IMG/VR virus record: IMGVR_UViG_3300027971_000029
Coordinates: 32,001 to 96,000 of that record
DNA length: 64,000 nucleotides
Source of the DNA: a virus
Lineage: Duplodnaviria; Caudoviricetes
Strand: one strand, 5' to 3'
Shown here: positions 1 to 64,000 of the stretch, one piece after another
Layout: the number at the start of each line of letters is the position of its first letter
How positions within the stretch are numbered: position 1 is the first letter of the stretch
Translations under genes and position numbers: made by a program
Notes under the pieces: model-generated
What the model saw: the letters and a program-made list of their open reading frames with translations, nothing else
What the model was told of the DNA's origin: nothing
Databases searched by the model: none

Positions 1-2139
1 CAATAAACCATCAGTTGTTGTGAACTTACCTTCATAGGTAAACTGAGAACTTAACAATATTGCAACAGCATTCGCTAAACCATTACCTAACCCTGTTAAA
101 TTGATAGTTGGCACAGTCTCATATTGCGAACCAGGATTTGTCAAAAGAATAGACCTGATTTGTCCTGGATCGAATTCAGCATCTGCTAATAGTGATTCAC
201 CATCACCATATATTGCTTCAGAAATAAGAATTGCATTATTTCCTGTTGCTGTTGTGACTGTGATTGTTGGTAGCAAATGTTGTTCATACAATTCACCACC
301 AATATATGTTCTATCGTAAATGCCAATCGATGCATTCGATGTTGTTGCTGTCCATTGTACATTCACATTGGCACTTGTTGCACTTGAAATTGCATTGATG
401 AATCTGGTCTGATTACTGATTTCAATCTTATCACCAATACGCAATTCAGTATTAAAAGCAGTACCAGTACCAACAATTGTAACACCACTTGCAGTCACAT
501 TAGCACGACCAGTTATTCTTGGCGGTGCAAATTGAATTGTTTTGATTCCATTATTTGAAGAATGAAGTCCGGACACTCTAGCATATGCACCCCAACCACT
601 GCCACCAACAGGAGTTGCAAACTGCAATTCATCACCTACTGTATAATTTGAGCCACCATTTGCTACATTGATTTTACCAAGAATACCTAATGTGACAATG
701 CTTGTATTGCCTGTGGCTGAGCCGCCGCTTGTATTTGATGTTGAGAATGAGATAGTTGGTCCAACAGCATTCAATGATGGTAGTGATGCAAACTCAAATG
801 TACTTGATAGAACAATGACATTGCTGATTGGACCCAAACCAGTGATGCTGGCATATGATAATGCATCTACAATTCTTGTTGCAGAATTTTCGCCTGTTGG
901 TATAACTGTAGCAGGAAAACCATAATCTGAGTCTGTTATTGTTTTACCTTCATATAGAGAAATGATATCTGAATTAACATTGATTGTGTTTGGATGAATA
1001 TTACTTGTAGAATTTACAGTATTGATAGCCATCGTCAGTCCGGTGTTTGGTGTAGTTGTGATGAGAACTTCACCACCAACTTTGAAGCCAGCACCACCAC
1101 GAACAATAAGTACTCTAGAAATTAATGCACTATAGACTTCATTGATAATAGCAGATGCCGGTGATTCAGGACTACCACCAACGATTGGAACAGCATCACC
1201 AATATTATAACTTGCACCACCAGAGACAATATTAATCTCTTTCAAAACAGAGAGAGACTTAAAGTATAAAGTTAAATAATTAGTGTCTTCATAAAAATAT
1301 TTACCAGTAACATTTTCACCTTGAATGAACGAAACTTCTTTACTGAGATTTGAAATGAAGATTTCATTTACATTTAATAGACCAACAATAATTTCTTCTG
1401 CATTTTCAGATATTGCAGTAGCGCCAGATGTTTCGCCAGTGAAAGAGAGAACTACTTGAGTGCCATCAGTTCTACTAATATTTTCAATAATATTAGATGA
1501 TGTATAATTCAATTTGATTATTGAATTATTTGCTGGTGCTGTATTAAATGTAACAATTGGATCATTTGGAGAAATGGTGTAACCATTTGCTGTGGTACAA
1601 TTGGAAGTTTGCAAAACATCATTGACATAAACTTCAAGGTTTGAAGGGCTTGCGACTTCAAACAACCTAAAAACTTTTGTACTACCATTACCTGTTGCAA
1701 GATGATAAAAGTCAGGTAAGAAACGAATAGATTGTCTCTTAATCCATTTACCTGATGATAGTCTTAGAATGTTATCTTTAGGATAGAAGATTTCAATCTC
1801 TTCACCATATAATGCTCTGAATAGAAAACGATATGCTTTCTCTGTACCTTTGGCACGCCAAAAGTCTCTAATGTGTTTAACTAAAAACGCTTTGTTGGCA
1901 AGTGTTTCAGCAGGAATTGATTGTAAAAACTTGCGGCGAAAGTATTCTTCAAAATCAGTAAGAGTATTATCTACATCGAAATAATTTAAAAGATTTCTAC
2001 CAAAATCTGTTGCCTTGTTTGTTTGCTCCAAATACTCATAGTAGGCTTCAACGAAGGCCACAAATGTATCGTAGTCTGCCCGAATAAATTCAGGCAGTTG
2101 CTCACGAACAACGGTTGATAACTTATTAGTTATTGACAT
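1..2139 (-). CDS. Baseplate wedge protein gp7-like (3' end runs off window)
   Basis: Not in ORF track. ATG at 2139 reads MSITNKLSTVVREQLPEFIRADY...FWRAKGTEKAYRFLFRALYGEEIEIFYPKDNILRLSSGKW, typical of T4-like gp7 N-termini; follows gp6. Confidence 0.8.
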   Translation of the reverse strand, partial: MSITNKLSTVVREQLPEFIRADYDTFVAFVEAYYEYLEQTNKATDFGRNLLNYFDVDNTLTDFEEYFRRKFLQSIPAETLANKAFLVKHIRDFWRAKGTEKAYRFLFRALYGEEIEIFYPKDNILRLSSGKWIKRQSIRFLPDFYHLATGNGSTKVFRLFEVASPSNLEVYVNDVLQTSNCTTANGYTISPNDPIVTFNTAPANNSIIKLNYTSSNIIENISRTDGTQVVLSFTGETSGATAISENAEEIIVGLLNVNEIFISNLSKEVSFIQGENVTGKYFYEDTNYLTLYFKSLSVLKEINIVSGGASYNIGDAVPIVGGSPESPASAIINEVYSALISRVLIVRGGAGFKVGGEVLITTTPNTGLTMAINTVNSTSNIHPNTINVNSDIISLYEGKTITDSDYGFPATVIPTGENSATRIVDALSYASITGLGPISNVIVLSSTFEFASLPSLNAVGPTISFSTSNTSGGSATGNTSIVTLGILGKINVANGGSNYTVGDELQFATPVGGSGWGAYARVSGLHSSNNGIKTIQFAPPRITGRANVTASGVTIVGTGTAFNTELRIGDKIEISNQTRFINAISSATSANVNVQWTATTSNASIGIYDRTYIGGELYEQHLLPTITVTTATGNNAILISEAIYGDGESLLADAEFDPGQIRSILLTNPGSQYETVPTINLTGLGNGLANAVAILLSSQFTYEGKFTTTDGLL

Positions 2140-4180
2140 TTCTTAGTCTAGGAGTTACAACAATAGAATCAGTTGCATCAGTATCAATCAAAAGAATTTG
2201 ATTTTTTCTTGAGTCAATAATTTTTGTTTCAGGTTCAATTGCAATACGAATATCACTGTGGTCCGAATCTAGTGCTTCAATTTTAAAGTTGTTAAGAACA
2301 ATCAAGCCAGTATCATAGTTGATTGTACCTGCTTCTGCATTGATAATAATCTTCTCAGCCAACTCATTGAAATAAAAGGTTCTGAGTGTACCAAAACGAG
2401 CCGCTACAATTGCAGTTCCTTTAGCACCAAAACCATCACCGCCTGTGATAGTAACAATAGCACGACTATAACCAGTGCCACGAGTTATCATAGTAATTTT
2501 TGTAACTTTACCATTTACAATGGTTGCTTCAGCAGTCGCACCAGAACCATCGCCAGTAATAGTTATGGTCGGCGCTTCAAGATAGTTGTAACCAGAGTCA
2601 ATAACAATTACTTCATCGACACCAGTGAATGAATTTGGTGCTTCATCAAGATAAGAAAGACGATATGTACCAGAGGCATCATTAACATAAAATGGAGTAG
2701 AGTCTAATGAATCATACAAGCCACCACCACCACCACGATGTAGTGGCATGGCATAATCGATGTAGTAAGTTTTCAATGCATTTAATTGTGGCATGAACCT
2801 TTTCTCAACACGAGTTTTGATTTCGTTACCAACAATACCTGATGAGACACTATCAATTAAACTTTGTAATTTTGATTGAACAAAAATTACACCAAATTGT
2901 TGTAGATTTGTTTCGTTGTAAGTAACCACTGCGTTTCGAGCCAATGTCGCAATTTGATTCTGAGTTAATGTTGTGAGAGTCAAATCAACTTCAACAGTAA
3001 CATCAAATTTCAAGTAGATGTACTCAGGGTCTACAATTTCTGGTGTGACCGTCACAAGGCATAGTGGTTTAATATACTCATTTACAATTCTAGCCTTTTC
3101 TGTATCGTTGATTAAAACGCCAGATTTTGGTTTGAATGAGATATAAACTTTTCCATAGATTGGTGGTGTGTTTTCTTCTCCACCCCAAACAGAAACCGTA
3201 TCAATAGCAGGATAGTTTTGTTTCAATAGAACTTCAAAATCAGAAGTTGTCACTGCACGGTTTTGTGAACTGTAATAATGTGGCGCATTGAACTTAATCG
3301 ATTGAATTGTTTCTCTTTCAGCACCTGCCGATGCCGCAGTATTTGCGTTGATAACAACTTGATTGTAACCAGAAATAGAACCGGTAGTAAAAGAGTTTGC
3401 TTTGTTGGCCGCTTCTGCACTTGAAGAAACATAAGAAATAATGACAATGTTTCCATTTGCAAGATTGCTACCAACAACACCATCACCGAACTTAATCTTA
3501 TAGGTATCATCAAGTGAGCCTTCTAAGAAATACACTTTTGAATTGGCATTGATTTCTGTAGCATCGGTCGATATTGTATAAGTATGAGAATCAGTATTCG
3601 ATGATGATGCTTGAACTGTAACCAAAATAGTTGAAGTGTCTACATTGATATCACTAATTAGAAACTCTCTCTTTGGATTTAAAGCAGTGTTATATCCATA
3701 ATTCAATACCCTAGGGAATCCTTCTACAATTTCAATACCTTTAATATTGAACACTCCACAATCACGAATTGTGGTATATGATTTTGTTGTGACAAAGTTA
3801 TAATTTACGCCATCGATTGATTCAGAGAAAAATTCTTGAAAACGAGGTATAGTTAATGTGCCAGCATTGTCTGTTGGAATAATACCAATATCAATTGTTG
3901 CAATTGCAGAACGGCGAGATACTGGAGTGTATCCAATATGTTTAGCATGTGACACTACAGAATTTCTAACAACAGCACTATCCAAGAACATCTCATTGGC
4001 AACCATGTTCTGATAGTATGCATTGTAGTGAGTATTGTATGCTAGAATATCCAGCAATACGGAAATACTCGAACCTTCAAAATCATAATCGGTAAATGCC
4101 GATTGATTGCGAAGATAGTTTTTTAAATTGTTTCGAATAGAAACAAAATCTAATTCGGTTATAGTTAGTTTATCTGCCAT
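2126..4180 (-). CDS. Baseplate wedge subunit gp6
   Basis: ELDFVSIRNNLKNYL..DYDFEGS, SQNRAVTTSDFE and VSVWGGEEN motifs. Confidence 0.92.
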   Translation of the reverse strand: MADKLTITELDFVSIRNNLKNYLRNQSAFTDYDFEGSSISVLLDILAYNTHYNAYYQNMVANEMFLDSAVVRNSVVSHAKHIGYTPVSRRSAIATIDIGIIPTDNAGTLTIPRFQEFFSESIDGVNYNFVTTKSYTTIRDCGVFNIKGIEIVEGFPRVLNYGYNTALNPKREFLISDINVDTSTILVTVQASSSNTDSHTYTISTDATEINANSKVYFLEGSLDDTYKIKFGDGVVGSNLANGNIVIISYVSSSAEAANKANSFTTGSISGYNQVVINANTAASAGAERETIQSIKFNAPHYYSSQNRAVTTSDFEVLLKQNYPAIDTVSVWGGEENTPPIYGKVYISFKPKSGVLINDTEKARIVNEYIKPLCLVTVTPEIVDPEYIYLKFDVTVEVDLTLTTLTQNQIATLARNAVVTYNETNLQQFGVIFVQSKLQSLIDSVSSGIVGNEIKTRVEKRFMPQLNALKTYYIDYAMPLHRGGGGGLYDSLDSTPFYVNDASGTYRLSYLDEAPNSFTGVDEVIVIDSGYNYLEAPTITITGDGSGATAEATIVNGKVTKITMITRGTGYSRAIVTITGGDGFGAKGTAIVAARFGTLRTFYFNELAEKIIINAEAGTINYDTGLIVLNNFKIEALDSDHSDIRIAIEPETKIIDSRKNQILLIDTDATDSIVVTPRLRNVNN

Positions 4181-4567
4181 TTATCGAATCCGTTCAAGCA
4201 GGAAGTCTGCTGTAATTGGGTTTGTTTTCATATCAATGAAAAATTCAATTCTAACATCATATGCATTATTATCTTCATTAGGAATAACATCAACTCTTCT
4301 CACTCTTGCACGAGGCTCAAAGTTAGCAATTGTTTGCTCAATCATTTTTTGAAGGTCAGATGCTGTAAAAACTGAAACAGGTTCAAACAACAATTTTCTG
4401 ACATTAGAACCTAATTCTGGATTGAAAGGTCTTTCATAGTGATTAGTCAGAATTAAATTTCTGATTGCAAACGCTACAGCATTTTCATCTTTTTTAGTCA
4501 CCAAGTCTTTTTTGACTGGATGAATGCCAAAATTTAAGTCTAAATCCGAATAAGTGTATGTAGCCAT
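4181..4567 (-). CDS. Baseplate wedge subunit gp25
   Basis: YSDLDLNF, IRNLILTN..ERPFNPELGS and NFEPRA motifs. Confidence 0.92.
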   Translation of the reverse strand: MATYTYSDLDLNFGIHPVKKDLVTKKDENAVAFAIRNLILTNHYERPFNPELGSNVRKLLFEPVSVFTASDLQKMIEQTIANFEPRARVRRVDVIPNEDNNAYDVRIEFFIDMKTNPITADFLLERIR

Positions 4568-4573
4568 AGATAT

Positions 4574-4581
4574 TATTTATG
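4574..4581 (-). promoter_or_regulatory. T4-type late promoter (CATAAATA variant)
   Basis: CATAAATA 6 nt upstream of the gp25 ATG. Confidence 0.6.
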
Positions 4582-5344
4582 TCAACTTTTTCAGAAGAGT
4601 GTCAGTTCCTACTGTTTCCATGATGAACTTTCCGCATGGGTCTTTCACAATAGCACCAATAGCCATTGCAAGAGCCGCAGATTTTAATTGCTCAATAGAG
4701 TTTTCAATAAATTGTGAATCCTTACTTATGATAGCATTCACGATTGTAGCAATTCCTGCAACAGTTGCTGTGATATCTGCAATTGTTGCAATACCTTTAT
4801 TGATTTGGTCTACTATTTTTGCAATATCATTTGCGGCCGCATCGATATCGTCACCAGAGAAAATACCAGTCATACCACCAACAATGTTGAGACAACCTTT
4901 AGCACCATCAATGACATTCGCCATATCGTTCATTGATTTACCAATACTTAAAACTTGTTCAAGTCCTGGCGCATCTATACCTGCACCTTTTAGAGTTCCT
5001 GATAATCTATTTGTGTGTCCCAAAAAGTTGCTCATCGAAGTCTGCAAATTTCCTATTCCGCCGCCAGCCAAATATGCTGTTGCGGCACCAGCACTTATAT
5101 TTGGATTTATTATCGCACCGGTAGAAATTGCAGTTAATGTTGTTGTTAATGAATTGACCTGACTAGTCACACCACTAATTGTATCAGTCAAAGGATTATT
5201 GAACAATGCCGCACGATTTTCTGTGACTGAACTAATCAAATCTTTAGACTGTGCAGTGAGACCAGACACTGGTGGCGCACCCTCAGGCAAATTACGCAAT
5301 GCGGTGATTGCTAAAATTGAAGTTGTATCTAAACTAAAAGCCAT
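4577..5344 (-). CDS. Hypothetical virion/baseplate protein
   Basis: 255 aa ORF rich in Ala/Ile/Thr, inside the baseplate operon. Confidence 0.6.
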   Translation of the reverse strand: MAFSLDTTSILAITALRNLPEGAPPVSGLTAQSKDLISSVTENRAALFNNPLTDTISGVTSQVNSLTTTLTAISTGAIINPNISAGAATAYLAGGGIGNLQTSMSNFLGHTNRLSGTLKGAGIDAPGLEQVLSIGKSMNDMANVIDGAKGCLNIVGGMTGIFSGDDIDAAANDIAKIVDQINKGIATIADITATVAGIATIVNAIISKDSQFIENSIEQLKSAALAMAIGAIVKDPCGKFIMETVGTDTLLKKLT

Positions 5345-5347
5345 TAA

Positions 5348-5632
5348 TTACCCCGAAAAAACATTAGGTGAACCTGTCACCATTGTTGAACCACAATCAA
5401 TTGCATCACCGATTCTACAGAGAGGAATACCATTTGCAGAAACAGTAGATGATCCTCCAATTGCACTTCCTGTATGACTTGATGTAGCACTGTGAATATC
5501 CCAAGCATCACCCATTCTGTGTACAGGTATACCATTGACAAAAACATTCGTTGAACCACTCACACTTGGGCGTGGTGAATAGCTGTCATGTCCTGAACAA
5601 CTATCACCTAATCTAACTACAGGCATTGACAT
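5348..5632 (-). CDS. PAAR-domain spike tip protein (gp5.4-like)
   Basis: PVVRLGD..GH..SGSTNVFVNGIPVHRMGD..CRIGD..CGS repeats. Confidence 0.92.
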   Translation of the reverse strand: MSMPVVRLGDSCSGHDSYSPRPSVSGSTNVFVNGIPVHRMGDAWDIHSATSSHTGSAIGGSSTVSANGIPLCRIGDAIDCGSTMVTGSPNVFSG

Positions 5633-7725
5633 TATAAGGTCGTTGTTCTGGCGCCCGCTGTAAGTCTTACAGCAATAGGGCTATCAAAGTTTGATGAGAC
5701 TGTCCAATCTCTACTAATGTAAGTCACAACCAATTCTTTTCCATCAAATAAAAAATTAGTTAAATTTAAAGTATTGTTTTGATTGCCACCAAGAATTTTA
5801 ATCACTGCTGTTGTAGGATCATACCCACGATAAAATCCAACATGTCCAAATCCTGGTCTTGTTTTTGATGAGAAGACAACAATATCATTCAATCTCCATT
5901 GAGAAGGATCGTTCAATGGTAATGATTTACCATATCCTTTGTATCCTTGTGAAGCTAGAGTTTGTTTTCCTGGAAAGCAATTTGTTTTTAATGCATAGCT
6001 TACAAATCCTGCACACCATGCAGTTTGGTCTGTTGGATCACCCGCTCTACCCACGGCAGAATATAATTTAAGAATTTTAGGATTTCCTGGTTTACCTGGA
6101 CCATTTTCACGCCAACCACCAATTATCAATTCATTATCAAGCCATGCACATAGTTTCTTGTATTTTTCTTGAGGGCTTTGACCAATTGCACAATCTGCTG
6201 GTGGCGTTGTGTCTGGAATTTTAGCAGGAACTTCTGTTCCATCTGGTTTTGTTATTGGCTCTGGAAGAGGAACTGCACCGGCACCTTTCAAAGCAGGAGG
6301 AACATTTGGATCTTTTTTACTTTCTTCTACACCCTTTTTCTCATAATCGGTGAGTGGTGTTTGTTTAGGTTCATCGGTGCGTTCAGCAATTTTAAATGTT
6401 CTTGGGTCAGGATTTTCTCTACCACTTCCTGGATTCAATTGCACTGTTGACCCTTGAATAGTTGTTGTTGAATCTGAATAGAGTTTTGATTCTCCTTTTG
6501 CTTCCATCTTCAAAGAACCAGAAATATTAAAATCAGCATCACCACCAACTTCAAGACAAAAGTTTCCTTTTGCCTTCATGTTAATATTATTTTCAACAGT
6601 GATATTACAATTGCCAGCGACATAGATGTTAGAATCTGCTAATGTTATTTGATAATTGCTTTTTCTTGATTTTATAACTATATCGCCATCAGGATGCATT
6701 TCGATAAATGTTCCCATTCTGTGATATAGATGAACTCTTTCAGCATCCCTAGTATCATCTAATTCAAATACATGCCCAGACTTAGTTTCCATAACCATGT
6801 TATGTGGAAATTTTGCATTGTATTTTGTCTCTGGTTCTGAAAATGAACCACCACACGCAATAGGAACACTTTGAACTTTAGTTTCTTTTTTAGGACCAAC
6901 AATAGTTTCTGCGGGTTTATAGTTACGAGCCAATCGTGAATTGGTTGGTTCATTTAATCTTTTTGGACTTGGATTTGGTTCGGCCGCATCTGCTTCTTTT
7001 TTTTCAACAATTGTTTCTGTTGGGTCGAATATTGTATCTGCTATATTTGCCGTATTGGCTTCAGGATCATCTTCTGGAAGAGGATTCTTTTTAAAGAAGT
7101 AATTGAAAAGGTCATCTATTAATGCAAGACTTGATGCTCCTGAAACACCACCAACAGTGCCATAAAAAGAATTTGTTTCTTTTACTTTGGCGGCCGCAAG
7201 AGGAACAAAAGTTGGACTATTCATTGCCGATGCATAATTTGGCACCGAACTTTTCAGAATCAAGGCTGCCACTGTTGCACTGACATTTGGATTTGTTTTT
7301 AGTGTATCTGGATTATCGACAATATCAATTTTGATACTATCGACTTTAGCTAACTTCTGATATTTGATACGCTCTTCAAGTGTGATGATTGGTAAAATAT
7401 CACCTGTAACACCAACAATAGCAATCAATGCACATTTAGCCACTTTAGTAGTTAAGCCAACATCATCACAAGCATTAATAATTGCGGCGATATTTGTTGG
7501 TGTTAAAACTGATAGATTAATGTCTAAGTTTGTTGGAGGAACTCTCGGAATACTTTCATTGATTTTTTGAATAGTATTGTTGACAGTGATTGTAATATTT
7601 GCAATCAATGGATTACCAAAGCCATCATAAACTATTTCGCCACAATGGTCTCTCAAAAATCCTGTAGTGTTTGAGGTCGGCGCTGTATTAGCAATGATTG
7701 TGTATGGTTGAAAAAGAGTCGCCAT
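5632..7725 (-). CDS. gp5 C-terminal part: degenerate lysozyme-like segment, beta-helix and TIGR02594-like peptidase domain
   Basis: ETKSGHVFELDDT..ERVHLYHRMGTFIEMHPDG gp5 motif; C-terminal NPKIL..TAWCAGFV..GHVGFY..LGGNQ Cys/His motif. Confidence 0.8.
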   Translation of the reverse strand: MATLFQPYTIIANTAPTSNTTGFLRDHCGEIVYDGFGNPLIANITITVNNTIQKINESIPRVPPTNLDINLSVLTPTNIAAIINACDDVGLTTKVAKCALIAIVGVTGDILPIITLEERIKYQKLAKVDSIKIDIVDNPDTLKTNPNVSATVAALILKSSVPNYASAMNSPTFVPLAAAKVKETNSFYGTVGGVSGASSLALIDDLFNYFFKKNPLPEDDPEANTANIADTIFDPTETIVEKKEADAAEPNPSPKRLNEPTNSRLARNYKPAETIVGPKKETKVQSVPIACGGSFSEPETKYNAKFPHNMVMETKSGHVFELDDTRDAERVHLYHRMGTFIEMHPDGDIVIKSRKSNYQITLADSNIYVAGNCNITVENNINMKAKGNFCLEVGGDADFNISGSLKMEAKGESKLYSDSTTTIQGSTVQLNPGSGRENPDPRTFKIAERTDEPKQTPLTDYEKKGVEESKKDPNVPPALKGAGAVPLPEPITKPDGTEVPAKIPDTTPPADCAIGQSPQEKYKKLCAWLDNELIIGGWRENGPGKPGNPKILKLYSAVGRAGDPTDQTAWCAGFVSYALKTNCFPGKQTLASQGYKGYGKSLPLNDPSQWRLNDIVVFSSKTRPGFGHVGFYRGYDPTTAVIKILGGNQNNTLNLTNFLFDGKELVVTYISRDWTVSSNFDSPIAVRLTAGARTTTL

Positions 7726-8105
7726 TATTTTTTCGCTACTTGAGTTGTAATAATTTCACTAGGTGGTCTAGGTCTGTCTGCTAATTTTGCGGGTGTTCTT
7801 GGGTCGTTGAAACCCTTACTTGAGTTTGCTGGTTGTTGAGGAATACCAGGAACAATACCAAGCATCATTGGATATTGTGCATCTTCACCATCTGCAAAGA
7901 AACCAAAAACCATATCACCTTCTTCTGCCCTATTGTATGGACCAAAATCTAATGAATGTATTGGATGTGCCCACGGCAAGTCTGTTGTTGGCACTTCTGT
8001 TTTTTCTGCGGAATGATATCCTGCTACACGAACTCGGCAACGAAATAGTTGCAATGGGTCTTCGATATCTTCAACGACACCGAACCAAAATTTAATATCT
8101 TTCAT
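7725..8105 (-). CDS. gp5 N-terminal OB-fold domain as a separate ORF
   Basis: WFGVVEDIEDP..RCRVRV.GYH..DLPWA..GDMVFGFFADG..QYPMMLG. Confidence 0.88.
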   Translation of the reverse strand: MKDIKFWFGVVEDIEDPLQLFRCRVRVAGYHSAEKTEVPTTDLPWAHPIHSLDFGPYNRAEEGDMVFGFFADGEDAQYPMMLGIVPGIPQQPANSSKGFNDPRTPAKLADRPRPPSEIITTQVAKK

Positions 8106-9385
8106 TACTTAGGTATCTTTTTCAAGGAGTCTTTCACCAATTCAATAACACACACATGACTATCACGCTTCATTATATGCCTCACAGCAGTAATCAAATA
8201 ATTTCCAGAATTCAAAACATCTTCGTCTTTTATAACTGGCGCCTTATTCAATGAAACTTCAGGTGCTATAAATTCAACAACAGCACCTGCTGTAAATTCC
8301 ATACTTCCTGGAATCGTCAATGATAACTTCTGCATATTTAACCCACCTAAAAACATAGGTCTTTGAAGATACCATTTCTCAATGTCATTGGGTTTTGGAC
8401 CAGGACCATATGTTATCTTATCACAATCTTTTGTAGATAGTTGTAATGATTGAACACTTCTGGTTGGTGTAGATGGACCACTGAATGTGTCACTATGTGG
8501 ATTTATTTTATTCAAATGTTTTGTGCTACTAAAAAATCCATTTGACTCTAAAGTTGTTTCTGCAATTACTTGTGTCAAAGGATTGACTGTCACTAATGTT
8601 GAACCTGCATATCCATTTGATACCAAATTTAAAACATCGAATGAATTTGAAAATCTATAATTCTCTCCACCATCAGATTCTTCTTCAGGTAAAGATGGTT
8701 TTGCTTTTGGCGCCAAAGCCGGCTCAGCAATTTTTTTGATTGTGGCATGTAATTTTCGTACAGCCTTTTTTTGCACCAAATTTTCTAATGATACAAAATT
8801 GAATCCCACGAATGTTTCAAAAAACAAATAAGTTGAGCCTGCACTCAGTGGAGATATCGCTCTCTTTGACAACCAATTGATTGCTTTGAACGGTGTCATA
8901 AATGGAATTACAATATCATAAATTCCTGCGGTAGGTTCAATATTCTTAACTTCAGCACCAAGTCTTTTTTCGGCAACATTTTTTACCATTTCACTTATTT
9001 TTCTACCACTGTATGATTTCGAAAACATCTCAGTCTTGAACATTTCTTCACCGCAAAAATAAAGAATGTAATTTTCATTAGTGTCGCTTTGTTTCACTCG
9101 GTCACTCATTTTATAAATTCGATATTTTTTCTTGTATGTTGTTTTATGAGATGGTTTTGTAAATACAATTGAAATGGATTCATAACCGGCAAGAGGTAAT
9201 TTATTAATCAAATTATTACTGTCACTCAACAGAATATTGCCAGTTAATACATTGTTGTAGATATCTTCAAATATGTTTAACTCAAACAGAATACCTCTAA
9301 CATCAATTTTGCGACCATTGCCTGCTATTAAAATACATTCATTCAATTCAAAGTCATATGAATTGACCATTCCATCAGTTGCCAT
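8105..9385 (-). CDS. Baseplate hub/tail protein (gp27-like)
   Basis: Lies between gp53 and gp5; NIFEDIYNNVLTG, YLFFETFVGFNFVSLE and SGNYLITAVRH motifs. Confidence 0.65.
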   Translation of the reverse strand: MATDGMVNSYDFELNECILIAGNGRKIDVRGILFELNIFEDIYNNVLTGNILLSDSNNLINKLPLAGYESISIVFTKPSHKTTYKKKYRIYKMSDRVKQSDTNENYILYFCGEEMFKTEMFSKSYSGRKISEMVKNVAEKRLGAEVKNIEPTAGIYDIVIPFMTPFKAINWLSKRAISPLSAGSTYLFFETFVGFNFVSLENLVQKKAVRKLHATIKKIAEPALAPKAKPSLPEEESDGGENYRFSNSFDVLNLVSNGYAGSTLVTVNPLTQVIAETTLESNGFFSSTKHLNKINPHSDTFSGPSTPTRSVQSLQLSTKDCDKITYGPGPKPNDIEKWYLQRPMFLGGLNMQKLSLTIPGSMEFTAGAVVEFIAPEVSLNKAPVIKDEDVLNSGNYLITAVRHIMKRDSHVCVIELVKDSLKKIPK

Positions 9386-9386
9386 A

Positions 9387-10040
9387 TTAAGTGTTTTCCA
9401 ATAAGTCTTCTAATTCTCTAATAATCTGACCAGTGTAGTCTTTCTTTAAAAGATAAATTGTTCGTTTCTCTTCGTTTAGATTTTCTTCATATTCATAAGA
9501 ATAAACAACATTTCTTGTTGTGGTTTGTGTTACTACGGGTCCACCAGGCAAAGTTGCCTCAACAGGAACCATATTGACAAGAGTCGCATATTCAGTAGCA
9601 TCACTTGGTAACACTGTTCGTGAAGACTCTCCAAATGTGGTACTTGTAGTTATGATTTTTTCATAATGATGAACTGTTGTTTTGGATAATTCAATGCTAC
9701 CATATTTTGATTTAATGAATCTTTGGAAACTAATATAGTCTTTAGGCCAATCTAAAACTGGGTCTAGAATATTATTGAACAAAGTTATAAACCAATACAA
9801 ATCGGCAGAGCCATAAAGTTTGTGTGCAATTATTTCTGGTCTGTCACCATCTTTAATTTGATACTTATAAAAGATGTGAGTGTTTCTACGCAGAAAATCA
9901 CGAAAATCAATTCTCTGATTATCATAGTATAGTGTAACTCTGGTAAAGATATTGCTGACAACATCTACAGTTTTCTCTTTTTGGTCTGCGTTTAAATTGT
10001 AACCAATTAGAGGAAATTTTTCGAAATAAGCAATTGCCAT
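9387..10040 (-). CDS. Baseplate wedge subunit gp53
   Basis: YFEKFP..YQIKDGDRPEIIAHKLYGS..YWFI.LFNNILDP..DWP. Confidence 0.9.
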   Translation of the reverse strand: MAIAYFEKFPLIGYNLNADQKEKTVDVVSNIFTRVTLYYDNQRIDFRDFLRRNTHIFYKYQIKDGDRPEIIAHKLYGSADLYWFITLFNNILDPVLDWPKDYISFQRFIKSKYGSIELSKTTVHHYEKIITTSTTFGESSRTVLPSDATEYATLVNMVPVEATLPGGPVVTQTTTRNVVYSYEYEENLNEEKRTIYLLKKDYTGQIIRELEDLLENT

Positions 10041-11029
10041 TAGTATCCCTCTTTGACTTTTTCTTTGGTGATGAATTCCAACTCTTTGAATGACAGTTGC
10101 AAACGAATGTATACTGGCATACCATCTTTGAATGTTATATAACCATTAGGTGCATAATCGACATTCAATCTGTCTAAAACACAACTTGATATTCTTCCTA
10201 AATTTTTATTTGAAAATCCAATATCAAAAGTAGCTGGTGGTACAAAGTAACGACCACTATATCCACCTAAGATTTCTGGTGCTGAGTGAAATTTTAATGC
10301 ACCAATAATGTCGATAACATTTTTTGCTTCTTTAGATGATTTTGGTGCAAATGTAAAGTCGAATTGAAATGCTCTTAGTTTAGGTGAAACATACAAAACT
10401 TCAATTTGAGGATTTACTGCATAACCAGTAAGACCCATAGCAATTTGTGTTTTGGCACCACCACCCATCGCTTCGCCAGCGGCTTCAGCGGCCGCTGGAA
10501 GTAGACTTGTTAATACTCCACCTTTTTGTCCATTCTGTACATTATCAGTTTTTGAGAATGCGCCTGTGATACCTTGAGCCGCTTGAAGAGCAACACCAAG
10601 TTCGTCAGTCAAACTTACTTCTTTCCAATCTTGTGAAAAATCCCATGTTAGTGTGTCTGGCATATGCAATCTGATTGACTGAGTAATTCTATTTGTCTTC
10701 TGTCCTAAACTTAAAGCGGGAGCCGCACCTTCAACTTTCTCACCATCACCACCACCTTTACTTCCTCCAATTTCAACTACTGTCGTAACATCTCGACCGG
10801 CTGCCGCTGCCGCAACTTTGTTATCACCCGCCTGACCACGACTTCCAGTATATGCAGTTCCTGCACCAGCAGTGAATCTCGACTTACCTTGAATGTTTAT
10901 GCCGATGCTAAAGAAATGAGAGTTACCACCACCGCCCAAATCAGCAGGGTAAGTTTTACTTTCAAAAGCAAAAGGTTGCTCCTCAATCGGAGATGCTGGA
11001 CCTGAGGCTGTAGTTGGTTCAATTGCCAT
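10040..11029 (-). CDS. Baseplate tail-tube cap gp48
   Basis: NPQIEVLY..LRAFQFDFTFAPKS.KEA..LSFKELE. Confidence 0.85.
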   Translation of the reverse strand: MAIEPTTASGPASPIEEQPFAFESKTYPADLGGGGNSHFFSIGINIQGKSRFTAGAGTAYTGSRGQAGDNKVAAAAAGRDVTTVVEIGGSKGGGDGEKVEGAAPALSLGQKTNRITQSIRLHMPDTLTWDFSQDWKEVSLTDELGVALQAAQGITGAFSKTDNVQNGQKGGVLTSLLPAAAEAAGEAMGGGAKTQIAMGLTGYAVNPQIEVLYVSPKLRAFQFDFTFAPKSSKEAKNVIDIIGALKFHSAPEILGGYSGRYFVPPATFDIGFSNKNLGRISSCVLDRLNVDYAPNGYITFKDGMPVYIRLQLSFKELEFITKEKVKEGY

Positions 11030-11072
11030 TTTCTTGTTCTATTAGTAGATATATAAAAGATGAGTGATAAAC

Positions 11073-11080
11073 TATTTATA
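11073..11080 (-). promoter_or_regulatory. T4-type late promoter TATAAATA for the gp48-gp5 operon
   Basis: Exact TATAAATA on the - strand about 44 nt upstream of gp48. Confidence 0.7.
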
Positions 11081-11511
11081 TGGCATACAGAGGCAGATTC
11101 TACCCAAAACATCCTTTAAAGTATAAAGGTGATCCAAACAAAATCATATATCGTTCTTCATGGGAAGTTCGAGTGATGAAGTATTTGGATGAGAATGATG
11201 GTGTTGTCTGGTGGGCAAGTGAGGAAATGAATGTCAAGTACATCTCACCTGTTGATGGTCGTGTGCATAGATACTTTCCTGACTTTGTTGTTAAGGTAAG
11301 AAGGAAAGATAACTCTTCTACAATCTTCATGCTTGAAGTTAAACCTGAAGCACAAACTAAGTTAAGACAACCTAAAAGAGTCACTAAGCAATACATTAAT
11401 GAAGCGGCAACATACGCTGTTAATCAAGCTAAGTGGAAATATGCTGAAGAGTTCTGTAAAGACCATGGATGGGTATTCAGAGTGGTAACAGAGAAGGACT
11501 TAGGAATCTAA
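11080..11511 (+). CDS. Head completion nuclease gp4
   Basis: MAYRGRF.PK.P.KYKGD..IIYRSSWE..HRYFPDF..EVKP..NQAKW. Confidence 0.93.
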   Translation: MAYRGRFYPKHPLKYKGDPNKIIYRSSWEVRVMKYLDENDGVVWWASEEMNVKYISPVDGRVHRYFPDFVVKVRRKDNSSTIFMLEVKPEAQTKLRQPKRVTKQYINEAATYAVNQAKWKYAEEFCKDHGWVFRVVTEKDLGI

Positions 11512-11596
11512 TTAACTTCAAACCGGACACAGTTACTTATAAGATGGGTATCAGTCAGACCAGGCAATGATGTTATCAATGTGGTTACAATGTGAG

Positions 11597-11604
11597 TATA
11601 AATA
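11597..11604 (+). promoter_or_regulatory. T4-type late promoter TATAAATA
   Basis: Exact octamer 5 nt before ATG 11610. Confidence 0.75.
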
Positions 11605-11609
11605 GTCTT

Positions 11610-12188
11610 ATGGCATATCTAATTGACAGAATCAATCAACAACTAGCAAAAGAGGGTATCAAGCCAAGAACTGATGCCGCTCGGGCATGGTTACGCCAAG
11701 AGGTCGCTAATCTAAATCCTAGTCGTTCAGCAATGATGCGAGACCGTGAAAAGTTGCGTAATAGAACAATGATTGGTAGAATGTACTTTTATTTTTACGA
11801 CCCTAAACATAAAGCTACACTACCATACTACGATAGATTTCCTCTTGTTTTGCCAGTCGAAAGATATGCCGATGGATTCTTGGGATTGAATCTTCATTAC
11901 ATTCACCCAAAACAACGAATCATTTTACTTGACAAATTGAGTGACTTTGCGACAAATTCAAAATACGATGAAACAACTAGATTACGATTGACATATGCCA
12001 CATTGGCAAGTGCAACAAAAGCCTTTGAGGCTACACCGTGTATTAAGAGATATTTGTTTAATCATGTTGAAAGTAGATTTTTAGAAATTACAGCAGACAA
12101 ATGGGACATTGCCGCTCTATTACCATTCGAATACTTTGTTGGTGCAAGCAAGAGTAAAGTATTCAAAGACTCAAGGACAAAATTTTAA
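11610..12188 (+). CDS. DNA end protector protein gp2
   Basis: GRMYFYFYDPKHK..LPYYDRFPLV..GFLGLNLHY..PCIKRYL; start moved to ATG 11610. Confidence 0.92.
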   Translation: MAYLIDRINQQLAKEGIKPRTDAARAWLRQEVANLNPSRSAMMRDREKLRNRTMIGRMYFYFYDPKHKATLPYYDRFPLVLPVERYADGFLGLNLHYIHPKQRIILLDKLSDFATNSKYDETTRLRLTYATLASATKAFEATPCIKRYLFNHVESRFLEITADKWDIAALLPFEYFVGASKSKVFKDSRTKF

Positions 12189-12922
12189 TGTTATCAGAAT
12201 TCTTAGCAGATATAAATTCAAAAAGTTATTCAAAGGCCAGTCACTTTGATGTTAGATTTCAATTGCCGGGGGCACTTGCATCTGGTGCTGGACAAGGTGG
12301 CGGCGGATTAATATCAAATAGAGATATTGCAATTCGATGCGAATCTGCTGATTTGCCAGGAAGACAATTAGTTACCATAGACAACAAAGTTTATGGACCA
12401 ATTTATAAAACTGCCTATCAATCTCTTTTCACTGATTTGAATTTAACTTTTTTAGAAACTAAAGATATGGATTTCAGATATGCTTTTGAGCGATGGATGG
12501 AATATATTCATCCAACTCTTGGAAGTAACGATGTTGAATACTATGATAGTTACACTGTGCCTATGACCATCACTCAATATGATATAGTTGGTGATATGAA
12601 TATTACAAGATATAAAGATAAATTAGTAGGTACCAAATATAAGAAGACTTTAACATATGGCATTATTGAAGCATTCCCAGTAAATATTAATCAATTGACT
12701 GGTTCATGGTCGGATGATGGTTTTCATAAATTACAAGTGTCTTTTGCATATCGAAGACATGTAATAGTTCAAGAAAAAGTGCCAGGTTTGCAAAACAGAA
12801 TACCACCAGCACCAGTTACTTCAGCACCTATAGCAGGAAGTGGTGCGGCAGGAAAACCACCAATCTTAGCATTCAATTTGCAAGGATTTCAACTTAATCG
12901 AAATATTGAAGATAATGCTTAA
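12188..12922 (+). CDS. Tail tube initiator gp54 / gp19-like
   Basis: RCESADLPGR, FERWMEYI, EAFPVNI and LQVSFAYR motifs. Confidence 0.75.
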   Translation: MLSEFLADINSKSYSKASHFDVRFQLPGALASGAGQGGGGLISNRDIAIRCESADLPGRQLVTIDNKVYGPIYKTAYQSLFTDLNLTFLETKDMDFRYAFERWMEYIHPTLGSNDVEYYDSYTVPMTITQYDIVGDMNITRYKDKLVGTKYKKTLTYGIIEAFPVNINQLTGSWSDDGFHKLQVSFAYRRHVIVQEKVPGLQNRIPPAPVTSAPIAGSGAAGKPPILAFNLQGFQLNRNIEDNA

Positions 12923-12952
12923 TTATAAACTGAAATGAGGAGACTTTAAACT

Positions 12953-13675
12953 ATGGCTTTACCAAAAATTGATGTGCCTATATTTGAGATGACTTTGCCT
13001 TCAACAGCCAAGTCAATCAGATATAGACCTTTTCTTGTAAAAGAAGAGAAAATATTATTGATTGCAATGCAATCCAAAGAATCGAGTGTGATGATTGAAG
13101 CAGTAAAACAAATCATCAGTAACTGCGTTGTTGATGATATCGATGTCGATGATTTATCATTGTTCGATATTGAATATCTGTTTTTAAATCTTCGTGCGAG
13201 GTCCATTGGAGAAAAGGTAGATTTGAGATATCGATGCAACAATATTGTAGATGATGCTAAGTGTAATTTTGTTTCTGAGTATCAAGTTGACTTGTTGACT
13301 ATCAGACCAAAATTTACTGAAGGTCACACAAACAAAATTCAATTGACTGATAAGATTGGTGTGTTGATGACATATCCGAAATTCACAACATTCTCAAAAG
13401 CAACCAAATTAGAAACTAATGATGAGACTGCTTTCGATATTGTTTTAGATTCTATTGAAGCGGTCTATGATGATGAAGAAGTATATTATGCAAAAGATAC
13501 GAGCAAGCAAGAGATGAGAGAATTTATTGATTCTTTGTCCACAGAGCATCTTGTGAAACTTGAACAATTTTTTGATACTATGCCAAAGATAGAAGAACAT
13601 GTTCATTTCAATTGTCCAAAATGTAACCATGAAGACGATATTATCGTCAAAGGTTTAGAAAGTTTTTTCGTTTAG
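12953..13675 (+). CDS. Baseplate hub assembly protein gp26
   Basis: MALPKID.P..RYRPFLVKEEKILL..FDIEYLFLNLRARSIGE..CPKC..GLESFF. Confidence 0.92.
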   Translation: MALPKIDVPIFEMTLPSTAKSIRYRPFLVKEEKILLIAMQSKESSVMIEAVKQIISNCVVDDIDVDDLSLFDIEYLFLNLRARSIGEKVDLRYRCNNIVDDAKCNFVSEYQVDLLTIRPKFTEGHTNKIQLTDKIGVLMTYPKFTTFSKATKLETNDETAFDIVLDSIEAVYDDEEVYYAKDTSKQEMREFIDSLSTEHLVKLEQFFDTMPKIEEHVHFNCPKCNHEDDIIVKGLESFFV

Positions 13676-13707
13676 CGTTTGGTTATGATACTCTTCAAAA
13701 CTATTTT

Positions 13708-13866
13708 ATGGTAAACTTTGCTATGATGCAACACCACAAATATAGTCTGACTGAGTTGGAAAGTATGTTACCTTGGGAGAGAGTAATATATGTCAGTTTA
13801 CTGAGCCAGCACATTCAGGAAGAGAATGAAAAAATTAAACAACTCAATGCACAAAGAAGAAGATAA
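13708..13866 (+). CDS. gp51-like baseplate hub assembly catalyst (possibly reached by -1 frameshift from gp26)
   Basis: Not in ORF track. MVNFAMMQHHKYSLTELESMLPWERVIYVSLL..EENEK; this frame is open back to 13663. Confidence 0.85.
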   Translation: MVNFAMMQHHKYSLTELESMLPWERVIYVSLLSQHIQEENEKIKQLNAQRRR

Positions 13867-16800
13867 TGGCAGAAAAAGCAATTAAAGTAGAACTATCCGA
13901 AGAAGATAGAAAAATACTTCTCGCCCAGAAAAAGGCGTTATCCGATATTCTGAAACCAGAAAAGAAGAGCAAGGGTATTGGCGCTATGGCTGCCGAAATG
14001 ATTCTTTCTGGAGAAAAGTCTTCTGTCATAGGTGCATTGGGTTCAGCAACCAAACAAAAAGCTACAGAATCTCTCCAAAATAAAACTGAACAACTTAAAG
14101 ATAAATTCGACCCACTAAACATAATTCACAGTATGTTTGGTGGCGGTGGTTTTGGTAGTGTTATGACTGCCGCCATTGGAAAAAGTATGGGTCGAGATGA
14201 AGATGATGTTCGTAAATTTGCAAGATTGGATCCAGCTGAAGATAGACCAGATGATGGTACCCCATCACAAATGCCAAGTGGTGAGGGTGGTGAAAAGAGC
14301 AATACCATGTTATCAGAAATGTTGAAGTATGTTATAAAAATTTCTGAAGACATTAGAGGATTAAAAGATTCTTCAAAAAATCAAGAAGGCCTTTTTAAAG
14401 ACCAAATTGAACTAGATGGAAAACAATTAAATCTAGAAGAGAAACAACTTGATGCCGCCAATGAAGCAAAATATGAGGCCGAGTTTGCAAAGAAAAAACC
14501 TACACCAGTGGGTGAAGATGGAAAAGATAAAAAAGAGACTAAAGAAGAAAAAGGATTCTTATCATCATTGTTAGGATTTGCTAGTGCATTGCGTATGATA
14601 GTAAGTGGTCCTTTCAAAGCCTTTGCCGCAATTTTAGGATTTGCATTATCACCTCTTCGTGCATTAGGAAAACTGCTCGGTGGTCCTTTATTGCGAGGTC
14701 TTGCGGCGGTTGGTGCCGCAGCACTTCCAGCCGCAAGAGCAATTGGTGCAAAAGCACTTGAGTATGGTGGTAAAGCAGTGACTGCCGCAACACCATATGT
14801 AAAAGCCGCAGGAGCAAAAGCACTTGAGTATGGTGGTAAAGCCTTAGAGGTCGGTAAATCAGTTGGTCGTTCAGCATTATCATATGCGGCAGAAAAAGCA
14901 CCACAACTAGTTGAAGGCGCTAAAGCATTTGGTAGTAAAGCACTTGATGTTGGTAAAAACATCGGCGCTAAAGTAGCAGAAAAAGCACCAGGTATTATAG
15001 AGGGTGTTAAGACTATGGGTGGTAAAGCACTAGAAGGTGCAAAATCACTTGGCGGTAAAGCATTGGAATCTGTAGGTCTTAAAGCCGCCGCACCAAAACC
15101 AGGATTTTTAACAGCGTTTGGTGAAGTGGGTGCAAAACGAGCCGCTGCCGCTGGTGCTGAGACAGCAGGTAAAGAAGGTATTGCCGCACTGATTAAAAAA
15201 GCGATTGCAAAAAGAGTTCCTAAAGCAGTTGGTTCTGCACTTGGAAAATCAGTACCATTTTTGGGTGCCGCTATTGGTGTTGGTTTTGCTCTTAGTCGTT
15301 TGATGGATGGTGATGTTGTTGGTGCTGGATTAGAAGCAGTCTCAGGTATTGGTTCTTTTGCTACAGCAATCCCTGCAACAATAGCACTTGTTGCAAAAGA
15401 TATCTATCAAGATGTTTATGGAGTTAAACCAGAATCAGACCCACAGTTTGGTGAGAGAATTGGATTGATTCAATCAGAAACTGAAGCCGCAGTGAAAGCA
15501 GAATTTGCTGGTAAGGTTGGAGAAGAAGAGAAAAAAGGCGGTGATAAAAAAGAGGGTGATAAAAAAGAGGGTGATAAAAAAGGCAATGCACCTGAAGAAA
15601 CAAAAGTTCCAGAAGCGCCTGAATTGAAAGGTGATACAAAGCAACAGGCTCAGCGTAAATCGGCTGAAGATACTGAATCTAGTATGAAACGCAATATGAT
15701 TACGGACAGAATCAACGCCGCAGGTGAAAACGCTAATGATCCTGATGTTCTCGCTGCCGCCGAAGAGTCGCTGAAACCAGGTTCGGAGGATTTTGAGACA
15801 GGATTAAAAAATCGTAGAAAAACAAAAACTGATGGAGGATTTAAACCAAAATCAGCACCATCACAAGTATCAAATTTAATGGACGGTGGTGGAGATGCTG
15901 TTGAACCTTTACCAGAAGAATCATCTGGAACAGGAGAAGACCTTGATGCTGAGTGGAATACAGATAATTATCCAACTATGTTTTATAGTTCATTTAAATT
16001 TGGGCAAGAAGACCCTGAGAATGCTAAAAAATATAACATATATCAAAGAACTCTTTCAGAAGAGTATGCATTGAAACGAGCAAAATCTTATGGTCGTGAT
16101 AAACCAAATCAAGATGATTATGATACAACTGGTGTGAAAGCATACAAAGATTCTTTATTGAAATTTCGTAAAGAACTTACGGCTTCAGGTGCGGCACTGT
16201 TTGGTGATGCACCTGCGGCAGAAGCGGCACCAGCAACTTCGCCATCACCTCCACCAGTAGAAGCACAATCAACACCACCACAAGAATCATCATCACAAGC
16301 GGCACCAACACCATTTGCATATTCAGCAACTCCAGAAGAAGATAACAATGATTATGCGGCGCCAGTAGAACCTGCGCCAGTAGAACCTTTACCAGCTGAT
16401 GCTTTTGAAACTGGTAAATTGGCTATAAAAGGTATGGTCAATAGTGCTGTAGATATGGACAAAGGTGCTCTTGCGCCTACGCAAGAAAAGGGAGAAAGAA
16501 CAGACTTCCAAATATCAACTCCACAAGGAACATTGATATTCCCAGACCAAGCTACTTTTGAGATGTGGAAACAAAAACCACAAAATGTAAGTTTTACTGA
16601 AATCCCTCAAGGGAAGTATGCACAAATAATAGAAGACCTTGGCTCTACAAAAGAAGAAAAGTTCAATGAGTCATTCCAAATATCAACACCACAAGGTACT
16701 CTGATATTCCCTGACCAAGCTACTTACAAAGAATGGCAGACTAATACACAAAATGTAGGGTTCACTCAAGGTCCTGAAGGGAAGTATGCTAAAACATTTG

Positions 16801-17033
16801 AATCTGCTGAATTGACACCAGCACGACCAACAACTGGTGAAAAAATGATGACTCAATCTAATGAAAATACTATGGCTAAGACAGAAGCAATGACTGGTGG
16901 TAACAATACAAACACTTCAATTGTGTCTGCACCAAAAGTTACAAATGCTACTAATGTAACGAATGCTCCAATCAATGTCAGAAACAGTGAGAACACATTC
17001 GTAAGAAATCAAGATAGAGTACACTATTTCTAA
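13866..17033 (+). CDS. gp29-like baseplate hub / tape-measure protein
   Basis: 1055 aa rich in Ala/Gly/Lys helical repeats; lies after gp26/gp51 and converges on gp32. Confidence 0.6.
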   Translation: MAEKAIKVELSEEDRKILLAQKKALSDILKPEKKSKGIGAMAAEMILSGEKSSVIGALGSATKQKATESLQNKTEQLKDKFDPLNIIHSMFGGGGFGSVMTAAIGKSMGRDEDDVRKFARLDPAEDRPDDGTPSQMPSGEGGEKSNTMLSEMLKYVIKISEDIRGLKDSSKNQEGLFKDQIELDGKQLNLEEKQLDAANEAKYEAEFAKKKPTPVGEDGKDKKETKEEKGFLSSLLGFASALRMIVSGPFKAFAAILGFALSPLRALGKLLGGPLLRGLAAVGAAALPAARAIGAKALEYGGKAVTAATPYVKAAGAKALEYGGKALEVGKSVGRSALSYAAEKAPQLVEGAKAFGSKALDVGKNIGAKVAEKAPGIIEGVKTMGGKALEGAKSLGGKALESVGLKAAAPKPGFLTAFGEVGAKRAAAAGAETAGKEGIAALIKKAIAKRVPKAVGSALGKSVPFLGAAIGVGFALSRLMDGDVVGAGLEAVSGIGSFATAIPATIALVAKDIYQDVYGVKPESDPQFGERIGLIQSETEAAVKAEFAGKVGEEEKKGGDKKEGDKKEGDKKGNAPEETKVPEAPELKGDTKQQAQRKSAEDTESSMKRNMITDRINAAGENANDPDVLAAAEESLKPGSEDFETGLKNRRKTKTDGGFKPKSAPSQVSNLMDGGGDAVEPLPEESSGTGEDLDAEWNTDNYPTMFYSSFKFGQEDPENAKKYNIYQRTLSEEYALKRAKSYGRDKPNQDDYDTTGVKAYKDSLLKFRKELTASGAALFGDAPAAEAAPATSPSPPPVEAQSTPPQESSSQAAPTPFAYSATPEEDNNDYAAPVEPAPVEPLPADAFETGKLAIKGMVNSAVDMDKGALAPTQEKGERTDFQISTPQGTLIFPDQATFEMWKQKPQNVSFTEIPQGKYAQIIEDLGSTKEEKFNESFQISTPQGTLIFPDQATYKEWQTNTQNVGFTQGPEGKYAKTFESAELTPARPTTGEKMMTQSNENTMAKTEAMTGGNNTNTSIVSAPKVTNATNVTNAPINVRNSENTFVRNQDRVHYF

Positions 17034-17042
17034 AAACAAAAA

Positions 17043-17060
17043 ACCCCGCCTAGGCGGGGT
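17043..17060. terminator. Intrinsic terminator between convergent gp29-like and gp32 genes
   Basis: ACCCCGCC-TA-GGCGGGGT hairpin flanked by A/T tracts. Confidence 0.85.
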
Positions 17061-17080
17061 CAAACTTTTATAAAACTAGT

Positions 17081-17980
17081 TTATTCTTGTCCAGCCAAAG
17101 ATTTGAAATAATCCAAATCATCATCTGCTACAGACTTGCGGTCAATCCGCTCTAAATCATCTTCCGACAATTTGCGAGAGATGTCCGCAGACTCTGCCTT
17201 AGTTTTAGGTGCAACTGCACCACCATCAAAACCGAGGACCTTATCTAAACGAGCCTTTAGAACTTCATAAGACTTAAATTGTTTAGGCTCAAGGAATTCT
17301 TTGAGAGAATATTCTTGCTTCCACAATTCTTCTAGTTTAGAATCATCACCATCAAAAAGAGCAGACTTGTCCGCAAATTCTGATTTATCATAATTACGAT
17401 AGCCCTCGACATTACGAATCTTCAATTTGAAGTTAGCACCTTCCCACATGTCAAATGGATTGACAGGTGTCTCATCAGCGAATTCTGGATTCATTGCCTC
17501 TGAGATTTTATCAAAGATTTTCTTACCAAACTTGTACAGTTTGATTTGACCTTCGTTAGAAGGATTTGTTGGATCGGAAATCACCAAGATATTAGCGATG
17601 TAAGTCAACTTGCGTTTTTGCTTACGAGCAATTTCTTTGTTGGCTTCGATGCCAGAGTTCCAAAGAGTAGAGTTATACTCAGAGACTGGATCTTTTTGGT
17701 TAAGAGTAGTCAAAGAGTTTTCGATATACCAACCACCAGGACCTTGAAAGCCATGATTGAATACACGAACCCATGGCAGACCATCTTCACCATCAATAGA
17801 AGGTGCGGGTAGAAAACGAATAACAGCCATGCCATTACCTGCTTTATCTACTTCGGGTTGCCAAAAACGGGTGTCTTCTTTGGAGCCAGCCTCTACGGAC
17901 TGGTTATTAACTGATTCAACAGCCTTTGTCAATTTGTCGAATTGACTGCTATTGCGTTTGAGGTTTGCAAATGAACTCAT
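17081..17980 (-). CDS. Single-stranded DNA-binding protein gp32
   Basis: DKAGNGMAVIRFLPAP..HGFQGPGGWYIENSLTTL..GANFKLKIR. Confidence 0.96.
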   Translation of the reverse strand: MSSFANLKRNSSQFDKLTKAVESVNNQSVEAGSKEDTRFWQPEVDKAGNGMAVIRFLPAPSIDGEDGLPWVRVFNHGFQGPGGWYIENSLTTLNQKDPVSEYNSTLWNSGIEANKEIARKQKRKLTYIANILVISDPTNPSNEGQIKLYKFGKKIFDKISEAMNPEFADETPVNPFDMWEGANFKLKIRNVEGYRNYDKSEFADKSALFDGDDSKLEELWKQEYSLKEFLEPKQFKSYEVLKARLDKVLGFDGGAVAPKTKAESADISRKLSEDDLERIDRKSVADDDLDYFKSLAGQE

Positions 17981-18047
17981 ATGTATTTTCCTTTTGTATA
18001 ACGGAGTATGTTTGTATGAACGAATTATCCACAGTATGCATTATATC

Positions 18048-18650
18048 TCATATATAGACAGATTGCAAGTGGCTTTTTAAAATCTCCTGAAACTTTGCCT
18101 TATCATAATCAATGAATGGGGTATACTTAATTGCAGTCAAGCATACCTCAGGCCATCTAATTGTGTCATCGATTTTTCGACTCCACATTGGAAAGAAGCC
18201 TAGCATATCATTCAATATGCACAATGTTTCAAATTGAGTTTCTTTCCGTAATGTTCTTGTCAATAGAACAGGATATTCTCCATCTTCTACTTTCAAAATG
18301 TCATTGGGATTAGAATAATCAATAAACAATTCACGGCAGTCATTATCAAAGATATAACTGAGTGATTGATGGCTCATCAAAAACAATTTGTATATCGATT
18401 CGGCATCTTCTTCTAAGAGTTTGCCAACCCATATCTTATTGTCGATGATGAAATTTGAAACGAGAAATTTAACAAACTCTTCTCTACTATACTTCCGAGA
18501 AAGTTTGTAGAAATAGTATTTGTCTTTTCTCAATTCAAATGTCTGTACAGAAATGTTTGACTTTCCATTGTATTTGAAATAGTCATAACTCTTCTGTGTA
18601 AAATGTATCTTCAAAGAATTGTATAAAGCAAAGGCTTCATAACCAGTCAT
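18048..18650 (-). CDS. Helicase loader gp59
   Basis: YNSLKIHF..YDYFKYNGK..RKDKYYFYKLSRKY. Confidence 0.9.
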   Translation of the reverse strand: MTGYEAFALYNSLKIHFTQKSYDYFKYNGKSNISVQTFELRKDKYYFYKLSRKYSREEFVKFLVSNFIIDNKIWVGKLLEEDAESIYKLFLMSHQSLSYIFDNDCRELFIDYSNPNDILKVEDGEYPVLLTRTLRKETQFETLCILNDMLGFFPMWSRKIDDTIRWPEVCLTAIKYTPFIDYDKAKFQEILKSHLQSVYI

Positions 18651-18663
18651 AATAATTATAATC

Positions 18664-18885
18664 CTAAATTGGTAACTTCGACACCGTAGGCATCATCCTC
18701 ATTTCTTGGGCATCACTTTCAATTTTAGATTTGAGATTAGAGTTTACCAAAGATGCGGCAACTTCAATTTCAAGTCCAGTCTCTCTACAATATTCAACTA
18801 TTGCATCAATGTGATTACACCTATGTCTCCGCATCATCTCTTCAATTGCTTTTGCAAACTTCATCATTTCATCACGAGTAGGCAT
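18664..18885 (-). CDS. Late transcription coactivator gp33
   Basis: IDAIVEYC...LEIE.AASLVN..LKSKIE.DA; gp32-gp59-gp33 gene order. Confidence 0.85.
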   Translation of the reverse strand: MPTRDEMMKFAKAIEEMMRRHRCNHIDAIVEYCRETGLEIEVAASLVNSNLKSKIESDAQEMRMMPTVSKLPI

Positions 18886-18887
18886 AA

Positions 18888-19148
18888 TTATTTTTTCGCC
18901 TGAGTTGTTCCAATGATTGATGGAGTGTTATGTGATTGCATTGAAGATGCAAATGCAATACAGATAATGTCTGTGCTAGATGCATATGAGCAACGAACCG
19001 ATAATGGGTCAATACCTTTTGATATTGCACTGTCAACATTCGCCGCCATTAATTTTCTATCATTGGTGTAGAAAAAAGTCATACCACCAATCAAGGCAAG
19101 CAAAATCAAAGTGGCTGAAATTTGTAATGAAATTTTATCGATAGGCAT
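18888..19148 (-). CDS. Hypothetical membrane protein
   Basis: N-terminal TM segment; GIDPLSVRCSY. Confidence 0.6.
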   Translation of the reverse strand: MPIDKISLQISATLILLALIGGMTFFYTNDRKLMAANVDSAISKGIDPLSVRCSYASSTDIICIAFASSMQSHNTPSIIGTTQAKK

Positions 19149-19701
19149 ATTGGTTTTCCTTTAGTGTTTTAAAGTAAAAGATATGTCTACCAATCTGTGT
19201 GGTCTTGACCATATTCTTCCACTTAGGGTTTACATAATCTGCATGATAAAAAAGTGCTCCTGAAGTAGGGTCATCAATCTTTTCATAATTTGCATAGACA
19301 TATGTTGCTAAGTCTCGAATATCATTATATCTTGAATTGTATCCAGTTGTCAATACTTTAGAGGTAGAAATAGAATTATTCTTCTCTTCACACCACCATG
19401 AGAATTGACAAGTCTTTCCCACTTTCTGTTTAACAACACCACAGATGTTGTCTTCAAAATGTCCTGAATTCATTCTGTTGATTGTAACAAATGCTACAGC
19501 AAGTTGACCTTCTCTTGGTTCATATGCCGATTCAAAATAAATGTTTTCTGCTAGGCAATTAACTTGCTCTTTTGCTTTAGCGTTCAAACTAAAATAGTTT
19601 GCTGTGAAAGGTATAGATGTTTGTGAATCAGTAAAAATAAAAACTGATAAAAGTATACCTAACGAAATAATAGTACTCAAAAAGATTGAGTGTTTTAACA
19701 T
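19135..19701 (-). CDS. SleB-like cell wall hydrolase (Hydrolase_2)
   Basis: CLAENIYFES..GQLAVA.VTINR..CQFSW..GALFYHADYV.P.W..IGRHIFY. Confidence 0.9.
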   Translation of the reverse strand: MLKHSIFLSTIISLGILLSVFIFTDSQTSIPFTANYFSLNAKAKEQVNCLAENIYFESAYEPREGQLAVAFVTINRMNSGHFEDNICGVVKQKVGKTCQFSWWCEEKNNSISTSKVLTTGYNSRYNDIRDLATYVYANYEKIDDPTSGALFYHADYVNPKWKNMVKTTQIGRHIFYFKTLKENQYAYR

Positions 19702-19726
19702 TGGTTTTTCCTTTCATAGAAAAAAA

Positions 19727-19747
19727 GGGAGACCATTGCGGTCTCCC
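19727..19747 (-). terminator. Intrinsic terminator
   Basis: GGGAGACC-GCAAT-GGTCTCCC followed by a T run on the - strand. Confidence 0.85.
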
Positions 19748-19759
19748 ATAACCTTCTCT

Positions 19760-20032
19760 TTAAGAAGATTTCTTAGATACTTTTGGTTGTTCCGCAGGAA
19801 TGTTAGACACAAAACCATTAAGCACTTGTGCTTTGGCTATGATATCTACTTCTGAGGGATATGGCGGAAAACCAGGATGGGCTGGTGGGTCTTCGCCTTT
19901 GCTTTTTGAGGTATCGCATTTTGTGGACCAATCATTACTGATTTGTTCACGCTTACCAAAATAATCATCTGATAACATGTCTCTTGCCATTTTTAATAGT
20001 TCGAGACGGATTTCAAAAGGTGTCATTGACAT
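19760..20032 (-). CDS. Conserved phage hypothetical protein
   Basis: MTPFEIRLELLKMA..; TATAAATA late promoter at 20101-20108 (-). Confidence 0.7.
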   Translation of the reverse strand: MSMTPFEIRLELLKMARDMLSDDYFGKREQISNDWSTKCDTSKSKGEDPPAHPGFPPYPSEVDIIAKAQVLNGFVSNIPAEQPKVSKKSS

Positions 20033-20111
20033 AGATTTCTCCTTGTGTTGTGTAAAGTGTGTAGTGGATTATTTGAATGGGTCCCACCGAACCCATCATC
20101 TATTTATACAG

Positions 20112-20549
20112 TTAGAAACTGTATTTGATGCCAGCAGTGATACGGCTACCGTTTTGTGCGGCAACAGAATCTTGTCCTGAAATGTATGTATAGTCAACTA
20201 GACCAGTAACATTTTTCACGATTGGCATACTGAAAGTAGCACCAGCAAGGGCGGCATAGCCATCAGAACCAGTTGCACTGTCAACATACACACCACCAAA
20301 CTTTACACCAACTCCAACTGGTCCAATTTTTGTGATTTGGATTGTGTCGGTCAAACTGTAAAGGTCTGCGGTTGTACTACGATTGAAGCCTAGTGTCAAG
20401 TCTTGTCCAAAAACTTTATCACCCAATGTTAGACCCCAAGCATTTTCTCTGGAACTCAAATTTGTTCCACCATTAACACCAACTTCAACCGCTTGTGCAG
20501 ATGCTACTGCGACCATTAGTGATGCGATAATTGCAATTTTCTTAATCAA
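20112..20549 (-). CDS. Small outer-membrane beta-barrel protein
   Basis: Signal peptide (..ASAQA), alternating beta-strands, C-terminal GIKYSF with terminal Phe. Confidence 0.75.
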   Translation of the reverse strand: MIKKIAIIASLMVAVASAQAVEVGVNGGTNLSSRENAWGLTLGDKVFGQDLTLGFNRSTTADLYSLTDTIQITKIGPVGVGVKFGGVYVDSATGSDGYAALAGATFSMPIVKNVTGLVDYTYISGQDSVAAQNGSRITAGIKYSF

Positions 20550-20575
20550 AATAAACTCCTTGTTGTAAAAAAAAT

Positions 20576-20860
20576 GATAGCTTATTCTGTTACGAGGAAA
20601 GCTATCGAAACCCTAGGCCGTGTTTAGGCAGCCAATGCGAACTGTGAGTCGTTTGCGTTTACTTTTTTTGCTTGATTAACGGTCATCGCCTACCGTGCTG
20701 TCCACTCTGTTACTTGTTGCCCTGTCGAAACTAGTCTCCCCCATCAAAAAGAACCTACTGAATTACGATGCAGTGGTGATTAATTATTTCACCCTCTAAG
20801 TTCTTTTTGGTGGAGGAGGGGGGATTCGCACCCCCGTCCAGAACACTTTTCTCTTTACTT
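20576..20860 (-). ncRNA. ssrA: Two-piece (circularly permuted) tmRNA
   Basis: Acceptor piece with T-arm ends CTCCTCC-A-CCA at 20808; coding piece starts GGGGGAG at 20742 (G3.U70); tag ORF 20656-20624 reads ANDSQFALAA*; outer ends approximate. Confidence 0.9.
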
Positions 20861-21537
20861 CATACAGCAATATCTTGATGTTTCTTCACATAGTAAAGAA
20901 GGTCATCAATGTATTTATGTTTTGTTTCCTCGAATATCTGAGGCAATGTTTCATCATTCACTGCAATAGCTACCACGATTTGTTCGATTGGTAAACCAGT
21001 AATCTCTTCGAACATAATTGCATAAGCACTACATTGCATAAAATAATTTTTGATATGGTCTTTGTCTTTCAACCTGCTTGATGTTTTAAAATCGATGACA
21101 GAAAGTTTTCCTTTCCATTCAGCAATACAATCTACACGACCAGCAACTTTCAATTTATGAGAATACAATGCTTGCTCTAAACAATAGATGTTGCCAATGT
21201 TCTTCATCAATTCAGGTTTCAGTTGAAGAAACATCTCCTTCACATTCGGCATCATCATTTGTATTTTCATATCACTCAATTCATTGAGTAAAAACTTTTC
21301 ACAAACATCATGCACTGAAGTACCACGGCGAGATGCTTGGCTTGATATCTTATTCGCCTGCTCCTCGCCTACTCTCTTACGCCATTCCATGATTGCTTTT
21401 TTATTGTAAGCAGATAGAACAGTGGTGATAGAAGAATACTTCTCACCATTCGGTGTTGTGTATTTTCTTCCAGATTCAGTTGTTACAGCATTTAATTCAA
21501 AATCTAGTTCTGGAAGTTTCACATGGTTAAAAATCAT
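20860..21537 (-). CDS. PD-(D/E)XK exonuclease (Cas4-like phage exonuclease)
   Basis: SITTVL..RGT.VH..E..L..AGRVDCIAE..IDFKTS..YFMQ..AYA. Confidence 0.88.
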   Translation of the reverse strand: MIFNHVKLPELDFELNAVTTESGRKYTTPNGEKYSSITTVLSAYNKKAIMEWRKRVGEEQANKISSQASRRGTSVHDVCEKFLLNELSDMKIQMMMPNVKEMFLQLKPELMKNIGNIYCLEQALYSHKLKVAGRVDCIAEWKGKLSVIDFKTSSRLKDKDHIKNYFMQCSAYAIMFEEITGLPIEQIVVAIAVNDETLPQIFEETKHKYIDDLLYYVKKHQDIAV

Positions 21538-21857
21538 GTAGCGCCAACTCTCTTTGTAATTTTATCAACATGCTTTTTAACAATCTCTTGAGTCCTTGCT
21601 TGTTTAATAGATTTCTTACCATAACGGTGACCATGAGGACTTGCTGGATGCGCCTCTGCAACCTTAGATAACACATCTTTGAAACCATCAGGTACCCGAT
21701 TTTGTGTTGAAGTAGAAACACCAGAAACAATTGCTGGCGCTGTCATTACAGGATGAATGTGTGGATTATTTTTTAGATATTCTTCACGCTCTGAAATTTT
21801 CATAAACGATTCAAACTCTTCACCTGTCTCACTATTCAAAAAATTATATGTTGGCAA
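21534..21857 (-). CDS. FmdB-like small phage protein
   Basis: Probable TTG start at 21857 after GGAG: MPTYNFLN.ETGEEFE.FM.ISE..YLK.NPH. Confidence 0.6.
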   Translation of the reverse strand: MPTYNFLNSETGEEFESFMKISEREEYLKNNPHIHPVMTAPAIVSGVSTSTQNRVPDGFKDVLSKVAEAHPASPHGHRYGKKSIKQARTQEIVKKHVDKITKRVGAT

Positions 21858-22398
21858 AATTTGTCTCCGGATACCAAAGAGGAACTGGTCTCTTCTTCCA
21901 CTTCGCAAGATGCGATTTGTTGTTTATATAGTAGTTGCGATAGGATGCAATAGAATCACCAACAATCTTCACTTCATCAGGCATTGCAGGTGTTGGCTCA
22001 GTAAAGTTTCCTCTTGGAATATTATTTGGTCGAACCTCTAATGCCCAAACAAGTTTTTCGCAAGCATGTTTTTTACCATAGCGATATGTGTATTCTTCAA
22101 GAAGAGATTCGAACATTTCGAATAACCAAGAATAATTTTTATCGCTTTGCCTTACCCAAACTGCTGAAGGATGATTGATATGAGTGGAAGCATAAAGCAA
22201 CTTATCACGATTATCATAAAGAACATATCGGCTTTGCTTTCGACCAGTGTCAGAATGGCCGACAACGATAGTACCATCAAGCACACGATGAGCAGTAGAA
22301 AGTAATTGAGCATATTCTAAAATCATTTTGACCACATGCTTATCGTTATGCATTTCTGCACACTTAGTCACATCATGGTCGAGGTAAAAAATATTCAC
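21844..22398 (-). CDS. Pyrimidine-dimer DNA glycosylase-like protein (DenV superfamily)
   Basis: MNIFYLD..H.DKHVVKMILEYAQLLSTAH..HINHPSAVW..AMPD. Confidence 0.75.
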   Translation of the reverse strand: MNIFYLDHDVTKCAEMHNDKHVVKMILEYAQLLSTAHRVLDGTIVVGHSDTGRKQSRYVLYDNRDKLLYASTHINHPSAVWVRQSDKNYSWLFEMFESLLEEYTYRYGKKHACEKLVWALEVRPNNIPRGNFTEPTPAMPDEVKIVGDSIASYRNYYINNKSHLAKWKKRPVPLWYPETNFANI

Positions 22399-22401
22399 GG
22401 T

Positions 22402-22761
22402 TTAATCCCATCTGCGGTGGTCTTCTGCTACATGTTCCCAACCATCGTATTCACTGATATGCCATTTAACATTATCAGGAATTTCAACGACAGCAAGTTC
22501 GGATGCCCAATTATTTGCGGCTTCACCCATCTCTTCAACTACAGCAACCAAATCTTCATCGGCACGATTTTCGTAAAGGTCATATGCGCTGATATAGAAA
22601 CTTTCATCACCAACATGTCCTTCTTGGAAATATGTGGAGCCAAAAACTTGAGAATCAGATGTTTTCTTTTCCCACTTCACACCCTTGCGGTCAAGCAATT
22701 TCTCTAAAGCCTCTTCGGAAAGACCAAAGCCGCCATGACATCTATTGATTACTACTTTCAT
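22402..22761 (-). CDS. Conserved phage hypothetical protein
   Basis: MKVVINRCHGGFGLS..LVAVVEE.G..VVEIP..W.I.EYDG.E. Confidence 0.7.
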   Translation of the reverse strand: MKVVINRCHGGFGLSEEALEKLLDRKGVKWEKKTSDSQVFGSTYFQEGHVGDESFYISAYDLYENRADEDLVAVVEEMGEAANNWASELAVVEIPDNVKWHISEYDGWEHVAEDHRRWD

Positions 22762-22765
22762 AATT

Positions 22766-23095
22766 TCATTCCTTCAATGGACAGTGTTCATCATAACACA
22801 TACTATCACCAAGTTCACCTCTTGTCAAGCCACATCTGCCGCAGAGTTCATTAGGACTTTTATATTCTTGATATTCCTCTGTTGGAGGATCAAAGTCAGG
22901 TATCTCACCATAGTATTCTTCATCAGACACAAAATCTAAAGTGCCTGAAAAATGAAAACCAGACCCACGCAAAAACATTTCAAATTGTTCTAAAATATCT
23001 GGAAGATAATCTGCACTGAATTCAACAGTTGTTTCGGCACTGCGACCAGAGATGTTGTCAATTTGTTTAAAGATATATTTCATATAAATCTCCAA
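22766..23095 (-). CDS. Hypothetical protein
   Basis: ORF in operon with an SD sequence. Confidence 0.6.
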   Translation of the reverse strand: MEIYMKYIFKQIDNISGRSAETTVEFSADYLPDILEQFEMFLRGSGFHFSGTLDFVSDEEYYGEIPDFDPPTEEYQEYKSPNELCGRCGLTRGELGDSMCYDEHCPLKE

Positions 23096-23107
23096 AAATA
23101 AAAAAAT

Positions 23108-23128
23108 AGGTCTACGGTTAGTAGACCT
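23108..23128 (-). terminator. Intrinsic terminator
   Basis: AGGTCTAC-TAACC-GTAGACCT followed by a T run. Confidence 0.7.
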
Positions 23129-23147
23129 CTAGACCTTGTGAAAAAAA

Positions 23148-23534
23148 TTAAGAGGTCTGTTCTGCCGTAGCAGTTTCAGTAACTGTCTCAACAGTTTCGG
23201 TAGCGGTTTCTTGAGCACCAAGGTCTGCAAGTTTCTTCACAGATTTAGTTTTGGCTTTAGCAACAGTTGTGCTAATACCACGCTTGGCAAGATACTTTGT
23301 CATTTCATCGACATTCATAAGTTGGTATGCAGTTACCTTGCGACCATCTTTAAATGCTTTGATGACACCGCCGCCAAGGGCTTTGATACACCAAATATAA
23401 GTTGAAAGACGATACACTTCAAGTTCATTACTCAAAGTTGCGGCAACTTCTTCTTTAGAAATTTCTTTGCCACTAATCATTGTAACGAGCAATTTCTCCC
23501 AGACTTTGGGATCAGTTTGTTTACCACGAGCCAT
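23148..23534 (-). CDS. Hypothetical early protein, possibly DNA-binding
   Basis: Own sigma70 promoter (23566-23594), GAGGTG SD and terminator. Confidence 0.65.
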   Translation of the reverse strand: MARGKQTDPKVWEKLLVTMISGKEISKEEVAATLSNELEVYRLSTYIWCIKALGGGVIKAFKDGRKVTAYQLMNVDEMTKYLAKRGISTTVAKAKTKSVKKLADLGAQETATETVETVTETATAEQTS

Positions 23535-23626
23535 TTAGACACCTCACATAGTTAATAATACACACATCATAACACAACGAAACCGCTTTGTCAACAGTCT
23601 CGCCACAATATTGCCCATTAGAGCAA

Positions 23627-23827
23627 TTACTTAAAGATACCATATTCGATAGCATCTTCATCATACGATTGGCTGGCATACATCATCATGTTATGCTCTG
23701 CCATTGAAATTTCAAACTGTTCAAGTTCGAAAGCATTCCAATAATCTTCAACTGCCTGAGCCTTTTCTGAGGCAGATACTTCATTAAGACATTCATTCAC
23801 TTCTTCGAAAGACATAATAAACTCCAA
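23627..23827 (-). CDS. Hypothetical acidic protein
   Basis: ORF behind promoter 23845-23873. Confidence 0.55.
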   Translation of the reverse strand: MEFIMSFEEVNECLNEVSASEKAQAVEDYWNAFELEQFEISMAEHNMMMYASQSYDEDAIEYGIFK

Positions 23828-23876
23828 TCAATTGAACATAGTCAACTATAACACACTTTGGTGCAAATGTCAAGCA

Positions 23877-24221
23877 CTATCTTCGCATGTTTGCCTGGTC
23901 TTTTGCATCATCTTTGCTAAAGATTGGCACAGCATTACTTTTGTGCAAAGTGCCAATACCTAGCATGGCATCACCAGTGTACACAGGTTTTGATTTTAGA
24001 GTGCCGCCATTGAATCCAGTGTTCAATGACGGATAACGAGACAAATCACGCTCAGGTGGAATGTAAGTTTTTGGTGGAATGTATGGTGTGAAAGATTTAG
24101 ACTTTTTAGTCTTCACTTTACCATACTTTTTTTCAAGCGATGACAACCACTCTTGGTGTTGTTCAGCTTGTTTTTTCGGTGTCTTTTTTTTCTTAGACCG
24201 ATTGTCAACATAAATCATCAT
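23877..24221 (-). CDS. Conserved phage hypothetical protein
   Basis: YTG..MLGIGTLHKSNAVPIF..MRR C-terminus. Confidence 0.7.
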   Translation of the reverse strand: MMIYVDNRSKKKKTPKKQAEQHQEWLSSLEKKYGKVKTKKSKSFTPYIPPKTYIPPERDLSRYPSLNTGFNGGTLKSKPVYTGDAMLGIGTLHKSNAVPIFSKDDAKDQANMRR

Positions 24222-24436
24222 TTTGCCGTGACCTCATATTTTTGATAACCAACAAAATCTTCTTTTGTGTTCAGAATTATATCAGCCTGAAAGCAAAAAC
24301 GCAAGAAGTCTTTTTCAAAATCTTGGTCATCTGCCAAAATAGAAAGTTGTTCGCCCGAATTCATTTTATTGAGTTTCATGCGAACCTTCAGGATGGGAAT
24401 GGGACACTTCAGTCCACGACAATCAATTGAATGCAT
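24218..24436 (-). CDS. tusA: TusA/SirA-family sulfur carrier
   Basis: IDCRGLKCPIPIL (CPxP)..GEQLSILADD..DF..FC. Confidence 0.88.
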   Translation of the reverse strand: MHSIDCRGLKCPIPILKVRMKLNKMNSGEQLSILADDQDFEKDFLRFCFQADIILNTKEDFVGYQKYEVTAK

Positions 24437-24581
24437 TAGGTTTTGTAACAGACCAGTACATCAATGCAAGACCAACCATGCACATAGCTAGTTCGCCAAG
24501 CAAATTAGAGTCAGCAGGTGCATTGTCGATACCACCAACAGCACCGAAAACAATGAAAAGACCGAGAAAAAATCGTATCAT
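24423..24581 (-). CDS. Small two-TM membrane protein
   Basis: Not in ORF track. MIRFFLGLFIVFGAVGGID..AMCMVGLALMYW; GGAG SD; promoter 24615-24643. Confidence 0.6.
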   Translation of the reverse strand: MIRFFLGLFIVFGAVGGIDNAPADSNLLGELAMCMVGLALMYWSVTKPNAFN

Positions 24582-25119
24582 GGAAAACTCCTTCTTTATT
24601 CAGATTACAGATACATTATGACACATCTGGAACCGTTTGTCAAGTGCTTTTCCTAAAAAAAGTTGTTTAAAAACAACAACATACAACAGTGGAAATGCGG
24701 TTTTGGGCCGTTTTTCCGCTTGGCTAGGGTCAGAGTCTCAGTGGACAGCTAAAAGCCGCCTAAAAGAGGTTCTAGCCGTGCAGGACTTGAGGTTTTGAAG
24801 ATGAATTTGCCGAAGTGTCTTCACGCATATCTTCTTCAAATTCTTGCAATCTTAATTGTTGCAATCTATGTTTGATTTCAGCATTATTTTTTTGCTGAGT
24901 CTCTAACAATTCTTCAAGTTCTCTAATTTCTTGTTTGATTTTAGAAAGAAAGGTCATATGTTTTTTCCTGTTTATAAAGTCTGTATGTGGCTTTATCTTG
25001 TTGCTTTTTATGATTTGTGTTAGGTTTGAATTGTTGACTATCAGAATCATTTTTTCGATTCTTGTTCTTTGGTTTCCTAACAACCTGCTGATTTGAAATC
25101 ATTGAAGTTTTGCGCCTCC

Positions 25120-25695
25120 TTAAAGAATGCTATCCGCCACTCCAAGACTGATTAGTTGTTCGGCTTTGAGCCACGAGTCAGTCGGCGGTAACAATTTATT
25201 CTTGACTGTTTTTACATCAAGACCAGTTGCATCACATAGAATGTCGACCATGCGCTGATTACATAGGTCGGCTTCTTTCATGTGAGCCTTTATGTCATGG
25301 TACTTTCCTTCTGCCTCTTCGGAAAATTGATGACACATAATTCCTGTATTTTTTGAGATGATTCTTTCACCACGAGTTCCTGCTGAGAAGATGAGGAATG
25401 CCGCAGAGAAAATTGAACCAATGCCGATTGTTCTAATTGGGTACTTTGATTGTTTCATAACATCAATCAAAGCAAATGCTTGATACAAGTCACCGCCGCC
25501 TGAATTAACATACAGTGTCAAAATCTTACCTTCTTCTTCTTTGAAGTTCTCATAGGTAATCCATTCGATAGCTTCACGAATGTTAAATTCATCAATCTCA
25601 CCGCTGAGAAAAAAGATGTGGTTTTCAAGTAGACTGTGCCCAATAAGTTCACTTGGGCTGATAACTTCGTTATCTTTCTTTTTAGTTGTCGCCAT
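25120..25695 (-). CDS. clpP: ClpP-family protease subunit
   Basis: LYVNSGGGD..IGSIFSAA (Ser), IMCHQ (His), DSWL (Asp). Confidence 0.88.
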   Translation of the reverse strand: MATTKKKDNEVISPSELIGHSLLENHIFFLSGEIDEFNIREAIEWITYENFKEEEGKILTLYVNSGGGDLYQAFALIDVMKQSKYPIRTIGIGSIFSAAFLIFSAGTRGERIISKNTGIMCHQFSEEAEGKYHDIKAHMKEADLCNQRMVDILCDATGLDVKTVKNKLLPPTDSWLKAEQLISLGVADSIL

Positions 25696-26635
25696 GTTTA
25701 AGGTGCCAATCATATGCAGTTGAAATAATGTTTTCTAAATTAAATTTTGAAGTAAAGTTGAGAAGTTCCTGCGCCTTGCTTATGTTGGATACAAGCATGG
25801 CAGGGTCGCCCGCACGGCGTGGACCGTAGGTGATGTTAACTTTCTGACCTGTCACTTTTTCAATAGTATCTACAATTTGTTTGTTCGAACATCCTGTGCC
25901 CGAACCAATGTTAAAAATATCACTCTTCTGGTTTTTCAAAAGATACTCAGCACTTGCCACATGTGCATCGGCAACATCTGAAACATGAATAAAGTCTCTG
26001 ATGCAAGTTCCGTCCGGAGTTTCATAGTCATCACCATAGAGTGTAAAGTTATTTAGATTCTGAAGAATTCTAGGAATCAAATGCGTTTCTGGTTCGTGAT
26101 TCTCACCCATCTCACCATCAGGGTCTGCACCACCGACATTGAAATATCTCAAGCAAATTGAATTGATATTCTCTTTCTGCATGTCAGTGAGTATTTGCTC
26201 ACACATTAATTTGTTGCGACCATAAACACTTGTTGGATGACATTCATCAGTTTCAAGAAACTTTTGATTGCCGCTACCATAGACACCAGCACTTGATGAG
26301 AACACAATATTTTTTACATGATGAATTGCCATCTCATTTAGCAGATTGATTGTGCCAGCAACATTCACATCATAATATTCACTTGGATATACCTCACTTG
26401 TGCCAACTTCAATCAAACCTGCTAAATGAAACACTGTATCGATTTTAACTTTACCAAAAAGAAAACTTAGTTCAGGCGCACGAATATCACACGGATAAAA
26501 CATATCAGTATATTCATGTGTTTGTGATTTTGATTTTGAATCAACAACGATAGTTCGCCAACCAGCTTTTTTCAATGCTTTGGTTACATGCGAACCGATA
26601 TAGCCGTAACCGCCAGTAATCAGTGCAGTCTTCAT
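25682..26635 (-). CDS. galE: UDP-glucose 4-epimerase
   Basis: TGGYGYIGSH, FSSSA, YGRNK, LRYFNVGGA and DGTCIRDFIHV motifs. Confidence 0.92.
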   Translation of the reverse strand: MKTALITGGYGYIGSHVTKALKKAGWRTIVVDSKSKSQTHEYTDMFYPCDIRAPELSFLFGKVKIDTVFHLAGLIEVGTSEVYPSEYYDVNVAGTINLLNEMAIHHVKNIVFSSSAGVYGSGNQKFLETDECHPTSVYGRNKLMCEQILTDMQKENINSICLRYFNVGGADPDGEMGENHEPETHLIPRILQNLNNFTLYGDDYETPDGTCIRDFIHVSDVADAHVASAEYLLKNQKSDIFNIGSGTGCSNKQIVDTIEKVTGQKVNITYGPRRAGDPAMLVSNISKAQELLNFTSKFNLENIISTAYDWHLKHGDN

Positions 26636-27342
26636 TTCTGATGCCATGGATAGTTCCCTTGATATTTTTCTTTTGTGTATTTGTTACCGTCTTCAAAGAA
26701 ATCTTTAGTAACAGAATTTGCATTACCATCTAATCGATAGCAAAGGCTATGCTCTCCTGTGCATTCAAAGTTAGGAAAGAATTTTTTCAGATTGCTGAAG
26801 AATTGTCTATCAGCACCCCATTGGCCATACCACGCATGACCTATGTTAACAGCAACATCACGCCTAACGGCAAAAGATGATGTGTCGATATGATAAGCAT
26901 CATTATTGAAATAGATGGGCCATTTACCCAACGATTCACAGTTGTCATCACATATGTAATTACCGTGTTTATCATAAATCTTCCTTAATGAATATGCCCA
27001 TTGGGCGCCAGTCTCAATTGCTTTTACAAGTTTCTCAACATGGTTTGGTTCATACCAATTATCTTCATCAAGATAACATATGATATCTGCATTCACTAAA
27101 AAAGAACATGCGGCATACACACGATGACCGTACCATCCTTTACCGACATTCTCTTCAAGTTCAACCATTCTTGTCTTAGATGAACCCACAAGAATTTCTC
27201 TTGCCTTTGGTTCATACTGACAACCATCGATGAAGATGTAGTGAGTCAGGTCTTTATATGTTTGATTGTCTACCGATGAGACACACTGTTCCAATAAGTC
27301 AGATGCTATTGTGGGTGTTACTACGGCTACTTTCATTTTCAT
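26632..27342 (-). CDS. Glycosyltransferase family 2
   Basis: VAVVTPT..SV.NQTY..DG..YLDEDNW (DxD-like). Confidence 0.85.
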   Translation of the reverse strand: MKMKVAVVTPTIASDLLEQCVSSVDNQTYKDLTHYIFIDGCQYEPKAREILVGSSKTRMVELEENVGKGWYGHRVYAACSFLVNADIICYLDEDNWYEPNHVEKLVKAIETGAQWAYSLRKIYDKHGNYICDDNCESLGKWPIYFNNDAYHIDTSSFAVRRDVAVNIGHAWYGQWGADRQFFSNLKKFFPNFECTGEHSLCYRLDGNANSVTKDFFEDGNKYTKEKYQGNYPWHQK

Positions 27343-27516
27343 CCTTAAAGGTCAATTTGGCACCACCAATAGTACCAGGCATTTCTAATTTCAATTCATC
27401 TTTAAATTCACGACAAAAAATTGCATCCCATCTATTGTCGTACTCATGTTGTGCAACGCTAAATGGTCTTGGTCTGCTTCCTTTACCACCATCACTCACG
27501 ATTCTTTCCTTTATAG

Positions 27517-27969
27517 TTAATCAACAGTCAATGGGATATCTGGAAATGACTCTTTGATAATTTTTGGTGTGAGAAATTTCACATTCAAATTTTTCTTGAA
27601 CATACCAACTAGCAACAAGGCTTCTTTTGCATGAACCGATTGTAACATGGTTACTGCAATTTGTGCTTGTTTCTTTGGTTCAAGTTTGCCTTTGTACTTT
27701 GGGTGATTTGGCACAAACACATAGAGTCTTTTCATCTCATTGTCGATTGTGGAAAATGTCAAACCTTCAGGCTCAGGCGCCGGTCTGTATTGTGGTACAG
27801 TCTCAACATCAAATTTAATGTCGGGATTGAATGCGTAATTTAAGAATTCACGAAATCTTTCATCACCATGCTTACGCAACACGGTAATTCTTTCTTCACG
27901 AGTTTTTGCATTATCAAACTCTTCGAAAATTTCATGGTATAGTCGTTTAAAACTCATCGATAACCTCAA
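27517..27969 (-). CDS. Conserved T4-like hypothetical protein
   Basis: Typically follows rnh; MLQSVHAKEALLL. Confidence 0.65.
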   Translation of the reverse strand: MRLSMSFKRLYHEIFEEFDNAKTREERITVLRKHGDERFREFLNYAFNPDIKFDVETVPQYRPAPEPEGLTFSTIDNEMKRLYVFVPNHPKYKGKLEPKKQAQIAVTMLQSVHAKEALLLVGMFKKNLNVKFLTPKIIKESFPDIPLTVD

Positions 27970-28798
27970 TCAAATTTTTAAGACGATTGGCAATCATGTA
28001 ATTCATAAATTGCTGTCTAGTCTTGGGTTTAGTGTCCTCATACTTAGTCACAATAGTTTCCAGCATTTCTTTTGGAATCTTAGTCAGGTCAATAAGCATT
28101 TCGTTACGGCGATAGTTGCGTAACATTTCATCATTGCAAAATTCTTCAGGTGGCGTATTCAGCCAATTGATAATTTTTGCTTCCGTGATAGGTCGTTGGC
28201 GACCACCTTCAACAAACACACCATCAGGCGATAAGATATTGGGAATGCCATCACCTTTGTCACCACGAATGATTAGTTGTTTTAATTGTACAGCAGGAAA
28301 AGGTTCTTTGATATACTTCTTCAGAATCGGTGAGTACTGTTCGACATTAGGAAACTTTTGCAATTGTGCAAAGTCTTTATCTGAAGAAAGAATCATCACT
28401 TTTTCTGTAGCGGCATACTTCATCACCAATGCGCCAATAACATCATCAGCCTCTGCACCTTGCACATCAATCACCTTGTAAGGCGAATTTTCAGCGAGTT
28501 CATCTTTGACTTTTTTCAGGCACTCGAAAATAGTGTTCCAATCAAATCCAGAATTTTCACGAGCCTTCTTGCGATTGGATTTGTAGTTAACAAAAACATC
28601 ACGGCGCCAGTAATGGCGATTGTCACAGGCGATAACTACTTCAGGACCATGACTGGCCTTGAATCGTTTAATGTATGTTCTCATTGTATTGAGAATCATA
28701 TGCCTCACTAAACTTTCATCGATTGTTGCTTTGGGCGAGGATCCAATCTGTTCCATTAGATTGGATATCGCTACTTGGTTATAGTCAAAAATAATCAT
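27947..28798 (-). CDS. rnh: T4-type RNase H (5'-3' exonuclease)
   Basis: IACD..YWRR..YK..RK, EADD, SSDKDF.QLQ and GD.GDGIPN motifs. Confidence 0.93.
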   Translation of the reverse strand: MIIFDYNQVAISNLMEQIGSSPKATIDESLVRHMILNTMRTYIKRFKASHGPEVVIACDNRHYWRRDVFVNYKSNRKKARENSGFDWNTIFECLKKVKDELAENSPYKVIDVQGAEADDVIGALVMKYAATEKVMILSSDKDFAQLQKFPNVEQYSPILKKYIKEPFPAVQLKQLIIRGDKGDGIPNILSPDGVFVEGGRQRPITEAKIINWLNTPPEEFCNDEMLRNYRRNEMLIDLTKIPKEMLETIVTKYEDTKPKTRQQFMNYMIANRLKNLIEVIDEF

Positions 28799-28847
28799 AA
28801 TGAAACCTATTATACTCTCTTTAAGATTTTAGTGGGGCAAACATGCA

Positions 28848-29063
28848 TCAGTCATTTTTATTGAATTTGATGCTTTCACCACGCAGGAATACACCAATCA
28901 GAACAATGGCACACCATGTATCAAAAGTGTATGGAATAGCCAGAGCAGGAAAAAGTATATTCAAAGACCACAGAACAAAAAACGGTGATATAAAAATGAA
29001 TACGATAGCCGCTAGTGCAATCAATGCCATAACAGCAGGCGATTTAACTTTAATATTAAACAT
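28848..29063 (-). CDS. Small membrane protein
   Basis: Two hydrophobic segments. Confidence 0.6.
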   Translation of the reverse strand: MFNIKVKSPAVMALIALAAIVFIFISPFFVLWSLNILFPALAIPYTFDTWCAIVLIGVFLRGESIKFNKND

Positions 29064-29069
29064 AGAACC

Positions 29070-30158
29070 TCACTTAATAATTTTCAAAAGGATTGTATCA
29101 TCATTTAGTCGACCTGTCAAGGGCGATTCAACTGCACGAATGTTTGCAATAACATTACGGAGAAAAACTTTGCCACCTTTGATAACTTCAGGCAAAGTCA
29201 CTTCTGGTTTACGCAATTTCTTCTGTACCGATTTGGTATCAACAAAATTCTGTATCGTGGTGCCTTTCAATGAAAGACCTGAAATGTCTTCAGCGATATA
29301 GCAACCAAGTTTACGAGTCTTGATATTGTAAACCCACAGAGTCGATGCACCAATCACCGATTTAGGGTCGATTGATTTTAGACCGAGTTCAGTGTCTTCA
29401 ACGCAATACTTCATCTTACCAATCAGTTCATCGGCAGTCTTGACCTTGCGCTTGCGAGGCTTGCGATTCTGTTTGGCTTCGCCTTGCAGAGTCAATGCAT
29501 CATCAATAATTTTAGAAAGAAACGATTCGAACCTTTTCAGTTCGGTTTTCTTCATATGCGAGTAGCCTTCGACCAATTGGTCATCGGTACCAGCAATTGC
29601 ATCAGAAATTTCACTTCGCACTTTTTTGTAGTGTTCAACGATTGCCTTAACATGCACACCTTTTGTAGACAATTCAGTCATCATGCCTTTTGGTGTTTTT
29701 GTTTCACGATAAGCATTCAGTGTGAAGTCATCGACCAAACCATCTAGTTCAGCAAGGATACGAGAAGTCGAGTCTTTAATCCTGTCTTGAATAGAAGGAT
29801 TCACAGTGGCAACAACCGCAACATCTTCAACCACTTCTTCAACTTTACCATCACCTTTTTTAATGGTAGTCAATGTCTTATCGAAATAGTTTTGATTTTC
29901 AACGGGCAGAGTCGCACCATTGTAGAGAAGTCGGCACACCCAACCAAATGTGGTTGTTTGTTTCTTAATCATACCTTCAGGTATTTTCAGTTTCAGTTTT
30001 TTGTTAAGATAGTCACCAATGTATTTGTGAGCATCCTTGTAGTCCTTGTTTGCGGAATACCAATTCAATGATTGAATCAATTGAATGCGAGTCATCTCTT
30101 CGATGTACTTCGGTTCACCACCAGCAAACACCGCATTAGCATCAAGTACTCTAGCCAT
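29070..30158 (-). CDS. Conserved T4-like hypothetical protein
   Basis: QLVEGYSH, LWVYNIKTRKLG.Y and KKLRKPE..GRLN motifs. Confidence 0.75.
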   Translation of the reverse strand: MARVLDANAVFAGGEPKYIEEMTRIQLIQSLNWYSANKDYKDAHKYIGDYLNKKLKLKIPEGMIKKQTTTFGWVCRLLYNGATLPVENQNYFDKTLTTIKKGDGKVEEVVEDVAVVATVNPSIQDRIKDSTSRILAELDGLVDDFTLNAYRETKTPKGMMTELSTKGVHVKAIVEHYKKVRSEISDAIAGTDDQLVEGYSHMKKTELKRFESFLSKIIDDALTLQGEAKQNRKPRKRKVKTADELIGKMKYCVEDTELGLKSIDPKSVIGASTLWVYNIKTRKLGCYIAEDISGLSLKGTTIQNFVDTKSVQKKLRKPEVTLPEVIKGGKVFLRNVIANIRAVESPLTGRLNDDTILLKIIK

Positions 30159-33100
30159 TTATCACCTCTTCATAAGTTTGGTCAAACACTTCACGGATTG
30201 TGTAGATGCCGTCATCAAGATAACTGTATTGTACACTTAACATTCTAGCGGCCGTTTGGGCTTCAAGATAGTTAACAAAACAAAAACACTCACCGAACAC
30301 ACGATTAACAATCTCGCCATTTAGTTTGTGTCTCATGTTGTTTGCATCATAAGAACCAAGCATAGATTCATACTCGGTTGAATAAGCTACACGGTACCCG
30401 TCTGTAGTTTGTAAAATATAGACACCGTTCATATCATCACCATCACCTCTCCAGAATTACATAATCACCAAAATACTTGTCGAATGTTTGTAAAAGATGT
30501 TCATAGTCACCTTCTCTCATTTCGGATATAATTTTTTCACTGGGAAGTTTCAATTGATTTGCAAACCGATTAGCATAACCCATCAACGCAAATGCATTAC
30601 CATCAGGTCCAGTCAAATCGATAACAATTTCACGAGCAACAGTTTTATCACGAAACATAATAATCCTAAAACAACAATCCATTCAATCAAAGTATAGTGG
30701 CAATACGCTTTGTAGTACCAACCATAACGAGTCAGTCGGTTGTGTAAATCACTCAGGATTTTCAACAGACTTCCTACTGTCTTCCATTTCAAATTTAGTC
30801 ACCAGTATTGAGTACATGGCATAGATTAATGCAACGATACAGAGCCAACCTAGCAACTGAGGACTAACCATGGAAAATAAAACACCAGCACCCATGATAC
30901 CTGCTGTGGCAAGAGCCGCTTTAACTTTGGAATTCATAGAACAACCTTTCAAAAATACATTATACAACAAACCGTTCACTTTGTCAAGATGTTTTTTAGT
31001 GCCGCTTTGGCATCGTTGACATGCTCAACATCATCCATCAAACCGAGTTCATATACCATCATTTCATTACGAGCGATACGAATCAGTTCAAGGGCATATA
31101 TGATATCATCTTTATCTGAGTAGTGAAACCATTCATCAATAGTCTCTTGGTCAGACTGTAGCAAAAATTTCAGATTGTCTTTATCCCAATCATTCATTTT
31201 TGTAATTTTTTCAATCATTTCCCAATCATGCATATACTGCCTCCTTATTCATTGCGGCAGTCACAACCGCAACAGCATTAGAATCAAAACCACCAATGTG
31301 CCAACGATATTCATTGAATGGTGTATTGTATTGTTTCCAGTCGTATATGGTAACGGTCTCAATCTTTTCATCACCGTCCTCATCGACATAGAAAACATCA
31401 ATTGCCCACTCGCAGGTAGTTTTGTCGCCACCATCATTAGGACCATATTTAGGTTTACCAAAAATGCTCACAAGTTCATCATATGTGGTTTTGATATAAC
31501 CTTGCAGGCTAGTAAGATTTCCACTAGAACAAGACATGAGAACAATATTCATTTTAAATACTCCTTTTGAACAATCTTTTTCGCATCACTCAGCGATTTA
31601 AATTTCACTCCGTTGATGATGATGAATTTTGGACCATAGATTCTAGCCTCACCACCATCAAACGGAATACGATAAAATGTTTTGCCACCATCTACGACCT
31701 TCGACCGCTTTTTCTCAAAAAAAGGACCGTAAGTCAGGCCAGCGAACCGAAAGGTGTCTTCGAGTTCGGCGGCCGTTTGTGACCTTGCATAGGCAAGTGG
31801 TATCATTATGCAGTCACCGCATAAGGCTTATTCCAAGAACCGATGTTGCAGTGGAAATAATAAGCGGTGTCGAAATAATCAGTCATTGCATCGGAACGGT
31901 CGTAGTAATCACCAGCCATCAATGCTTTTTTGATTGCTTGCATGGCTTCGAGAGCCTTGCCACTGTAGTGGTCTTGGATCCAGTAGAGGTTCACTTGTTC
32001 GTGACCACTGGTGTTGGCTGTAAAGCCACGAGAAACTTGATAAAATGACTCGGAACAGGTTTTGTTACCGTTACCGATAAAATCGATAGAACCCGATTTC
32101 AAGGTCAAGGTGATACTGGAAGAACCAGCGCCTTTGAGGGAACCTTTGAGTTTGTACTTTTTCAGTACAGGCGCCAAAGCGGCGGCGATTTTTGCTTTTT
32201 TCTCTGTAGACACATAAGCCATAACGAAACTCCTTTATCAACTGAACAAACTACAGTATAACGCACTTTCGCCGCTTTGTCAAGTCTTTTTTGCGGTTGT
32301 TGCACAAAAACAACAACTTTTTTACACAATTCTTCCCAAGGATAGTTGCAAAAATTCGTCAAGTTCAGCATCAAAATTTCTACCAGTACGGCGTTTCTGA
32401 TAGATTTTATCTAACAGGCCATTTCCGTTACCATGACCAATAGGCATGTGAGTTTCAGCAAAATCATGCCCACGGGATTCGAGTTCTTCGACCAAATCTG
32501 CGGTATCAAATTCACTCAGGTCAATTTCAACTTCGGTAGTGATATAGCGGCTCATACGATTTTACCTTCTTCAATCAGAATGACAAAAGTGTCGAACAAT
32601 TTATTGAATTTCACATTATACAAGGTAGCTAATGCATTCATGTATTCATTCAAATCTTCGCCAGATAACATTTCATTCTCAGTAACCGCTTTGATATCAT
32701 CGACAATATTCGAGCAGTTTAGAATTTGCTGTTCTAGGTCAAATCGGTCAAGACCGCTACCAACATCAGCACTCACCGCATCTGCAATCACTCTTTTTTT
32801 CATAAAAAACTCCTAATTAATCTAAAGCAACACCATCCATGTACTTCTTACCAGTCCAATGGTCTTTAGTAACACAGATTCCATTTTGTTTCACTCCTAA
32901 CGGGTGTTTTTCAACAGCCCGTTTAAGAGCAACCTCACATTGTTTTTTCGATTCAAACTCAGTGACGGACCTATCCATATAGTCACCGCCAGGAGAGAAC
33001 ATAAAAACAATCAAAACCCAATTCATGCTTCTTTACCCTTTATAGGTTTTACCTTTGCAGTTGCACAAGTACCTTCAAGAACAGCAATAGTTACATTACC

Positions 33101-33703
33101 ACGAGCGGCGATGCCTCTCATATGTTCCTTTTGTTTATCTAGAGAGTTCACGCATAAGGACTCTTGAGTGTAGTAGGTATCAGGTTGCATGAATTCGCAG
33201 GTGCCATTCATACAGATAACTAGAATAGGTATAAAAATTTCAATCATTGTTCAACTCCATGAAATAACGACCAAATGAAATCAATATCAGCATCCTCTAT
33301 TTGATAATATAATATTTCGTTGAATATCTCTTCAGCTTTGTCGCCCACATACTCAAATTCATACAACGATTCATCATCTTTTGTTCCAAGAGATAGTTCG
33401 TTAGAAAACACTAACATAGGATTATCCGACACTCCCAAAACAGCATCAAAAAAATCCAATTTCATATAACGACCATCGATATAATCTGGATGTTCTTTAT
33501 TCATTCTAATATAACAAGTTTTACTCATTCTTCAACTCCAAAAGCAGTTTCTTAAATTCATCCATTTTAGCTAACTGTATAGTATGTAGATAAATGTACA
33601 TTTTCGCCTCATCTGGCCAAGATTTTGTCATTTCTAGCAATTCTGGATTTACCTCTTCTGCAAGTCCAGAAACAATATATTTCATATTTTCATAGTTGTA
33701 CAT
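30151..33703 (-). other. Run of small early hypothetical ORFs
   Basis: Abutting - strand ORFs 30151-30432, 30443-30682, 30749-30979, 30976-31233, 31226-31552, 31549-31806, 31806-32222, 32552-32803, 32817-33026, 33023-33247, 33244-33528, 33521-33703 and 32322-32555. Confidence 0.65.
32255..32283 (-). promoter_or_regulatory. Early sigma70 promoter
   Basis: TTGACA-N17-TATACT. Confidence 0.8.
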
Positions 33704-34136
33704 CTAAAGACTCCTTAAATTTCTGCCATCTCAATGCTTTTTGTTCAGTATTAGGGCGATGTTTTTTTGATATATTGTCACCATTGATTCTTGTCTTTAC
33801 AGCATGACAACATGCACAGAGGGTTTGCAAATTTGCAGGATCGGCTCTTTCACCATCAGGATCGATATGGTCAATAGTCAATTGTGCATCCATGATAATG
33901 GTTGTGGTGCATTTGAAGCCCAAGCGACTATCAGTATTCTCACAATAATTTTTGCGGAATTGCTTGTAGTCCCAATCCAACATTTTATATTTTTCTTTGT
34001 GATGCCTAGAACACCGCTTATGGTATCGGCCGCCACCAAGAGAGTCTCTAGGTTGGTCACAATCGGGAACAATACACGGATTCATCTCCGCAATTTCTTC
34101 TTCACCCCATAGGGTACGAATCAATGCTATAGTCAT
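33690..34136 (-). CDS. HNH endonuclease
   Basis: LTIDHID..NLQTLCACCHAVKT. Confidence 0.85.
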   Translation of the reverse strand: MTIALIRTLWGEEEIAEMNPCIVPDCDQPRDSLGGGRYHKRCSRHHKEKYKMLDWDYKQFRKNYCENTDSRLGFKCTTTIIMDAQLTIDHIDPDGERADPANLQTLCACCHAVKTRINGDNISKKHRPNTEQKALRWQKFKESLDVQL

Positions 34137-35043
34137 TCTTCAACTCCGAAATGTTTTAAAACATATGTACCAGGGCTTGCCCATTGATGTGTATTAATTG
34201 TTGCAATATCGGCACATTCCCGCACAATCAACTCGGCAAACTTTTCTGTGTAATATCTTGGATACTGGTCATAATCAGCACCTTCATCTATCAGTTCGCC
34301 AGCATAGATTTCAGCCTGTTCGGCAAGTTGTCGAATTCGTTCATTCATTTGTATCGTCTCCAGAAAGTTGTAAAGTCTGGACGGATAACATATTCCCATC
34401 CTTCGGGTATATGTTCAGGAAAGTAATGTGTTTTACCATTGCTATGTTTGTATAGTTTCATTCCTCAACTCCGAAAAATTGTTTGATACCCTTGCTGGCA
34501 TCATTCACAGCCATTTCGTATCCGTAGTCATGGTCGGACCAGTATTGCTGTTCTTCGCACAGACATTCTTTCTGTTCTTCCACAATGCTGATACATTCTT
34601 TAATAATCAACTCGGCGAACCTTTGTTGGAAGTCTTCTTGAAAAACTACAATATCTCCAGTTCGCTCAATTATATCATCATAAGCCTGAGCGGACAGTTC
34701 TTTAAATCGTTCATTCATGTCAAAATATTCCTTATAACCTCAATTGCTATTTGCACATCCGTAGGGTCAAGGTTCAATTTATGCGATATCTCAAGCAGGT
34801 TGTAACCTCGCTCAAGAAGTTCTCGGACTTGGGAAATGATATAATTTTTCATCCTGACCTCGCCATTAAGTGGTAGACATTGCTTGTAATAACCGCAGTC
34901 TCATTATACAACTTTTCACGGTCCATTGCAAATAGCAAAGCGGTATCTCTGTCAGGTGTCAGCATTAATTGCCGATTCTCAAAAACCACAGAATACATTT
35001 CGCCTTGCTTTGTTATCTCAGCGCCAGTGATGAGGATTTTCAT
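34133..35043 (-). other. Small hypothetical ORFs including two paralogues (MNER..FAELI..EC..FGVEE)
   Basis: 34133-34399 and 34458-34718 share these motifs; also 34849-35043. Confidence 0.6.
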
Positions 35044-35345
35044 ACAGTTCCTTCGATAATGGTTAGTGAATCTTCATCATCATAACCATTTGGAACTACC
35101 TCTTCACCGTAAGTCAATTTATACAGATTAATAATTCTGCCAAAATTTCGCATGTAACGATTAACAATCTGAGTAACACGATTACGAGAAAGACCGTGAC
35201 GGCGACCAACTTCTGCACATGTTTCGTTATGGTAGAGTACCTCAGCGAGAATACTCATATCTCGACCACGCCGCTGATGTTCAGAAAAGATACCAACTAG
35301 TTGTTTTTTATACAACTCATATTCGGGTTGGGAAAGGGTAGTCAT
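35040..35345 (-). CDS. Sigma70 region-4-like HTH protein
   Basis: ETCAEVGRRHGLSRNRVTQI resembles the TLEEVG..F.VTRERIRQI HTH; start moved to 35345. Confidence 0.55.
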   Translation of the reverse strand: MTTLSQPEYELYKKQLVGIFSEHQRRGRDMSILAEVLYHNETCAEVGRRHGLSRNRVTQIVNRYMRNFGRIINLYKLTYGEEVVPNGYDDEDSLTIIEGTV

Positions 35346-35352
35346 ACAAATC

Positions 35353-35616
35353 CTAGTTATCGAATTCACAGCCGATATCAGCGGTATCGGCTTCATACTT
35401 AGCAACCGCCGATTTTGCATCGGACACAAAACTGACATATTTGTGTTCAAGGATAACACGGTCACGGATAGCACCATACACCACCACAGGTGTATCAAGA
35501 ACAACAGTGTGGACAACCTCACCGCCGTATGCTACACGGCTGAGTTCCACAACACCTGACACGGCGATTTCGCCCATGTAGAGACCAGTAACTGACATGT
35601 TTTCAAGATTCCACAT
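35353..35616 (-). CDS. Hypothetical early protein
   Basis: First ORF after promoter 35649-35677. Confidence 0.65.
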   Translation of the reverse strand: MWNLENMSVTGLYMGEIAVSGVVELSRVAYGGEVVHTVVLDTPVVVYGAIRDRVILEHKYVSFVSDAKSAVAKYEADTADIGCEFDN

Positions 35617-35648
35617 TTTCGAAAGTCCTTATCAACTGAACAGATTAC

Positions 35649-35677
35649 AGTATACTCTACATGGGTAGAAATGTCAA
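35649..35677 (-). promoter_or_regulatory. Early sigma70 promoter
   Basis: TTGACA-N17-TATACT. Confidence 0.8.
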
Positions 35678-35707
35678 GCAGAAAAAGTTGTTATTTTTGT
35701 TGTATTT

Positions 35708-36274
35708 TCACAACGGAACCGGAGCATAACTACGGGCCCAAGAAGTACTTTTCCGATAAGGGTGTTCATCCGCTAAATCCCATGCTTGTGACACTAATGA
35801 AGATTTTAACTCAGGTATAATACCCAAAAAGTGATAATATTCACCACTCGGTTTATCAGCCCACATTGCATCAGCAAACTGTAAAAAAGGTTCTTCAGAC
35901 AAGTCTTTTTTTATGGTGTGAAATTCATCAATAGTCAAATTGAACCATTCACCTTTTATTTTTTTTTCACGATACTTGTCATGTAGAAAATATTCAACAT
36001 TAAAGGGTTCAAGAATTTCAGGAGAAATTTTATCCACATATAGTTTCACCCAATTACCCGAAGAAAAATCTTTAAGGCGATTCGATACTCCCTTGATAGT
36101 TTTCGATACCCCGATTTTAACCGGACATTCACCGATACCTTTAAACCATTTTTTCGGCACTTCCTCTGGGCGAATCAAATAAACATGCCCCGAATTTAAA
36201 CGCATAGCCCGCTGGTCAATTGGGCATATATTGTCATTATAAAAACCAAATTCACGAGACTCAAACATAATCAA
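35708..36274 (-). CDS. GIY-YIG-like (T5orf172/MUG113) nuclease
   Basis: HVYLI..VKIGVS..RLK..GN..VE..LH..KGEWF. Confidence 0.8.
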   Translation of the reverse strand: MIMFESREFGFYNDNICPIDQRAMRLNSGHVYLIRPEEVPKKWFKGIGECPVKIGVSKTIKGVSNRLKDFSSGNWVKLYVDKISPEILEPFNVEYFLHDKYREKKIKGEWFNLTIDEFHTIKKDLSEEPFLQFADAMWADKPSGEYYHFLGIIPELKSSLVSQAWDLADEHPYRKSTSWARSYAPVPL

Positions 36275-36649
36275 TCCTCTTTCATTTTACTCAGAATAGA
36301 CAAGCGAGGAAGTACCATTTTCCTCTAGTGTAGTGAATGGACAACCAAAGTGCATGATATCACGCCCTTGAATATCTTCTTCAACATTCAGAAATTCCAC
36401 TTCTTCAGTAGAATGATACTGTAGACAATGCTGGCAGTATACTTTGAAATATCTTTCCATTTCACAACTCCAAAACAAAGGTGGTTGTTCCGTCAGGATG
36501 AACATGTTTTGTTACAATGCGCCAGCCACTCTTACTGAATTCCGCAAGTTTCTTTTTAGTGTAACTAGGCTTGCCATTAATCACTTTCCGTAAAACGGCA
36601 ATTTCATTATCGATAATCATACCAGACTCCGTAAAACCTCTAGTCATAA

Positions 36650-37408
36650 TTAAGCCGCTTTCAATAACATAACAGTAGGATACTTCACAAAACCAGTGGT
36701 GTCTTTTTTAGCCTTGCCTTTTGCGTACAAGCCAACAATAACACCATGCGGGTCAAGGAATCTTAAATCGGATTCATCGCCGTTAAACACAGGAATACCC
36801 ATGTAAGTCTCAGGCATCGGCAGGGTTTTCTTGATACCGAAAACAGTAGCAATATTGTAACCTTGTGCAATAGCCTTAGCAACATCCGCATCATTTCCAT
36901 CAGCCGCTGAGAATGTCAATTGATAATTCTCATAGGTAACAGTCTTACGACCAAGAATTTTGGTGTAGTCATAGAATTGGCAATCAGGAAATGCAGAGAA
37001 AATATTGCGATACATCACACCGTCACGGACTACTTCGTATTTTTCGAATGCGATATCCGAAGTACCATTCAAACGGAACACAGGAATCATGTCGATTTTA
37101 CCAGCTTGCTTGATAGCCAACTCAATGTCTTTCACGAGCATAGCCATGAAGTCAACACGGTTCTCGAAAAACATCTTGGTTTTGCGAATACGAGCCTTTT
37201 GAATCACATTGGTGGTTTCACCTTTTTTGAACATACCGCCACGACCAGCAGTATTCAGGCAAGCGGCTGTACAACCAGCGGTTCGTTTAGCGCAGGTCTC
37301 ATAACCACTCAGGTTTGCTGGCGCTAGGTGCAGAATGTAGGTCATGTAACCTTGCGACATTCCTTTAAGGACTTTGGGATTTCCGACTGAAAGTAATTTC
37401 ATATACAC
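36650..37408 (-). CDS. GP88-like phage protein with Cys cluster
   Basis: TCAKRTAGCTAACL, FRLNGTSD, QFYDYTK and GDESDLRFLD motifs. Confidence 0.7.
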   Translation of the reverse strand: MYMKLLSVGNPKVLKGMSQGYMTYILHLAPANLSGYETCAKRTAGCTAACLNTAGRGGMFKKGETTNVIQKARIRKTKMFFENRVDFMAMLVKDIELAIKQAGKIDMIPVFRLNGTSDIAFEKYEVVRDGVMYRNIFSAFPDCQFYDYTKILGRKTVTYENYQLTFSAADGNDADVAKAIAQGYNIATVFGIKKTLPMPETYMGIPVFNGDESDLRFLDPHGVIVGLYAKGKAKKDTTGFVKYPTVMLLKAA

Positions 37409-37428
37409 CTCTTAACTAATCAGACTAC

Positions 37429-39947
37429 AGTATACCTCATATGGGTACAATTGTCAAGTGTTTTTTTGTTGTATTTTTACAACATGTCCAATTGAATTTG
37501 GTATGACTGCTCTTTCATTTCATGGTCGAATGTTCGTATTGTAGTACCAACACCACCACAATTCTCAGTCTTTATGATATGCAACGCATTGAGCAATGCT
37601 GTGGTTTGTGTGGTGAAAGGACCAGCAACAAGGTCTTGAATTGTTGTAATATAGCCAACACCATTGACAATAGCACGAACCCGTTGGCTGTTTTTGAAAC
37701 CAGGAACACTTTGTTTAGTACGCATATACAATCCTCAATTAAACATAAAAGTCGGAAGTGAGACCAAGTTCATCATAGACCATCTCACGGACTACAGTGT
37801 CAAAGGCTTCGGCAAATTGTGCATAATTAGCGAGTTTGCGGAGGTCAGCCTCAACATCAGGCCAAGGGCTTTTAACCGCTTTGTGATACATGACAAGACC
37901 AGAGACAGCTTTGGCACCGTCTTTAGAGAACATACCGTATTTCATCTTTTTTCCTTAACCGAGGGTTTTAACAGAACCTGACACGGAAGCACCAATCAGG
38001 ACCAGGATACTAAAAACACAGAGAATCGTAAACATCTTTTTTCCTTTTCAATCTCAACTAACTTAACTACAGTATAGCGCAAATCGGTAGAAATGTCAAG
38101 TGTTTTCTTGTTGTATTTTTGCAACACTATGCAAATTCATAAAACTTAACGGAAGGGTCAAGTTTTTGCAGTTCTTTAGCGGCTTTGGTCAAAGTCTTGT
38201 AACGAGCCTGTACTTGGCTACGGCTCAGTTCACCGTCACAAGTCAGGTTTTCGGGACTCAAATCCGAATCGATGCTATCAGCAATGGATTGGCGGTCAGC
38301 GGCATTTTGCAAACTTAGTTGTCGGCTACCGAAGATTTTAGCAAATGCATTTTTTCGGTCAACATAGGCAGTGAGGGACATTTTGTTTCCTTTTCGATTA
38401 ATCAGACTACAGTATACACCAGATTGGTAGAAATGTCAAGTGTTTTTTACGCACTAATTTCAAAAAGTTTGCCTTCGCAACCTGATGTTACAGTGATTTT
38501 TTTGCCACCGATTGTGATGTAGCCGTAGCAACCATCATCATAGATGCCGAAAGGGCAGGGTTCGATTGTCACGGACCGAACAATCTCGCAAAACCCCCAC
38601 CGCTTTGTGGGCAGGGTGCCACCGAAATACCTCATATTTTCTATGGAGGTGATTAGGACTTTTGCTTTCATCGGTGACCTTTCTTACTAACTTAACTACA
38701 GTATAGCGCAGTTCTACCGATTTGTCAAGTGTTTTTAATGTATACTTTAGTGTATACGGGAAACATCATTGTTCCATCGGGTCGCCAAGTGTGTACTCAG
38801 TAATCCACTCAATGGTAAATTTTTCGCCTTTGTGTTCTTTCACATAGGAAATCATTGTATCAAGGTCACGGAAAATCAGGCTTCCGAGTTCATTCGTAAT
38901 TCTAAACATTATTTTCTTTCAAAGTAGCGATAAGGGAGACCGTTCAGGAAACAGAAGTATTCCCAGTCACCATTGGCGGTGCTAGCCTCCATAATCCAAC
39001 GAAGTGCAGTTTCACGGTCACGAGCACCCATGCAAATGGTGTTGATAACATGCTGTTCGAAGTTCTTTACAGCGGTGGCTTCAGCGGCTTCACGAGCCAC
39101 AGCCTCTGCATCGATAACATTAGCGAGTAAGTCAAACTCAGCCATGAAGTCAGCTTCGGTCCAGCTGGAAGTGTCGATACCACGAGGGCGAACACCATAG
39201 GCGTCCTTGTACATGTCCCAGTACTGGCACTGCAACTGCTCTAGGACAGTCATCTCTTCCCAGCTTGTAAAAACTTCATTCATATCAATTCCTTAGTTCG
39301 ACCAAAAAGATTCGGAACGGGGTGAGCAATGGTACGGTGTATCGTATCGTTCTTGGAATTCTTTACCAGTCATCAGATTACGAGTAGTCACAAAGGTTGC
39401 GAACACTTCAACGACAAAACCATTCTCACGGATGCTATCAGCAACGGACTTGATAGCGGCATCGGTGGAAGGTGCAAAATCACGCACTTCAACCAAACGG
39501 CGACCTGCTTTGGTACGCTTATCGGTCTTGTAAATTTCGAGGGTGTATTCTTTCATTGCAGACATTTGGTTTCCTTTTCTTACTAACTTAACTACAGTAT
39601 ACAACAGATTGGCACACTTGTCAAGCAATAAAAGTTGTTATTTGCCAGTAATTTTTCAACTGGCGACCTCGGGGATCCGATCCCTCTGTCTTAATCGTAC
39701 AAGCACTCAAAGGCGTATTGTTCATCACTCATGGTCTGAGCCGCAAGCAAATCAACAGAAATCACTTCGAGAAAGGACTCAACCTGTTCAACAGGAAACT
39801 TCACAATCTCAGCAATCTCAGCACTATCGTAACCAGCACAGGCTAGTTCTTCGATACTGAGGGCTAGGTCGGACATCTTACTCATTTTTTCAACTCACTT
39901 TTTTGCTAACTTGAATGTATTATAGCGCAATTCGGTACAATTGTCAA
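37429..39947 (-). promoter_or_regulatory. Cluster of near-identical early promoters, each preceding 1-2 small ORFs
   Basis: TTGACA-N17-TATACT/TATAAT at 37429-37457, 38071-38099, 38411-38439, 38700-38728, 39596-39624 and 39919-39947, mostly followed by GTAGT. Confidence 0.85.
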
Positions 39948-40753
39948 GCACTATTTGTTGTTATTTTGCTCAAGCGCCAGCGACTTTGATAGTTGCAACT
40001 CCTCTTGCAGTTCTCGCTGATTCAACTGTTCGCCAATCTCAATCAGCAACTCATGCAAGGCTTCGGTTTTGAGGTACAGGTTGTCGATTTGTGGGTCATA
40101 CAACCTAGTGAATGTTCTCAACTTCCAATCTACAGCATCCACCGCTTGGCAGAGTTCATTGTACTTGGCGTTAATTTCATCAATGTTTTTCATAGGTTCA
40201 CCTTGCAAATAACAATCTCAACTCATAACGAGCACCTAAACGGCTAGAGAACCAACGGGCTAAGCCGCTATCATAGTCTTGGCAGAGACCAGTGTTCCAT
40301 CCTGTTGCTGGTGGTGTGGGGTGTGTCGTTTTCATAGGTGTATTATATCGCAACTCTGCCGATTAGTCACACACTATAGTTGCGATTTACTTGCTACGGC
40401 GATATTCTTTTCCGTCTATGATAAGCACATGGTTATAGGAATCAGCATCGACTTCGTTCACTTTAGTTTGCAACTGTTGCAAACCTTGGTGGGCTAGTTC
40501 TATGCACTTTGTGGGACCGAGAGTAGCAATTACCAGACCCAATATGATACCAACAATAAAATGCATGTTAACGACCTCCGTTGGATGCTTTGCAATAGCC
40601 AAGATTCTTCAGTTCAGCAACTTTGTGTCCGTTGTAGGAAATGCTTCCCCGTTTCATTGGCCAAGTTCTTTCAGCAGGTCGAGCCTTGCGAGTAGCTAAG
40701 ACTGACACATAGACACCAAGTTCTTCGTTGAAATATTTGTTAACAACTTTCAT
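37477..40753 (-). other. Small early hypothetical ORFs
   Basis: 37477-37731, 37739-37945, 38127-38381, 38447-38671, 38909-39283, 39293-39628, 39691-39885, 39951-40208, 40387-40602, 40568-40753. Confidence 0.65.
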
Positions 40754-40762
40754 TGTGTTTCC

Positions 40763-41080
40763 TTAGAATGTATTCAGTGAGGGATTCAGTTCAGAAATCA
40801 ACTGTCGTTCTCGCTGGTGCGCTGGTTTGCGACCACGGACAACTTCAATCACTTGATAGGTCCATGTACAGTCACTCAGTTCACGGAGAGCCGTACACAT
40901 AGCCCATGCTTTATTCTCGCACTTAGCACGGCTCATATGCTTTTGCCAGCGGACTTTGACCGAACGGAGATATGCTTGTCCTTGCGCTACAGTCAGGCCG
41001 ATGTAGCTATCGCCAGTGTCTATGCACTCTACACGATACAGCACATGGTTTCTGTCTTGGCGGGGTTTTCTTTTCAGCAT
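40763..41080 (-). CDS. Small GIY-YIG nuclease-like protein
   Basis: VLYRVEC..GDSYIGLT..RW.KH..ERQLI..PSLN; promoter 41087-41115. Confidence 0.75.
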   Translation of the reverse strand: MLKRKPRQDRNHVLYRVECIDTGDSYIGLTVAQGQAYLRSVKVRWQKHMSRAKCENKAWAMCTALRELSDCTWTYQVIEVVRGRKPAHQRERQLISELNPSLNTF

Positions 41081-41404
41081 ATGCATATAATAGCACAAAC
41101 TGGCAGTAATGTCAAGTACTATTGTTGCGATTAAAATACACTTTCAAAATTGTCGGACATAACTTCAGCACGAGCAAACTCAACTGTATCACGAACTCGG
41201 TCTTTCATTGGGAGTTCGGAATATTCTATTTTGGTTTGGTTCTCAGATATCATTATTTGATTGGACAAATAATAGACAACTTCAAGCAATTCGGTGTAGG
41301 TGGGTTTCATAATTTTTCTGCTTTCTCAATCTATGGATAGAGTATAGCACTAAATGTCACACTTGTCAAGCACTTTTAGTTGCGAAAATACAACAAGATT
41401 TGTG

Positions 41405-41433
41405 TTGACAGGCTCGGATTTCTGTGATATAAT
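41405..41433 (+). promoter_or_regulatory. Consensus sigma70 promoter on the + strand, divergent from the - promoter at 41341-41369
   Basis: TTGACA-N17-TATAAT with extended TG. Confidence 0.65.
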
Positions 41434-41444
41434 AGAGGGTTACG

Positions 41445-41771
41445 CTACCACTTGCCGCTTACATCCCAGCCTTCGTAGCCATCCATGTCTGGTATGTCTG
41501 GCACACCCACTGCGAATTCATCGATACTCACTGAGTCACTCTGTTCGCCACTGTTTATTCTTCGTATCTTCTCTAGTGTAGCGACACCCTCTGGTGTTTG
41601 CTGATACTCAAGCATGGCGATTCTGCGCTTTTCGTTAGTGTCTTCGCTGTGTTCTCGCACATTACCACACGATGCAGAGCAATATGGTCCTCTTTTGCGG
41701 TGTTTTATCCCACACCTCGGGCATTCTTTCTCTCTGAAGATTCCTGGCATATTTAATAATACCGTTTGCAC
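41445..41771 (-). CDS. Hypothetical Cys-rich protein
   Basis: CPRCG..YCSASC. Confidence 0.55.
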   Translation of the reverse strand: MQTVLLNMPGIFREKECPRCGIKHRKRGPYCSASCGNVREHSEDTNEKRRIAMLEYQQTPEGVATLEKIRRINSGEQSDSVSIDEFAVGVPDIPDMDGYEGWDVSGKW

Positions 41772-42419
41772 CCCACATTATGACACATTATTGCACTGCC
41801 GTTTCACTCTTTCTTCTTTCTTTTTTAATCTTCTTAGAGTCTTAGCATCTCTGAGTCTTTTCTGAAATTCTCTGTGTGCTTCTAATGCTTTAATCTCTTC
41901 TCTGACCATCATAGCGATTAGTTGCACCTGTGTGTCTTTCAGTGGCAGATTGTGTTTAATGAAGAATTGAATTATCTCATTATATGTAAATGTCTTTGGT
42001 TTCATATTATTGCACTCTATTATGTTCTTTATTCATATCTTGATTCCCGCCAGTCATTTCTTAATTTAAGAAGTATTTTAGTTGATTCGCCAGCATCTGA
42101 TGAATAAAGCAAAACATCAAATATGCGTTCTAATTCTTGGTTAGGTCGGTTGTACCATGTGCCAATGAATCTACCATGCGGATTTCTTATACCTCTTATT
42201 GTATTTGGTCCTGAGACATATACATGAGCCGATGGTGTCAATATCTTTCTTTTAATCCAATCACAATACTCGGCCCAGTTGCCTGCGATAATATAGTTTT
42301 TCATTGTGCCATTAGTGCAATTGTTAATAGAAACCACCAGCCGGACCAGTTATATGTTACCATGAGAAACACTGTTCCGGCTACTAGTGCAAGATTGTAT
42401 ATCAGTTTCATTGCTACTA

Positions 42420-42815
42420 TCATTTTGTTTGCTCTGCTAGTTTCTTATATCCTGCCCAACTCGGATGCACTTTGTCTGCTTGTAGGTTTGATATGGGTAA
42501 CACTGTATCACCATAGTCCTTCGCTACTAACTGAACCATCTGTTGTATATCAGGTTTGATTGCTGGCAATATCCAGAATACTCTAGCGGCTTCGACTTTT
42601 GCTCTTAACTGTTGCAGTTCCCATAGTGTACGAACACCTGCATGGTCGTTTGAACCTAGACTGATAATCACTGTGTTTGCATTCAGTTTTCTATTCGCAT
42701 TCTGTTTGTTCCATTGCCAGCTATTAATACCGCCTTTAGCATATGCGACACACTCAGGTTTGAATTGATGTGTGCCAACTGCAATACTATCACCTACAAT
42801 CAAACAATCAATCAT
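42420..42815 (-). CDS. SGNH/GDSL hydrolase-like protein
   Basis: VGDSIAVG, SLGSND and DKVHP blocks. Confidence 0.8.
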   Translation of the reverse strand: MIDCLIVGDSIAVGTHQFKPECVAYAKGGINSWQWNKQNANRKLNANTVIISLGSNDHAGVRTLWELQQLRAKVEAARVFWILPAIKPDIQQMVQLVAKDYGDTVLPISNLQADKVHPSWAGYKKLAEQTK

Positions 42816-43385
42816 CTTGATACCCTCAGTTCGGCTTCTGGATTGTCCCAACATGCATCACGATAATTGCTTACAAATTCAACCAGACCTTTATAAGTAC
42901 CCCAACCATTCTCAGGCTCAAATATTTTATAATACTCTGGATCAGAGAGTAGGATTTTCAAACCCTCATCTAGATAATATACAATGTTTCTTGCATGAAC
43001 AAACCCATGTTCATCGGGTCGCCATAGTACATTGTATAATGTCAGACCATTAGACACTTTGACTTCACCAGCCATTATAGCCAAATTGTGTGTGATGTTG
43101 CTACTGTATACCGAACAAGGTTGAGTAACCATCAAATCAACATCAAGACTCATCTTTATAATCTTCCATAAAATAATTAATGTACTTCAAAGCCTCTTCA
43201 GCCTCAGGTTCTGTGCATCCATATCGTTCAATCAAAACTGTCTTCATCTCAGCATGTTCCATATATTCAATCAGGTCATCATAGTCCCAATCGAATGTAT
43301 GGTCCATGTCATACCACAGAGACAGTTTGCCGTTTGCATTATAGAATGCATACCAGCAACTATTACTCCATCTGGCGTAACTCAT
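42812..43385 (-). other. Two hypothetical ORFs (42812-43153, 43143-43385)
   Basis: NITHNL..P.NGWGTY motif in the first. Confidence 0.6.
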
Positions 43386-44494
43386 CAGAATGCATCAAAG
43401 TTAAAGTACTTCGGTACTTCTTTTGATAGAATCACAGTGATATCATCTTTCTCAAAGATGAATTGACCACTACTGGCATTGTACTTGACCATATTGCTAT
43501 TGTTCAATGATTTCTCATGCCAACCATTTCCACTGTCATCTTCAACATCTTCATCACCAAGAGTCTCATTTAGAAGTTTAGCGGCTTCTTTTTTGTGTTT
43601 AAACCAGTAACTAATATCAATCTCTCTTTGAGTAGACAATGGCGAACCAACCCAAACAGATGGGCTTACTCTATCTGCTTTTCTGTCACCACGCCACACT
43701 TCGACATTGTATGATGTACCACCATCAAACTCTGCTTTGACATTCAGAATACGCATAGCCTCTTGAGGTGTTTCGTTGTAACGATTCATCTCTTCGACAA
43801 CTGCTTTCAGCATGTCAAAATTGAATGATGCAAACACAGATGCAATATTCACCATAGAATCGATGTGTGCTTTGTTGGCCAAGTTATCGTTGCAGTATTC
43901 ACGAATGAAATTCTCATCTAAGCCTTTGAATTCTACCATATAGAAGATACGACCAGGGCGATTTCTCATATGCTCATCTACACGCCATTTGTCGTTGCTG
44001 GTTAGCATAAACAATTTTTTAGATGTGAAGATGCCATCTAGCAATGTCAACAGTCTTTCTTGGTCTTCTCTATCATAGACCTTTTCAAACTCATCAAAGA
44101 AAACAATGCATGGTTGTTCAATAGATTGAATCAATGTATTGAATTTGTCACCAGTAAACTCAGCATTCACTACAATGGTCGGCACACCTTGCTTAGCCAA
44201 CTCAACTGAGATGTTTTTACTCAATAGCGTTTTGCCTGAGCCTTTCTCACCAACAAGCATTACACCTGTACTTTGGTCACGATTCCAGAAACTATTGATA
44301 ATTCTATCAGTGTTTCTAGCGGTATCACCATATAACTTTGTGGGTAGGGTGAAGTCTTCAATGTGTTCAATGAAGAAGTTTTCGTATTGGTCTTGCTTTA
44401 CAACATAGTTACCAGCTGGTAACTGCTCATGCAAATCCATCGATTCTTTGGTCGCAATACGGAATGTATTGCCTGATTTCATGTAGTAACTCAT
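43385..44494 (-). CDS. AAA+ ATPase
   Basis: Walker A GEKGSGKT, Walker B FFDEFEK, NRPGRI. Confidence 0.9.
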   Translation of the reverse strand: MSYYMKSGNTFRIATKESMDLHEQLPAGNYVVKQDQYENFFIEHIEDFTLPTKLYGDTARNTDRIINSFWNRDQSTGVMLVGEKGSGKTLLSKNISVELAKQGVPTIVVNAEFTGDKFNTLIQSIEQPCIVFFDEFEKVYDREDQERLLTLLDGIFTSKKLFMLTSNDKWRVDEHMRNRPGRIFYMVEFKGLDENFIREYCNDNLANKAHIDSMVNIASVFASFNFDMLKAVVEEMNRYNETPQEAMRILNVKAEFDGGTSYNVEVWRGDRKADRVSPSVWVGSPLSTQREIDISYWFKHKKEAAKLLNETLGDEDVEDDSGNGWHEKSLNNSNMVKYNASSGQFIFEKDDITVILSKEVPKYFNFDAF

Positions 44495-44502
44495 AATAAA
44501 CC

Positions 44503-44859
44503 TTATGTATTTCGTGTCATTTGGCGCAAAATTCTAACATTATCATCTGGTGCTAGATAGCATCTCGCATTGATTATGGTTGAATTTTCAAGTAGATTCT
44601 CCATCTTTGTGAATTCGATTAATTTATTCTCAATCATGTATTTGACCAAGTGGTCAGCAACTCTCCATTTGATGGCATCTGGATTCAAACTGATGGTATC
44701 AAAATTTGATAATGTTATGTTCACATTAACAAGTTTACCACCAATAGCAATGTCAGTGTACTTACCAACATAATTGTTGTCCCAAACATCATTAAGAATT
44801 GTAGAACTACCGACACCACCATTCACAATTGGCAGTGCTGTAGAATTAGAAAATGCCAT
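44503..44859 (-). CDS. Hypothetical protein
   Basis: ORF downstream of the tRNA array. Confidence 0.55.
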   Translation of the reverse strand: MAFSNSTALPIVNGGVGSSTILNDVWDNNYVGKYTDIAIGGKLVNVNITLSNFDTISLNPDAIKWRVADHLVKYMIENKLIEFTKMENLLENSTIINARCYLAPDDNVRILRQMTRNT

Positions 44860-44897
44860 ATTTAATCACTCTCATAACTAACTCCTTCATAAAAAAC

Positions 44898-44981
44898 TGG
44901 TGCGAGTGGCGGGACTCGAACCCGCATACCTTGCGGCGGCAGATTTTAAGTCTGCTGTGTATACCATTCCACCACACTCGC
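44898..44981 (-). tRNA. tRNA-Leu(UAA)
   Basis: Cloverleaf, loop CTTAAAA, long variable arm, encoded CCA. Confidence 0.92.
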
Positions 44982-44986
44982 TTGAT

Positions 44987-45061
44987 TGGTCCGGCGTGAG
45001 AGAATCGAACTCCCATCAGAAGGGTAGAAGCCTACTGTACTATCCATTGTACTAACGCCAG
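44987..45061 (-). tRNA. tRNA-Arg(UCU)
   Basis: Loop CTTCTAC, CCA. Confidence 0.88.
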
Positions 45062-45067
45062 AATATT

Positions 45068-45334
45068 TTATTTGAATATTGCAGACCACTTCTGCAATTT
45101 TTGTCGTTTAAGACCTGATGCATTCAGTAATTCTTCTCGGTTAATCATACCTGATTCAACCATCAATTCAATCATGCAATGCAAGTCACCTAACTCTTCA
45201 GTTAATCGTTGCTTATTTGTACGCTCATTGTACATTTCATTTAGACCAAATCGGAAACACTTGCTAATAGCCTGTGTGACCTCTGCACATTCTTCCTGTG
45301 CAATCAACATAATTTCTCTATCAACATCATTCAT
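45068..45334 (-). CDS. MazG-like NTP pyrophosphohydrolase
   Basis: QEECAEVTQAISK..RFG..LTEELGDL. Confidence 0.75.
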   Translation of the reverse strand: MNDVDREIMLIAQEECAEVTQAISKCFRFGLNEMYNERTNKQRLTEELGDLHCMIELMVESGMINREELLNASGLKRQKLQKWSAIFK

Positions 45335-45392
45335 TGTGCTTTCTCCTAATGAATGCATTATAACACAACCACACAGACTTGTGTGGCAATAA

Positions 45393-45476
45393 TGGTGCCC
45401 CAAGAGAGACTCGAACTCTCAATCCTTTCGGCACTGGTTTCTAAGACCAGCGTGTATACCATTCCACCATCGGGGC
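45393..45476 (-). tRNA. tRNA-Leu(UAG)
   Basis: Loop CTTAGAA, long variable arm, CCA. Confidence 0.92.
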
Positions 45477-45503
45477 ATAAATTTGCATTGCTTTTAAATT
45501 ATA

Positions 45504-45698
45504 TTCAACATCTCGTAGCCAGGATTCTGTTTTTACCCTAACATTAATCTTTGCCACAACCCGAATCAATAGCGCAAGTGTTGCCTGACTCTGTTTGTGT
45601 TGCTTGTTATATCACGGTAGTTTAATGCTTTCGCTCCTACACACACTTGCCACAAGTCCTGAACTTCCTCTGTTACCAGCGTTAGGTCGGATGTTGAA
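45504..45698 (-). ncRNA. rnpB: Minimal RNase P RNA (about 195 nt)
   Basis: CR-I-like GAGGAAGTTCAGGA and CR-V-like AACAGAATCCTGGCTA form P4 with a bulged U; P1 TTCAACATC/GATGTTGAA; P2 CCTAAC/GTTAGG; tiny P3. Confidence 0.8.
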
Positions 45699-45704
45699 AT
45701 TCTT

Positions 45705-45780
45705 TGGTGCTACCTAGAGGAATCGAACCTCTTTCAATGGTTCTTCAGACCACCGCTATGACCACATCAGCTAAAGTAGC
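45705..45780 (-). tRNA. tRNA-Phe(GAA)
   Basis: Loop CTGAAGA, CCA. Confidence 0.9.
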
Positions 45781-45781
45781 A

Positions 45782-45855
45782 TGGTGCTCTCACCGAGAAT
45801 TGAACTCAGAATTCATCCTTACCAAGGATGTGTTATACCACTTAACTATGAGAGC
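45782..45855 (-). tRNA. tRNA-Thr(GGU)
   Basis: Loop TTGGTAA, CCA. Confidence 0.88.
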
Positions 45856-45862
45856 GATTGAA

Positions 45863-46059
45863 TTTGTAAGTAGTTTCACCCATATTATTGAAACCATTCA
45901 CCTTAGTATATAAAGCCGGCAAGGTCTCGGTACGCCACTTGGGATACTCAACAAAGGTGCTCCGATGCGTTTACGGGACTCGAACCCGTCCTTCTTTTTC
46001 ATTAGTTGGCTCTTCGAAGAAGCCTTCTAGCGAGTCTTTCTCTTGCTGACACTTACAAA
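45863..46059 (-). ncRNA. Unassigned structured RNA (about 197 nt) with an embedded T-arm
   Basis: Closing stem TTTGTAAGT/ACTTACAAA, several internal helices, ACGGG-TTCGAGT-CCCGT. Confidence 0.6.
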
Positions 46060-46062
46060 ACT

Positions 46063-46137
46063 TGGTACCTTGTGACGGGATTGAACCGCCGACCTTCTCC
46101 GTGTAAAAGAGTTACTCTACCGCTGAGTTAACAAGGC
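46063..46137 (-). tRNA. tRNA-Val(UAC)
   Basis: Loop TTTACAC, CCA. Confidence 0.88.
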
Positions 46138-46140
46138 AAA

Positions 46141-46716
46141 TTACATAGTGGGACCGTTGCCGTTTTTAAAGCCAACGGAACCACCTTCTTCATTGATTCT
46201 CTTAATCACATCTTCAAAGAGAATTGGTCTAAAATCTGTTTGTTCTACACAAACACAATGGTAACGGGTGTCAATTTCATATTCACCCCACACTTCAGTC
46301 TTCACACGGTTTGAATGGGTGTGACCATGAATGTTTGTACCAAAACGACCTAGACTGTCACTATGAATTGGGATATGACTAAGAATCATTCCATTCATTA
46401 CATGATATGCTCTCAATTCACGAAAATGAATTCTGTATTCATCATCACGAAAGATATCATGGTTACCACGAATCAGAACTTTATCACCATTCAGCCTGTG
46501 CATGATGCTAAGTGCCTTTCGGTTGATTACAACATCACCGAGGTGGTACACTTTATCATTTGGTCGAACAGTTTCGTTCCATCGCTTGACCATTTCTTCA
46601 TCCATATCTTCTGGATTGTCCCATGGTCTTAATTTCGTTACTCCGTCATCACGAAGAAACTTACACACTCCAGCATGACCAAAATGTGTGTCACTTGTTA
46701 AAAATACTGAAGGCAT
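46141..46716 (-). CDS. Calcineurin-like metallophosphoesterase
   Basis: SDTHFGH, HLGD, RGNHD, SHIP and HGHTH motifs. Confidence 0.9.
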   Translation of the reverse strand: MPSVFLTSDTHFGHAGVCKFLRDDGVTKLRPWDNPEDMDEEMVKRWNETVRPNDKVYHLGDVVINRKALSIMHRLNGDKVLIRGNHDIFRDDEYRIHFRELRAYHVMNGMILSHIPIHSDSLGRFGTNIHGHTHSNRVKTEVWGEYEIDTRYHCVCVEQTDFRPILFEDVIKRINEEGGSVGFKNGNGPTM

Positions 46717-46739
46717 AATTTTCTCCTATTAATTCGCTT

Positions 46740-46815
46740 TGGGTTGTGCTATGAGGATTGAACTCATACTATCTCGGTCACAGCGAGAGGTGCAGACCAC
46801 TACACTAAGCACAAC
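46740..46815 (-). tRNA. tRNA-His(GUG)
   Basis: Loop CTGTGAC, G-1:C73, CCA. Confidence 0.9.
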
Positions 46816-46845
46816 CCAAAACAAATTGGTATCATAAATATAAGG

Positions 46846-47088
46846 ATGTTTTGGACCATTGTCATCATAAGCGTTGGTATTATATCACCAAACATTCAAT
46901 ATGTGGGGCAATTTACAGAAGAAGCCCAATGTACGAATGCTTTGGCAACTCTGAAGACTCAAACTTATCCACCGCAAGTAAAACTAACATGCGCTCAATT
47001 TCCTGAGCCACCGATACCTCCTGCGCCACCGCCACCAGCTAAAGTCACACCAAAAGAATCAATATCTTCAAAAGATGCTAAGAAATGA
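46846..47088 (+). CDS. Small exported/membrane protein with Pro-rich tail
   Basis: CATAAATA late promoter at 46833-46840; hydrophobic N-terminus, two Cys. Confidence 0.6.
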   Translation: MFWTIVIISVGIISPNIQYVGQFTEEAQCTNALATLKTQTYPPQVKLTCAQFPEPPIPPAPPPPAKVTPKESISSKDAKK

Positions 47089-47576
47089 TTGACCCGTTTA
47101 CAGCATTTGCATTAGCACAAGGTGCTGTTGCTGGTATTAAAAAAGCAATTGCATTAGGCAAAGACATTAATGGTCTTATACATGAATTCAGTGCATTCTA
47201 CAAAGCCGCTGATGATGTACATCACTCGGCAGTAAAAGCTAAAATAGATTCTATTCGCATGAGTAATGCTGAGATAAGTGCCAGAGCATTACAAATTGCT
47301 ATGGCATCAAGAGCATTAAGACAACATGAAAAAGAACTCAAAGACATTCTATTTTGGTCTGGTAATGCTGAAGTCTATTATGAAATGCAAGCAGAACGAA
47401 AAAGAATGATAGATGAGCGTCAAGCAGAAGAAAAAAGAGTAGAAGAGCAAAAACAAAAAGACCGTGAAGCCAAAGCAAGGGCTATGATGGGCACTCTTTG
47501 GATTATGGGTTCTCTTTGCATTGTCATACCAATGTGTACAATTCTCTTTCAACTGATAACAGTCAAACATTTATAA
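47085..47576 (+). CDS. Coiled-coil protein with C-terminal TM helix
   Basis: MIDPFTAFALAQGAV..; ATGA overlap with the upstream ORF. Confidence 0.7.
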   Translation: MIDPFTAFALAQGAVAGIKKAIALGKDINGLIHEFSAFYKAADDVHHSAVKAKIDSIRMSNAEISARALQIAMASRALRQHEKELKDILFWSGNAEVYYEMQAERKRMIDERQAEEKRVEEQKQKDREAKARAMMGTLWIMGSLCIVIPMCTILFQLITVKHL

Positions 47577-47650
47577 TGGAGCGGAGTGAGAGAATCGAAC
47601 TCTCAACGGAAGATTGGAAATCTACAGTTTTACCATTAAACTAACCCCGC
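47577..47650 (-). tRNA. tRNA-Gly(UCC)
   Basis: Loop TTTCCAA, U73, CCA. Confidence 0.9.
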
Positions 47651-47732
47651 AAATGCACCGATGCTTATTCAAGCAGAAGCAATGTTCGGTGCCACACAAA
47701 GGCAAGATTTAAAAAGAGCCTGCACTCTATAC

Positions 47733-47807
47733 TGGAGCGGGTAGAGGGAATCGAACCCTCAACTAAACCTTGGCAAGGTCTTGTGTTACCACTAGCACCA
47801 TACCCGC
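47733..47807 (-). tRNA. tRNA-Gly(GCC)
   Basis: Loop TTGCCAA, U73, CCA. Confidence 0.92.
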
Positions 47808-47810
47808 ATA

Positions 47811-48299
47811 CTACGCCTCAGCTAATTCTTGTTCAGCCAAGATTCTTTTCAGTCTATCAGCACAGAAACTTGCGGCTGGCGCATCTGGCTTGACCATTGG
47901 TGTCACATTACATGTACCTTTGATATAACCAATTGCTTGTTGCACTACGCAAGAACTTCCGTGTTCATCAGATTTGTTCAAGTCCAAATGAACTTCAACA
48001 TGTCTATCTTCAAGCACATCGGCTAACGATTGAAACAATTCTGAAACCTTGTAGACTTCAGTCATCAATCTCATAGCAGGTTTGCTTTTCTTGTGGTCAT
48101 AATCTAATTCACGAGTTAAAAAACCGAAAATCTTACAGCCATGGCGTCCATCAATATGAACTACAACAGCCAATGCATAATCTGCATACCACACGCCGTC
48201 AACTCTAACTCTTTCTGAATCAGCACCGAGATATACTTTCGTGTCAGGTCCTTGATTCACAATGAATTGTTTCACTTTTTCGATTTCAAAATTTTTCAT
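47811..48299 (-). CDS. RNase H-like YkuK-family protein
   Basis: YLGADS, RLMTEV, EVHLDLN and KPDAPAAS..AD motifs. Confidence 0.75.
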   Translation of the reverse strand: MKNFEIEKVKQFIVNQGPDTKVYLGADSERVRVDGVWYADYALAVVVHIDGRHGCKIFGFLTRELDYDHKKSKPAMRLMTEVYKVSELFQSLADVLEDRHVEVHLDLNKSDEHGSSCVVQQAIGYIKGTCNVTPMVKPDAPAASFCADRLKRILAEQELAEA

Positions 48300-48315
48300 A
48301 GATACTTCTTTCTTA

Positions 48316-48390
48316 TGGCACCCCGCCAGGGATTCGAACCCCGTCCCACGGTTTTGGAGACCGTCATGCTGCCGTTAACACCAGCGAGAT
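48316..48390 (-). tRNA. tRNA-Trp(CCA)
   Basis: Loop CTCCAAA, G73. Confidence 0.9.
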
Positions 48391-48393
48391 ATA

Positions 48394-48468
48394 TGGTCCT
48401 CTCGAAAGGAATCGAACCTTAGGTCTTTCGGTTATCAGCCGAATGCTCTACCATTAAGCTACAAGAGG
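48394..48468 (-). tRNA. tRNA-Ile(GAU)
   Basis: Loop CTGATAA. Confidence 0.9.
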
Positions 48469-48473
48469 AAACT

Positions 48474-48548
48474 TGGCGGGTCCTGAGAGAATCGAACTCC
48501 CACTCGTAGGTTCGTAGCCTACTGTAATATCCATTTTACTAAAGACCC
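48474..48548 (-). tRNA. tRNA-Arg(ACG)
   Basis: Loop CTACGAA. Confidence 0.9.
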
Positions 48549-48552
48549 ATAT

Positions 48553-48627
48553 TGGTGGTGATAGTTGGATTCGAGCCAACGACCTACTGCGTATGAAGCA
48601 GTTGCACTACCGCTGTGCTATATCACC
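48553..48627 (-). tRNA. tRNA-Met(CAU), probably elongator
   Basis: Loop TTCATAC, G1:C72. Confidence 0.85.
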
Positions 48628-48631
48628 ATAT

Positions 48632-48707
48632 TGGTTGCAGAGGCAGGATTCGAACCTGCGGTTCTTGGCTTATGAGACCAAGCGGATGACCACTTCCATA
48701 CTCTGCG
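48632..48707 (-). tRNA. tRNA-fMet(CAU)-like
   Basis: Loop CTCATAA, C1xA72 mismatch. Confidence 0.8.
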
Positions 48708-48712
48708 ACAAT

Positions 48713-48789
<77 letters not shown>

Positions 48790-48798
48790 ATAAAAACT

Positions 48799-48872
48799 TG
48801 GTGCCCCATGACAGAATCGAACTGCCGTAACCTGATTACAAAACAGGTGTAATACCATTATACTAATAGGGC
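48799..48872 (-). tRNA. tRNA-Thr(UGU)
   Basis: Loop TTTGTAA. Confidence 0.9.
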
Positions 48873-48966
48873 GAAATAGGTGTCGGGCTTCCACCGACTG
48901 CTAATCAAACTACTCTGAACTCAGAGGTGATTAATCTGCCTTGATACAATCTTCAAGGACTTTTAT

Positions 48967-49044
48967 TGGTCTGTGTGGTTGGATTCGAACCAACGGCTCC
49001 TCACTTCCAAGGCGAGATGTCTGACCTGACTGACATACACACAG
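48967..49044 (-). tRNA. tRNA-Pro(UGG), second copy
   Basis: Loop CTTGGAA, C1:G72. Confidence 0.82.
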
Positions 49045-49050
49045 ATAAAA

Positions 49051-49124
49051 TGGTGGAGGATAAGAGAATCGAACTCTTGTGACTAACTTGCAAGGCTAGT
49101 ATAATACCATTATATGAATCCCCC
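49051..49124 (-). tRNA. tRNA-Ala(UGC)
   Basis: Loop CTTGCAA, G3.U70. Confidence 0.9.
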
Positions 49125-49180
49125 GAAATATGTGATTGACTACTTATCTCATTATACGCCATCAATCAAGGCGAGTTATA

Positions 49181-49256
49181 TGGCTCCACAGGGTGGGTTC
49201 GAACCACCGACCAAATGATTAACAGTCATCTACTCTACCGACTGAGCTACTGCGGA
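49181..49256 (-). tRNA. tRNA-Asn(GUU)
   Basis: Loop CTGTTAA, G73. Confidence 0.92.
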
Positions 49257-49262
49257 ATATTC

Positions 49263-49625
49263 TTAAACTAAATCGTGTGTCAAATTTACGCTAGTCGAGT
49301 AGTAGCCGTTAGACTCACCAAACCAACGAACATCAACATAACCTTTGCGTGTTGCAAATTTGTAGAATGTCCACTCAACACACTCGTGGTTCATAGCATC
49401 AAACTCAACTGGTGTTTCACCTGATACCTCTTCAGCCATCAATAGTGGTTCACCTTCTAAGTCTGACAAGTCACCAACGATATCTTCTATCGAAACAGAC
49501 TCACAACAATCTTGGTAATGAAGGAAAGTGAATACTTCTTTATCATTAGCAAATGTCATTGTTTCGCCATCTTGTGTCACCGATGTGAACACTTTACCTA
49601 TCATATTCTCTATATTCATTTTCAA
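49263..49625 (-). CDS. Conserved phage hypothetical protein
   Basis: HYQDCCESV.IEDI.GD..WTFYKFAT.KG.V..RW.GESNGYYS. Confidence 0.75.
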   Translation of the reverse strand: MKMNIENMIGKVFTSVTQDGETMTFANDKEVFTFLHYQDCCESVSIEDIVGDLSDLEGEPLLMAEEVSGETPVEFDAMNHECVEWTFYKFATRKGYVDVRWFGESNGYYSTSVNLTHDLV

Positions 49626-49642
49626 CTCCTTACAAAAAAACT

Positions 49643-49717
49643 TGGCGGTTCGTAGGGGTAACGATCCCCTTCTTTATGCGTGACAGGCATATGTGCGTCC
49701 ATGAACACTTACGAACC
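49643..49717 (-). tRNA. tRNA-Asp(GUC)
   Basis: Loop CTGTCAC, G73. Confidence 0.88.
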
Positions 49718-49721
49718 AAAT

Positions 49722-49807
49722 TGGTGGAGACAGATGGATTCGAACCACCGTGCTTTTTACAGAACAGATTTACAGTCTGCCGCCTTCAGCCACTCGGCCA
49801 TATCTCC
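49722..49807 (-). tRNA. tRNA-Tyr(GUA)
   Basis: Loop CTGTAAA, long variable arm. Confidence 0.92.
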
Positions 49808-49815
49808 AAAACTTT

Positions 49816-49890
49816 TGGTAGGGGTACAGAGAATCGAACTCTGATTAATAGGTTAAAAGCCTACTACTTTAGCCGTTAAGTTATACCCCC
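49816..49890 (-). tRNA. tRNA-Lys(UUU)
   Basis: Loop CTTTTAA. Confidence 0.9.
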
Positions 49891-49976
49891 AAACTTTACC
49901 ATAGAAAAACACATTAGTCTCAAAAAGCGTAACAGCAGTTTTCACCGACAGGCTTATGAGATAATGCGTTTATCTA

Positions 49977-50051
49977 TGGTACTCAGTACGGGAGTCGAAC
50001 CCGTCTTTCCAGATTGAAAGTCTAGCGACCTAACCGATAGTCGAACTGAGC
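49977..50051 (-). tRNA. tRNA-Glu(UUC)
   Basis: Loop CTTTCAA. Confidence 0.9.
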
Positions 50052-50064
50052 ATAAGCAATGCAA

Positions 50065-50131
50065 ATTTTTAAAGAACTTATCGATTTCTCAACCGATGCA
50101 TGAAGTATAACAGAACTGTAGGTTTTGTCAA
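50065..50131 (-). promoter_or_regulatory. tRNA operon promoter plus boxA-like antiterminator
   Basis: TTGACA-N16-TATACT (50104-50131), then GTTCTTTAAAAAT (50065-50077). Confidence 0.7.
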
Positions 50132-50182
50132 CATCTTTTTTTCATACTGTTACAAAAATACAACACAACTTCTATTTGCAAT

Positions 50183-50259
50183 TGGAGTGCGTGACAGGAA
50201 TCGAACCTGCATAAAACGGATTTGCAATCCGACACCTAACCGTTCAGTAGCACACGCAC
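50183..50259 (-). tRNA. tRNA-Cys(GCA)
   Basis: Loop TTGCAAA, U73. Confidence 0.9.
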
Positions 50260-50266
50260 ATAAAAT

Positions 50267-50345
50267 TGGTACCCTTGCTCAGATTCGAACTGAGAGAACT
50301 CTTCCTTTTGAGAGAAGCGACTTTACCAGATTTGTCCACAAGGGC
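50267..50345 (-). tRNA. tRNA-Leu(CAA) with short variable loop
   Basis: Loop CTCAAAA; 6-nt variable region. Confidence 0.82.
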
Positions 50346-50346
50346 A

Positions 50347-50421
50347 TGGTAGACTGAAAGAGAATTGAACTCTTACTCGACCGATTATGAGTCGGCTGCT
50401 TTACCATTAAGCTATCAGTCT
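50347..50421 (-). tRNA. tRNA-Ile2(CAU, lysidine-type) probable
   Basis: Anticodon arm GCCGA-CTCATAA-TCGGT resembles ileX. Confidence 0.75.
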
Positions 50422-50663
50422 TCTTTTTCTAAATCTTGTTCGAGTCTTTGTTCTTGTATCGTTTTCTCTTTGAAAACTTTTCTAGGATTACTGCACATCA
50501 CACATCTAGGATTACCACAATTCATAGCATGATGTTTTGCGAACTTGTGAGGTTCATCAACAACAATGCCGAACTCTTTAGCAATCTTAACTTGTTTCTT
50601 CACTGCATTGTCTGTTTCGAAAATGCGTTTAGAATGCTTGATTTTTTCTTCTTCATGCGACAT
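50415..50663 (-). CDS. Small basic hypothetical protein with Cys motif
   Basis: MSHEEEKIKHS..CGNPRCVMCSNPRK; start corrected to 50663 (AGGAG SD). Confidence 0.7.
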   Translation of the reverse strand: MSHEEEKIKHSKRIFETDNAVKKQVKIAKEFGIVVDEPHKFAKHHAMNCGNPRCVMCSNPRKVFKEKTIQEQRLEQDLEKED

Positions 50664-50683
50664 ACCAACTCCTTTTAAGAAAA

Positions 50684-50771
50684 TGGCAGAGAGTATCAGA
50701 TTCGAACTGATGCACCCATTTCTGAATGACGGTTTAGCAAACCGCTGGTTTAACCACTCACCCAACTCTCT
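50684..50771 (-). tRNA. tRNA-Ser(GCU)
   Basis: Loop TTGCTAA, long arm, G73. Confidence 0.92.
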
Positions 50772-50778
50772 ATAAACT

Positions 50779-50867
50779 TGGCGGAAGAACTGAGATTCGA
50801 ACTCAGGGACCTTGTTACAGTCGGCAGTTTTCAAGACTGCTGGTTTAAACCACTCACCCACTCTTCC
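50779..50867 (-). tRNA. tRNA-Ser(UGA)
   Basis: Loop CTTGAAA, long arm, G73. Confidence 0.92.
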
Positions 50868-50951
50868 AATATCATAGAAAAACACACTTCGAATACTGTA
50901 CTAAACAGAAACTATCCATCACGGGCTCCCCCGCTGAAATGTGTTTATCTA

Positions 50952-51025
50952 TGGCAGGGGATACAAGAATCGAACTTGTACTAACAGATTCAAAGTCTGC
51001 TGTGCTACCACTACACAAATCCCCA
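50952..51025 (-). tRNA. tRNA-Gln(UUG)
   Basis: Loop CTTTGAA, U1:A72, G73. Confidence 0.9.
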
Positions 51026-51039
51026 ACAAAGCAATGCAA

Positions 51040-51088
51040 ATTTTTAAAGAACTGTAGTCAGTGTAACAGAAGTCGATGCATCTGTCAA
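51040..51088 (-). promoter_or_regulatory. tRNA operon promoter plus boxA-like element
   Basis: TTGACA-N17-TACACT (51060-51088); GTTCTTTAAAAAT (51040-51052). Confidence 0.7.
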
Positions 51089-51118
51089 GCAACCTAAGTT
51101 GCTATTTTTTACAACTAC

Positions 51119-51156
51119 AAACAAAAATCCCCTAGTTTTTTAGGCTAGGGGATTTT
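51119..51156 (-). terminator. Intrinsic terminator (attenuator 3:4 hairpin)
   Basis: AAAATCCCCTAG-N9-CTAGGGGATTTT followed by TGTTT. Confidence 0.85.
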
Positions 51157-51181
51157 GGTTTATTTTGTATTGGTTACAAAG

Positions 51182-51298
51182 TTAGCAAAATCCCCATTGT
51201 GTTCCATAATCCGCACCTGTATTAATTGAGCATGGGCGTGACTCAACCTGCCAGAGTGCGGCGGGGCTTAACTTAAAGAAATGGGATATATTTTGCAT
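51182..51298 (-). CDS. Putative attenuator leader peptide containing all 20 amino acids
   Basis: MQNISHFFKLSPAALWQVESRPCSINTGADYGTQWGFC*; ATG at the predicted +1 of the promoter at 51305-51333. Confidence 0.7.
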   Translation of the reverse strand: MQNISHFFKLSPAALWQVESRPCSINTGADYGTQWGFC

Positions 51299-51304
51299 CA
51301 TATT

Positions 51305-51333
51305 ATTATATATGTTTTTTTATTGCTTGTCAA
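51305..51333 (-). promoter_or_regulatory. Perfect consensus sigma70 promoter of the leader peptide
   Basis: TTGACA-N17-TATAAT. Confidence 0.85.
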
Positions 51334-51656
51334 GTGTTTTCTTCGGAAATATTTGGATTAATTTGTAAATTTTCTACAACATGATTCCAAACTTCTTCTG
51401 ACTGCTCATCTGCAAGTGCATTTTCCAATTCTTCCACACTTGATCCATCACGAACATCTTCCCACAATTTATAGAATGAATCATCTAAATTTTTCTGAAT
51501 GTCCTCTAGCGAACCTTCAAGATAAAACAATGCCTCATTGATATCTTCAGGTGTCGATTGTTCAACACCATTAGCGATTACTCGAAATGTTGAATAGAAA
51601 GATTTAAGGCGAATTACTTCTTGTTCTAATTGGCTTAATTGATAATAATATTTCAT
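51330..51656 (-). CDS. Hypothetical acidic protein
   Basis: ORF with SD. Confidence 0.6.
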   Translation of the reverse strand: MKYYYQLSQLEQEVIRLKSFYSTFRVIANGVEQSTPEDINEALFYLEGSLEDIQKNLDDSFYKLWEDVRDGSSVEELENALADEQSEEVWNHVVENLQINPNISEENT

Positions 51657-51667
51657 AACGATTCCTT

Positions 51668-52174
51668 TTAATTTTGCGGGCTAACATAAACATTCACATT
51701 CAGCGTTGAGCCGATTTGTGCGGGGCGATTTGTACGAACTGTCATGTATCTTCCATTGTAATCTACAGTCATATTGTATCCTTCAGGTGATGATACTGTT
51801 TGATATGTGGTAAAGCATTGTGTCTGGACTTGTGATTGTTGCGACATTGATTTATCAATCTTACCGCCAACTATTGCACCAGTCACAGCACCAATTGCTG
51901 TTGATATACCTTGACCAATACCGCCACCTACTTGATGACCAAGAATGCCACCAGCAACACCACCAATCACTGTTCCTGTAGTGCCATCACTGCTAGGTGA
52001 AACTACACTCACTTGCCTACATGATTGCGATGGGACATTCTGCATTGAAAACACAGGCTCAACACTCACAACTCTAGCAACATCATGGAACTGTAATTGA
52101 TTGTTAGGTGTCAATGCATTCTGTGCAAAGACTATACTAGGTGCAATCAACAATGCAAGAACTGTCTTTCTCAT
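51668..52174 (-). CDS. Glycine-zipper 2TM exported protein (YcfJ-like)
   Basis: Signal peptide; GTVIGGVAGGILGHQVGGG..GAVTGAIVG. Confidence 0.85.
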   Translation of the reverse strand: MRKTVLALLIAPSIVFAQNALTPNNQLQFHDVARVVSVEPVFSMQNVPSQSCRQVSVVSPSSDGTTGTVIGGVAGGILGHQVGGGIGQGISTAIGAVTGAIVGGKIDKSMSQQSQVQTQCFTTYQTVSSPEGYNMTVDYNGRYMTVRTNRPAQIGSTLNVNVYVSPQN

Positions 52175-52473
52175 ACTTCTTCTCCGATAGAAAAATTGAA
52201 ACCCTTAATAGAATCCCAGCGAAATGAACGCCATTCATCTTTCTCAACATCAAACACCGATTGTGATTCTTCACTCTTCTTGCGAGTAGAGGTTCCTTTT
52301 GGAATCATATCGAAAGGAATCAAATCTTCTTTCAGTGTAGCCTTAATCACTCGCTCACTTAAATCTTTTTTAGTGAATGTGATTGACACAACACCTTCTT
52401 GCAATATGGCTCGAAGCCAATTCTTTTCTTTTTCACTCTTAAACACAAATTCATCATTCATAAACATCTCCAT
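52171..52473 (-). CDS. WYL_2/Sm-like SH3 barrel protein
   Basis: ITFTKKD.SER...ATL..VFDVEK.EWRSFRWD. Confidence 0.75.
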   Translation of the reverse strand: MEMFMNDEFVFKSEKEKNWLRAILQEGVVSITFTKKDLSERVIKATLKEDLIPFDMIPKGTSTRKKSEESQSVFDVEKDEWRSFRWDSIKGFNFSIGEEV

Positions 52474-52841
52474 TACGATTCAGACAGATACATCTTAACA
52501 CGATCCGCATAGTTTGTCAAGTAATCTTTTATCCAATTGGGCGAAGTATTGGTCTTTCTTAGAATGCAACCATAGATGCTCATGTCAGATAAATTTTTGG
52601 CATAGACAATTGGGTCACTGAAGACTGCCTCAAAGTTTTCATCAAGAATCGGCACATTGTCATCATTGGTCTTGAACAGAATTACATGATACAAGTCACC
52701 AAAATCATTGCCCTTAACTTTCAGTCCTCTAGTCTCAGCATTGTTGAATGTGAAATACTGAAACTGTGTGCTATCATCATCCTCCGGGTCTGGTACGAAA
52801 TAGAATCCATCGTAATCGGTAGGTTTAGGATGTAATGACAT
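52473..52841 (-). CDS. Hypothetical protein
   Basis: ORF in operon. Confidence 0.55.
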   Translation of the reverse strand: MSLHPKPTDYDGFYFVPDPEDDDSTQFQYFTFNNAETRGLKVKGNDFGDLYHVILFKTNDDNVPILDENFEAVFSDPIVYAKNLSDMSIYGCILRKTNTSPNWIKDYLTNYADRVKMYLSES

Positions 52842-52986
52842 GCAGTTCCTTTTGATAGTTTTGTTTGTTCTTTGGGCGTGAATACACTTTTACACTCAAC
52901 TCTACCCGTTGGCGATATTTAGGTGTGCGTAAATCTTTTGCAACTAGGTTGCGAGGTTTTAGTGAAAGTTTCATAATGTGTGCCAT
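52825..52986 (-). CDS. ArfA-like small basic protein
   Basis: Not in ORF track. ..NLVAKDLRTPKYRQRVELSVKVYSRPKNK..; AGGTG SD; promoter 53023-53051. Confidence 0.55.
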   Translation of the reverse strand: MAHIMKLSLKPRNLVAKDLRTPKYRQRVELSVKVYSRPKNKQNYQKELHVITS

Positions 52987-53109
52987 GGCTCACCTAATGC
53001 AGTGAAATGTGTCAATATGTGTACTATAACACACATTGTGCCATTTGTCAAGCACAAAAAAAAGTGTTGTTTTTACGCAACACTTTTCTGAATGACAACT
53101 AAGATTGTA

Positions 53110-53382
53110 CTATTTTGAATTTTCGAAATGAACCCTATTGGAATCTAATACATCACACACAAAATTGATAAAAGTGACTGCATCGTTTTCCTCATTGAAG
53201 TACCTGATAAAAGTCTGCCCAGTGTGCTTAGAGGTGAATACCAATAAAATATTCTCTTCTCTATAGATAGAGAACTTGATGACCCAACCGTTTCTAAGGA
53301 TTGGGTTCCAAGTTTTCATCGTCTTACGAATATCCTGTTGAAGGATTTTTCGATAGATGAGAGATAGAGGTTCTTTCTGCAT
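53110..53382 (-). CDS. Hypothetical protein
   Basis: ORF track. Confidence 0.55.
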   Translation of the reverse strand: MQKEPLSLIYRKILQQDIRKTMKTWNPILRNGWVIKFSIYREENILLVFTSKHTGQTFIRYFNEENDAVTFINFVCDVLDSNRVHFENSK

Positions 53383-53499
53383 ACTATTATGTATGTAAAA
53401 GCAATCCTCTACTTTAGTACCATGATTTGTAACCGTGGCGCTTATGATATTCTAAACGCAACTGTCCAATTCTTTCAAAGAAGTTCCATATTTTCTTAA

Positions 53500-53658
53500 T
53501 CATATCATACCTCTGCGTTGAAGTGATATAATTCTTCTTTCAACATCTGCATGGTCAACCGATTCAGCAAGATATTTCTCAATTTCATTTCTGTAAGAAG
53601 GTGTGAATGTTTCCCTGACCCAATCCCAAAAATCTTTTAGGTTAATGGAATTGGTCAT
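53500..53658 (-). CDS. DUF3563-like small protein
   Basis: Not in ORF track. ..EIEKYLAESVDHADVE.R..LQRRG. Confidence 0.6.
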   Translation of the reverse strand: MTNSINLKDFWDWVRETFTPSYRNEIEKYLAESVDHADVERRIISLQRRGMI

Positions 53659-53659
53659 A

Positions 53660-53872
53660 TTACGCCTTTGCTGTTTTTGCGAACTTCTCTAGGGTTGCTT
53701 GCATTTGCTCAGCCAACTCTTGATTAGTCTTCACAATTTGCTTAACAAAAGCGGTTTGTGTATCAACGAAAGCATTTAGAGGTTTTTGGATTTCTTTGTC
53801 TGTGATGTAAGTATTGACAAAGTATTTTTTTGCACCTTGAACGGTGTCGATGAATGTATCTACTGCGAACAT
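53660..53872 (-). CDS. Phasin-like small helical protein
   Basis: FIDTVQGAKK.FV..LNAFVD.QT.F.KQ amphipathic helices; TGTTGCACCGCACAA upstream. Confidence 0.45.
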   Translation of the reverse strand: MFAVDTFIDTVQGAKKYFVNTYITDKEIQKPLNAFVDTQTAFVKQIVKTNQELAEQMQATLEKFAKTAKA

Positions 53873-53962
53873 ATTTTATCTCCTAAGACGATTAATTAAT
53901 GGGCCTCACAATTGAGCGCCCATATCATTATATAGTAATTCATTGTGCGGTGCAACATAAAA

Positions 53963-54718
53963 TCAGCTAATTTTGTCTTCATATTGCAATTTTGCCATGA
54001 TGTAGTCTTTCACCAATGATGAACGAACAATGTCATCTGCGGTAAACTCAATTCTAGTGAATGCTTTCATGTGCATGGCAATGTCAAAGAATTTAAGAAT
54101 ACCAGACACATCATTTTTCTTCTTGTTCAAGTCTGTTTGTCTATAGTCACCACACCAAATAATTTTTGAACGATAACCAACCCGTGTCATAACGGTATCG
54201 ATTTCTTCAAAAGTCATGTTCTGCATCTCATCTACAATAATGATAGCGTCATCGAATGACATACCACGAATGAATGAAGTACTGATGAACTCTATGTGAT
54301 GTTGCTCTTCTAGTCTGTCCCATGCATCACGGCGGCCGAATAGTGTCTCGCAAATTTGCCTGTATGGTTGTTGATAGATTTCCATCTTTTCGTTTACATC
54401 ACCCGGAAGGTGACCTATCTCACGGCTTTGCACCGCTGAACGAACTACAATGATTTTGTTGAATGGATTAGATTTGTCTAGAACTTCTTCAATTGCTTTG
54501 TATAATGCACAGAATGTTTTACCTGTACCTGCAACACCATGTAGTGCTACGAAATAATCACCTCTACGATACGCATCAAAAAATATCTTTTGATTCTCTG
54601 TTAATGGGGTAAATGTTTTTAAGTCATCAATTCTAATTTTTAGTTGGTTGGTTGTTTTGAATTGATTGGTTGTTTTGGCCGCTGTCGATTCATTGTTTGC
54701 TGTTGGTTTTCGTGCCAT
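53963..54718 (-). CDS. phoH: PhoH-family ATPase
   Basis: GVAGTGKT, GHLPGD, RGMSFDD, DEMQN, GDYRQTDL and DIVRSSLV motifs. Confidence 0.93.
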   Translation of the reverse strand: MARKPTANNESTAAKTTNQFKTTNQLKIRIDDLKTFTPLTENQKIFFDAYRRGDYFVALHGVAGTGKTFCALYKAIEEVLDKSNPFNKIIVVRSAVQSREIGHLPGDVNEKMEIYQQPYRQICETLFGRRDAWDRLEEQHHIEFISTSFIRGMSFDDAIIIVDEMQNMTFEEIDTVMTRVGYRSKIIWCGDYRQTDLNKKKNDVSGILKFFDIAMHMKAFTRIEFTADDIVRSSLVKDYIMAKLQYEDKIS

Positions 54719-55133
54719 CGATTTTTCCTATTACATGAGATTTGTGGATTTTACAAGTCACCCATGAGTTATAGTAAGACTCACTCAAAAGAGCGGAACG
54801 ATTGAAGATTTCAAAAGTCTCCATATAACTGCATTCGGACCTAGATTTGCAAAGATGTAGAATTTCCCTCCTGTATTTTTCTTTACCATGAACTGCAACT
54901 TCTTCAACTAAAACTTTATTAGAACCCCAATAGTCTTCCCATCCAGAGCCGACTCTTGACCTTTTCTTTTTGCCTTTTAGCTGAGTTGTTTTTGCTTTTG
55001 TGAAATACTTTCGACCTATATACTTTCGATTGTTATCAGTATTCGTAATCAAATATACGAACCCATAAAAACCTTCAGTTTGTTCTGATGTAAATAGATT
55101 GTCATTATATGTCCACTCATTCGTTATCATCAT
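54690..55133 (-). CDS. GIY-YIG-family protein
   Basis: GFVYLITN..RKYIGRK..YWGS..YYN. Confidence 0.8.
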   Translation of the reverse strand: MMITNEWTYNDNLFTSEQTEGFYGFVYLITNTDNNRKYIGRKYFTKAKTTQLKGKKKRSRVGSGWEDYWGSNKVLVEEVAVHGKEKYRREILHLCKSRSECSYMETFEIFNRSALLSESYYNSWVTCKIHKSHVIGKIDGTKTNSKQ

Positions 55134-55272
55134 CGTTTGTTAAAGTATCATCATCCTCAATAATGTATTCGCCGCAAAATGGGCAGTAATGAGGGTCATC
55201 CTCAGTTTCCGTCTCAACATATGAAATTCTAAAACTGGAATTGCAGTTTTCGCAAGTGTGTTTTAACTGCAT
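55117..55272 (-). CDS. Small zinc-ribbon protein
   Basis: Not in ORF track. CENC..YCPFCGE with acidic tail; AGGAG SD. Confidence 0.65.
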   Translation of the reverse strand: MQLKHTCENCNSSFRISYVETETEDDPHYCPFCGEYIIEDDDTLTNDDDNE

Positions 55273-55320
55273 ACTTTCTCCTTATAAATATACTTATATC
55301 TCTTAATTAAAGGACTTTTC

Positions 55321-55758
55321 ATGGACCTAGTTGAACTTCTCAAGCGTGTGCAAGCAAATACCTTTGCTATGTATCTTAAAACTCATAACTTCCATTGGAA
55401 TGTTGAAGGCATGTTTTTTGCACAGTTTCACGATTTCTTTGCTAATTTATATAACGAACTTTTTCTTGCTGTAGATACAATTGCTGAATTGATTCGTACA
55501 CAAGATGCATATGCTCCTGGTTCGCTTGGTCGATTTGCAGAACTTTCATCTATCCAAGATGAAAATGCAGTACCATCAGCCCGTGACATGGTTATGAAAC
55601 TTGTTGCTGATAATGACATTGTAAGAGCATCTTTGTATGATGCTTTCAATGCGGCAAATGCGGCCAATGAGCAAGGTATTGCTAATGCTTTGCAAGATAG
55701 AATCTCAGCCCATGATAAGCATGGATGGATGCTTCGCTCATTCTTGAAACAAATATAA
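55321..55758 (+). CDS. dps: Dps/ferritin-like protein
   Basis: HNFHWNVEG..F..H..D.IAE.IR..K.GWMLRS; TATAAATA at 55283-55290. Confidence 0.92.
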   Translation: MDLVELLKRVQANTFAMYLKTHNFHWNVEGMFFAQFHDFFANLYNELFLAVDTIAELIRTQDAYAPGSLGRFAELSSIQDENAVPSARDMVMKLVADNDIVRASLYDAFNAANAANEQGIANALQDRISAHDKHGWMLRSFLKQI

Positions 55759-56505
55759 TCACCAATTTTTTTGTTGCTCAAGTTTTTGAGTAGTTGGTAA
55801 TTTGGGGTTGAAGTTTATACCAGTCATAGCTTCAATCTCTTGAATTGTTACCTTATGTTTCTCTAAGTCTTCAACAGGCAAGGCTTCGTTCGGAAAGACA
55901 TAGGCAGATGCCCTATTGTTATCCAAATCAATAATCACTTTAAATAGTTTAGTTGGCACACCAACTTTGTTGCCACCAATCGTTTTGTAGTTGTGTTCAT
56001 AGATTGTTCCTGATACAACATAAACACTACCAATCTTTACAACATAGTCTCTAACTTTTGTTTCTAACTGTTTCCAAATCCCACGATTGTTATTTGGTAC
56101 TTGTGGTACCATATTTGAGAGAAAAAAACTTTCACTCATAATTTCATCTGACATTGTATTGTCACCAGCTGGCGCTAGATGGCCACGGTCATATGGATGA
56201 CCCGCATAGTCTGCTAGTTGACTTTGATATTCTCTCTTGATTTCGGGGTCTGGTCTAAAATCATTTTCTCTTTTTGATTCACCAGCGACACCCTCTAGTG
56301 TAACATGTTCAACAACATACTCTGCGGTTCTTGTATCAAATCTGTAGTGAATAGCATAATTCTTTTTGCAAAGATATTGTGACTGAGTTAATTTACTTAC
56401 TGGCGCCCCATATTTAGGAACAAACTGCGGACAGTTATCATCAATAGGATTTGCACTTGCAATACCTAATGTTAAAATGCTTATGAGTAAAAATAGTTTT
56501 TTCAT
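55759..56505 (-). CDS. Secreted DNA/RNA non-specific endonuclease (NucA-type)
   Basis: Signal peptide; DRGHLAP, NMVPQ..NRGIW..LE. Confidence 0.9.
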   Translation of the reverse strand: MKKLFLLISILTLGIASANPIDDNCPQFVPKYGAPVSKLTQSQYLCKKNYAIHYRFDTRTAEYVVEHVTLEGVAGESKRENDFRPDPEIKREYQSQLADYAGHPYDRGHLAPAGDNTMSDEIMSESFFLSNMVPQVPNNNRGIWKQLETKVRDYVVKIGSVYVVSGTIYEHNYKTIGGNKVGVPTKLFKVIIDLDNNRASAYVFPNEALPVEDLEKHKVTIQEIEAMTGINFNPKLPTTQKLEQQKNW

Positions 56506-57219
56506 TTATTTCCAATATTTTGAATAGTCTAATTTGTTCCAGTAATCTTCATTATTTCTGTTCCAAAAGTTTTTTATGAGATACCATACCATACCAAAGT
56601 ATCCCATTCTTTCAAATCTTCTGCTGTCTTGTCCGAAGTAATGTTTGACTAATTTGAATTTCTTTACATCATATTTTTTAGATAAAAAGAAGTCTTCACT
56701 AGTGCCATACTTTTCTGAGAACCCACCATACTCTTCAAATTTGTCTCGGCGTGTTAGCATAAATGCACCAACAGCAAATGGGACTTTGCGACTCATTATC
56801 TTATTCACACCATTGAATAGCATGAATCCAATCTGAGCCCTTTTATCACCATCGTAACACTTTATGTATGTACCAATTAAATCTAGATTTTTTGTCTCTA
56901 ACTCTTGCACACAATCAGATATAATTGTATCTGAGAAGAATCTCACATCACTATCAATGAATAGAATGTATGGTGTGGTAGCAAGTTTAGCGCCATTGTT
57001 CTTTGCAATAGAAACTGGTCCACCATCAATAACTTCTACATTCAATTTCAAATCTTCTTTGTAGAAATCGATGACTTCTCTTGTATCATCAGTAGAGCAA
57101 TCGGCAATGATAATTTTTGTGTTGCCAATGTTTTGTTTCTTCAGATGATACAACAGATGAAAAATATATGTTTCTTCATTTTTACATGGAACAACGATTG
57201 TAATTTTATCCTGTAACAC
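56506..57219 (-). CDS. Glycosyltransferase family 2
   Basis: IVVPCKNEE, D.STD.T, KN.GA, FIDSD and SED motifs. Confidence 0.88.
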   Translation of the reverse strand: MLQDKITIVVPCKNEETYIFHLLYHLKKQNIGNTKIIIADCSTDDTREVIDFYKEDLKLNVEVIDGGPVSIAKNNGAKLATTPYILFIDSDVRFFSDTIISDCVQELETKNLDLIGTYIKCYDGDKRAQIGFMLFNGVNKIMSRKVPFAVGAFMLTRRDKFEEYGGFSEKYGTSEDFFLSKKYDVKKFKLVKHYFGQDSRRFERMGYFGMVWYLIKNFWNRNNEDYWNKLDYSKYWK

Positions 57220-57970
57220 TATCGGTCTCCTGTGTCCATGTGATTATCTCCCAACGGCCATCGTGATGTTCTACAAGTGCTGTACAACTTTCAACCCAAT
57301 CACCATCGTTCATGTACACGACACCATTAATCTCTTTTATCTCTGCATGATGTATGTGACCACATATCACACCATCATAACCTTTTTTCTTGCAATAGTT
57401 CGCTAAGTTTTCTTCAAACTTAAAAATAAAATCAACTGCTCTTTTTACTCTTGTTTTGAGATATTTGCTAAGACTAAAATACCGAAAACCAAAGCGGTGC
57501 AGTAACCAATTGAATTTGCTATTAAGCGATAAAATAAAATCATATGCTCTGTCTCCTAAAAATGAAAGCCATGGCGCCAGCCTTGTGATGCCATCGAAGA
57601 GGTCACCATGTGTGACCAGATAGTGTTTACCATCAGCACCGATGTGTTCTATTTGATTATGTATTTCGACTAGACCAAAACTGAAACCATAAGGTATCAT
57701 TGGCCTTAAAAATTCATCGTGATTGCCAGCAACATAGATTACTCGTGTGCCTCGTTTAGCATGACCAAGCACACGGCGAACAACATTAGTATGACTTTGT
57801 TTCCAACGCCACTTGTTCTGCTGAATGCGCCATGCATCAATGATATCACCTACAAGATACAATGTCTCGCAGGTGTTATTCTTTAAAAAATTGTTGAGTT
57901 GCTCTGCTTTGCAATCTCTAGTTCCCAAATGTACATCACTAATAAAAATACTGCGATATGTTTTGTTCAT
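57206..57970 (-). CDS. LpxH-like metallophosphoesterase
   Basis: ISDVHLG, VGDIID, GNHD, HGD.FD, CGHIH and NDGDWVES motifs. Confidence 0.85.
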   Translation of the reverse strand: MNKTYRSIFISDVHLGTRDCKAEQLNNFLKNNTCETLYLVGDIIDAWRIQQNKWRWKQSHTNVVRRVLGHAKRGTRVIYVAGNHDEFLRPMIPYGFSFGLVEIHNQIEHIGADGKHYLVTHGDLFDGITRLAPWLSFLGDRAYDFILSLNSKFNWLLHRFGFRYFSLSKYLKTRVKRAVDFIFKFEENLANYCKKKGYDGVICGHIHHAEIKEINGVVYMNDGDWVESCTALVEHHDGRWEIITWTQETDSVTG

Positions 57971-58599
57971 TTTGAGTGTTCGTACATGACCGTATCTGTA
58001 TCACCCAATGCCCATTTCAAATCGGTTTCAACTGACCATTTTTTTGTTGCAACTTTAAAATCTGGCTTTTTTAATTCTCTTGGATTACTACTAGGTTCCA
58101 AAATAATTAATCGATTATTTGGCTGAGCACCAAACTGACCATTATCACACATGATGAAATTATAAGACTTGTGGTCTTCGATATCTTCAGAAAACCCTGT
58201 ATCAAGTATGTTAAAATCAGGATGAGCAGAATCAACTGTAAACATATAAACACCATATTGCCAATCTCCATTTTTTAACTTAAACTTACATTTCATTGAT
58301 TGCAACTGCGCTTTTTTAATGACAGTTATATCATATGAAAGGCAGTCCCACAATTGCAAATAGTCTAATGGCAATTCGTTTTGAATTGGTTTCCAACAAA
58401 ATGCGTGTAATGGTAGTTTGTCATACAATGCGCCATAGTTGTTTAGATATGCTTCAATACGAAATGCTTGACCTCTTAGTGACTTGATGCTAACCCACCA
58501 ACACGGCTCAAGTTCTCCATGACCTTTCTCAAAGTCATAGAGAAACTCTTTACGAACAAAACATTTTACTGGTGGTAAATTAGCAACGATATGTGACAT
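57967..58599 (-). CDS. Conserved phage hypothetical protein
   Basis: ANLPP..GALYDKLP..LQLWDC..HKS..NGQF.AQPNNR. Confidence 0.7.
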   Translation of the reverse strand: MSHIVANLPPVKCFVRKEFLYDFEKGHGELEPCWWVSIKSLRGQAFRIEAYLNNYGALYDKLPLHAFCWKPIQNELPLDYLQLWDCLSYDITVIKKAQLQSMKCKFKLKNGDWQYGVYMFTVDSAHPDFNILDTGFSEDIEDHKSYNFIMCDNGQFGAQPNNRLIILEPSSNPRELKKPDFKVATKKWSVETDLKWALGDTDTVMYEHSK

Positions 58600-58618
58600 T
58601 ATGCCTTCTTAATATTTT

Positions 58619-58936
58619 CTATACTGAAAAGCTACTGCCGCAACCACATGTTGATTTTGCATTCGGGTTTGATATCACAAATTGTGATCCCTTTAGTTTG
58701 TCTGTCGTGTAGTCGATTGTAGCAGTATCAAAATACTGCATACTCATGGCATCAACTAAAAGATTGTCGAAAACAAAGTCATCTTCTTCTTTGTTTTCTT
58801 CAAGTGTAAATCCATAATTGAATCCTGAGCAACCACCACCAGTGATAAATGCTCTCACATATTTCATGGCAGGTTCATCCAAAAGAATCTCAGTTAGTTG
58901 AGTTTTTGCGTTTTCTGTTAGAGTAATCATACACAC
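58619..58936 (-). CDS. erpA: A-type Fe-S carrier (ErpA/IscA)
   Basis: GGGCSGFNY..NPNAKSTCGCGSSF. Confidence 0.9.
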   Translation of the reverse strand: MCMITLTENAKTQLTEILLDEPAMKYVRAFITGGGCSGFNYGFTLEENKEEDDFVFDNLLVDAMSMQYFDTATIDYTTDKLKGSQFVISNPNAKSTCGCGSSFSV

Positions 58937-59310
58937 TCACATTTTAGTTGATAGTCATGTATTGCCGCTTTAATTGCATCTTCTGCAAGTATAGAGCAAT
59001 GAATCTTAACTGGTGGTAAGGCCAGTTCATTAGCAATCTCACTGTTTTTGATTTGCCATGCTTGGTCAAGTGTCTTTCCTTTGACCCATTCGGTAACAAG
59101 TGAACTTGATGCGATAGCTGAACCACATCCATATGTTTTAAATTTAGCATCAGTAATAATTCCATCTTCAACTTTAATTTGAAGTTTCATTACATCACCA
59201 CAAGCTGGCGCACCTACCATACCAGTGCCAACTGTTGGATCGTTTTTATCTAGAGAACCAACATTTCGTGGATTCTCGTAGTGTTCAATAACCAGATTAG
59301 AATATGACAT
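58927..59310 (-). CDS. iscU: Fe-S scaffold IscU
   Basis: HYENPRNVG, GAPACGDVM, FKTYGCGSAIASSS and LPPVKIHCS motifs. Confidence 0.96.
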   Translation of the reverse strand: MSYSNLVIEHYENPRNVGSLDKNDPTVGTGMVGAPACGDVMKLQIKVEDGIITDAKFKTYGCGSAIASSSLVTEWVKGKTLDQAWQIKNSEIANELALPPVKIHCSILAEDAIKAAIHDYQLKCECV

Positions 59311-60311
59311 TATGCCGCCTTAGCCCAAACATCTTCTCCCCAACTACCAGACAAAGCGCCTTTAGCATAGTCGGTCACTCTATTCTCAAAGAAGTTTCCG
59401 TGAATAGGTGCATTAATCATTTCTTCGACCCATGGTAGTGGATTTCTTTTTACTTTAAAAATACCTTTAAGACCAAGAGATATCAATCGTCTATCAGCAA
59501 TATAACGAATATACTTCTTAACATCTTCACTAGAAAGACCTTCCATAGCACCCATAGAAAAAGCAAGGTCAATAAACTTATCTTCTAACTCGACCATTCT
59601 TTCTGCAATAGAATAGATGCGCCCTTTGAGGTCATCGTTCCATATCTCTTTGTTCTCTTCTATGTATGTGCGAAAAACTTTAATCATGTTCTCAGCATGT
59701 AGAGTTTCATCTACAATAGACCAAGTAACAATTTGACCCATACCCTTCATCTTACCTGTTCTTGGAAAATTCAACAACATGATAAAAGATGAGAACAACT
59801 GCATCCCTTCAGTGAAAGCACTGAACACGGCGATATGGGTTGCAGTGTTCTCTTTAGTTGTATTCTGTGCAGATAAGTCCATGACATAATCATGCTTGGC
59901 TCTCATTGCCTCATACTCAAGAAACTGATTGTATGTTGTTTCAGGAAGACCGAGTGTCTCAATCAAATGTGAATATGCGGCAATGTGCAATGCTTCACGG
60001 GCCGCAAATCCTAACAACATCATACGAACTTCTGGTTGTGGAAAGTATGGTAGATAGTTTGTTACATAGCCACCAGCAACATCAATGTCACCTTGTGTAA
60101 AGAATCTAAAGATATGTGTTAGAAATTGTTTCTCTTCTTTTGATAACTTATTCTTCCAATCTTTAACATCTTCTGCCATCGGCACTTCTGTATGTAACCA
60201 ATGTGATTGCTCATGTTTCAACCATGCATCATATGCCCATGGATAGTTGAAAGGTTTAAAACTTGTTCTCTCTTCTGATAGATTGTTTTTTCTTTTGCTC
60301 ATTGTGCCCAC
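59310..60311 (-). CDS. nrdB: Ribonucleotide reductase class I beta subunit
   Basis: FFTQGD.DV, EALH..AY, EGMQLF, DETLH and NFFE motifs. Confidence 0.95.
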   Translation of the reverse strand: MGTMSKRKNNLSEERTSFKPFNYPWAYDAWLKHEQSHWLHTEVPMAEDVKDWKNKLSKEEKQFLTHIFRFFTQGDIDVAGGYVTNYLPYFPQPEVRMMLLGFAAREALHIAAYSHLIETLGLPETTYNQFLEYEAMRAKHDYVMDLSAQNTTKENTATHIAVFSAFTEGMQLFSSFIMLLNFPRTGKMKGMGQIVTWSIVDETLHAENMIKVFRTYIEENKEIWNDDLKGRIYSIAERMVELEDKFIDLAFSMGAMEGLSSEDVKKYIRYIADRRLISLGLKGIFKVKRNPLPWVEEMINAPIHGNFFENRVTDYAKGALSGSWGEDVWAKAA

Positions 60312-60541
60312 TCTTGTAATTCTTTTACTGTTTTTGAACCAACCATTCTCTTTACTTCGATATTTTCATCAAGCATCACTAATGTAGGTACACTGCGAAT
60401 ACCATATTCTCTTGCCAAATCATCATGCACATCAATATCAACAACTTCAATAGGCATTTCAATATTTGCACTTTCTAAATTCATTGACAATGCTTTGCAT
60501 GGTTCACACCATGATGCAGTAAATCTTAAAATTCTTTTCAT
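60299..60541 (-). CDS. Thioredoxin
   Basis: WCEPC; IRSVPT. Confidence 0.9.
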   Translation of the reverse strand: MKRILRFTASWCEPCKALSMNLESANIEMPIEVVDIDVHDDLAREYGIRSVPTLVMLDENIEVKRMVGSKTVKELQEWAQ

Positions 60542-61189
60542 TTATCTCTCCATTAATTCGTTTACAAAATCTAATAATAGTGTGTGTTGAGTTCCATTAT
60601 GATACTTACCCTTCATCCAACTATAACTATCATACCAAAACTGTCCACTCTCTGGATGACAACCAATTAAACCTATACGATTTTGAATAATGGCCATGTT
60701 GTCACCATTACTATATGTTGCTATGGTTTCATACGGAGAGTTTTCACCACCAACTAAAGCACAACCATCATAGAAGAACATGTCGTATGGTTGATTTCTC
60801 CACACAACACGCATATTTTTTGCATGTGGTCTTCTTGTGCAAGTACCAGGTCTCTTAATATACTGTACCGCATCTACTTTGTCAAGTATGTTGAAGTAAT
60901 CTTTACCTGCCCAATATGCACCCATGCAAATGCCAAGATACTTACCACCTCTTGCTACAAAATTGACTACAACATCTTTGTTGTTTTTCAGTATGATATC
61001 ATATGAATCTGAATCACCGATACCACCTGGAAATGCAACCATATCAACATCATCAAAGAAACCCTCTTCAACTTCATTCTTTGAAAACAATTTGAAGTCA
61101 TAACTACCTGATAATGCTTTCATTACACCATTAGATGATTGTACTGAACACTTCGGATCACATACAAACAATGCTATAGTAGGTTTCAT
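60542..61189 (-). CDS. BPL_N-like class I glutamine amidotransferase-fold protein
   Basis: FPGG, YLGICMGAY and HPE motifs. Confidence 0.75.
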   Translation of the reverse strand: MKPTIALFVCDPKCSVQSSNGVMKALSGSYDFKLFSKNEVEEGFFDDVDMVAFPGGIGDSDSYDIILKNNKDVVVNFVARGGKYLGICMGAYWAGKDYFNILDKVDAVQYIKRPGTCTRRPHAKNMRVVWRNQPYDMFFYDGCALVGGENSPYETIATYSNGDNMAIIQNRIGLIGCHPESGQFWYDSYSWMKGKYHNGTQHTLLLDFVNELMER

Positions 61190-62983
61190 TTAGCCCTCGC
61201 AAGCTAAACAAACTTCTTCAGTTGAAGCGAGTGCCTTCATATCAATTTCTTCAATTACACTTCTTTCGATTCTCTTCGATACTTTATCTGCTTTAGCTAA
61301 TTTCTCAGAGCGGCAGTAGTACATAGTCTTCAATCCTTGTTTCCATGCTTGAAAGTGTACTGCATGAAGATACTTCACATTTACATCTGGTCTAAAGAAA
61401 ACATTCAATGATTGTGCTTGGTCGATAAATTCTTGTCTATCAGCCGCATGTTGAATGACCCATCGTTGGTCAATCTCCATACCTGTTTTGAATACATCTT
61501 TCTGCCATTCATCAAGTATATCTAGATGTTGGCATGAACCATCGTTAGCAATGATTGATGACCATACATCATTATATTCGTTTTCAGTTTGTACAAGGCC
61601 TTTGATAATTCTATCCAACCATTTATTTTTATTCAATGATGCACCACTCAAGGTGTCTTGCCTGTAAGCATTTGCTCTGTAAGGTTCAATGGAAGGAGAA
61701 GTATTGCCCATGATAATAGAGGAAGATGCGTTAGGAGCAATGGCCAGCATATGACTAAAACGCCTCCCAGTACCAACGGCATCAGGTGCTTCACCCCTTT
61801 CAGAACCCAATTGAAGATTTGCATCATCTAATTTACTCCTAATGTGTTGGAAGATTTGTTTGTTTCTTCCGACTGCTTGTGCTGATTCCCACGGGAAGCT
61901 GTTTCGTTGTAGATAAGCATGAAAACCCAAAGCACCGATGCCAATGCTCCGCTCACGAATGGCAGAATACTTTGCACGGCTAATGGCTTCAGGAGCATTA
62001 GAAATGAAATACTCCAAAACATTATCCAACATTTCAGCAATATCACGAAGAAAATTAGGATCCGTTCTCCACTCATCATAGTACTCCAAGTTAACAGAAG
62101 ATAAACAACAAACAGCAGTGCGGTCTTTGTCTGTTGGTAAAATAATTTCAGAACATAGATTTGATTGTTTGATTGATAGACCTAGTTTCTTTTGAAACTC
62201 TGGCATCATACGATTGCTTGTGTCAATGAAATGTAGATACGGCTCGCCTGTCATCATACGCATCTCAAGAATTCTCTGCCACAATTCTCTTGCAGGTATT
62301 GTGTCTCTTACTTCATTATTGTGTGGGTCTTTTAGTTCCCATGTATCATCGAACTCAGGGTCAAGCATACACTGTTCAATGATATGCATGAAGTCATCTG
62401 TGATGTTGATACCATGATGTAGATTCAAGCAACGCATGTTCTGGTCGCCTGTAGGCTTTCTCATTTCAAGAAAGATAAGAATGTCTGGATGAGAAATATC
62501 AAGATAAGCGGCATAAGAACCACGGCGTGTACGGCCCTGGCGGTAGGCGAGGCTTGACGCATCATAAGTCCTAAGGTGAGGCATAACACCAACAGACTTA
62601 TCGTCAGTACTACGGATTCCAACGCCAATTCCCACTCCACCACCTAGCATCGATAGCCAGTTAACTTCTGCCAAACAGTCAACCAAACCTTCAGCAGAAT
62701 CGTGAAGATAAGGTAAGAAACATGATATAGGAAGGCCACGCTTAGAACGCCCAAAACTAAGAATGGGAGTAGAATAAGATAACCAATGCTTACTGCTATA
62801 CTCATAGAGTCTCTGCGAATGTTCCTGATTAGAGCCGAACGCCTTTGATACATATGCAAATCTTTCTTGAGGAGAAGATTCTTCTTCTCGCATATATGAT
62901 TCTTTCAATCTCTTTAAACCCAACTCATCAAATAAATTATCACGAGAAAAATCTACTACAATACCATTAACGGTGTCTACCAT
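61190..62983 (-). CDS. nrdA: Ribonucleotide reductase class I alpha subunit
   Basis: PISCF, SNLCSEI, APNASSS and KTMYYCRS motifs; C-terminal CLACEG. Confidence 0.96.
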   Translation of the reverse strand: MVDTVNGIVVDFSRDNLFDELGLKRLKESYMREEESSPQERFAYVSKAFGSNQEHSQRLYEYSSKHWLSYSTPILSFGRSKRGLPISCFLPYLHDSAEGLVDCLAEVNWLSMLGGGVGIGVGIRSTDDKSVGVMPHLRTYDASSLAYRQGRTRRGSYAAYLDISHPDILIFLEMRKPTGDQNMRCLNLHHGINITDDFMHIIEQCMLDPEFDDTWELKDPHNNEVRDTIPARELWQRILEMRMMTGEPYLHFIDTSNRMMPEFQKKLGLSIKQSNLCSEIILPTDKDRTAVCCLSSVNLEYYDEWRTDPNFLRDIAEMLDNVLEYFISNAPEAISRAKYSAIRERSIGIGALGFHAYLQRNSFPWESAQAVGRNKQIFQHIRSKLDDANLQLGSERGEAPDAVGTGRRFSHMLAIAPNASSSIIMGNTSPSIEPYRANAYRQDTLSGASLNKNKWLDRIIKGLVQTENEYNDVWSSIIANDGSCQHLDILDEWQKDVFKTGMEIDQRWVIQHAADRQEFIDQAQSLNVFFRPDVNVKYLHAVHFQAWKQGLKTMYYCRSEKLAKADKVSKRIERSVIEEIDMKALASTEEVCLACEG

Positions 62984-63000
62984 CTTAACTCCAATTTTAA

Positions 63001-63672
63001 TTAATTACTGCTATCTAATGCTTTTACAACATTAGGAAATTTCTGACCAATAATGTCCCAACAAGCACTTGCAATTTCTGCATGTTCTTTTTGAGTGCCG
63101 TTAGACATTCTTAATTTACAATAGTGAATCCATGAACGAAGAGTGCCGTTCATGTACATTTTTGAGTGTGTGTTACCTTCAGGAAGAACTGCTCTCGCTT
63201 GTTCTTTAGCAATACCTTTTTCAATAGCCCACTGATATGTTTCTAATGAATGAGCAATCAATTCTTGTTGTTTCTGAATCCATTCATCACTTAACAATGC
63301 ACTACCCAATGTACCATCTAACTCAATACTGTTTTGACGATTCTTTGGGTCTTGCTTTCTAGCTGACCTTAAACCAAAAGTCAATTCAGTTGTTGGGTCA
63401 GCATATCTTTGTGAAAATTCTTGAAACGAAAAAGAACGATGTCTTAAAATCTGTCTTGCTATATCCCGTGTAGTATTTATTTCTATCACGACTGACACCA
63501 TTTCAAATGGCGACCAGTGTTCATTGCGAATCAAATAACCAATGAGTTTGTCTTTACCTGTCGTGCTTTGTTGATTGCTTGGGTTAGAAACTCTAGCCAT
63601 GTAAACAATCAAATCTTCTGCACTACCATGTCCGTCTATTCCGGCTGTCAATCCTATCAATTTAACTCTCAT
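63001..63672 (-). CDS. thyX: Flavin-dependent thymidylate synthase
   Basis: HWSPFE; RHRSFSFQEFSQRY ThyX motif. Confidence 0.96.
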   Translation of the reverse strand: MRVKLIGLTAGIDGHGSAEDLIVYMARVSNPSNQQSTTGKDKLIGYLIRNEHWSPFEMVSVVIEINTTRDIARQILRHRSFSFQEFSQRYADPTTELTFGLRSARKQDPKNRQNSIELDGTLGSALLSDEWIQKQQELIAHSLETYQWAIEKGIAKEQARAVLPEGNTHSKMYMNGTLRSWIHYCKLRMSNGTQKEHAEIASACWDIIGQKFPNVVKALDSSN

Positions 63673-64000
63673 AATTTCTTCCAATATGTAAACTCAGTCA
63701 ACGCTCTCAAACCAGAGAATGTATTAGTATCTATGATTTCTTTGATTTCACTTTCTGTCATACCATTCATTATCATCTCATTTATGTCTTTACCTTCAAC
63801 ATTATTTGGCCAAATGACAACTCTGTAGTTATTTTTTACAGCCCTCTCGACCATATTGACAATCTCTCTATTTCGAGGTTCATTGTCATATATCAGAACT
63901 GTATTGTGAATGCCTAGTTTATCTGCAACAGCAGTCAGATTAGCATCGCCTGCGGCTACAGCATTGTTGATAAAGAATGAATCGATTGGACCTTCTACGA
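63669..64000 (-). CDS. DNA primase gp61, C-terminal part (5' end outside window)
   Basis: VEGPIDS..YDNEPRN..KDINEM TOPRIM motifs. Confidence 0.88.
   Translation of the reverse strand, partial: VEGPIDSFFINNAVAAGDANLTAVADKLGIHNTVLIYDNEPRNREIVNMVERAVKNNYRVVIWPNNVEGKDINEMIMNGMTESEIKEIIDTNTFSGLRALTEFTYWKKL

Follow-up and report, generated by a model that had tools for sequence, protein, structure and literature searches.

Translation, protease and iron-sulfur genes of a freshwater T4-like phage: probably several separately inherited modules

Introduction

Do the translation, proteolysis and sulfur genes of a phage work as one system, or are they separate additions to its genome? The question is raised by a 124.6-kb record (estimated to be 76% complete) of a freshwater T4-like myophage, of which one stretch of 64,000 nucleotides, here called the window, was analysed. 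The original prediction assigned to positions 20576-52986 a complete tRNA set, an RNase P-like RNA, a tmRNA, a ClpP-like protease, an ArfA-like protein, TusA, IscU/ErpA and a 20-amino-acid attenuator, and read them as a single sense-replace-process-rescue system that sustains translation in the face of tRNA- or mRNA-cleaving host defences. Two-piece tmRNAs and the Fe-S genes of T4-like aquatic phages have already been published. The identities, positions, synteny and distribution of the genes are matters of direct observation, and on balance we consider it probable that this accessory genome consists of several separately inherited modules and not of one integrated system.

Results

The largest element is an array of 29 tRNA genes (44898-51025, minus strand) detected by ARAGORN and Rfam. 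As predicted, the genes called by ARAGORN in the window cover all 20 amino acids, and 29/29 encode their CCA end. Rfam recovers 28 of them and misses tRNA-Asp (49643-49717), which has a D stem of 3 bp, so that the completeness of the set depends on ARAGORN for Asp. A or T occupies 73% of third codon positions, and the U34 and G34 anticodons fit the phage's preference for A/T-ending codons. Small ORFs between the tRNA genes include MazG-like, metallophosphatase, RNaseH_like (PF04308) and DUF7448 members; the RNA ligase family PF09414 has no match in the 124.6-kb record. These tRNAs would stand in for host tRNAs that suit the phage poorly, are degraded or come under attack, and it has been proposed (PMC10264068) that phage tRNAs serve to escape anticodon nucleases.

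At 20533-20920 on the minus strand lies a permuted (two-piece) tmRNA gene with the tag ANDSQFALAA, and here too the prediction is borne out, with scores above threshold for both Rfam models (RF04321, 139.8 bits against 47; RF01850, 122.9 bits against 84). The 3' tRNA half precedes the 5' half in the ARAGORN 'tmRNA*' call (20533-20900), which within the gene assigns 55-93 to the 3' domain, 159-184 to the 5' domain and 245-277 to the tag. This tag ends in LAA, the SsrA terminus that ClpX recognises. Each of the 16 distinct phage tags that we compared ends in AA, and every tag differs from the others save those of G037 and G002, which are identical; the tmRNA of G002 can be aligned to the one described here. 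One core motif of the tmRNA matched at least 120 IMG/VR contigs, and in another tmRNA-bearing lineage Acb1 and an RNA ligase lie beside the gene. Because SmpB (PF01668) has no match in the record, at its estimated 76% completeness, the phage tmRNA, which would free ribosomes stalled on broken mRNA, would need the SmpB of the host.

Upstream of the tRNA genes, three minus-strand ORFs would form a promoter-driven cassette heading the array, with a 53-aa ArfA-like protein first and a WYL_2 Sm-like protein last. The first gene after the promoter (53051-53023) encodes this small basic protein (52825-52986), a member of a DUF7230-like family whose likeness to ArfA emerges from family-level profile comparison. 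Its end is overlapped by the start of a 122-aa ORF (52473-52841), and the WYL_2 gene (52171-52473; PF10902, 58.6 bits) follows downstream. At the loci of ArfA-like genes, a WYL_2 homologue is a neighbour in 78/80 and the 122-aa ORF is present in 45/80; a tRNA gene lies within 3 kb downstream of the ArfA-like gene at 30 of 58 loci and upstream of it at one of 60.

A relationship to ArfA is suggested at the level of the family and not of the ORF itself, which has no match in Pfam, NCBIfam or PHROGs. The Pfam ArfA model PF03889, which gives E. coli ArfA 89.5 bits as a positive control, finds no match at E<=10 in the ORF, nor in six frames. For the family, comparison with ArfA by hhalign reached a probability of 70.5% (E 3.9e-5), having risen from 12% through 34% as the alignments were widened. 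Of 150 sequences representing the family, Pfam ArfA is matched by 4, at best with E 4.6e-8, and DUF7230 by 59; intermediate sequences bear the motifs of both. A profile search of the PDB returned ArfA chains as four of its five matches; ArfA ranked top, but with E 0.22.

Aligned to residues 11-48 of E. coli ArfA, the ORF shares the core N..(A)..L..P.(F/Y)R.RV and a basic tail, and its 53 aa approximate the 54-55 aa of active truncated ArfA (PMC8012679). It differs from the E. coli protein in lacking a PF03889 match, in its pairing with a WYL_2 gene and in its ordinary stop codon, so that no control by non-stop mRNA is evident. A 3-residue gap falls at the GKG of ArfA, and N-K replaces K-H, a motif that PMC8012679 assigns to the C-terminal part of ArfA; K-H is retained in many family members, and KKGKGS in a few. 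ArfA itself recruits RF2 to non-stop ribosomes. Since it has its own stop codon and the length of active truncated ArfA, the protein would bind the empty mRNA channel, acting either constitutively, as a second route to rescue, or as a ribosome-binding mimic.

A ClpP-family serine protease of 197 aa is encoded at 25120-25713 (minus strand), 4.2 kb from the tmRNA and among accessory genes. The prediction of a ClpP-like protease is upheld by a PF00574 match of 103.5 bits and by an intact triad (Ser103/His128/Asp179) that aligns with the solved ClpP 3q7h_A; the protein misses the cut-offs of the NCBIfam ClpP equivalog (77 against 308.6). Directly downstream is a 103-aa coiled-coil-like ORF (24772-25083, minus strand) with a Pfam match below cut-off and no match in PHROGs, a homologue of which adjoins ClpP at four of the eight tabulated ClpP-bearing tmRNA loci. 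A TusA-family sulfur carrier of 72 aa follows at 24218-24436 on the same strand, and its identification is likewise sound at the family level (PF01206, 61 bits; 42.7 on the NCBIfam TusA equivalog, where the cut-off is 78). Read from the translation, residues 11-14 form Cys-Pro-x-Pro, a motif of significance for TusA. The 124.6-kb record has no match to its partners IscS (PF00266) and MnmA (PF03054). G003 repeats the arrangement of ClpP, a small gap and TusA.

ClpP lies within 7 kb of a tmRNA in 8 of 12 ClpP-bearing records. These include a lineage (G021/G023/G039) that has no flanking genes in common with the source phage and whose tmRNA is separated from a 270-aa ClpP-like gene by about 100 nt, and the nearness in such an unrelated lineage favours a link between tmRNA and ClpP. 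However, just 11 of 120 tmRNA loci have a ClpP-like gene, and ClpP is absent from three of the eight complete tmRNA-bearing records. Because in the T4-like lineage both genes occupy one variable region by an SSB-like gene, their proximity may be inherited gene order. Use of the tmRNA tag by the phage ClpP would require host ClpX; the one AAA protein scanned (43385-44494) belongs to the generic AAA ATPases (PF00004).

The predicted IscU and ErpA are real genes, but they lie at 58619-59310, beyond the 20576-52986 to which they had been assigned. IscU (58927-59310; TIGR01999, 221.7 bits against a cut-off of 192.4) is followed by an ErpA/A-type carrier (58619-58936; TIGR00049, 89 bits against 58.8) that scores 110.3 on the ErpA equivalog NF010147, slightly below its 117. 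Both are on the minus strand, as is an operon of thyX, nrdA, a GATase-like ORF, thioredoxin and nrdB (59310-63684; PF02511, PF02867, PF00085, PF00268) in which neighbouring ORFs overlap or abut, and the IscU/ErpA pair overlaps the end of nrdB. An A-type carrier directly follows IscU in 8/8 IscU-bearing IMG/VR records, and PHROGs classes the IscU family among auxiliary metabolic genes.

Two further elements did not withstand examination. The RNase P-like RNA was claimed at 45504-45698, in an intergenic gap (45477-45704, minus strand). Rfam finds no RNase P at E<=1 in the window, at E<=10 in 601 nt or with RF00010 in the whole record; the folding energy is ordinary (z-score -1.23, equalled in 20 of 200 shuffles); and a blastn search of 2.56 Mb of loci, chiefly DNA from related phages, gives no match. 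As for the 20-amino-acid attenuator, it is a 39-aa ORF (51182-51301) whose content of all 20 residues is at chance level: it is one such ORF among 295 short ORFs, while shuffled windows hold a mean of 1.65 and at least one in 50 of 60. It sits in a stand-alone unit (51124-51333, minus strand; RNA fold z -4.8) with a sigma-70-type promoter (12/12) and a strong terminator, and a separate promoter (51088-51060) lies between that terminator and the first tRNA gene, tRNA-Gln. The sole copy of the unit found is a near-identical one in L258; in G002 the terminator alone matches, and the body of the ORF is not conserved.

The distribution of the components was compared across 10 related records that are complete or nearly so. 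Every component is present in G000. Two records (G002, G019) have a tmRNA and 22-24 tRNAs only; in G003 a one-piece tmRNA is accompanied by ClpP, TusA and an A-type carrier, without IscU or the ArfA-like gene; G020 has ClpP, IscU, the carrier and the ArfA-like gene, without TusA. ClpP and the ArfA-like gene alone occur in G022, IscU and the carrier alone in G024, and ClpP, IscU and the carrier in G033 and G034; phage C48C1 lacks a tmRNA and has IscU alone. That almost every combination of ClpP, TusA, IscU/ErpA and the ArfA-like gene is represented argues for separate add-on modules and against one rescue machine. In the wider set of 28-29 records, where RNA-library contigs bear on presence only, ClpP occurs in 12/28, TusA in 2/29, IscU in 9/29, the A-type carrier in 13/29 and the ArfA-like gene in 4/29. 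Because records were chosen by tmRNA motif or polymerase similarity, many are fragments and the counts ignore kinship, this independent assortment is to be read qualitatively; so read, it is the outcome that the original prediction had itself named as counting against it. Since tmRNA, ClpP and the ArfA-like gene are common to G000, G020 and G022, some of the components may move as a group.

Discussion

The coherent units at this locus are small: the tRNA array and tmRNA, the ArfA-like and WYL_2 genes, IscU and ErpA, and ClpP near the tmRNA. What each would do, including any tie to host defence, we infer from sequence. One module would serve translation upkeep, comprising the 29-gene tRNA array, the two-piece tmRNA and the ArfA-like cassette heading the array. 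Another may consist of ClpP and its small partner ORF, joined by TusA in two lineages only, in the variable region adjoining the tmRNA. The third would be IscU-ErpA within the thyX-nrdA-thioredoxin-nrdB operon, most simply as a supply of iron or Fe-S for nucleotide synthesis.

Each unit has known counterparts. PMC9004378 counts 53 two-piece tmRNAs, 50 of which are aquatic, among 18,146 phage genomes, and describes Melnitz, a Methylophilales phage that resembles ours in having a permuted ssrA in a T4-like aquatic genome (~140-170 kb). According to that paper, the ssrA of Melnitz is placed with alphaproteobacterial ones, whereas the tmRNA here matches the betaproteobacterial model RF01850, and Melnitz has 4 tRNAs against 29; a further difference is that Rfam finds no glutamine riboswitch in the window at E<=1. 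Cluster C mycobacteriophages are also lytic myoviruses with a large tRNA array and a tmRNA (in C1, 32-34 tRNAs and one tmRNA), but they infect another host group and the tmRNA here is in two pieces. Compared with bacterial SsrA-ClpXP, the phage tag ends in ALAA and the ClpP triad is intact, but the record holds no match to SmpB, and every partner would be the host's. The T4-like viral genomes covered in PMC5332604 carry IscU, A-type carriers and ClpP, listed there as Fe-S-related genes, patchily among relatives as here; in our phage the IscU/carrier pair sits in an operon that also includes thyX, nrdA and thioredoxin, overlapping nrdB at its end, and TusA lies by ClpP.

A single system sustaining translation under attack, as originally proposed, has in its favour that the tRNA set, tmRNA, ArfA-like protein and ClpP share one genome, that the tag ends in LAA, that phage tRNAs have been proposed to evade anticodon nucleases (PMC10264068) and that a tmRNA adjoins Acb1 and an RNA ligase in another lineage. 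Its 'replace' part (the tRNAs) and 'rescue' part (tmRNA, ArfA-like protein, possibly ClpP) hold up as real genes, some of them physically linked. The sensor and the processor, however, find no support in the attenuator and RNase P results, the parts are scattered over 38 kb among many unrelated genes, and relatives carry them in nearly every combination. The sulfur and Fe-S genes have other contexts: IscU/ErpA are part of a dNTP-synthesis operon, TusA is found in two of 29 records, and IscS and MnmA have no match in the phage record. We thus regard the single system as highly unlikely.

If translation is set aside, ClpP, TusA, IscU and ErpA might together be sulfur and Fe-S auxiliary metabolic genes unrelated to rescue, as has been proposed for T4-like environmental viral genomes, a grouping suggested by the Fe-S genes listed in PMC5332604, by the overlap of IscU-ErpA with nrdB, by the PHROGs class of IscU and by TusA being a sulfur carrier family. 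But ClpP and TusA lie 33 kb from IscU/ErpA, ClpP occurs without IscU (G003, G022) and IscU without ClpP (G024, C48C1), and ClpP is more often near a tmRNA, which leaves this grouping doubtful. That last association raises the alternative that tmRNA and ClpP are a tag-and-degrade pair which early in infection recycles host or aborted proteins to amino acids, with no role in counter-defence; PMC9004378 suggests that host proteins may be tagged by phage tmRNA so as to be recycled, and the AA-ending tags, otherwise so different, and the adjacency of the two genes in an unrelated lineage would fit. Given the rarity of ClpP at tmRNA loci, its absence from some complete tmRNA-bearing records, the possibility of inherited gene order by the SSB-like gene and the generic nature of the one AAA protein scanned, we think such a pair unlikely. 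Separately inherited modules remain our preferred reading.

Within the translation module, we tentatively suggest, with considerable reservation, that the DUF7230-like family is a phage branch of ArfA: a constitutive, stop-codon-ended rescue factor or channel binder, partnered by WYL_2 and heading tRNA arrays, that together with tmRNA (and in some phages ClpP) provides two-route rescue. If so, these phages would possess their own two-route capacity for ribosome rescue, which would be useful when infection cuts mRNA or tRNA.

Distribution of the components across related phages

The original prediction read the translation-related genes at 20576-52986 as a single system that senses attack, replaces tRNAs, processes RNA and rescues ribosomes. 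Such a unified toolkit is not supported by a co-occurrence check, in which the components differed in combination from one relative to another. The phage record itself (124,557 bp, linear, 38% G+C, an estimated 76% complete, with the window at bases 32001-96000) has large ORFs that we take to resemble T4 gp43 polymerase, UvsX, gp41, gp32 and gp6. Among named records the closest is Phage C48C1 (circular, 156 kb, assigned to Kyanoviridae), which has a 78% identical IscU and a similar order of replication genes. Polymerase relatives at 93-99% identity are short contigs only; among those of the next tier, at about 59% identity, are G002 (163 kb) and G003 (176 kb), each a nearly complete genome. 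DNA runs containing a 2.2-kb stretch of the window carry freshwater or lake metagenome labels, and 14 runs, drawn from several studies, contain 55% or more of the words sampled from this stretch.

For comparison, a 26-nt tmRNA core motif was used, which matched at least 120 viral contigs; ARAGORN called a permuted tmRNA in 100 of the 120 motif loci. The scored set consisted of 25 larger motif records together with this phage, G002, G003 and C48C1. A permuted tmRNA exceeded the RF01850 threshold in 21 of the 25 motif-selected records, with four more below threshold at E<=1e-20; G003 alone had a one-piece tmRNA, and C48C1 was without one. The remaining genes were present in smaller and differing fractions: ClpP in 12/28 records, TusA in 2/29, IscU in 9/29, an A-type carrier in 13/29 and the ArfA-like gene in 4/29.

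Patterns were compared in the eight records with a completeness of 90% or more, in this phage and in C48C1. Only the phage studied here had tmRNA, ClpP, TusA, IscU, A-type carrier and ArfA-like gene together, and two records (G002 and G019) had the tmRNA and none of the other five. Between these extremes, G003 lacked IscU and the ArfA-like gene, G020 lacked only TusA, and G022 combined the tmRNA with ClpP and the ArfA-like gene but had no TusA, IscU or A-type carrier. G024 paired the tmRNA with IscU and the A-type carrier in the absence of ClpP, TusA and the ArfA-like gene, whereas G033 and G034 (the latter with a below-threshold tmRNA) had ClpP in addition to these and lacked TusA and the ArfA-like gene; C48C1 had IscU and nothing else of the six. 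Arrays of at least 22 tRNAs accompanied the tmRNA in seven of the eight records at or above 90% completeness, the exception being G033, with six tRNAs. The parts are thus separable, tmRNA and tRNA arrays excepted, a result that is qualitative because the set was picked by tmRNA or polymerase similarity and the counts ignore phylogeny.

The tRNA array and tmRNA

tRNA arrays and tmRNAs are already known from large phages, and the full 20-amino-acid tRNA set claimed for this phage is real. ARAGORN found 29 tRNAs at 44898-51025 (minus strand), which cover all 20 amino acids and each end in an encoded CCA; Rfam recovered 28. The one missed, tRNA-Asp(GTC) (49643-49717, minus strand), lies below Rfam's reporting level; its acceptor, anticodon and T stems are full, its D stem has 3 bp and its T loop is unusual. 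Third codon positions in the phage are 73% A/T, and the tRNA set fits A/T-ending codons. When 44000-52000 was compared with phage records by megablast, the matches were confined to single tRNAs. Also within the array is an RNaseH_like (PF04308) protein (47811-48299, minus strand), with homologues at 72% identity within the G002 tRNA array and beside tRNAs in another record, G006; the G003 array holds a 64% identical counterpart of the metallophosphatase at 46141-46716.

The tmRNA (20533-20920, minus strand) likewise held up, as a circularly permuted molecule with the tag ANDSQFALAA. Beside it lie a cell-wall hydrolase (19135-19701, minus strand; PF07486, 84.9 bits) and a protein of outer-membrane type that resembles YfaZ and has a signal-like N-terminus (20112-20549, minus strand; PF07437 at E 7e-4, under the cut-off). 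The one-piece tmRNA of G003 (G003:C1:28445-28796, plus strand; RF00023, 83.6 bits), missed by ARAGORN, sits in its tRNA array, whereas most others are two-piece and lie near an SSB-like gene. It seems that these phages gained a tmRNA on more than one occasion. Two-piece tmRNAs of aquatic T4-like phages are described in PMC9004378, and tRNA arrays with a tmRNA are routine among cluster C mycobacteriophages.

ClpP and the sulfur and Fe-S genes

The ClpP-like protease (25120-25713, minus strand) was correctly identified: it matches PF00574 at 103.5 bits, and Ser103, His128 and Asp179 of the triad are kept in alignment with solved ClpP. Its surroundings in this T4-like genome are accessory rather than head genes. 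TusA (24218-24436, minus strand) was confirmed by PF01206 at 61 bits. The order ClpP, 103-aa ORF (24772-25083, minus strand), TusA is common to this phage and G003, and the pair of ClpP and the 103-aa ORF recurs without TusA.

Of the 12 records with ClpP, 8 have it no more than 7 kb from the tmRNA. In the T4-like lineage, both occupy a variable stretch by the SSB-like gene, in two different positions. In three other records (G021, G023 and G039), from an unrelated phage lineage in which no flanking genes match, a 270-aa ClpP-like gene is about 100 nt from the tmRNA; at the G039 locus (L247, 8371-12380), and likewise in the other two, the permuted tmRNA is flanked by this gene together with DHFR, an RNA ligase (PF09414) and the anti-CBASS protein Acb1. 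A ClpP-like gene was found in 11 of the 120 tmRNA loci compared.

IscU and an ErpA-type carrier are both genuine genes, but they lie at 58.6-59.3 kb, past the end of the region to which they had been assigned. An A-type carrier immediately follows IscU in all eight IMG/VR records with IscU. Here, thyX, nrdA, a GATase-like ORF, thioredoxin, nrdB, iscU and erpA (59310-63684, minus strand) form a compact operon, with ends that overlap or abut, and the IscU-ErpA pair overlaps the nrdB stop. Genes for IscU, an A-type carrier and ClpP have already been described in T4-like viral genomes (PMC5332604).

The supposed RNase P-like RNA and attenuator

Two further components were not upheld. For the supposed RNase P-like RNA at 45504-45698, no RNase P model of any type in Rfam matched at E<=1 in the whole window, none did so at E<=10 when 601 nt were searched with lax filters, and RF00010 had no match in the virus record. 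The fold is ordinary (20 of 200 shuffles fold as well), and blastn against 2.56 Mb of loci, largely from related phages and with other tRNA arrays among them, gave no match. A 10-nt motif of the conserved RNase P core gave 33 matches at up to two mismatches against 29 expected by chance, and is therefore uninformative. A 197-nt gap at 45856-46062 was also examined (fold z -0.23, no Rfam match).

The candidate attenuator, a 39-aa ORF at 51182-51301 containing all 20 amino acids, is at chance level: one of 295 short ORFs has this content, and shuffled sequence yields a mean of 1.65 such ORFs, with at least one in 50 of 60 shuffles. The ORF belongs to a stand-alone small unit (51124-51333, minus strand) with a 12-of-12 sigma-70-type promoter and a strong, bidirectional 15-bp terminator; about 170 nt of it fold well as RNA (z -4.8). 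Since a second promoter lies between this terminator and the first tRNA, the terminator cannot gate the tRNA array. Either a small RNA or a gene for the 39-aa peptide would fit the unit; the one other copy found (locus L258) is 97% identical, so covariation cannot choose between them.

A family probably related to ArfA

Two points are new: an ArfA-related family that has a WYL_2 partner and is linked to tRNA arrays, and the repeated proximity of ClpP and tmRNA. The family member in this phage is a 53-aa ORF (52825-52986, minus strand) with its own terminator-promoter-Shine-Dalgarno arrangement. The ORF itself had no match in Pfam, NCBIfam or PHROG, but its earlier designation as ArfA-like gains a profile link at the level of the family. 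It has 107 homologues of 44-68 aa, many matching Pfam DUF7230, with a nearly invariant core, and the family matched 481 viral contigs. A profile search of 1.84 billion cluster representatives returned 641 at E<=0.001; among the best 150 of these, DUF7230 was matched in 59 and Pfam ArfA in 4 (best E 4.6e-8), and in these ArfA-matching intermediates the family core is combined with a KKGKGS stretch like that of ArfA.

Against E. coli ArfA (reference sequence from NC_000913.3), BLASTP aligned 17 residues of the 53-aa ORF at the same position (E 0.001 in a single comparison). The probability in profile comparisons with ArfA rose from 12% to 34% to 70.5% as the alignments widened, the last with E 3.9e-5 over ArfA residues 11-48, and four of the five hits in a PDB-wide profile search were ArfA, although at E 0.22. 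Taken together, these comparisons point to a probable relationship between the family and ArfA. In contrast to E. coli ArfA, the 53-aa ORF lacks the GKG loop and K-H motif, which bind the mRNA channel according to the review PMC8012679. One published phage ArfA annotation, g10 of phage RXM, appears in PMC8953757, and a literature search for "DUF7230" found no paper. In 50,697 phage records, tblastn found nothing for the ORF or for P0292, a second member of the family; this is not evidence of absence, as short basic queries may be filtered.

In 80 viral loci compared (L260-L339), a WYL_2 gene (PF10902, Sm-like) lies beside the ArfA-like gene in 78, with a 122-aa ORF of no family between the two in 45; here, WYL_2 and the 122-aa ORF occupy 52171-52841 (minus strand). 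The three genes look like a conserved cassette. A tRNA lies within 3 kb downstream of the ArfA-like gene in 30 of the 58 loci with at least 3 kb of downstream sequence, and upstream in 1 of 60. Much of this association may be inherited gene order.

Implications for phage translation

The phage encodes tRNAs that decode every amino acid, as well as a tmRNA and an ArfA-like protein. SmpB, IscS, MnmA and a PF09414 RNA ligase were not found in the virus record, and host partners are therefore required throughout. The tRNAs and tmRNA may sustain translation while host RNA is turned over or attacked, and ClpP may clear the tagged products. Bacterial ArfA is limited by tmRNA-dependent control, as PMC8012679 states; the phage protein, encoded by a stop-terminated ORF, would escape such control. 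IscU and ErpA would most simply serve the adjacent nucleotide-synthesis enzymes. The phage translation genes may possibly act against tRNA-cleaving defences; phage tRNAs have recently been linked to the evasion of such defences (PMC10264068). RNA-library contigs from four freshwater runs, compared with 44001-64000, covered 52925-53139, 52567-52779, 45512-45662 and parts of the IscU/RNR region; they indicate presence only, not transcription, ends or levels, with DNA carry-over possible and uncovered bins uninformative.

The failure of the toolkit reading is a caution against over-reading auxiliary genes that happen to be co-located. The ArfA-like family stands out as small, unannotated and tied to a WYL_2 gene and tRNA arrays, and, if it acts on ribosomes, it would be a new and easily testable piece of phage control of host translation.

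What the first reader, a model, noticed from the sequence alone, without database searches (positions are those of the whole stretch)
45504..45698. Phage-encoded miniature RNase P RNA inside the tRNA array
Seen on the - strand: TTCAACATCCGA-CCTAAC-G-CTGGTAACAG-AGGAAGTTCAGGA...GCAAGTGT...ACACTTGC...ATTAATG-TTAGG-GTAAAAACAGAATCCTGGCTA-CGAGATGTTGAA. This gives P1, P2, a 3-bp P3 and a P4 (AGU-U-CAGGA / UCCUG-GCU) with the universally bulged U. Relative to the bacterial consensus (GAGGAAAGUCCGG..ACAGAACCCGGCUUA) there is a compensatory change. At about 195 nt it is roughly half a typical bacterial P RNA, so most of the specificity domain must be missing. Inference: the phage supplies its own 5' tRNA-processing ribozyme, probably using host RnpA.
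Basis: partly seen in the sequence, partly recalled or inferred. Interest (0 to 1): 0.85.

Follow-up and report, generated by a model that had tools for sequence, protein, structure and literature searches.

The report
Phage-encoded miniature RNase P ribozyme gene
A T4-like freshwater phage carries, between two of its 29 tRNA genes, a 195-base cut-down copy of RNase P RNA (the ribozyme that trims the front end of new tRNAs) that keeps the catalytic half and has lost nearly all of the half that reads the tRNA elbow.

Summary
Window 45504-45698 (- strand) folds into P1, P2, P3, P4 with the bulged U, P5, a P6-like pseudoknot and P15-P17. Searched alone, it aligns end to end with Rfam bacterial class A RNase P (31.3 bits, gathering score 100, E 1.5e-8), skipping the specificity domain and P18. 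It belongs to a phage family: 48 viral contigs match one strict motif pattern, against 0 for a gap-length control, and my model confirms 19 of 19 distinct copies of the first set and 22 of 25 loci of the second. On 38 sequences 95.7% of pair cells are standard pairs (33-44% when partners are slid). P4, which was not in the model, covaries at its free positions. Wherever tRNAs are held (33 of 42 loci), all are co-oriented with the element. An unannotated copy lies in cultured Stenotrophomonas phage DLP6 (116 bits). No RnpA gene was found in 6 of 6 phage records. Catalysis, host RnpA use and expression are not shown. Eight full-text searches found no description. The nearest print is a remark on extra, probably transferred, RNase P RNA homologues in two mycobacteria. 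This scan has flagged the same kind of element before on other DNA (at least 106 genomes).

The parts
45504..45698 (-). Whole miniature RNase P RNA gene, 195 nt, from the first to the last base of P1
   Evidence: RF00010 full-model alignment at 45500-45698; model R1 hit at 45503-45700, 230 bits; sequence
45690..45698 (-). P1 5' strand (pairs with 45504-45512)
   Evidence: 9 standard pairs; all 9 P1 pairs show double-sided changes in 38 sequences
45504..45512 (-). P1 3' strand
45681..45686 (-). P2 5' strand CCUAAC (pairs with 45537-45542)
   Evidence: 6 of 6 pairs covary, 98.7% of cells paired
45537..45542 (-). P2 3' strand GUUAGG
45670..45679 (-). P3, a 3-bp hairpin with a GUAA loop; longer in relatives
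   Evidence: 100% of cells paired
45657..45670 (-). CR-I and the P4 5' strand, GAGGAAGUUCAGGA, with bulged U at 45662
   Evidence: Aligned to the GAGGAAAGUCCGG consensus of RF00010. P4 was not in the model; its four free pairs show 3-5 pair types each
45516..45536 (-). J2/4 and CR-V with the P4 3' strand, GUAAAAACAGAAUCCUGGCUA (P4 3' strand at 45517-45524)
   Evidence: Aligned to the ACAGAACCCGGCUUA consensus; covariation
45652..45656 (-). P5 5' strand CUUGU (pairs with 45603-45607), stacked on P4
   Evidence: Found independently by RNAalifold; 5 of 5 pairs covary
45603..45607 (-). P5 3' strand ACAAG
45643..45650 (-). P6-like pseudoknot, 5' strand GCAAGUGU (pairs with 45574-45581 in the P17 loop)
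   Evidence: 5-8 bp at the same two places in 19 of 19 copies, at least 10 different sequences; the 5-bp cases are not individually significant
45574..45581 (-). P6-like pseudoknot, 3' strand ACACUUGC
45616..45642 (-). Remnant of the specificity domain: a 5-bp helix enclosing a small GAAA-capped hairpin, with conserved GGAG and A-C residues
   Evidence: Helices covary (helices 6-8). G62, A64, G65, A78 and C79 are shared by 36-37 of 38 sequences. S-domain model positions are skipped
45600..45602 (-). J5/15 CAA; the two adenosines are invariant
   Evidence: A98 and A99 present in 38 of 38 sequences and not constrained by my pattern; aligned to the GCAA of RF00010
45555..45599 (-). P15 (CAC/GUG), L15 internal loop (AAACA / GGGUU), P16 and P17
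   Evidence: P15 has 3 of 3 pairs covarying. AAACAGA and CGGGUU are aligned to AAAUAGG and CGGGUa of RF00010. GGU is present in all 20 members of 221 nt or less that have the anchor
45542..45550 (-). CR-IV, AGAUUAAUG, running into the P2 3' strand; no P18 before it
   Evidence: Aligned to the AGAugAAUG consensus; 24 P18 model positions are replaced by 0 nt. A149 and G150 in 36 of 38, A155 in 38 of 38, U156 in 36 of 38
45705..45780 (-). Upstream tRNA-Phe(GAA) with encoded CCA, 6 nt before P1
45393..45476 (-). Downstream tRNA-Leu(UAG), 27 nt after P1
44898..51025 (-). tRNA array of 29 genes covering all 20 amino acids; all on the - strand and all with encoded CCA

Best explanation
This is a gene for a miniature, bacterial type-A-like RNase P RNA that the phage expresses as part of its polycistronic tRNA transcript. 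It keeps the complete catalytic domain: P1-P5, the P4 pseudoknot with the bulged U, the J5/15 adenosines, the P15/L15/P16-17 module with GGU, a P6-like pseudoknot, and CR-I, CR-IV and CR-V. It has lost P18 and all of the specificity domain except a 27-nt stub. Shown here: homology, the structure, purifying selection on it, and its linkage to phage tRNA arrays. Inferred: tRNA processing releases it from the transcript (tRNA-Phe-CCA lies 6 nt upstream and tRNA-Leu 27 nt downstream). It then binds the host's RnpA protein, since no phage copy was found, and cleaves the 5' leaders of the phage's own pre-tRNAs, probably also of its permuted tmRNA. Without the T-loop-reading domain, it would recognise substrates through the acceptor end, by L15 GGU pairing with the 3'-CCA and by the J5/15 adenosines contacting N-1. 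The likely benefit is a tRNA-maturing capacity that keeps pace with 29 closely packed tRNA genes and does not depend on the host's RNase P RNA supply during infection.
For: Homology: RF00010 aligns over the full model (1-367) to 45500-45698 at E 1.5e-8, helix by helix. Six of 10 homologue loci hit RF00373 or RF00010 at the element, E 9e-11 to 3e-3. The archaeal model maps the same architecture on L018. Structure: 96.5% of pair cells are standard on 19 sequences and 95.7% on 38, against 32-44% with slid partners. 43 and 44 of 50 pairs show double-sided changes, and 0 of 500 shuffles reach this. RNAalifold found P3, P4 and P5 unaided. P4 was left out of the model and still pairs in 99.3% and 97.0% of cells. 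Core nucleotides not fixed by my pattern are conserved: J5/15 AA in 38 of 38, CR-IV A-G and A-U in 36-38 of 38, and GGU in 20 of 20 small members. Family and context: 23 + 25 viral contigs against 0 in the gap control. R1 confirms 19 of 19 and 22 of 25. In 33 of 42 loci tRNAs are held, and in 33 of 33 every tRNA is co-oriented with the element. In 16 of 42 a tRNA lies within 15 nt of one end. In this phage 29 of 29 tRNAs encode CCA and 23 of 29 have U at -1. No PF00825 gene was found in 6 of 6 phage records, while 10 of 14 control genomes ring. From papers: the C-domain alone cleaves with reduced efficiency (PMC5839562, abstract in the listing). [quoted passage not shown] The RCCA-GGU and A248/N-1 contacts are described in PMC11143913 and PMC6582537 (passages).
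Against: The bit score is far below Rfam's gathering score (31.3 against 100). A 401-nt search that included the flanking tRNAs found nothing, and the DLP6 copy gives no Rfam hit at E <= 1. No activity data exist. Expression is not shown: the four metatranscriptome runs are contigs, and only one contig touches the element (45646-45860, its first 53 nt). The invariance of CR-I and CR-V, and of four P4 pairs, is partly imposed by my search pattern. The alignments were fitted to the nested structure by the model, which inflates pair counts for every helix except P4. The CCA argument does not generalise: only 222 of 425 tRNAs in 28 family arrays encode CCA, and 10 arrays have almost none while keeping GGU. 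U at -1 may simply reflect AT-rich spacers. The three closest cultured relatives lack the element (0 of 3), so it is dispensable for this phage lineage. The own record is only 76% complete, so an RnpA gene could lie in the missing part.
Confidence: 0.75

Rival explanations
1. RnpA decoy or specificity switch. The RNA is a true RNase P RNA homologue, but its main role is to capture the host's limiting RnpA protein. That would starve the host holoenzyme, shutting down host tRNA and mRNA processing, or would re-aim the enzyme at phage substrates, rather than adding catalytic capacity.
For: The protein-binding part of RNase P RNA lies in the catalytic domain (recalled from bacterial holoenzyme structures), and that is the part kept here. 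No phage RnpA was found in 6 of 6 records. Loss of the S-domain must change substrate preference. The element is dispensable in close cultured relatives.
Against: A pure decoy would not need the catalytic and substrate-contacting nucleotides, yet these are the best conserved: the bulged U and CR-I/CR-V, the J5/15 AA in 38 of 38, and L15 GGU in 20 of 20 small members. Its position inside tRNA arrays, co-oriented in 33 of 33 loci, fits an enzyme made together with its substrates.
Confidence: 0.12
2. Protein-independent ribozyme, or one that uses an unrecognised phage protein. The mini RNA works without host RnpA, alone or with a phage-encoded cofactor unrelated to PF00825.
For: No RnpA family gene in 6 of 6 phage records. 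Many small ORFs of unknown function lie in and beside the array, for example DUF7448 and several with no Pfam hit. The family spans hosts of 32-64% GC, so one RNA design must work with very different host proteins.
Against: Bacterial RNase P RNAs need the protein in vivo, and C-domain-only constructs are weaker still (PMC5839562, abstract). I looked for no conserved neighbouring protein across the family, so nothing supports a phage cofactor.
Confidence: 0.08
3. Decaying or non-functional remnant of a captured host rnpB, or a structured spacer that only guides processing of the neighbouring tRNAs.
For: Half of the molecule is gone. The score is far below the Rfam threshold. Expression is not shown.
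Against: Forty-two confirmed copies in contigs of very different GC content keep every catalytic-domain helix through hundreds of compensatory changes: 538 cells with double-sided changes, and 0 of 500 shuffles reach this. They also keep the unpaired core nucleotides. A decaying remnant would not do that.
Confidence: 0.03

Closest known systems
Bacterial type A RNase P RNA (rnpB / M1 RNA; Rfam RF00010)
   Same: Colinear P1-P2-P3-P4-P5, the P4 pseudoknot with a bulged U, the GCAA J5/15, the P15/L15/P16-17 module with GGU, a P6-like pseudoknot to the P17 loop, and the CR-I, CR-IV and CR-V motifs. All are aligned by the Rfam model itself.
   Different: About 195 nt against 367 model positions. 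There is no P7-P14 specificity domain with CR-II and CR-III (only a 27-nt stub), no P18, and P3 is cut to 3 bp. In P4 two consensus pairs are replaced by compensatory changes (AAG/CUU becomes AGU/GCU). It is carried by a virus and scores 31 bits where the family threshold is 100.
Archaeal T-type minimal RNase P RNA of Thermoproteaceae (Lai et al. 2010, cited in PMC7191817; passages read)
   Same: A natural RNase P RNA of roughly 200 nt that keeps the catalytic domain, lacks nearly all of the specificity domain, and is reported as still active.
   Different: It is cellular, archaeal and reported only from one archaeal order, and it works with archaeal proteins. The phage RNA has the bacterial/type A L15 GGU module and P6. 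No T-type model match was listed for it, although only the best hit of the clan is shown, so membership was not tested.
Engineered C-domain-only bacterial RNase P RNA (Eco CP RPR; PMC5839562, abstract seen)
   Same: Catalytic domain without the S-domain. It shows that such an RNA can cleave pre-tRNA and that it leans on the acceptor end and CCA contacts.
   Different: It is a laboratory construct with reduced efficiency. The phage RNA is a natural form kept by selection, with a conserved stub and, in this size class, no P18.
Extra RNase P RNA homologues in Mycobacterium austroafricanum and M. sp. YC-RL4 (Behra et al. 2022, PMC9569102; passages read)
   Same: [quoted passage not shown]
   Different: They were reported in bacterial chromosomes as an aside. 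They were not linked to phages or tRNA arrays and were not defined as a family. I did not compare their sequences with this one. The paper's supplementary figures, which I could not see, may show their structure.
Small RNase P RNAs of Micrarchaeota MAGs (L026-L028, found here)
   Same: About 200-217 nt, with the same GAGGAAGUUC and AAACAGAA..GGCUA motifs. They hit RF00373 at 82-93 bits.
   Different: They lie on cellular archaeal contigs. They keep S-domain-like CAGAAACG and GAUGAAACGG motifs (the naming is recalled), lack the GCAA/AAACAGA/CGGGUU L15 module, and score only 27-35 bits or nothing with the phage model.

Membership tests
RNase P RNA, bacterial type A (RF00010) | Nested P1, P2 and P3 with a long-range P4 pseudoknot carrying a bulged U | tested here: met
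   All pairs are standard in the window copy. P1, P2 and P4 covary; P4 is 97-99% paired although it was not in the model.
RNase P RNA, bacterial type A (RF00010) | Conserved regions CR-I, CR-IV and CR-V at their canonical places | tested here: met
   The Rfam alignment puts GAGGAAGUUCAGG, AGAUUAAUG and ACAGAAUCCUGGCUA on the corresponding consensus blocks. CR-IV conservation is independent of my pattern.
RNase P RNA, bacterial type A (RF00010) | J5/15 adenosines and the P15/L15/P16 internal loop with GGU (the contacts with N-1 and 3'-CCA) | tested here: met
   AA in 38 of 38; P15 has 3 of 3 pairs covarying; GGU in 20 of 20 small members; aligned by RF00010.
RNase P RNA, bacterial type A (RF00010) | P6 pseudoknot between the strand 3' of P5 and the P17 loop | tested here: inconclusive
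   5-8 bp at the homologous places in 19 of 19 copies, with at least 10 different sequences. The 5-bp cases are reached by 14-50% of shuffles.
RNase P RNA, bacterial type A (RF00010) | Specificity domain (P7-P14) with CR-II and CR-III that bind the tRNA T-loop and D-loop | tested here: not met
   S-domain model positions are skipped in the RF00010 and RF00373 alignments. Only a 27-nt helix-hairpin stub remains.
RNase P RNA, bacterial type A (RF00010) | P18 hairpin before CR-IV | tested here: not met
   24 model positions are replaced by 0 nt. Larger relatives of 223 nt or more do carry a hairpin there.
RNase P RNA, bacterial type A (RF00010) | Score at or above Rfam's gathering threshold | tested here: not met
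   31.3 bits against 100; nothing at gathering on the whole window.
RNase P RNA, bacterial type A (RF00010) | Endonucleolytic removal of pre-tRNA 5' leaders, aided by the RnpA protein | not testable with these tools
No PF00825 gene in 6 of 6 phage records.
T-type minimal RNase P RNA (Thermoproteaceae) | Catalytic domain kept, S-domain nearly absent | tested here: met
   The same reduction is seen. This is a likeness in design, not evidence of common descent.
T-type minimal RNase P RNA (Thermoproteaceae) | Match to the T-type model; archaeal lineage and archaeal protein partners | not tested
   Rfam output keeps only the best hit of the clan, which was RF00010 or RF00373. The carrier is a T4-like phage.

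The most novel reading that the evidence does not exclude
Tailed phages carry and spread their own RNase P ribozyme, the smallest natural bacterial-type one at about 190-200 nt. It works without any T-loop-reading domain and makes phage tRNA maturation independent of, or dominant over, the host enzyme. It may do so as a holoenzyme with hijacked host RnpA whose specificity is shifted towards phage pre-tRNAs. Such viral copies could also be the source of the odd extra RNase P RNAs seen in some bacterial genomes.
Probability: 0.35. Interest if true: 0.9.

Novelty: new variant of a known kind. Interest (0 to 1): 0.82.

Why it matters
To my knowledge (recalled), RNase P RNA is known only from cells and organelles. 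A virus-borne, naturally minimised version would add a ribozyme to the list of translation-related functions that phages carry, alongside tRNAs, tmRNA and aminoacyl-tRNA synthetases. It would also be a natural experiment on how little RNA suffices for RNase P function: no S-domain, no P18 and a 3-bp P3. That speaks to the long-running question of what the specificity domain is for. The family escapes standard annotation (below the Rfam thresholds and unannotated in GenBank record KU682439.2), so tRNA-rich phage genomes are being under-annotated. Because a copy exists in a cultured phage-host pair (DLP6 on S. maltophilia D1571), the idea can be tested at the bench now.

Tried and rejected
Rfam at gathering on the whole window and at E <= 10 on 45400-45800 gave no RNase P hit. 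The hit appeared only when the flanking tRNAs were left out, so I read as a filter effect, not as absence.

The single-sequence fold had z -1.7 on the - strand and -1.1 on the + strand. This is not informative, and MFE folding cannot show the pseudoknots.

blastn against GenBank phages found no match with the window copy, L011 or L005. Megablast of 44000-47000 found only one tRNA-Leu.

The closest cultured relatives by the gp6-like protein (Melnitz-3, HTVC008M, Mosig) gave 0 of 3 R1 matches.

Expression: the four RNA runs laid were contigs. One X16 contig covers 45646-45860, and no contig covers 45515-45615 in any run. I draw no verdict on expression, and DNA carry-over is not excluded.

Pattern hits dropped:
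- L025 (Bacteroidetes MAG) has no P1 or P2 and no R1 or Rfam hit, so I treat it as a chance match in coding-like sequence.
- L038, L050 and L052 gave no R1 hit at E <= 0.001.
- L059 gave only a partial hit (model 22-160) and was left out of the alignments.
- L027 gave no R1 hit but does hit RF00373.

Rows left out as duplicates or near-duplicates:
- L012, L013, L018, L020 and L024 are identical to L005, L002, L011, L017 and L009.
- L040, L053, L055 and L057 have the same scores as L037, L042, L041 and L042, and were left out of A6 (received 38 sources).

The idea that encoded CCA is a family-wide correlate of the L15 GGU was rejected: 222 of 425 tRNAs, with a bimodal distribution.

My 32-nt test for GGU failed in the members of 223 nt or more because a hairpin intervenes there. 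For those members GGU remains unassessed. Three sequences (L034, L044, L060) did not match my anchor regex.

I did not test whether the stable RNAs of the T4 tRNA cluster (recalled) are related.

Supplementary files of PMC9569102, which may show the structure of the extra mycobacterial RPRs, could not be seen.

Full report
**What is there.** The window is bases 32001-96000 of a 124,557-base IMG/VR virus record estimated to be 76% complete. It encodes T4-type baseplate proteins and a ribonucleotide reductase. By its gp6-like protein (about 41% identity), its nearest cultured relatives are Pelagibacter phage HTVC008M, the Methylophilales Melnitz phages and Pelagibacter phage Mosig. On the - strand it carries 29 tRNA genes (44898-51025) covering all 20 amino acids, and a permuted tmRNA at 20533-20920. 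The finding lies between tRNA-Phe (45705-45780) and tRNA-Leu (45393-45476).

**Is it RNase P RNA?** At Rfam's gathering thresholds nothing but tRNAs and tmRNA is found. A permissive scan of 45400-45800 also found nothing. When the element alone was searched (45495-45704), RF00010 (bacterial RNase P class A) aligned over its whole length (model 1-367) to 45500-45698, with 31.3 bits (gathering 100) and E 1.5e-8. The alignment is informative helix by helix:
- P1/P2 and P3 are aligned.
- GAGGAAGUUCAGG lies on the consensus GAGGAAAGUCCGG, followed by P5.
- The specificity-domain positions are skipped.
- GCAA lies on GCAA, and P15 is aligned.
- AAACAGA lies on AAAUAGG, and CGGGUU on CGGGUa.
- The 24 positions of P18 are replaced by nothing.
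- AGAUUAAUG lies on AGAugAAUG, followed by the P2 3' strand.
- ACAGAAUCCUGGCUA lies on ACAGAACCCGGCUUA, followed by the P1 3' strand.

Of 10 homologue loci scanned, 6 gave RNase P hits exactly at the element: RF00373 at 48.9, 43.9, 36.7, 35.6 and 25 bits, and RF00010 at 42.7 bits. Four gave none. The archaeal model maps the same architecture on L018, with 89 S-domain positions replaced by 16 nt. The element is therefore a homologue of the catalytic domain of type A RNase P RNA, and it is too reduced to pass curated thresholds.

**A family, and covariation.**
- *Search pattern.* The pattern used the two P4-flanking motifs, with the four variable P4 positions left free and a gap of 118-148 nt. 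It found 23 viral contigs, which are 19 distinct sequences counting the window copy. A gap of 149-179 nt found 25 more. A gap of 87-117 nt found none, which serves as an empirical chance control. In the window the pattern occurs once, and in 0 of 100 shuffles.
- *Unaided prediction.* RNAalifold on a plain MAFFT alignment recovered P3, P4 and a P5 stacked on P4, each with compensatory changes.
- *Model R1.* I built R1 from six sequences of the window's subfamily using only the nested helices, leaving P4 and P6 out. R1 recovered 19 of 19 distinct copies full-length at 39-243 bits, 22 of the 25 new loci, and one MAG contig that looks like phage (L029, 78.5 bits).
- *Pair counts.* On 19 sequences 96.5% of 915 pair cells are standard pairs, against 32-44% when the 3' partners are slid by 1-3 columns. 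43 of 50 pairs have double-sided changes, and 0 of 500 shuffles reach any of the five measures. On 38 sequences the figures are 95.7%, 33-44%, 44 of 50 and 0 of 500.
- *Two caveats.* The alignments were fitted to the nested structure by the model. Four P4 pairs, and the CR-I and CR-V letters, were fixed by my search pattern.
- *The cleanest evidence* is therefore the other four P4 pairs, which neither the pattern nor the model constrained. They pair in 75 of 76 cells on 19 sequences, with 3-5 pair types each.
- *P6-like pairing.* A pairing between the strand just 3' of P5 and the P17 loop is present in 19 of 19 copies (5-8 bp, at least 10 different sequences). It is not individually significant where it is only 5 bp.

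**Conserved unpaired nucleotides.** Several positions that my pattern did not constrain are conserved:
- The two J5/15 adenosines are invariant (38 of 38).
- The A-G and A-U of CR-IV are kept in 36-38 of 38.
- Several stub residues (G62, A64, G65, A78, C79) are kept in 36-37 of 38.

The L15 GGU is present in all 20 members of 221 nt or less that my anchor could place. Members of 223 nt or more have an extra hairpin directly before CR-IV, at the P18 position, so the window copy represents the smallest, P18-less form. It is the fourth shortest of 42.

**Context.** Of 42 confirmed loci, 33 hold at least one tRNA in the fetched stretch, and in 33 of 33 every tRNA is on the element's strand. In 16 of 42 a tRNA lies within 15 nt of one end of the element, often 0-6 nt. 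In the window the upstream tRNA-Phe ends in CCA 6 nt before P1, which leaves no room for a promoter of its own, and tRNA-Leu starts 27 nt after P1. I infer that the RNA is made as part of the tRNA transcript and that its ends are set by tRNA 3' processing upstream and RNase P cleavage downstream.

**Substrate features.** In this phage 29 of 29 tRNA genes encode 3'-CCA and 23 of 29 have U at -1. Those are the features read by L15 GGU and by the J5/15 adenosine in bacterial RNase P (passages in PMC11143913 and PMC6582537). This fits an enzyme that must rely on the acceptor end. It is not a family rule, however. Over 28 arrays only 222 of 425 tRNAs encode CCA. The distribution is bimodal, with 12 arrays at or near 100% and 10 arrays near zero that still keep GGU. 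U at -1 is found in 308 of 425, but the spacers are AT-rich.

**Protein partner.** No PF00825 (RnpA) gene was found in the window's own record. None was found in five other carriers either, of which three are 98-100% complete and one is the complete DLP6 genome. The control search rang in 10 of 14 bacterial genomes. Use of the host's RnpA is the simplest reading, but it is an inference.

**Expression.** The stretch 44000-47000 occurs in freshwater and lake metagenome runs of 14 studies, and small shares of it occur in six metatranscriptome runs. Four RNA runs were laid, all as contigs. One X16 contig of 247 nt covers 45646-45860, that is tRNA-Thr, tRNA-Phe and the first 53 nt of the element, with two differences. 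No contig covers the middle of the element. This neither shows nor excludes expression.

**A cultured carrier.** Following the phage name given in earlier scan note e1-5325976, I fetched Stenotrophomonas phage vB_SmaS-DLP_6 (KU682439.2; identity checked). R1 hits it full-length at 105772-106019, with 116.4 bits and E 2e-27. The hit lies in an unannotated gap 6 nt upstream of tRNA-Arg inside its tRNA array. The copy keeps CR-I, a covarying P4 (CGCGA/UCGCG), P5, GCAA, P15, CR-IV and CR-V. Rfam gives no hit for it at E <= 1.

**Cellular look-alikes.** The same pattern in 185,579 species genomes hit five MAG contigs:
- One is phage-like (L029, with 10 co-oriented tRNAs).
- One is a chance match (L025).
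- Three are Micrarchaeota or uncultured-archaeon contigs whose 200-217-nt RNAs reach 82-93 bits on RF00373. Two of those contigs carry housekeeping genes (thermosome, GGGP synthase, HMG-CoA reductase, PGK, an aaRS). These are small cellular archaeal RNase P RNAs of a different design, with S-domain-like motifs kept and the L15 module absent.

**Literature.** Eight full-text searches found no paper describing an RNase P RNA encoded by a phage or virus.
- The 2024 JBC review mentions phage only as a source of tRNA substrates (passages).
- The P Finder paper reports the minimal T-type only from Thermoproteaceae and never mentions phage or virus (term search).
- The nearest print is Behra et al. 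2022 (PMC9569102; passages). It reports two extra, probably horizontally acquired RPR homologues in M. austroafricanum and M. sp. YC-RL4, with altered specificity domains and unknown function.
- Subscription journals are not covered by the library.

**Earlier scan notes.** This scan has reported the same kind of element before on other DNA: 118 notes in at least 106 genomes. Those are unchecked AI notes. I used one of them as a lead and tested it here.

**Verdict.** That this is a selected, structured homologue of the RNase P RNA catalytic domain I hold at about 0.95. That it is an active tRNA 5'-processing ribozyme working with host RnpA I hold at about 0.7-0.75. It is a new variant (viral, minimal) of a known kind of ribozyme.

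Noticed in passing
window 20533-20920 (-): Permuted (two-piece) tmRNA gene with tag peptide ANDSQFALAA. It scores 139.8 bits on RF04321 and 122.9 bits on the betaproteobacterial tmRNA model. This hints at a betaproteobacterial host. RNase P would also be needed to mature it.
   Followed up: partly
window 46141-46716, 47811-48299, 49263-49625 (all -): Protein genes interspersed in the tRNA array: a phosphoesterase (phrog_547; weak Metallophos hit), an RNaseH_like PF04308 protein and a DUF7448 protein. Whether any of them works with the tRNAs or the mini RNase P RNA is unknown.
   Followed up: partly
L026 5713-5920, L027 3629-3845, L028 4580-4779: Micrarchaeota and uncultured-archaeon MAG contigs with housekeeping genes carry RNase P RNAs of only about 200-217 nt that reach 82-93 bits on RF00373 (gathering 84). 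They share the phage family's P4-flanking motifs but keep S-domain-like motifs and lack the L15 module.
   Followed up: partly
L049 2373-2621 and 1886-2116 (-): A 488-kb viral record estimated 100% complete has two matches to the model about 250 nt apart (59.1 and 25.1 bits). This may be a second, divergent copy.
   Followed up: no
L008 12076-12152; L016 10616-10690; L044 3197-3272; L053 8085-8160; L055 4992-5065: Several phages that carry the family also have a tRNA with anticodon CUA, which ARAGORN calls tRNA-Pyl. This is an amber suppressor, so those phages may read TAG as a sense codon.
   Followed up: no
L036-L058, members of 223-271 nt: Larger family members carry an extra hairpin, often with a GAAA or UUCG loop, directly before CR-IV at the P18 position. 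The family therefore has a P18-bearing form and a P18-less form, and the window copy is of the latter.
   Followed up: partly
28 family loci: Genome-encoded 3'-CCA on phage tRNAs is bimodal between arrays, either nearly all or nearly none (222 of 425 overall), irrespective of the conserved L15 GGU in the accompanying RNase P RNA.
   Followed up: partly
L035 (KU682439.2 105768-106025): The copy in cultured Stenotrophomonas phage DLP6 lies in a stretch with no annotated feature, between a hypothetical CDS and tRNA-Arg.
   Followed up: yes

What the first reader, a model, noticed from the sequence alone, without database searches (positions are those of the whole stretch)
51119..51333. Leader peptide containing all 20 amino acids in a trp-like attenuator heading the tRNA array: candidate general tRNA-shortage sensor
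Seen: a perfect TTGACA-N17-TATAAT promoter (-) puts +1 on an ATG (51298), making the ORF leaderless. The 38-codon ORF MQNISHFFKLSPAALWQVESRPCSINTGADYGTQWGFC uses every one of the 20 amino acids and samples different synonymous codons (Ile ATA/ATT; Ser TCC/AGC/TCA; Ala GCC/GCA/GCG; Pro CCC/CCA; Leu TTA/CTC; Gln CAA/CAG; Gly GGT/GGA). Its last codons (GGGGATTTTG, 51195-51186, segment 2) are exactly complementary to CAAAATCCCC (segment 3), the 5' arm of the terminator at 51124-51156. The ORF start GCAAAAT..CCCAT (segment 1) can also pair with segment 2. Established: this is the 1:2/2:3/3:4 logic of ribosome-mediated attenuation, but known leaders (trp, his, pheA) are enriched in one or a few amino acids. 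Inference: a ribosome that finishes the peptide masks segment 2 and the terminator forms; a stall on any missing or cleaved tRNA (for example after a host anticodon nuclease fires) frees 2:3 and lets transcription read into the 29-tRNA array. Caveat: further promoters (51060-51088, 50104-50131) lie downstream of the terminator, so the attenuator may boost rather than gate expression.
Basis: partly seen in the sequence, partly recalled or inferred. Interest (0 to 1): 0.95.

Follow-up and report, generated by a model that had tools for sequence, protein, structure and literature searches.

The report
Switchable leader before phage tRNA genes
A lake phage puts a very strong promoter, a tiny 38-codon reading frame and a switchable transcription stop in front of its 29 tRNA genes. 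This is most likely a trp-style sensor of slow translation, but only the first codons, not all 20 amino acids, look able to trip it.

Summary
There is a 12/12 sigma-70 promoter and an ATG 7 nt after the -10. The 38-codon ORF carries all 20 amino acids. Its last codons are a 10-nt perfect complement of the terminator's 5' arm, and its first codons pair with its last.

The three-helix switch is beyond chance. A complement of 10 nt or more appeared in 2 of 5000 shuffles, and GGGGATTTT occurs only in this locus. The 20/20 coverage is rarer than average but not compelling. It has a chance of 0.3-0.9% per random ORF and is met by 1 of 307 small ORFs in the genome. Sampling of tRNA species is unremarkable (P 0.03-0.06).

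All six distinct variants are close relatives. All keep the ORF, the 20/20 coverage and a consensus fold. They show no codon-position pattern and no compensatory pairs.

A conserved second promoter with a boxA-like leader lies between the terminator and the first tRNA, so the element can only boost expression, not gate it. In a one-ribosome model only stalls at codons 2-8, partly 9-11, free the antiterminator.

My best reading, at about 0.5, is a ribosome-dependent attenuator that senses early-codon slowdown. The pan-amino-acid sensor gets about 0.12.

The scan noted similar leaders before phage tRNA blocks on other DNA. My own quick check of phiCbK agreed. My literature searches found no printed account.

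The parts
51305..51333 (-). Promoter P1, TTGACA-N17-TATAAT (12/12). The stop codon TGA of the upstream 108-aa gene lies inside its -35.
   Evidence: It is invariant in 5 of 5 full-length relatives, with 0 of 29 columns variable.
51182..51298 (-). Leader ORF of 38 codons plus TAA, with all 20 amino acids. An in-frame ATG 3 nt upstream (51301) would give 39 aa.
   Evidence: It is open and 20/20 in all 6 distinct variants. Twelve of 114 columns vary, spread 3/4/5 over codon positions 1/2/3.
51273..51296 (-). Segment 1, the protector 5' strand (RNA nt 3-26).
   Evidence: It pairs with nt 90-114 in the single-sequence and consensus folds. The variable nt 8, 9 and 12 fall in bulges.
51219..51258 (-). 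Invariant 40-nt core (RNA nt 41-80), including the hairpin nt 51-75 with loop CGCCCA.
   Evidence: No column varies in the 7 aligned sequences. The hairpin has 9 pairs that never vary.
51185..51198 (-). Segment 2 (RNA nt 101-114). It covers the last ORF codons and can pair with either segment 1 or segment 3.
   Evidence: The stop codon follows directly.
51164..51180 (-). Small hairpin (RNA nt 119-135) that caps the 2:3 antiterminator.
   Evidence: Its 6 pairs never vary; loop nt 127 varies.
51117..51163 (-). Intrinsic terminator. Segment 3 is at 51145-51158, segment 4 at 51122-51135, followed by a U-run. It also reads as a terminator on the + strand.
   Evidence: One search finds a stem at 51156..51124 with 15 pairs. 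The energy is -21.7 kcal/mol. None of 37 columns varies in 51156-51120.
51060..51088 (-). Promoter P2, TTGACA-N17-TACACT with TG, lying between the terminator and the first tRNA.
   Evidence: One of 29 columns varies among 5 loci.
51029..51053 (-). A 25-mer leader identical to the one after promoter P3 (50054-50078). It looks boxA-like; the boxA consensus is recalled.
   Evidence: family D20, 100% identity. Also.
44898..51025 (-). Array of 29 tRNA genes covering all 20 amino acids. tRNA-Gln (50952-51025) comes first.

Best explanation
This is a short early transcription unit built as a transcription attenuator. P1 fires at or next to an AUG, so the RNA is leaderless.

Without a ribosome on its 5' end, nt 3-26 pair with nt 90-114 (the protector). 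The terminator then forms and a roughly 175-180-nt RNA is released. The same terminator also ends the upstream gene row. A ribosome that keeps pace and reaches the stop codon covers segment 2, and the terminator again forms.

If the ribosome lags on the first roughly 8-11 codons (Q N/T I S H F F K L S), segment 1 is covered. Segment 2 then pairs with the terminator's 5' arm as a 10-bp antiterminator capped by the small hairpin. P1 transcripts then run on into the tRNA array and add to what P2 and P3 make.

Shown here: the promoter match, the ORF, the three alternative helices and their energies, the conservation, and P2. Inferred: the start site, translation of the ORF, any regulated read-through, and the sensing window. 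The 20/20 composition is probably not what the switch reads.
For: - The 2:3 complement of 10 nt was reached in only 2 of 5000 shuffles. All 3 genomic copies of GGGGATTTT lie in this locus.
- Energies are -34.1 kcal/mol for the protector domain, -17.5 for the antiterminator and -21.7 for the terminator. For nt 1-157, before segment 4 exists, the best fold switches to 2:3.
- The ATG lies 7 nt after a perfect -10. The frame stays open exactly to the end of segment 2, with the stop codon adjacent.
- All 6 distinct variants keep the ORF and a consensus fold of 59 pairs with none broken. Twelve of 16 variable sites are unpaired and 4 are one-sided, pair-keeping changes.
- Other genes of this phage have an ATG 6-9 nt after a strong -10: a GIY-YIG protein and the DNA primase.
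- In phiCbK a TTGACA-N17-TAGGGT promoter is followed after 7 nt by a 32-codon ORF rich in Q, F, V and I. Its stop lies 26 nt before an annotated terminator. An in-ORF stretch pairs with the terminator's 5' arm, and the next tRNAs are Phe, Val, Ile and Gln. The neighbouring leader is rich in the P, K, L, A and S of its own block. The cross table is 31/1 against 5/10, Fisher P 5.6e-6.
Against: - No Shine-Dalgarno. Eleven of the 26 strong promoter sites in this genome are followed by a 21-33-nt leader with a Shine-Dalgarno-like motif.
- There is no run of regulatory codons. The first 12 codons hold 10 different amino acids.
- P2 and its boxA-like leader sit after the terminator and are conserved. 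The array is therefore expressed without read-through.
- No pair shows a change on both sides (0 of 59). All relatives are 92-99% identical in the RNA, so neither the structure nor the ORF is tested at real divergence.
- ORF variation has no codon periodicity (3/4/5), against 24/14/36 in the neighbouring gene.
- The 40-nt invariant core has no role in this model.
- The start site, translation and read-through are unmeasured.
Confidence: 0.5

Rival explanations
1. Free-standing small RNA gene. P1 and the terminator make an abundant structured RNA of about 177 nt that acts in trans or binds a protein. On this reading the ORF and its 20/20 content are incidental. The 2:3 complementarity would be a by-product of two hairpins with like stems, for example from a duplication.
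For: - It has its own perfect promoter and its own strong terminator, followed by a separate conserved promoter for the tRNAs.
- Fold z = -5.4.
- A 40-nt core including a hairpin loop is invariant, while the neighbouring gene varies in 74 of 324 columns.
- There is no codon periodicity and no Shine-Dalgarno.
- Virulent Pseudomonas phages commonly make short RNAs under 250 nt from a promoter plus a nearby terminator. PMC10914365, section 20 (read), reports 42 such terminators, 34 of them with two modes.
Against: - It needs three coincidences. One is an ATG at the predicted +1 with 38 open codons ending at segment 2, which I estimate at roughly 1% from base composition. The second is 20/20 coverage at 0.3-0.9%. 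The third is a 10-nt 2:3 complement, seen in 2 of 5000 shuffles.
- No Rfam family matches; the best hit is 30 bits against a cut-off of 50 and covers the terminator only.
- There is no paralogue in the genome.
- No convincing target complement was found in the phage.
Confidence: 0.23
2. A switch tripped by something other than a ribosome. A protein, small ligand or RNA, such as a tRNA or tRNA fragment, binds the conserved core or segment 1 or 3. That would set the choice between protector, antiterminator and terminator.
For: - The same three-helix platform is present.
- An invariant core closed by a long helix resembles an aptamer plus expression platform.
- The 5' end of tRNA-Gln carries the fourth genomic copy of GGGGATTT.
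Against: - No known riboswitch or leader family matches.
- The closing helix of 14 or more pairs is far more stable than ligand-dependent P1 helices usually are (recalled).
- The ATG at +1 and the exact end of the ORF would be coincidence.
Confidence: 0.12
3. The reader's full version, which is a special case of my best explanation. The leader is built to hold all 20 amino acids so that shortage or cleavage of any tRNA opens the array.
For: - 20/20 is met by 1 of 307 small ORFs, with a chance of 0.3-0.9%.
- All 6 variants keep it. Random placement of the same 12 variable sites does so in 4.8% of 20,000 trials.
- The array covers all 20 amino acids.
- In phiCbK the leaders mirror the tRNA block behind them, so a leader before a full set would be expected to be full.
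Against: - In the one-ribosome model the protector re-forms for stalls at codons 12-30, and segment 2 is masked from codon 32. Asp, Tyr, Gly and Thr occur only in codons 27-36.
- tRNA-species sampling is 23-24 of 27, with P 0.03-0.06. Other small ORFs in the genome reach 24-25.
- The 8 single-copy amino acids all lie in RNA segments that are invariant anyway (my reading), so keeping 20/20 needs no extra selection.
- P2 bypasses the switch.
Confidence: 0.12
4. An ordinary small-protein gene. A 38-39-aa peptide would be the product, and the RNA helices would only be mRNA structure.
For: The frame is open in all variants. A gene caller called it in a metagenome (P0045, 39 aa, 90% identical). Leaderless starts seem to be used by this phage.
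Against: - Substitutions do not favour third codon positions (3/4/5), and changes such as P to G and G to N are tolerated.
- There was no homologue beyond close relatives among 1.84 billion representatives, apart from one repeat-inflated weak hit.
- The peptide is not hydrophobic and carries no recognisable motif.
Confidence: 0.05

Closest known systems
Leader-peptide transcription attenuators of amino-acid operons (trpL, hisL, thrL and the multivalent 32-aa ilvGMEDA leader). Recalled textbook cases. For PMC1183508 I saw only the listing and the start of the abstract.
   Same: A promoter-proximal short ORF is embedded in protector, antiterminator and terminator helices. The stop codon is placed so that a finishing ribosome covers segment 2. 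Termination is the default.
   Different: Here there is no Shine-Dalgarno, so the start would be leaderless. There is no run of cognate codons. The regulated genes are tRNAs, not biosynthetic enzymes. The protector spans the whole ORF. A second promoter follows the terminator.
Mini-ORF plus terminator cassettes before the tRNA blocks of Caulobacter phage phiCbK (NC_019405). This is my own check. The scan's earlier notes describe the same in several phages. My searches found no printed account.
   Same: A TTGACA promoter has an ATG about 7 nt after the -10. The ORF has 32-45 codons, with the stop 26 nt before the terminator (24 nt here). A stretch inside the ORF pairs with the terminator's 5' arm, and tRNA genes follow.
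   Different: The phiCbK leaders are enriched in the few amino acids of the block behind them, with those codons clustered before segment 2. At one phiCbK block there is no room for a promoter between terminator and tRNA. Here the leader is compositionally flat and P2 intervenes.
Conditional 5'UTR terminators that yield short RNAs in virulent Pseudomonas phages (PMC10914365, section 20 read; its Table S7 not seen because supplements are closed).
   Same: A promoter, a structured RNA under 250 nt, and a terminator with two outcomes. The elements are conserved within a phage genus and their function is unknown.
   Different: Those were found by transcript mapping. The candidates were screened to lack Shine-Dalgarno-led ORFs, and none is reported there as heading a tRNA array.
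Anabaena trn operon, a spare array of 26 tRNA genes induced by translational stress (PMC8421152, passages read; PMC10272220, abstract read).
   Same: It shares the idea of an extra tRNA array switched on when translation is impaired.
   Different: Control there is by the repressor TrcR acting on direct repeats over the -10 and the start site. No attenuator or leader is mentioned: the words 'attenuat' and 'leader' each occur 0 times in PMC8421152.
The toiL upstream ORF of E. coli topAI-yjhQ (PMC12121999, listing and start of abstract only) and the attenuator-derived sRNA rnTrpL (PMC6614838, listing and start of abstract only).
   Same: toiL is a short ORF that reports general translation stress rather than one amino acid. 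rnTrpL shows that a released attenuator RNA can also act in trans.
   Different: toiL works through Rho, going by the search terms and the listing. Neither element controls tRNA genes.

Membership tests
Ribosome-mediated (leader-peptide) transcription attenuator | An intrinsic terminator lies between the promoter and the regulated genes. | tested here: met
   The terminator at 51156..51124 has 15 pairs and a U-run and -21.7 kcal/mol. The first tRNA lies 95 nt further on.
Ribosome-mediated (leader-peptide) transcription attenuator | Mutually exclusive protector (1:2) and antiterminator (2:3) helices share segment 2. | tested here: met
   The 10-nt 2:3 complement was reached in 2 of 5000 shuffles.
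Ribosome-mediated (leader-peptide) transcription attenuator | A short ORF overlaps segment 1, with its stop placed so that a terminating ribosome covers segment 2. | tested here: met
   The ORF is nt 1-114, segment 1 is nt 3-26, segment 2 is nt 101-114 and the stop is nt 115-117.
Ribosome-mediated (leader-peptide) transcription attenuator | A translation start signal for the leader ORF. | tested here: inconclusive
   No Shine-Dalgarno is present. The ATG lies 7 nt after the -10, so a leaderless start is predicted but not mapped. Two real genes of the phage have the same layout.
Ribosome-mediated (leader-peptide) transcription attenuator | Regulatory codons for the sensed amino acids are clustered where a stalled ribosome masks segment 1. 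| tested here: not met
   There is no run. Codons 2-12 hold 9 different amino acids. The modelled sensing window is codons 2-8, partly 9-11.
Ribosome-mediated (leader-peptide) transcription attenuator | The ORF is translated, and read-through responds to the supply of charged tRNA. | not testable with these tools
   Only contigs of RNA runs could be laid. They cannot show ends or levels.
Ribosome-mediated (leader-peptide) transcription attenuator | The ORF and helices are kept in relatives, with covarying stems. | tested here: inconclusive
   The ORF is kept in 6 of 6 distinct variants. Of 59 pairs, none is broken and none has a change on both sides. All variants are 92-99% identical.
Trans-acting small RNA gene | Its own promoter and intrinsic terminator bound a short non-coding transcript. 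| tested here: inconclusive
   The promoter and terminator are met, but the transcript carries a 38-codon ORF from its first base.
Trans-acting small RNA gene | A conserved single-stranded seed with complementary targets. | tested here: not met
   A 10-mer complement scan of the phage genome gave only scattered single hits. The host is unknown, so host targets were not tested.
Any Rfam family (riboswitches, leaders, sRNAs) | A covariance-model score at or above the family's gathering cut-off. | tested here: not met
   Nothing but tRNAs and the tmRNA reached gathering thresholds. The best sub-threshold hit is ohsC, 30 bits against 50, on the terminator alone.

The most novel reading that the evidence does not exclude
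The leader is a deliberately complete test sentence. A leaderless 38-codon ORF holds every amino acid, and slow decoding anywhere in it is relayed to the 5' end by queued ribosomes. That lets transcripts from a perfect promoter flood a 29-tRNA array. The phage would then top up tRNAs whenever the host starves or a tRNA-cutting defence fires.
Probability: 0.12. Interest if true: 0.9.

Novelty: new variant of a known kind. Interest (0 to 1): 0.6.

Why it matters
Phage tRNA genes are now seen as counter-measures to tRNA-cutting host defences. For this I saw only the listing and the start of the abstract of PMC11555353 and PMC11464382. How phages regulate these genes is hardly known.

A trp-style attenuator placed before tRNA genes would mean the phage measures decoding speed directly and answers with tRNA supply. 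I could not find that logic in print for tRNA genes. The nearest case, the Anabaena array, uses a repressor.

The element is small and self-contained, so it could be tested with a reporter in a laboratory strain. If the non-coding reading is right instead, it is a new, very strongly expressed early phage RNA with an invariant 40-nt core and no known family.

Tried and rejected
**Rfam.** Rfam at gathering thresholds and at E up to 10 on 51000-51450 gave no family for the leader.

**Relatives.**
- blastn of 801 nt against 50,697 phage records hit only a tRNA-Gln.
- tblastn with the nearby ATPase found no close cultured relative; every hit was below 60% identity.
- Two protein-guided scans and two pattern scans of viral contigs returned only the same close clade, as did an alignment-guided scan. 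One hit, L012, was a chance match inside a coding region.
- One metagenome pattern scan added 2 distinct full-length variants of the wider region, identical to each other within the RNA, and 2 partial ones.
- Two genome contigs patterns gave 0 hits.
The 44 homologues of the upstream protein, at 57-90% identity, could therefore not be traced to DNA. This is the main gap.

**Structure.** The single-sequence MFE helix 38-47/80-88 is broken in 2-3 of 6 variants without compensation. I dropped it in favour of the consensus fold.

**Other leads that went nowhere.**
- nhmmer found no paralogue in the genome.
- A recurring TTGCTAACTTT-like word turned out to have no common context.
- An origin of segments 2-3 from a decayed tRNA-Gln is an impression by eye only. 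No tRNA model matched there.
- phmmer of the peptide against 1.84 billion representatives gave one close variant and one 352-aa repeat protein. The E of 1.9e-7 for the latter is inflated by 6 repeats. I treat it as spurious.

**RNA runs.** Contigs of 4 metatranscriptome runs were laid. Pieces at 51199-51514, 51201-51412 and 51237-51391 bridge P1. A piece at 50956-51102 spans P2. Two of them stop next to the polymorphic site 51198. Contigs show neither ends nor strand, and DNA carry-over is possible. Nothing can be said from them about the start, the end or read-through of the RNA, and stretches without cover are no finding.

**Limits of the phiCbK check.** It covers one phage and two leaders. 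The background windows came from 6 kb only and include the leaders themselves.

**Not used.** Structure prediction, fold search, complex prediction and the protein atlas were not used. Supplements were not requested.
Full report
**What the window is.** The window is bases 32001-96000 of a 124.5-kb IMG/VR virus record rated 76% complete. Its proteins include a baseplate hub, a ribonucleotide reductase, an ATPase and a primase, as in a large tailed phage. No cultured relative is close. The runs that hold the stretch are lake and freshwater metagenomes. The minus strand carries 29 tRNA genes for all 20 amino acids at 44898-51025, and a permuted beta-type tmRNA at 20552-20920.

**The observation.** The minus strand reads as follows.
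- TTGACA-N17-TATAAT lies at 51333..51305. It is the only 12/12 match in 44500-52500 and one of 6 such sites among 26 strong sites in the genome.
- ATGATG follows. The second ATG (51298) starts 7 nt after the -10, which is the usual start distance (recalled).
- From it run 38 codons plus TAA, ending at 51182.
- A 6-bp hairpin follows (51180-51164), then a 15-pair terminator with a U-run (51156..51124).
- After the terminator come a second promoter, TTGACA-N17-TACACT with TG (51088..51060), a 25-nt leader, and tRNA-Gln.

The peptide has all 20 amino acids. Its last ten bases before the final codon are the exact complement of the terminator's 5' arm.

**Is it more than chance?**
- For 20/20 in a 38-codon frame I get 0.33% with the genome's base composition and 0.56% with the ORF's own. 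In shuffles of the ORF's bases that stay open it is 0.9%, or 349 of 38,784.
- Among all 307 ATG-ORFs of 30-45 aa in six frames of the genome, this is the only one with 20/20. About one per genome is expected, so the property is notable mainly for where it sits.
- At the level of tRNA species the leader is ordinary. It samples 23 (strict wobble) or 24 (loose) of 27 species, with P 0.064 or 0.032 for random ORFs. Other small ORFs in the genome reach 24-25. Arg-UCU, Thr-GGU and Leu-CAA are never sampled.
- The helices are a different matter. The RNA folds at -58.6 kcal/mol, z = -5.4.
- A complement of 10 nt or more to the terminator's 5' arm in the upstream 136 nt arose in 2 of 5000 shuffles. GGGGATTTT occurs 3 times in 124.5 kb, all three in this locus.
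- Energies are -34.1 kcal/mol for the protector domain, -17.5 for the antiterminator with its capping hairpin, and -21.7 for the terminator.
- Before segment 4 exists (nt 1-157), the best fold is the antiterminator form. At full length it is protector plus terminator.

So the three-way switch architecture is real.

**Relatives.** Protein-guided and pattern scans found only one close clade. It comprises 7 full-length copies of the RNA, 6 of them distinct. Among the 5 loci with the full region:
- the upstream 108-aa gene varies in 74 of 324 columns, spread 24/14/36 over codon positions 1/2/3;
- the leader ORF varies in 12 of 114 columns, spread 3/4/5;
- P1 varies in 0 of 29, the terminator in 0 of 37, and tRNA-Gln in 2 of 74.

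The region thus evolves like the tRNAs, not like a protein gene. Nt 41-80 are invariant.

The single-sequence fold has one helix that variants break. The consensus fold has 59 pairs and none is broken. Twelve of the 16 variable sites are unpaired, including the three in bulges of the closing helix. Four are one-sided changes that keep the pair. No pair changed on both sides. This fits a conserved structure but does not prove it, because the fold was chosen on the same data.

All variants keep the frame and 20/20. Random placement of the same 12 sites keeps the frame in 45% of 20,000 trials and 20/20 in 4.8%. However, the eight single-copy amino acids all lie in stretches that are invariant or paired at the RNA level. 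That is my reading.

**What speaks for a ribosome as the trigger.**
- The frame starts at the predicted first base and ends exactly where segment 2 ends. From base composition I put the chance of an ATG at the start site with 38 open codons at about 1%.
- Eleven of the 26 strong promoter sites are followed by a 21-33-nt leader with a Shine-Dalgarno-like motif.
- Two real genes break that rule in the same way as this ORF. One is a GIY-YIG protein whose in-frame ATG lies 6 nt after a -10 (Pfam 23.8 bits against a cut-off of 22.6). The other is the DNA primase, with its ATG 9 nt after a 12/12 promoter (phrog_47, E 2e-66). Leaderless or near-leaderless starts therefore seem to be part of this phage's repertoire.

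**The scan's earlier notes and my own check.** A word search of earlier findings showed that this scan has repeatedly noted promoter, mini-ORF and terminator cassettes before phage tRNA blocks on other DNA. In those cases the peptides mirror the tRNAs behind them. Those notes are unchecked AI notes, so I tested one case myself, phiCbK (NC_019405).
- Before the block Phe-Val-Ile-Ile-Val-Gln-Gln lies TTGACA-N17-TAGGGT. Seven bases later comes a 32-codon ORF, MSKTYRQFVRQIQVVRNIR...
- Its stop is 26 nt before an annotated terminator. When the 3' arm is left out, an in-ORF stretch pairs with the terminator's 5' arm.
- Before the block Pro-Pro-Lys-Lys-Leu-Leu-Leu-Ala-Ser-Ser lies the annotated 45-aa gp335, which is rich in S, L, A, P and K.
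- The cross table of block-2 against block-3 amino acids in the two leaders is 31/1 against 5/10, Fisher P 5.6e-6.
- In six-frame windows of that 6-kb stretch, the observed counts are reached in 0.14% and 1.9% of windows.

This check covers one phage only, but the layout matches the present element closely. It raised my odds for a ribosome-dependent attenuator.

**What speaks against the all-20 sensor.** I masked a 28-nt footprint at each A-site codon and folded the RNA that exists before segment 3 emerges.

| A-site codon | State of segment 2 |
|---|---|
| 2-8 | 0-3 of its 14 nt held by segment 1 |
| 9-11 | 7-10 of 14 nt held |
| 12-30 | 13-14 of 14 nt held; the protector re-forms behind the ribosome |
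| 31 | 12 of 14 nt still held; the ribosome begins to cover segment 2 (2 nt masked) |
| 32 onward | segment 2 increasingly covered by the ribosome (5 of 14 nt at codon 32, all 14 from codon 35) |

With one ribosome, only Gln, Asn or Thr, Ile, Ser, His and Phe, and partly Lys and Leu, can be sensed. Asp, Tyr, Gly and Thr occur only in codons 27-36. Queued ribosomes could widen the window, which is why I keep the bold reading at about 0.12.

The second objection is P2. It is conserved (1 of 29 columns varies). It is followed by a 25-mer that recurs identically after P3 at 50054-50078 (D20), and that 25-mer looks like an rrn-type boxA (consensus recalled). The array therefore has its own promoters, and P1 read-through could only add to them.

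**Rivals.**
- A plain small RNA gene remains a serious alternative at about 0.23. It explains the invariant core and the lack of codon periodicity. It also fits the many promoter-plus-terminator short RNAs mapped in virulent Pseudomonas phages (PMC10914365, section 20 read). It leaves the ATG at +1, the exact ORF end and the 2:3 complement as coincidences.
- A switch read by a protein, ligand or RNA gets about 0.12.
- An ordinary small-protein gene gets about 0.05.
- A released attenuator RNA could also act in trans, as reported for rnTrpL (PMC6614838, listing and start of abstract only).

**Transcripts.** Contigs of four metatranscriptome runs cover parts of the region and bridge both promoters. 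Contigs show neither ends nor strand, so they decide nothing.

**Print.** Five searches gave no account of a leader-peptide attenuator before tRNA genes. The nearest case is the Anabaena spare tRNA operon, induced by translational stress through the repressor TrcR (PMC8421152, passages read; PMC10272220, abstract read). A general translation-stress uORF, toiL, is known in E. coli (PMC12121999, listing and start of abstract only). Supplements were closed and not requested. Table S7 of PMC10914365, which I did not see, may list comparable phage RNAs.

**Verdict.** Most likely this is a ribosome-dependent attenuator that boosts a phage tRNA array when early codons are read slowly. That makes it a new variant of a known kind, and one this scan has met before on other DNA. 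The 20/20 feature is eye-catching but, on present evidence, not what the switch reads.

Noticed in passing
window 20552-20920 (-): The phage encodes a permuted, two-piece tmRNA of the betaproteobacterial type with tag ANDSQFALAA. Scores are RF04321 139.8 bits and RF01850 122.9 bits.
   Followed up: no
window 51029-51053 and 50054-50078: An identical 25-mer sits right after promoters P2 and P3 and right before the first tRNA of each unit. It resembles an rrn boxA antitermination signal; the consensus is recalled.
   Followed up: partly
window 40763-41086 (-) and L042:270-1301 (-), just beyond the window end: A GIY-YIG protein and the DNA primase each have their ATG only 6-9 nt after the -10 of a strong sigma-70-type promoter, with no clear Shine-Dalgarno. 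This suggests leaderless or near-leaderless translation in this phage.
   Followed up: partly
window 50952-51025 and 51120-51200: The 5' end (TGGGGATTT) and 3' end (ATCCCCTGCCA) of tRNA-Gln resemble segments 2/4 and segment 3 of the leader. The fourth genomic copy of GGGGATTT is the start of this tRNA. The cause could be shared ancestry, pairing or chance.
   Followed up: partly
P0046 (352 aa, metagenome protein): This repeat protein has six roughly 55-aa units of the form ...EPLAAWE.DRMPCSTTTGGA... and weakly matches leader residues 10-30. The match is probably inflated by the repeats. Its DNA could not be fetched.
   Followed up: no
L041 (phiCbK 47000-53000): 3684-3754, 5233-5307 and about 4545-4630: ARAGORN finds a tRNA-Ala and a tRNA-Ile (AAT) that the record does not annotate. 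By eye, a further tRNA-like stretch lies between the terminator at 4466-4503 and tRNA-Phe.
   Followed up: no
window 23594-41369 (-): About a dozen early promoters share TTGACA-N17-TATACT followed by GTAGT..., a 21-33-nt leader with a Shine-Dalgarno, and a small gene. This is a very regular early-gene cassette.
   Followed up: no
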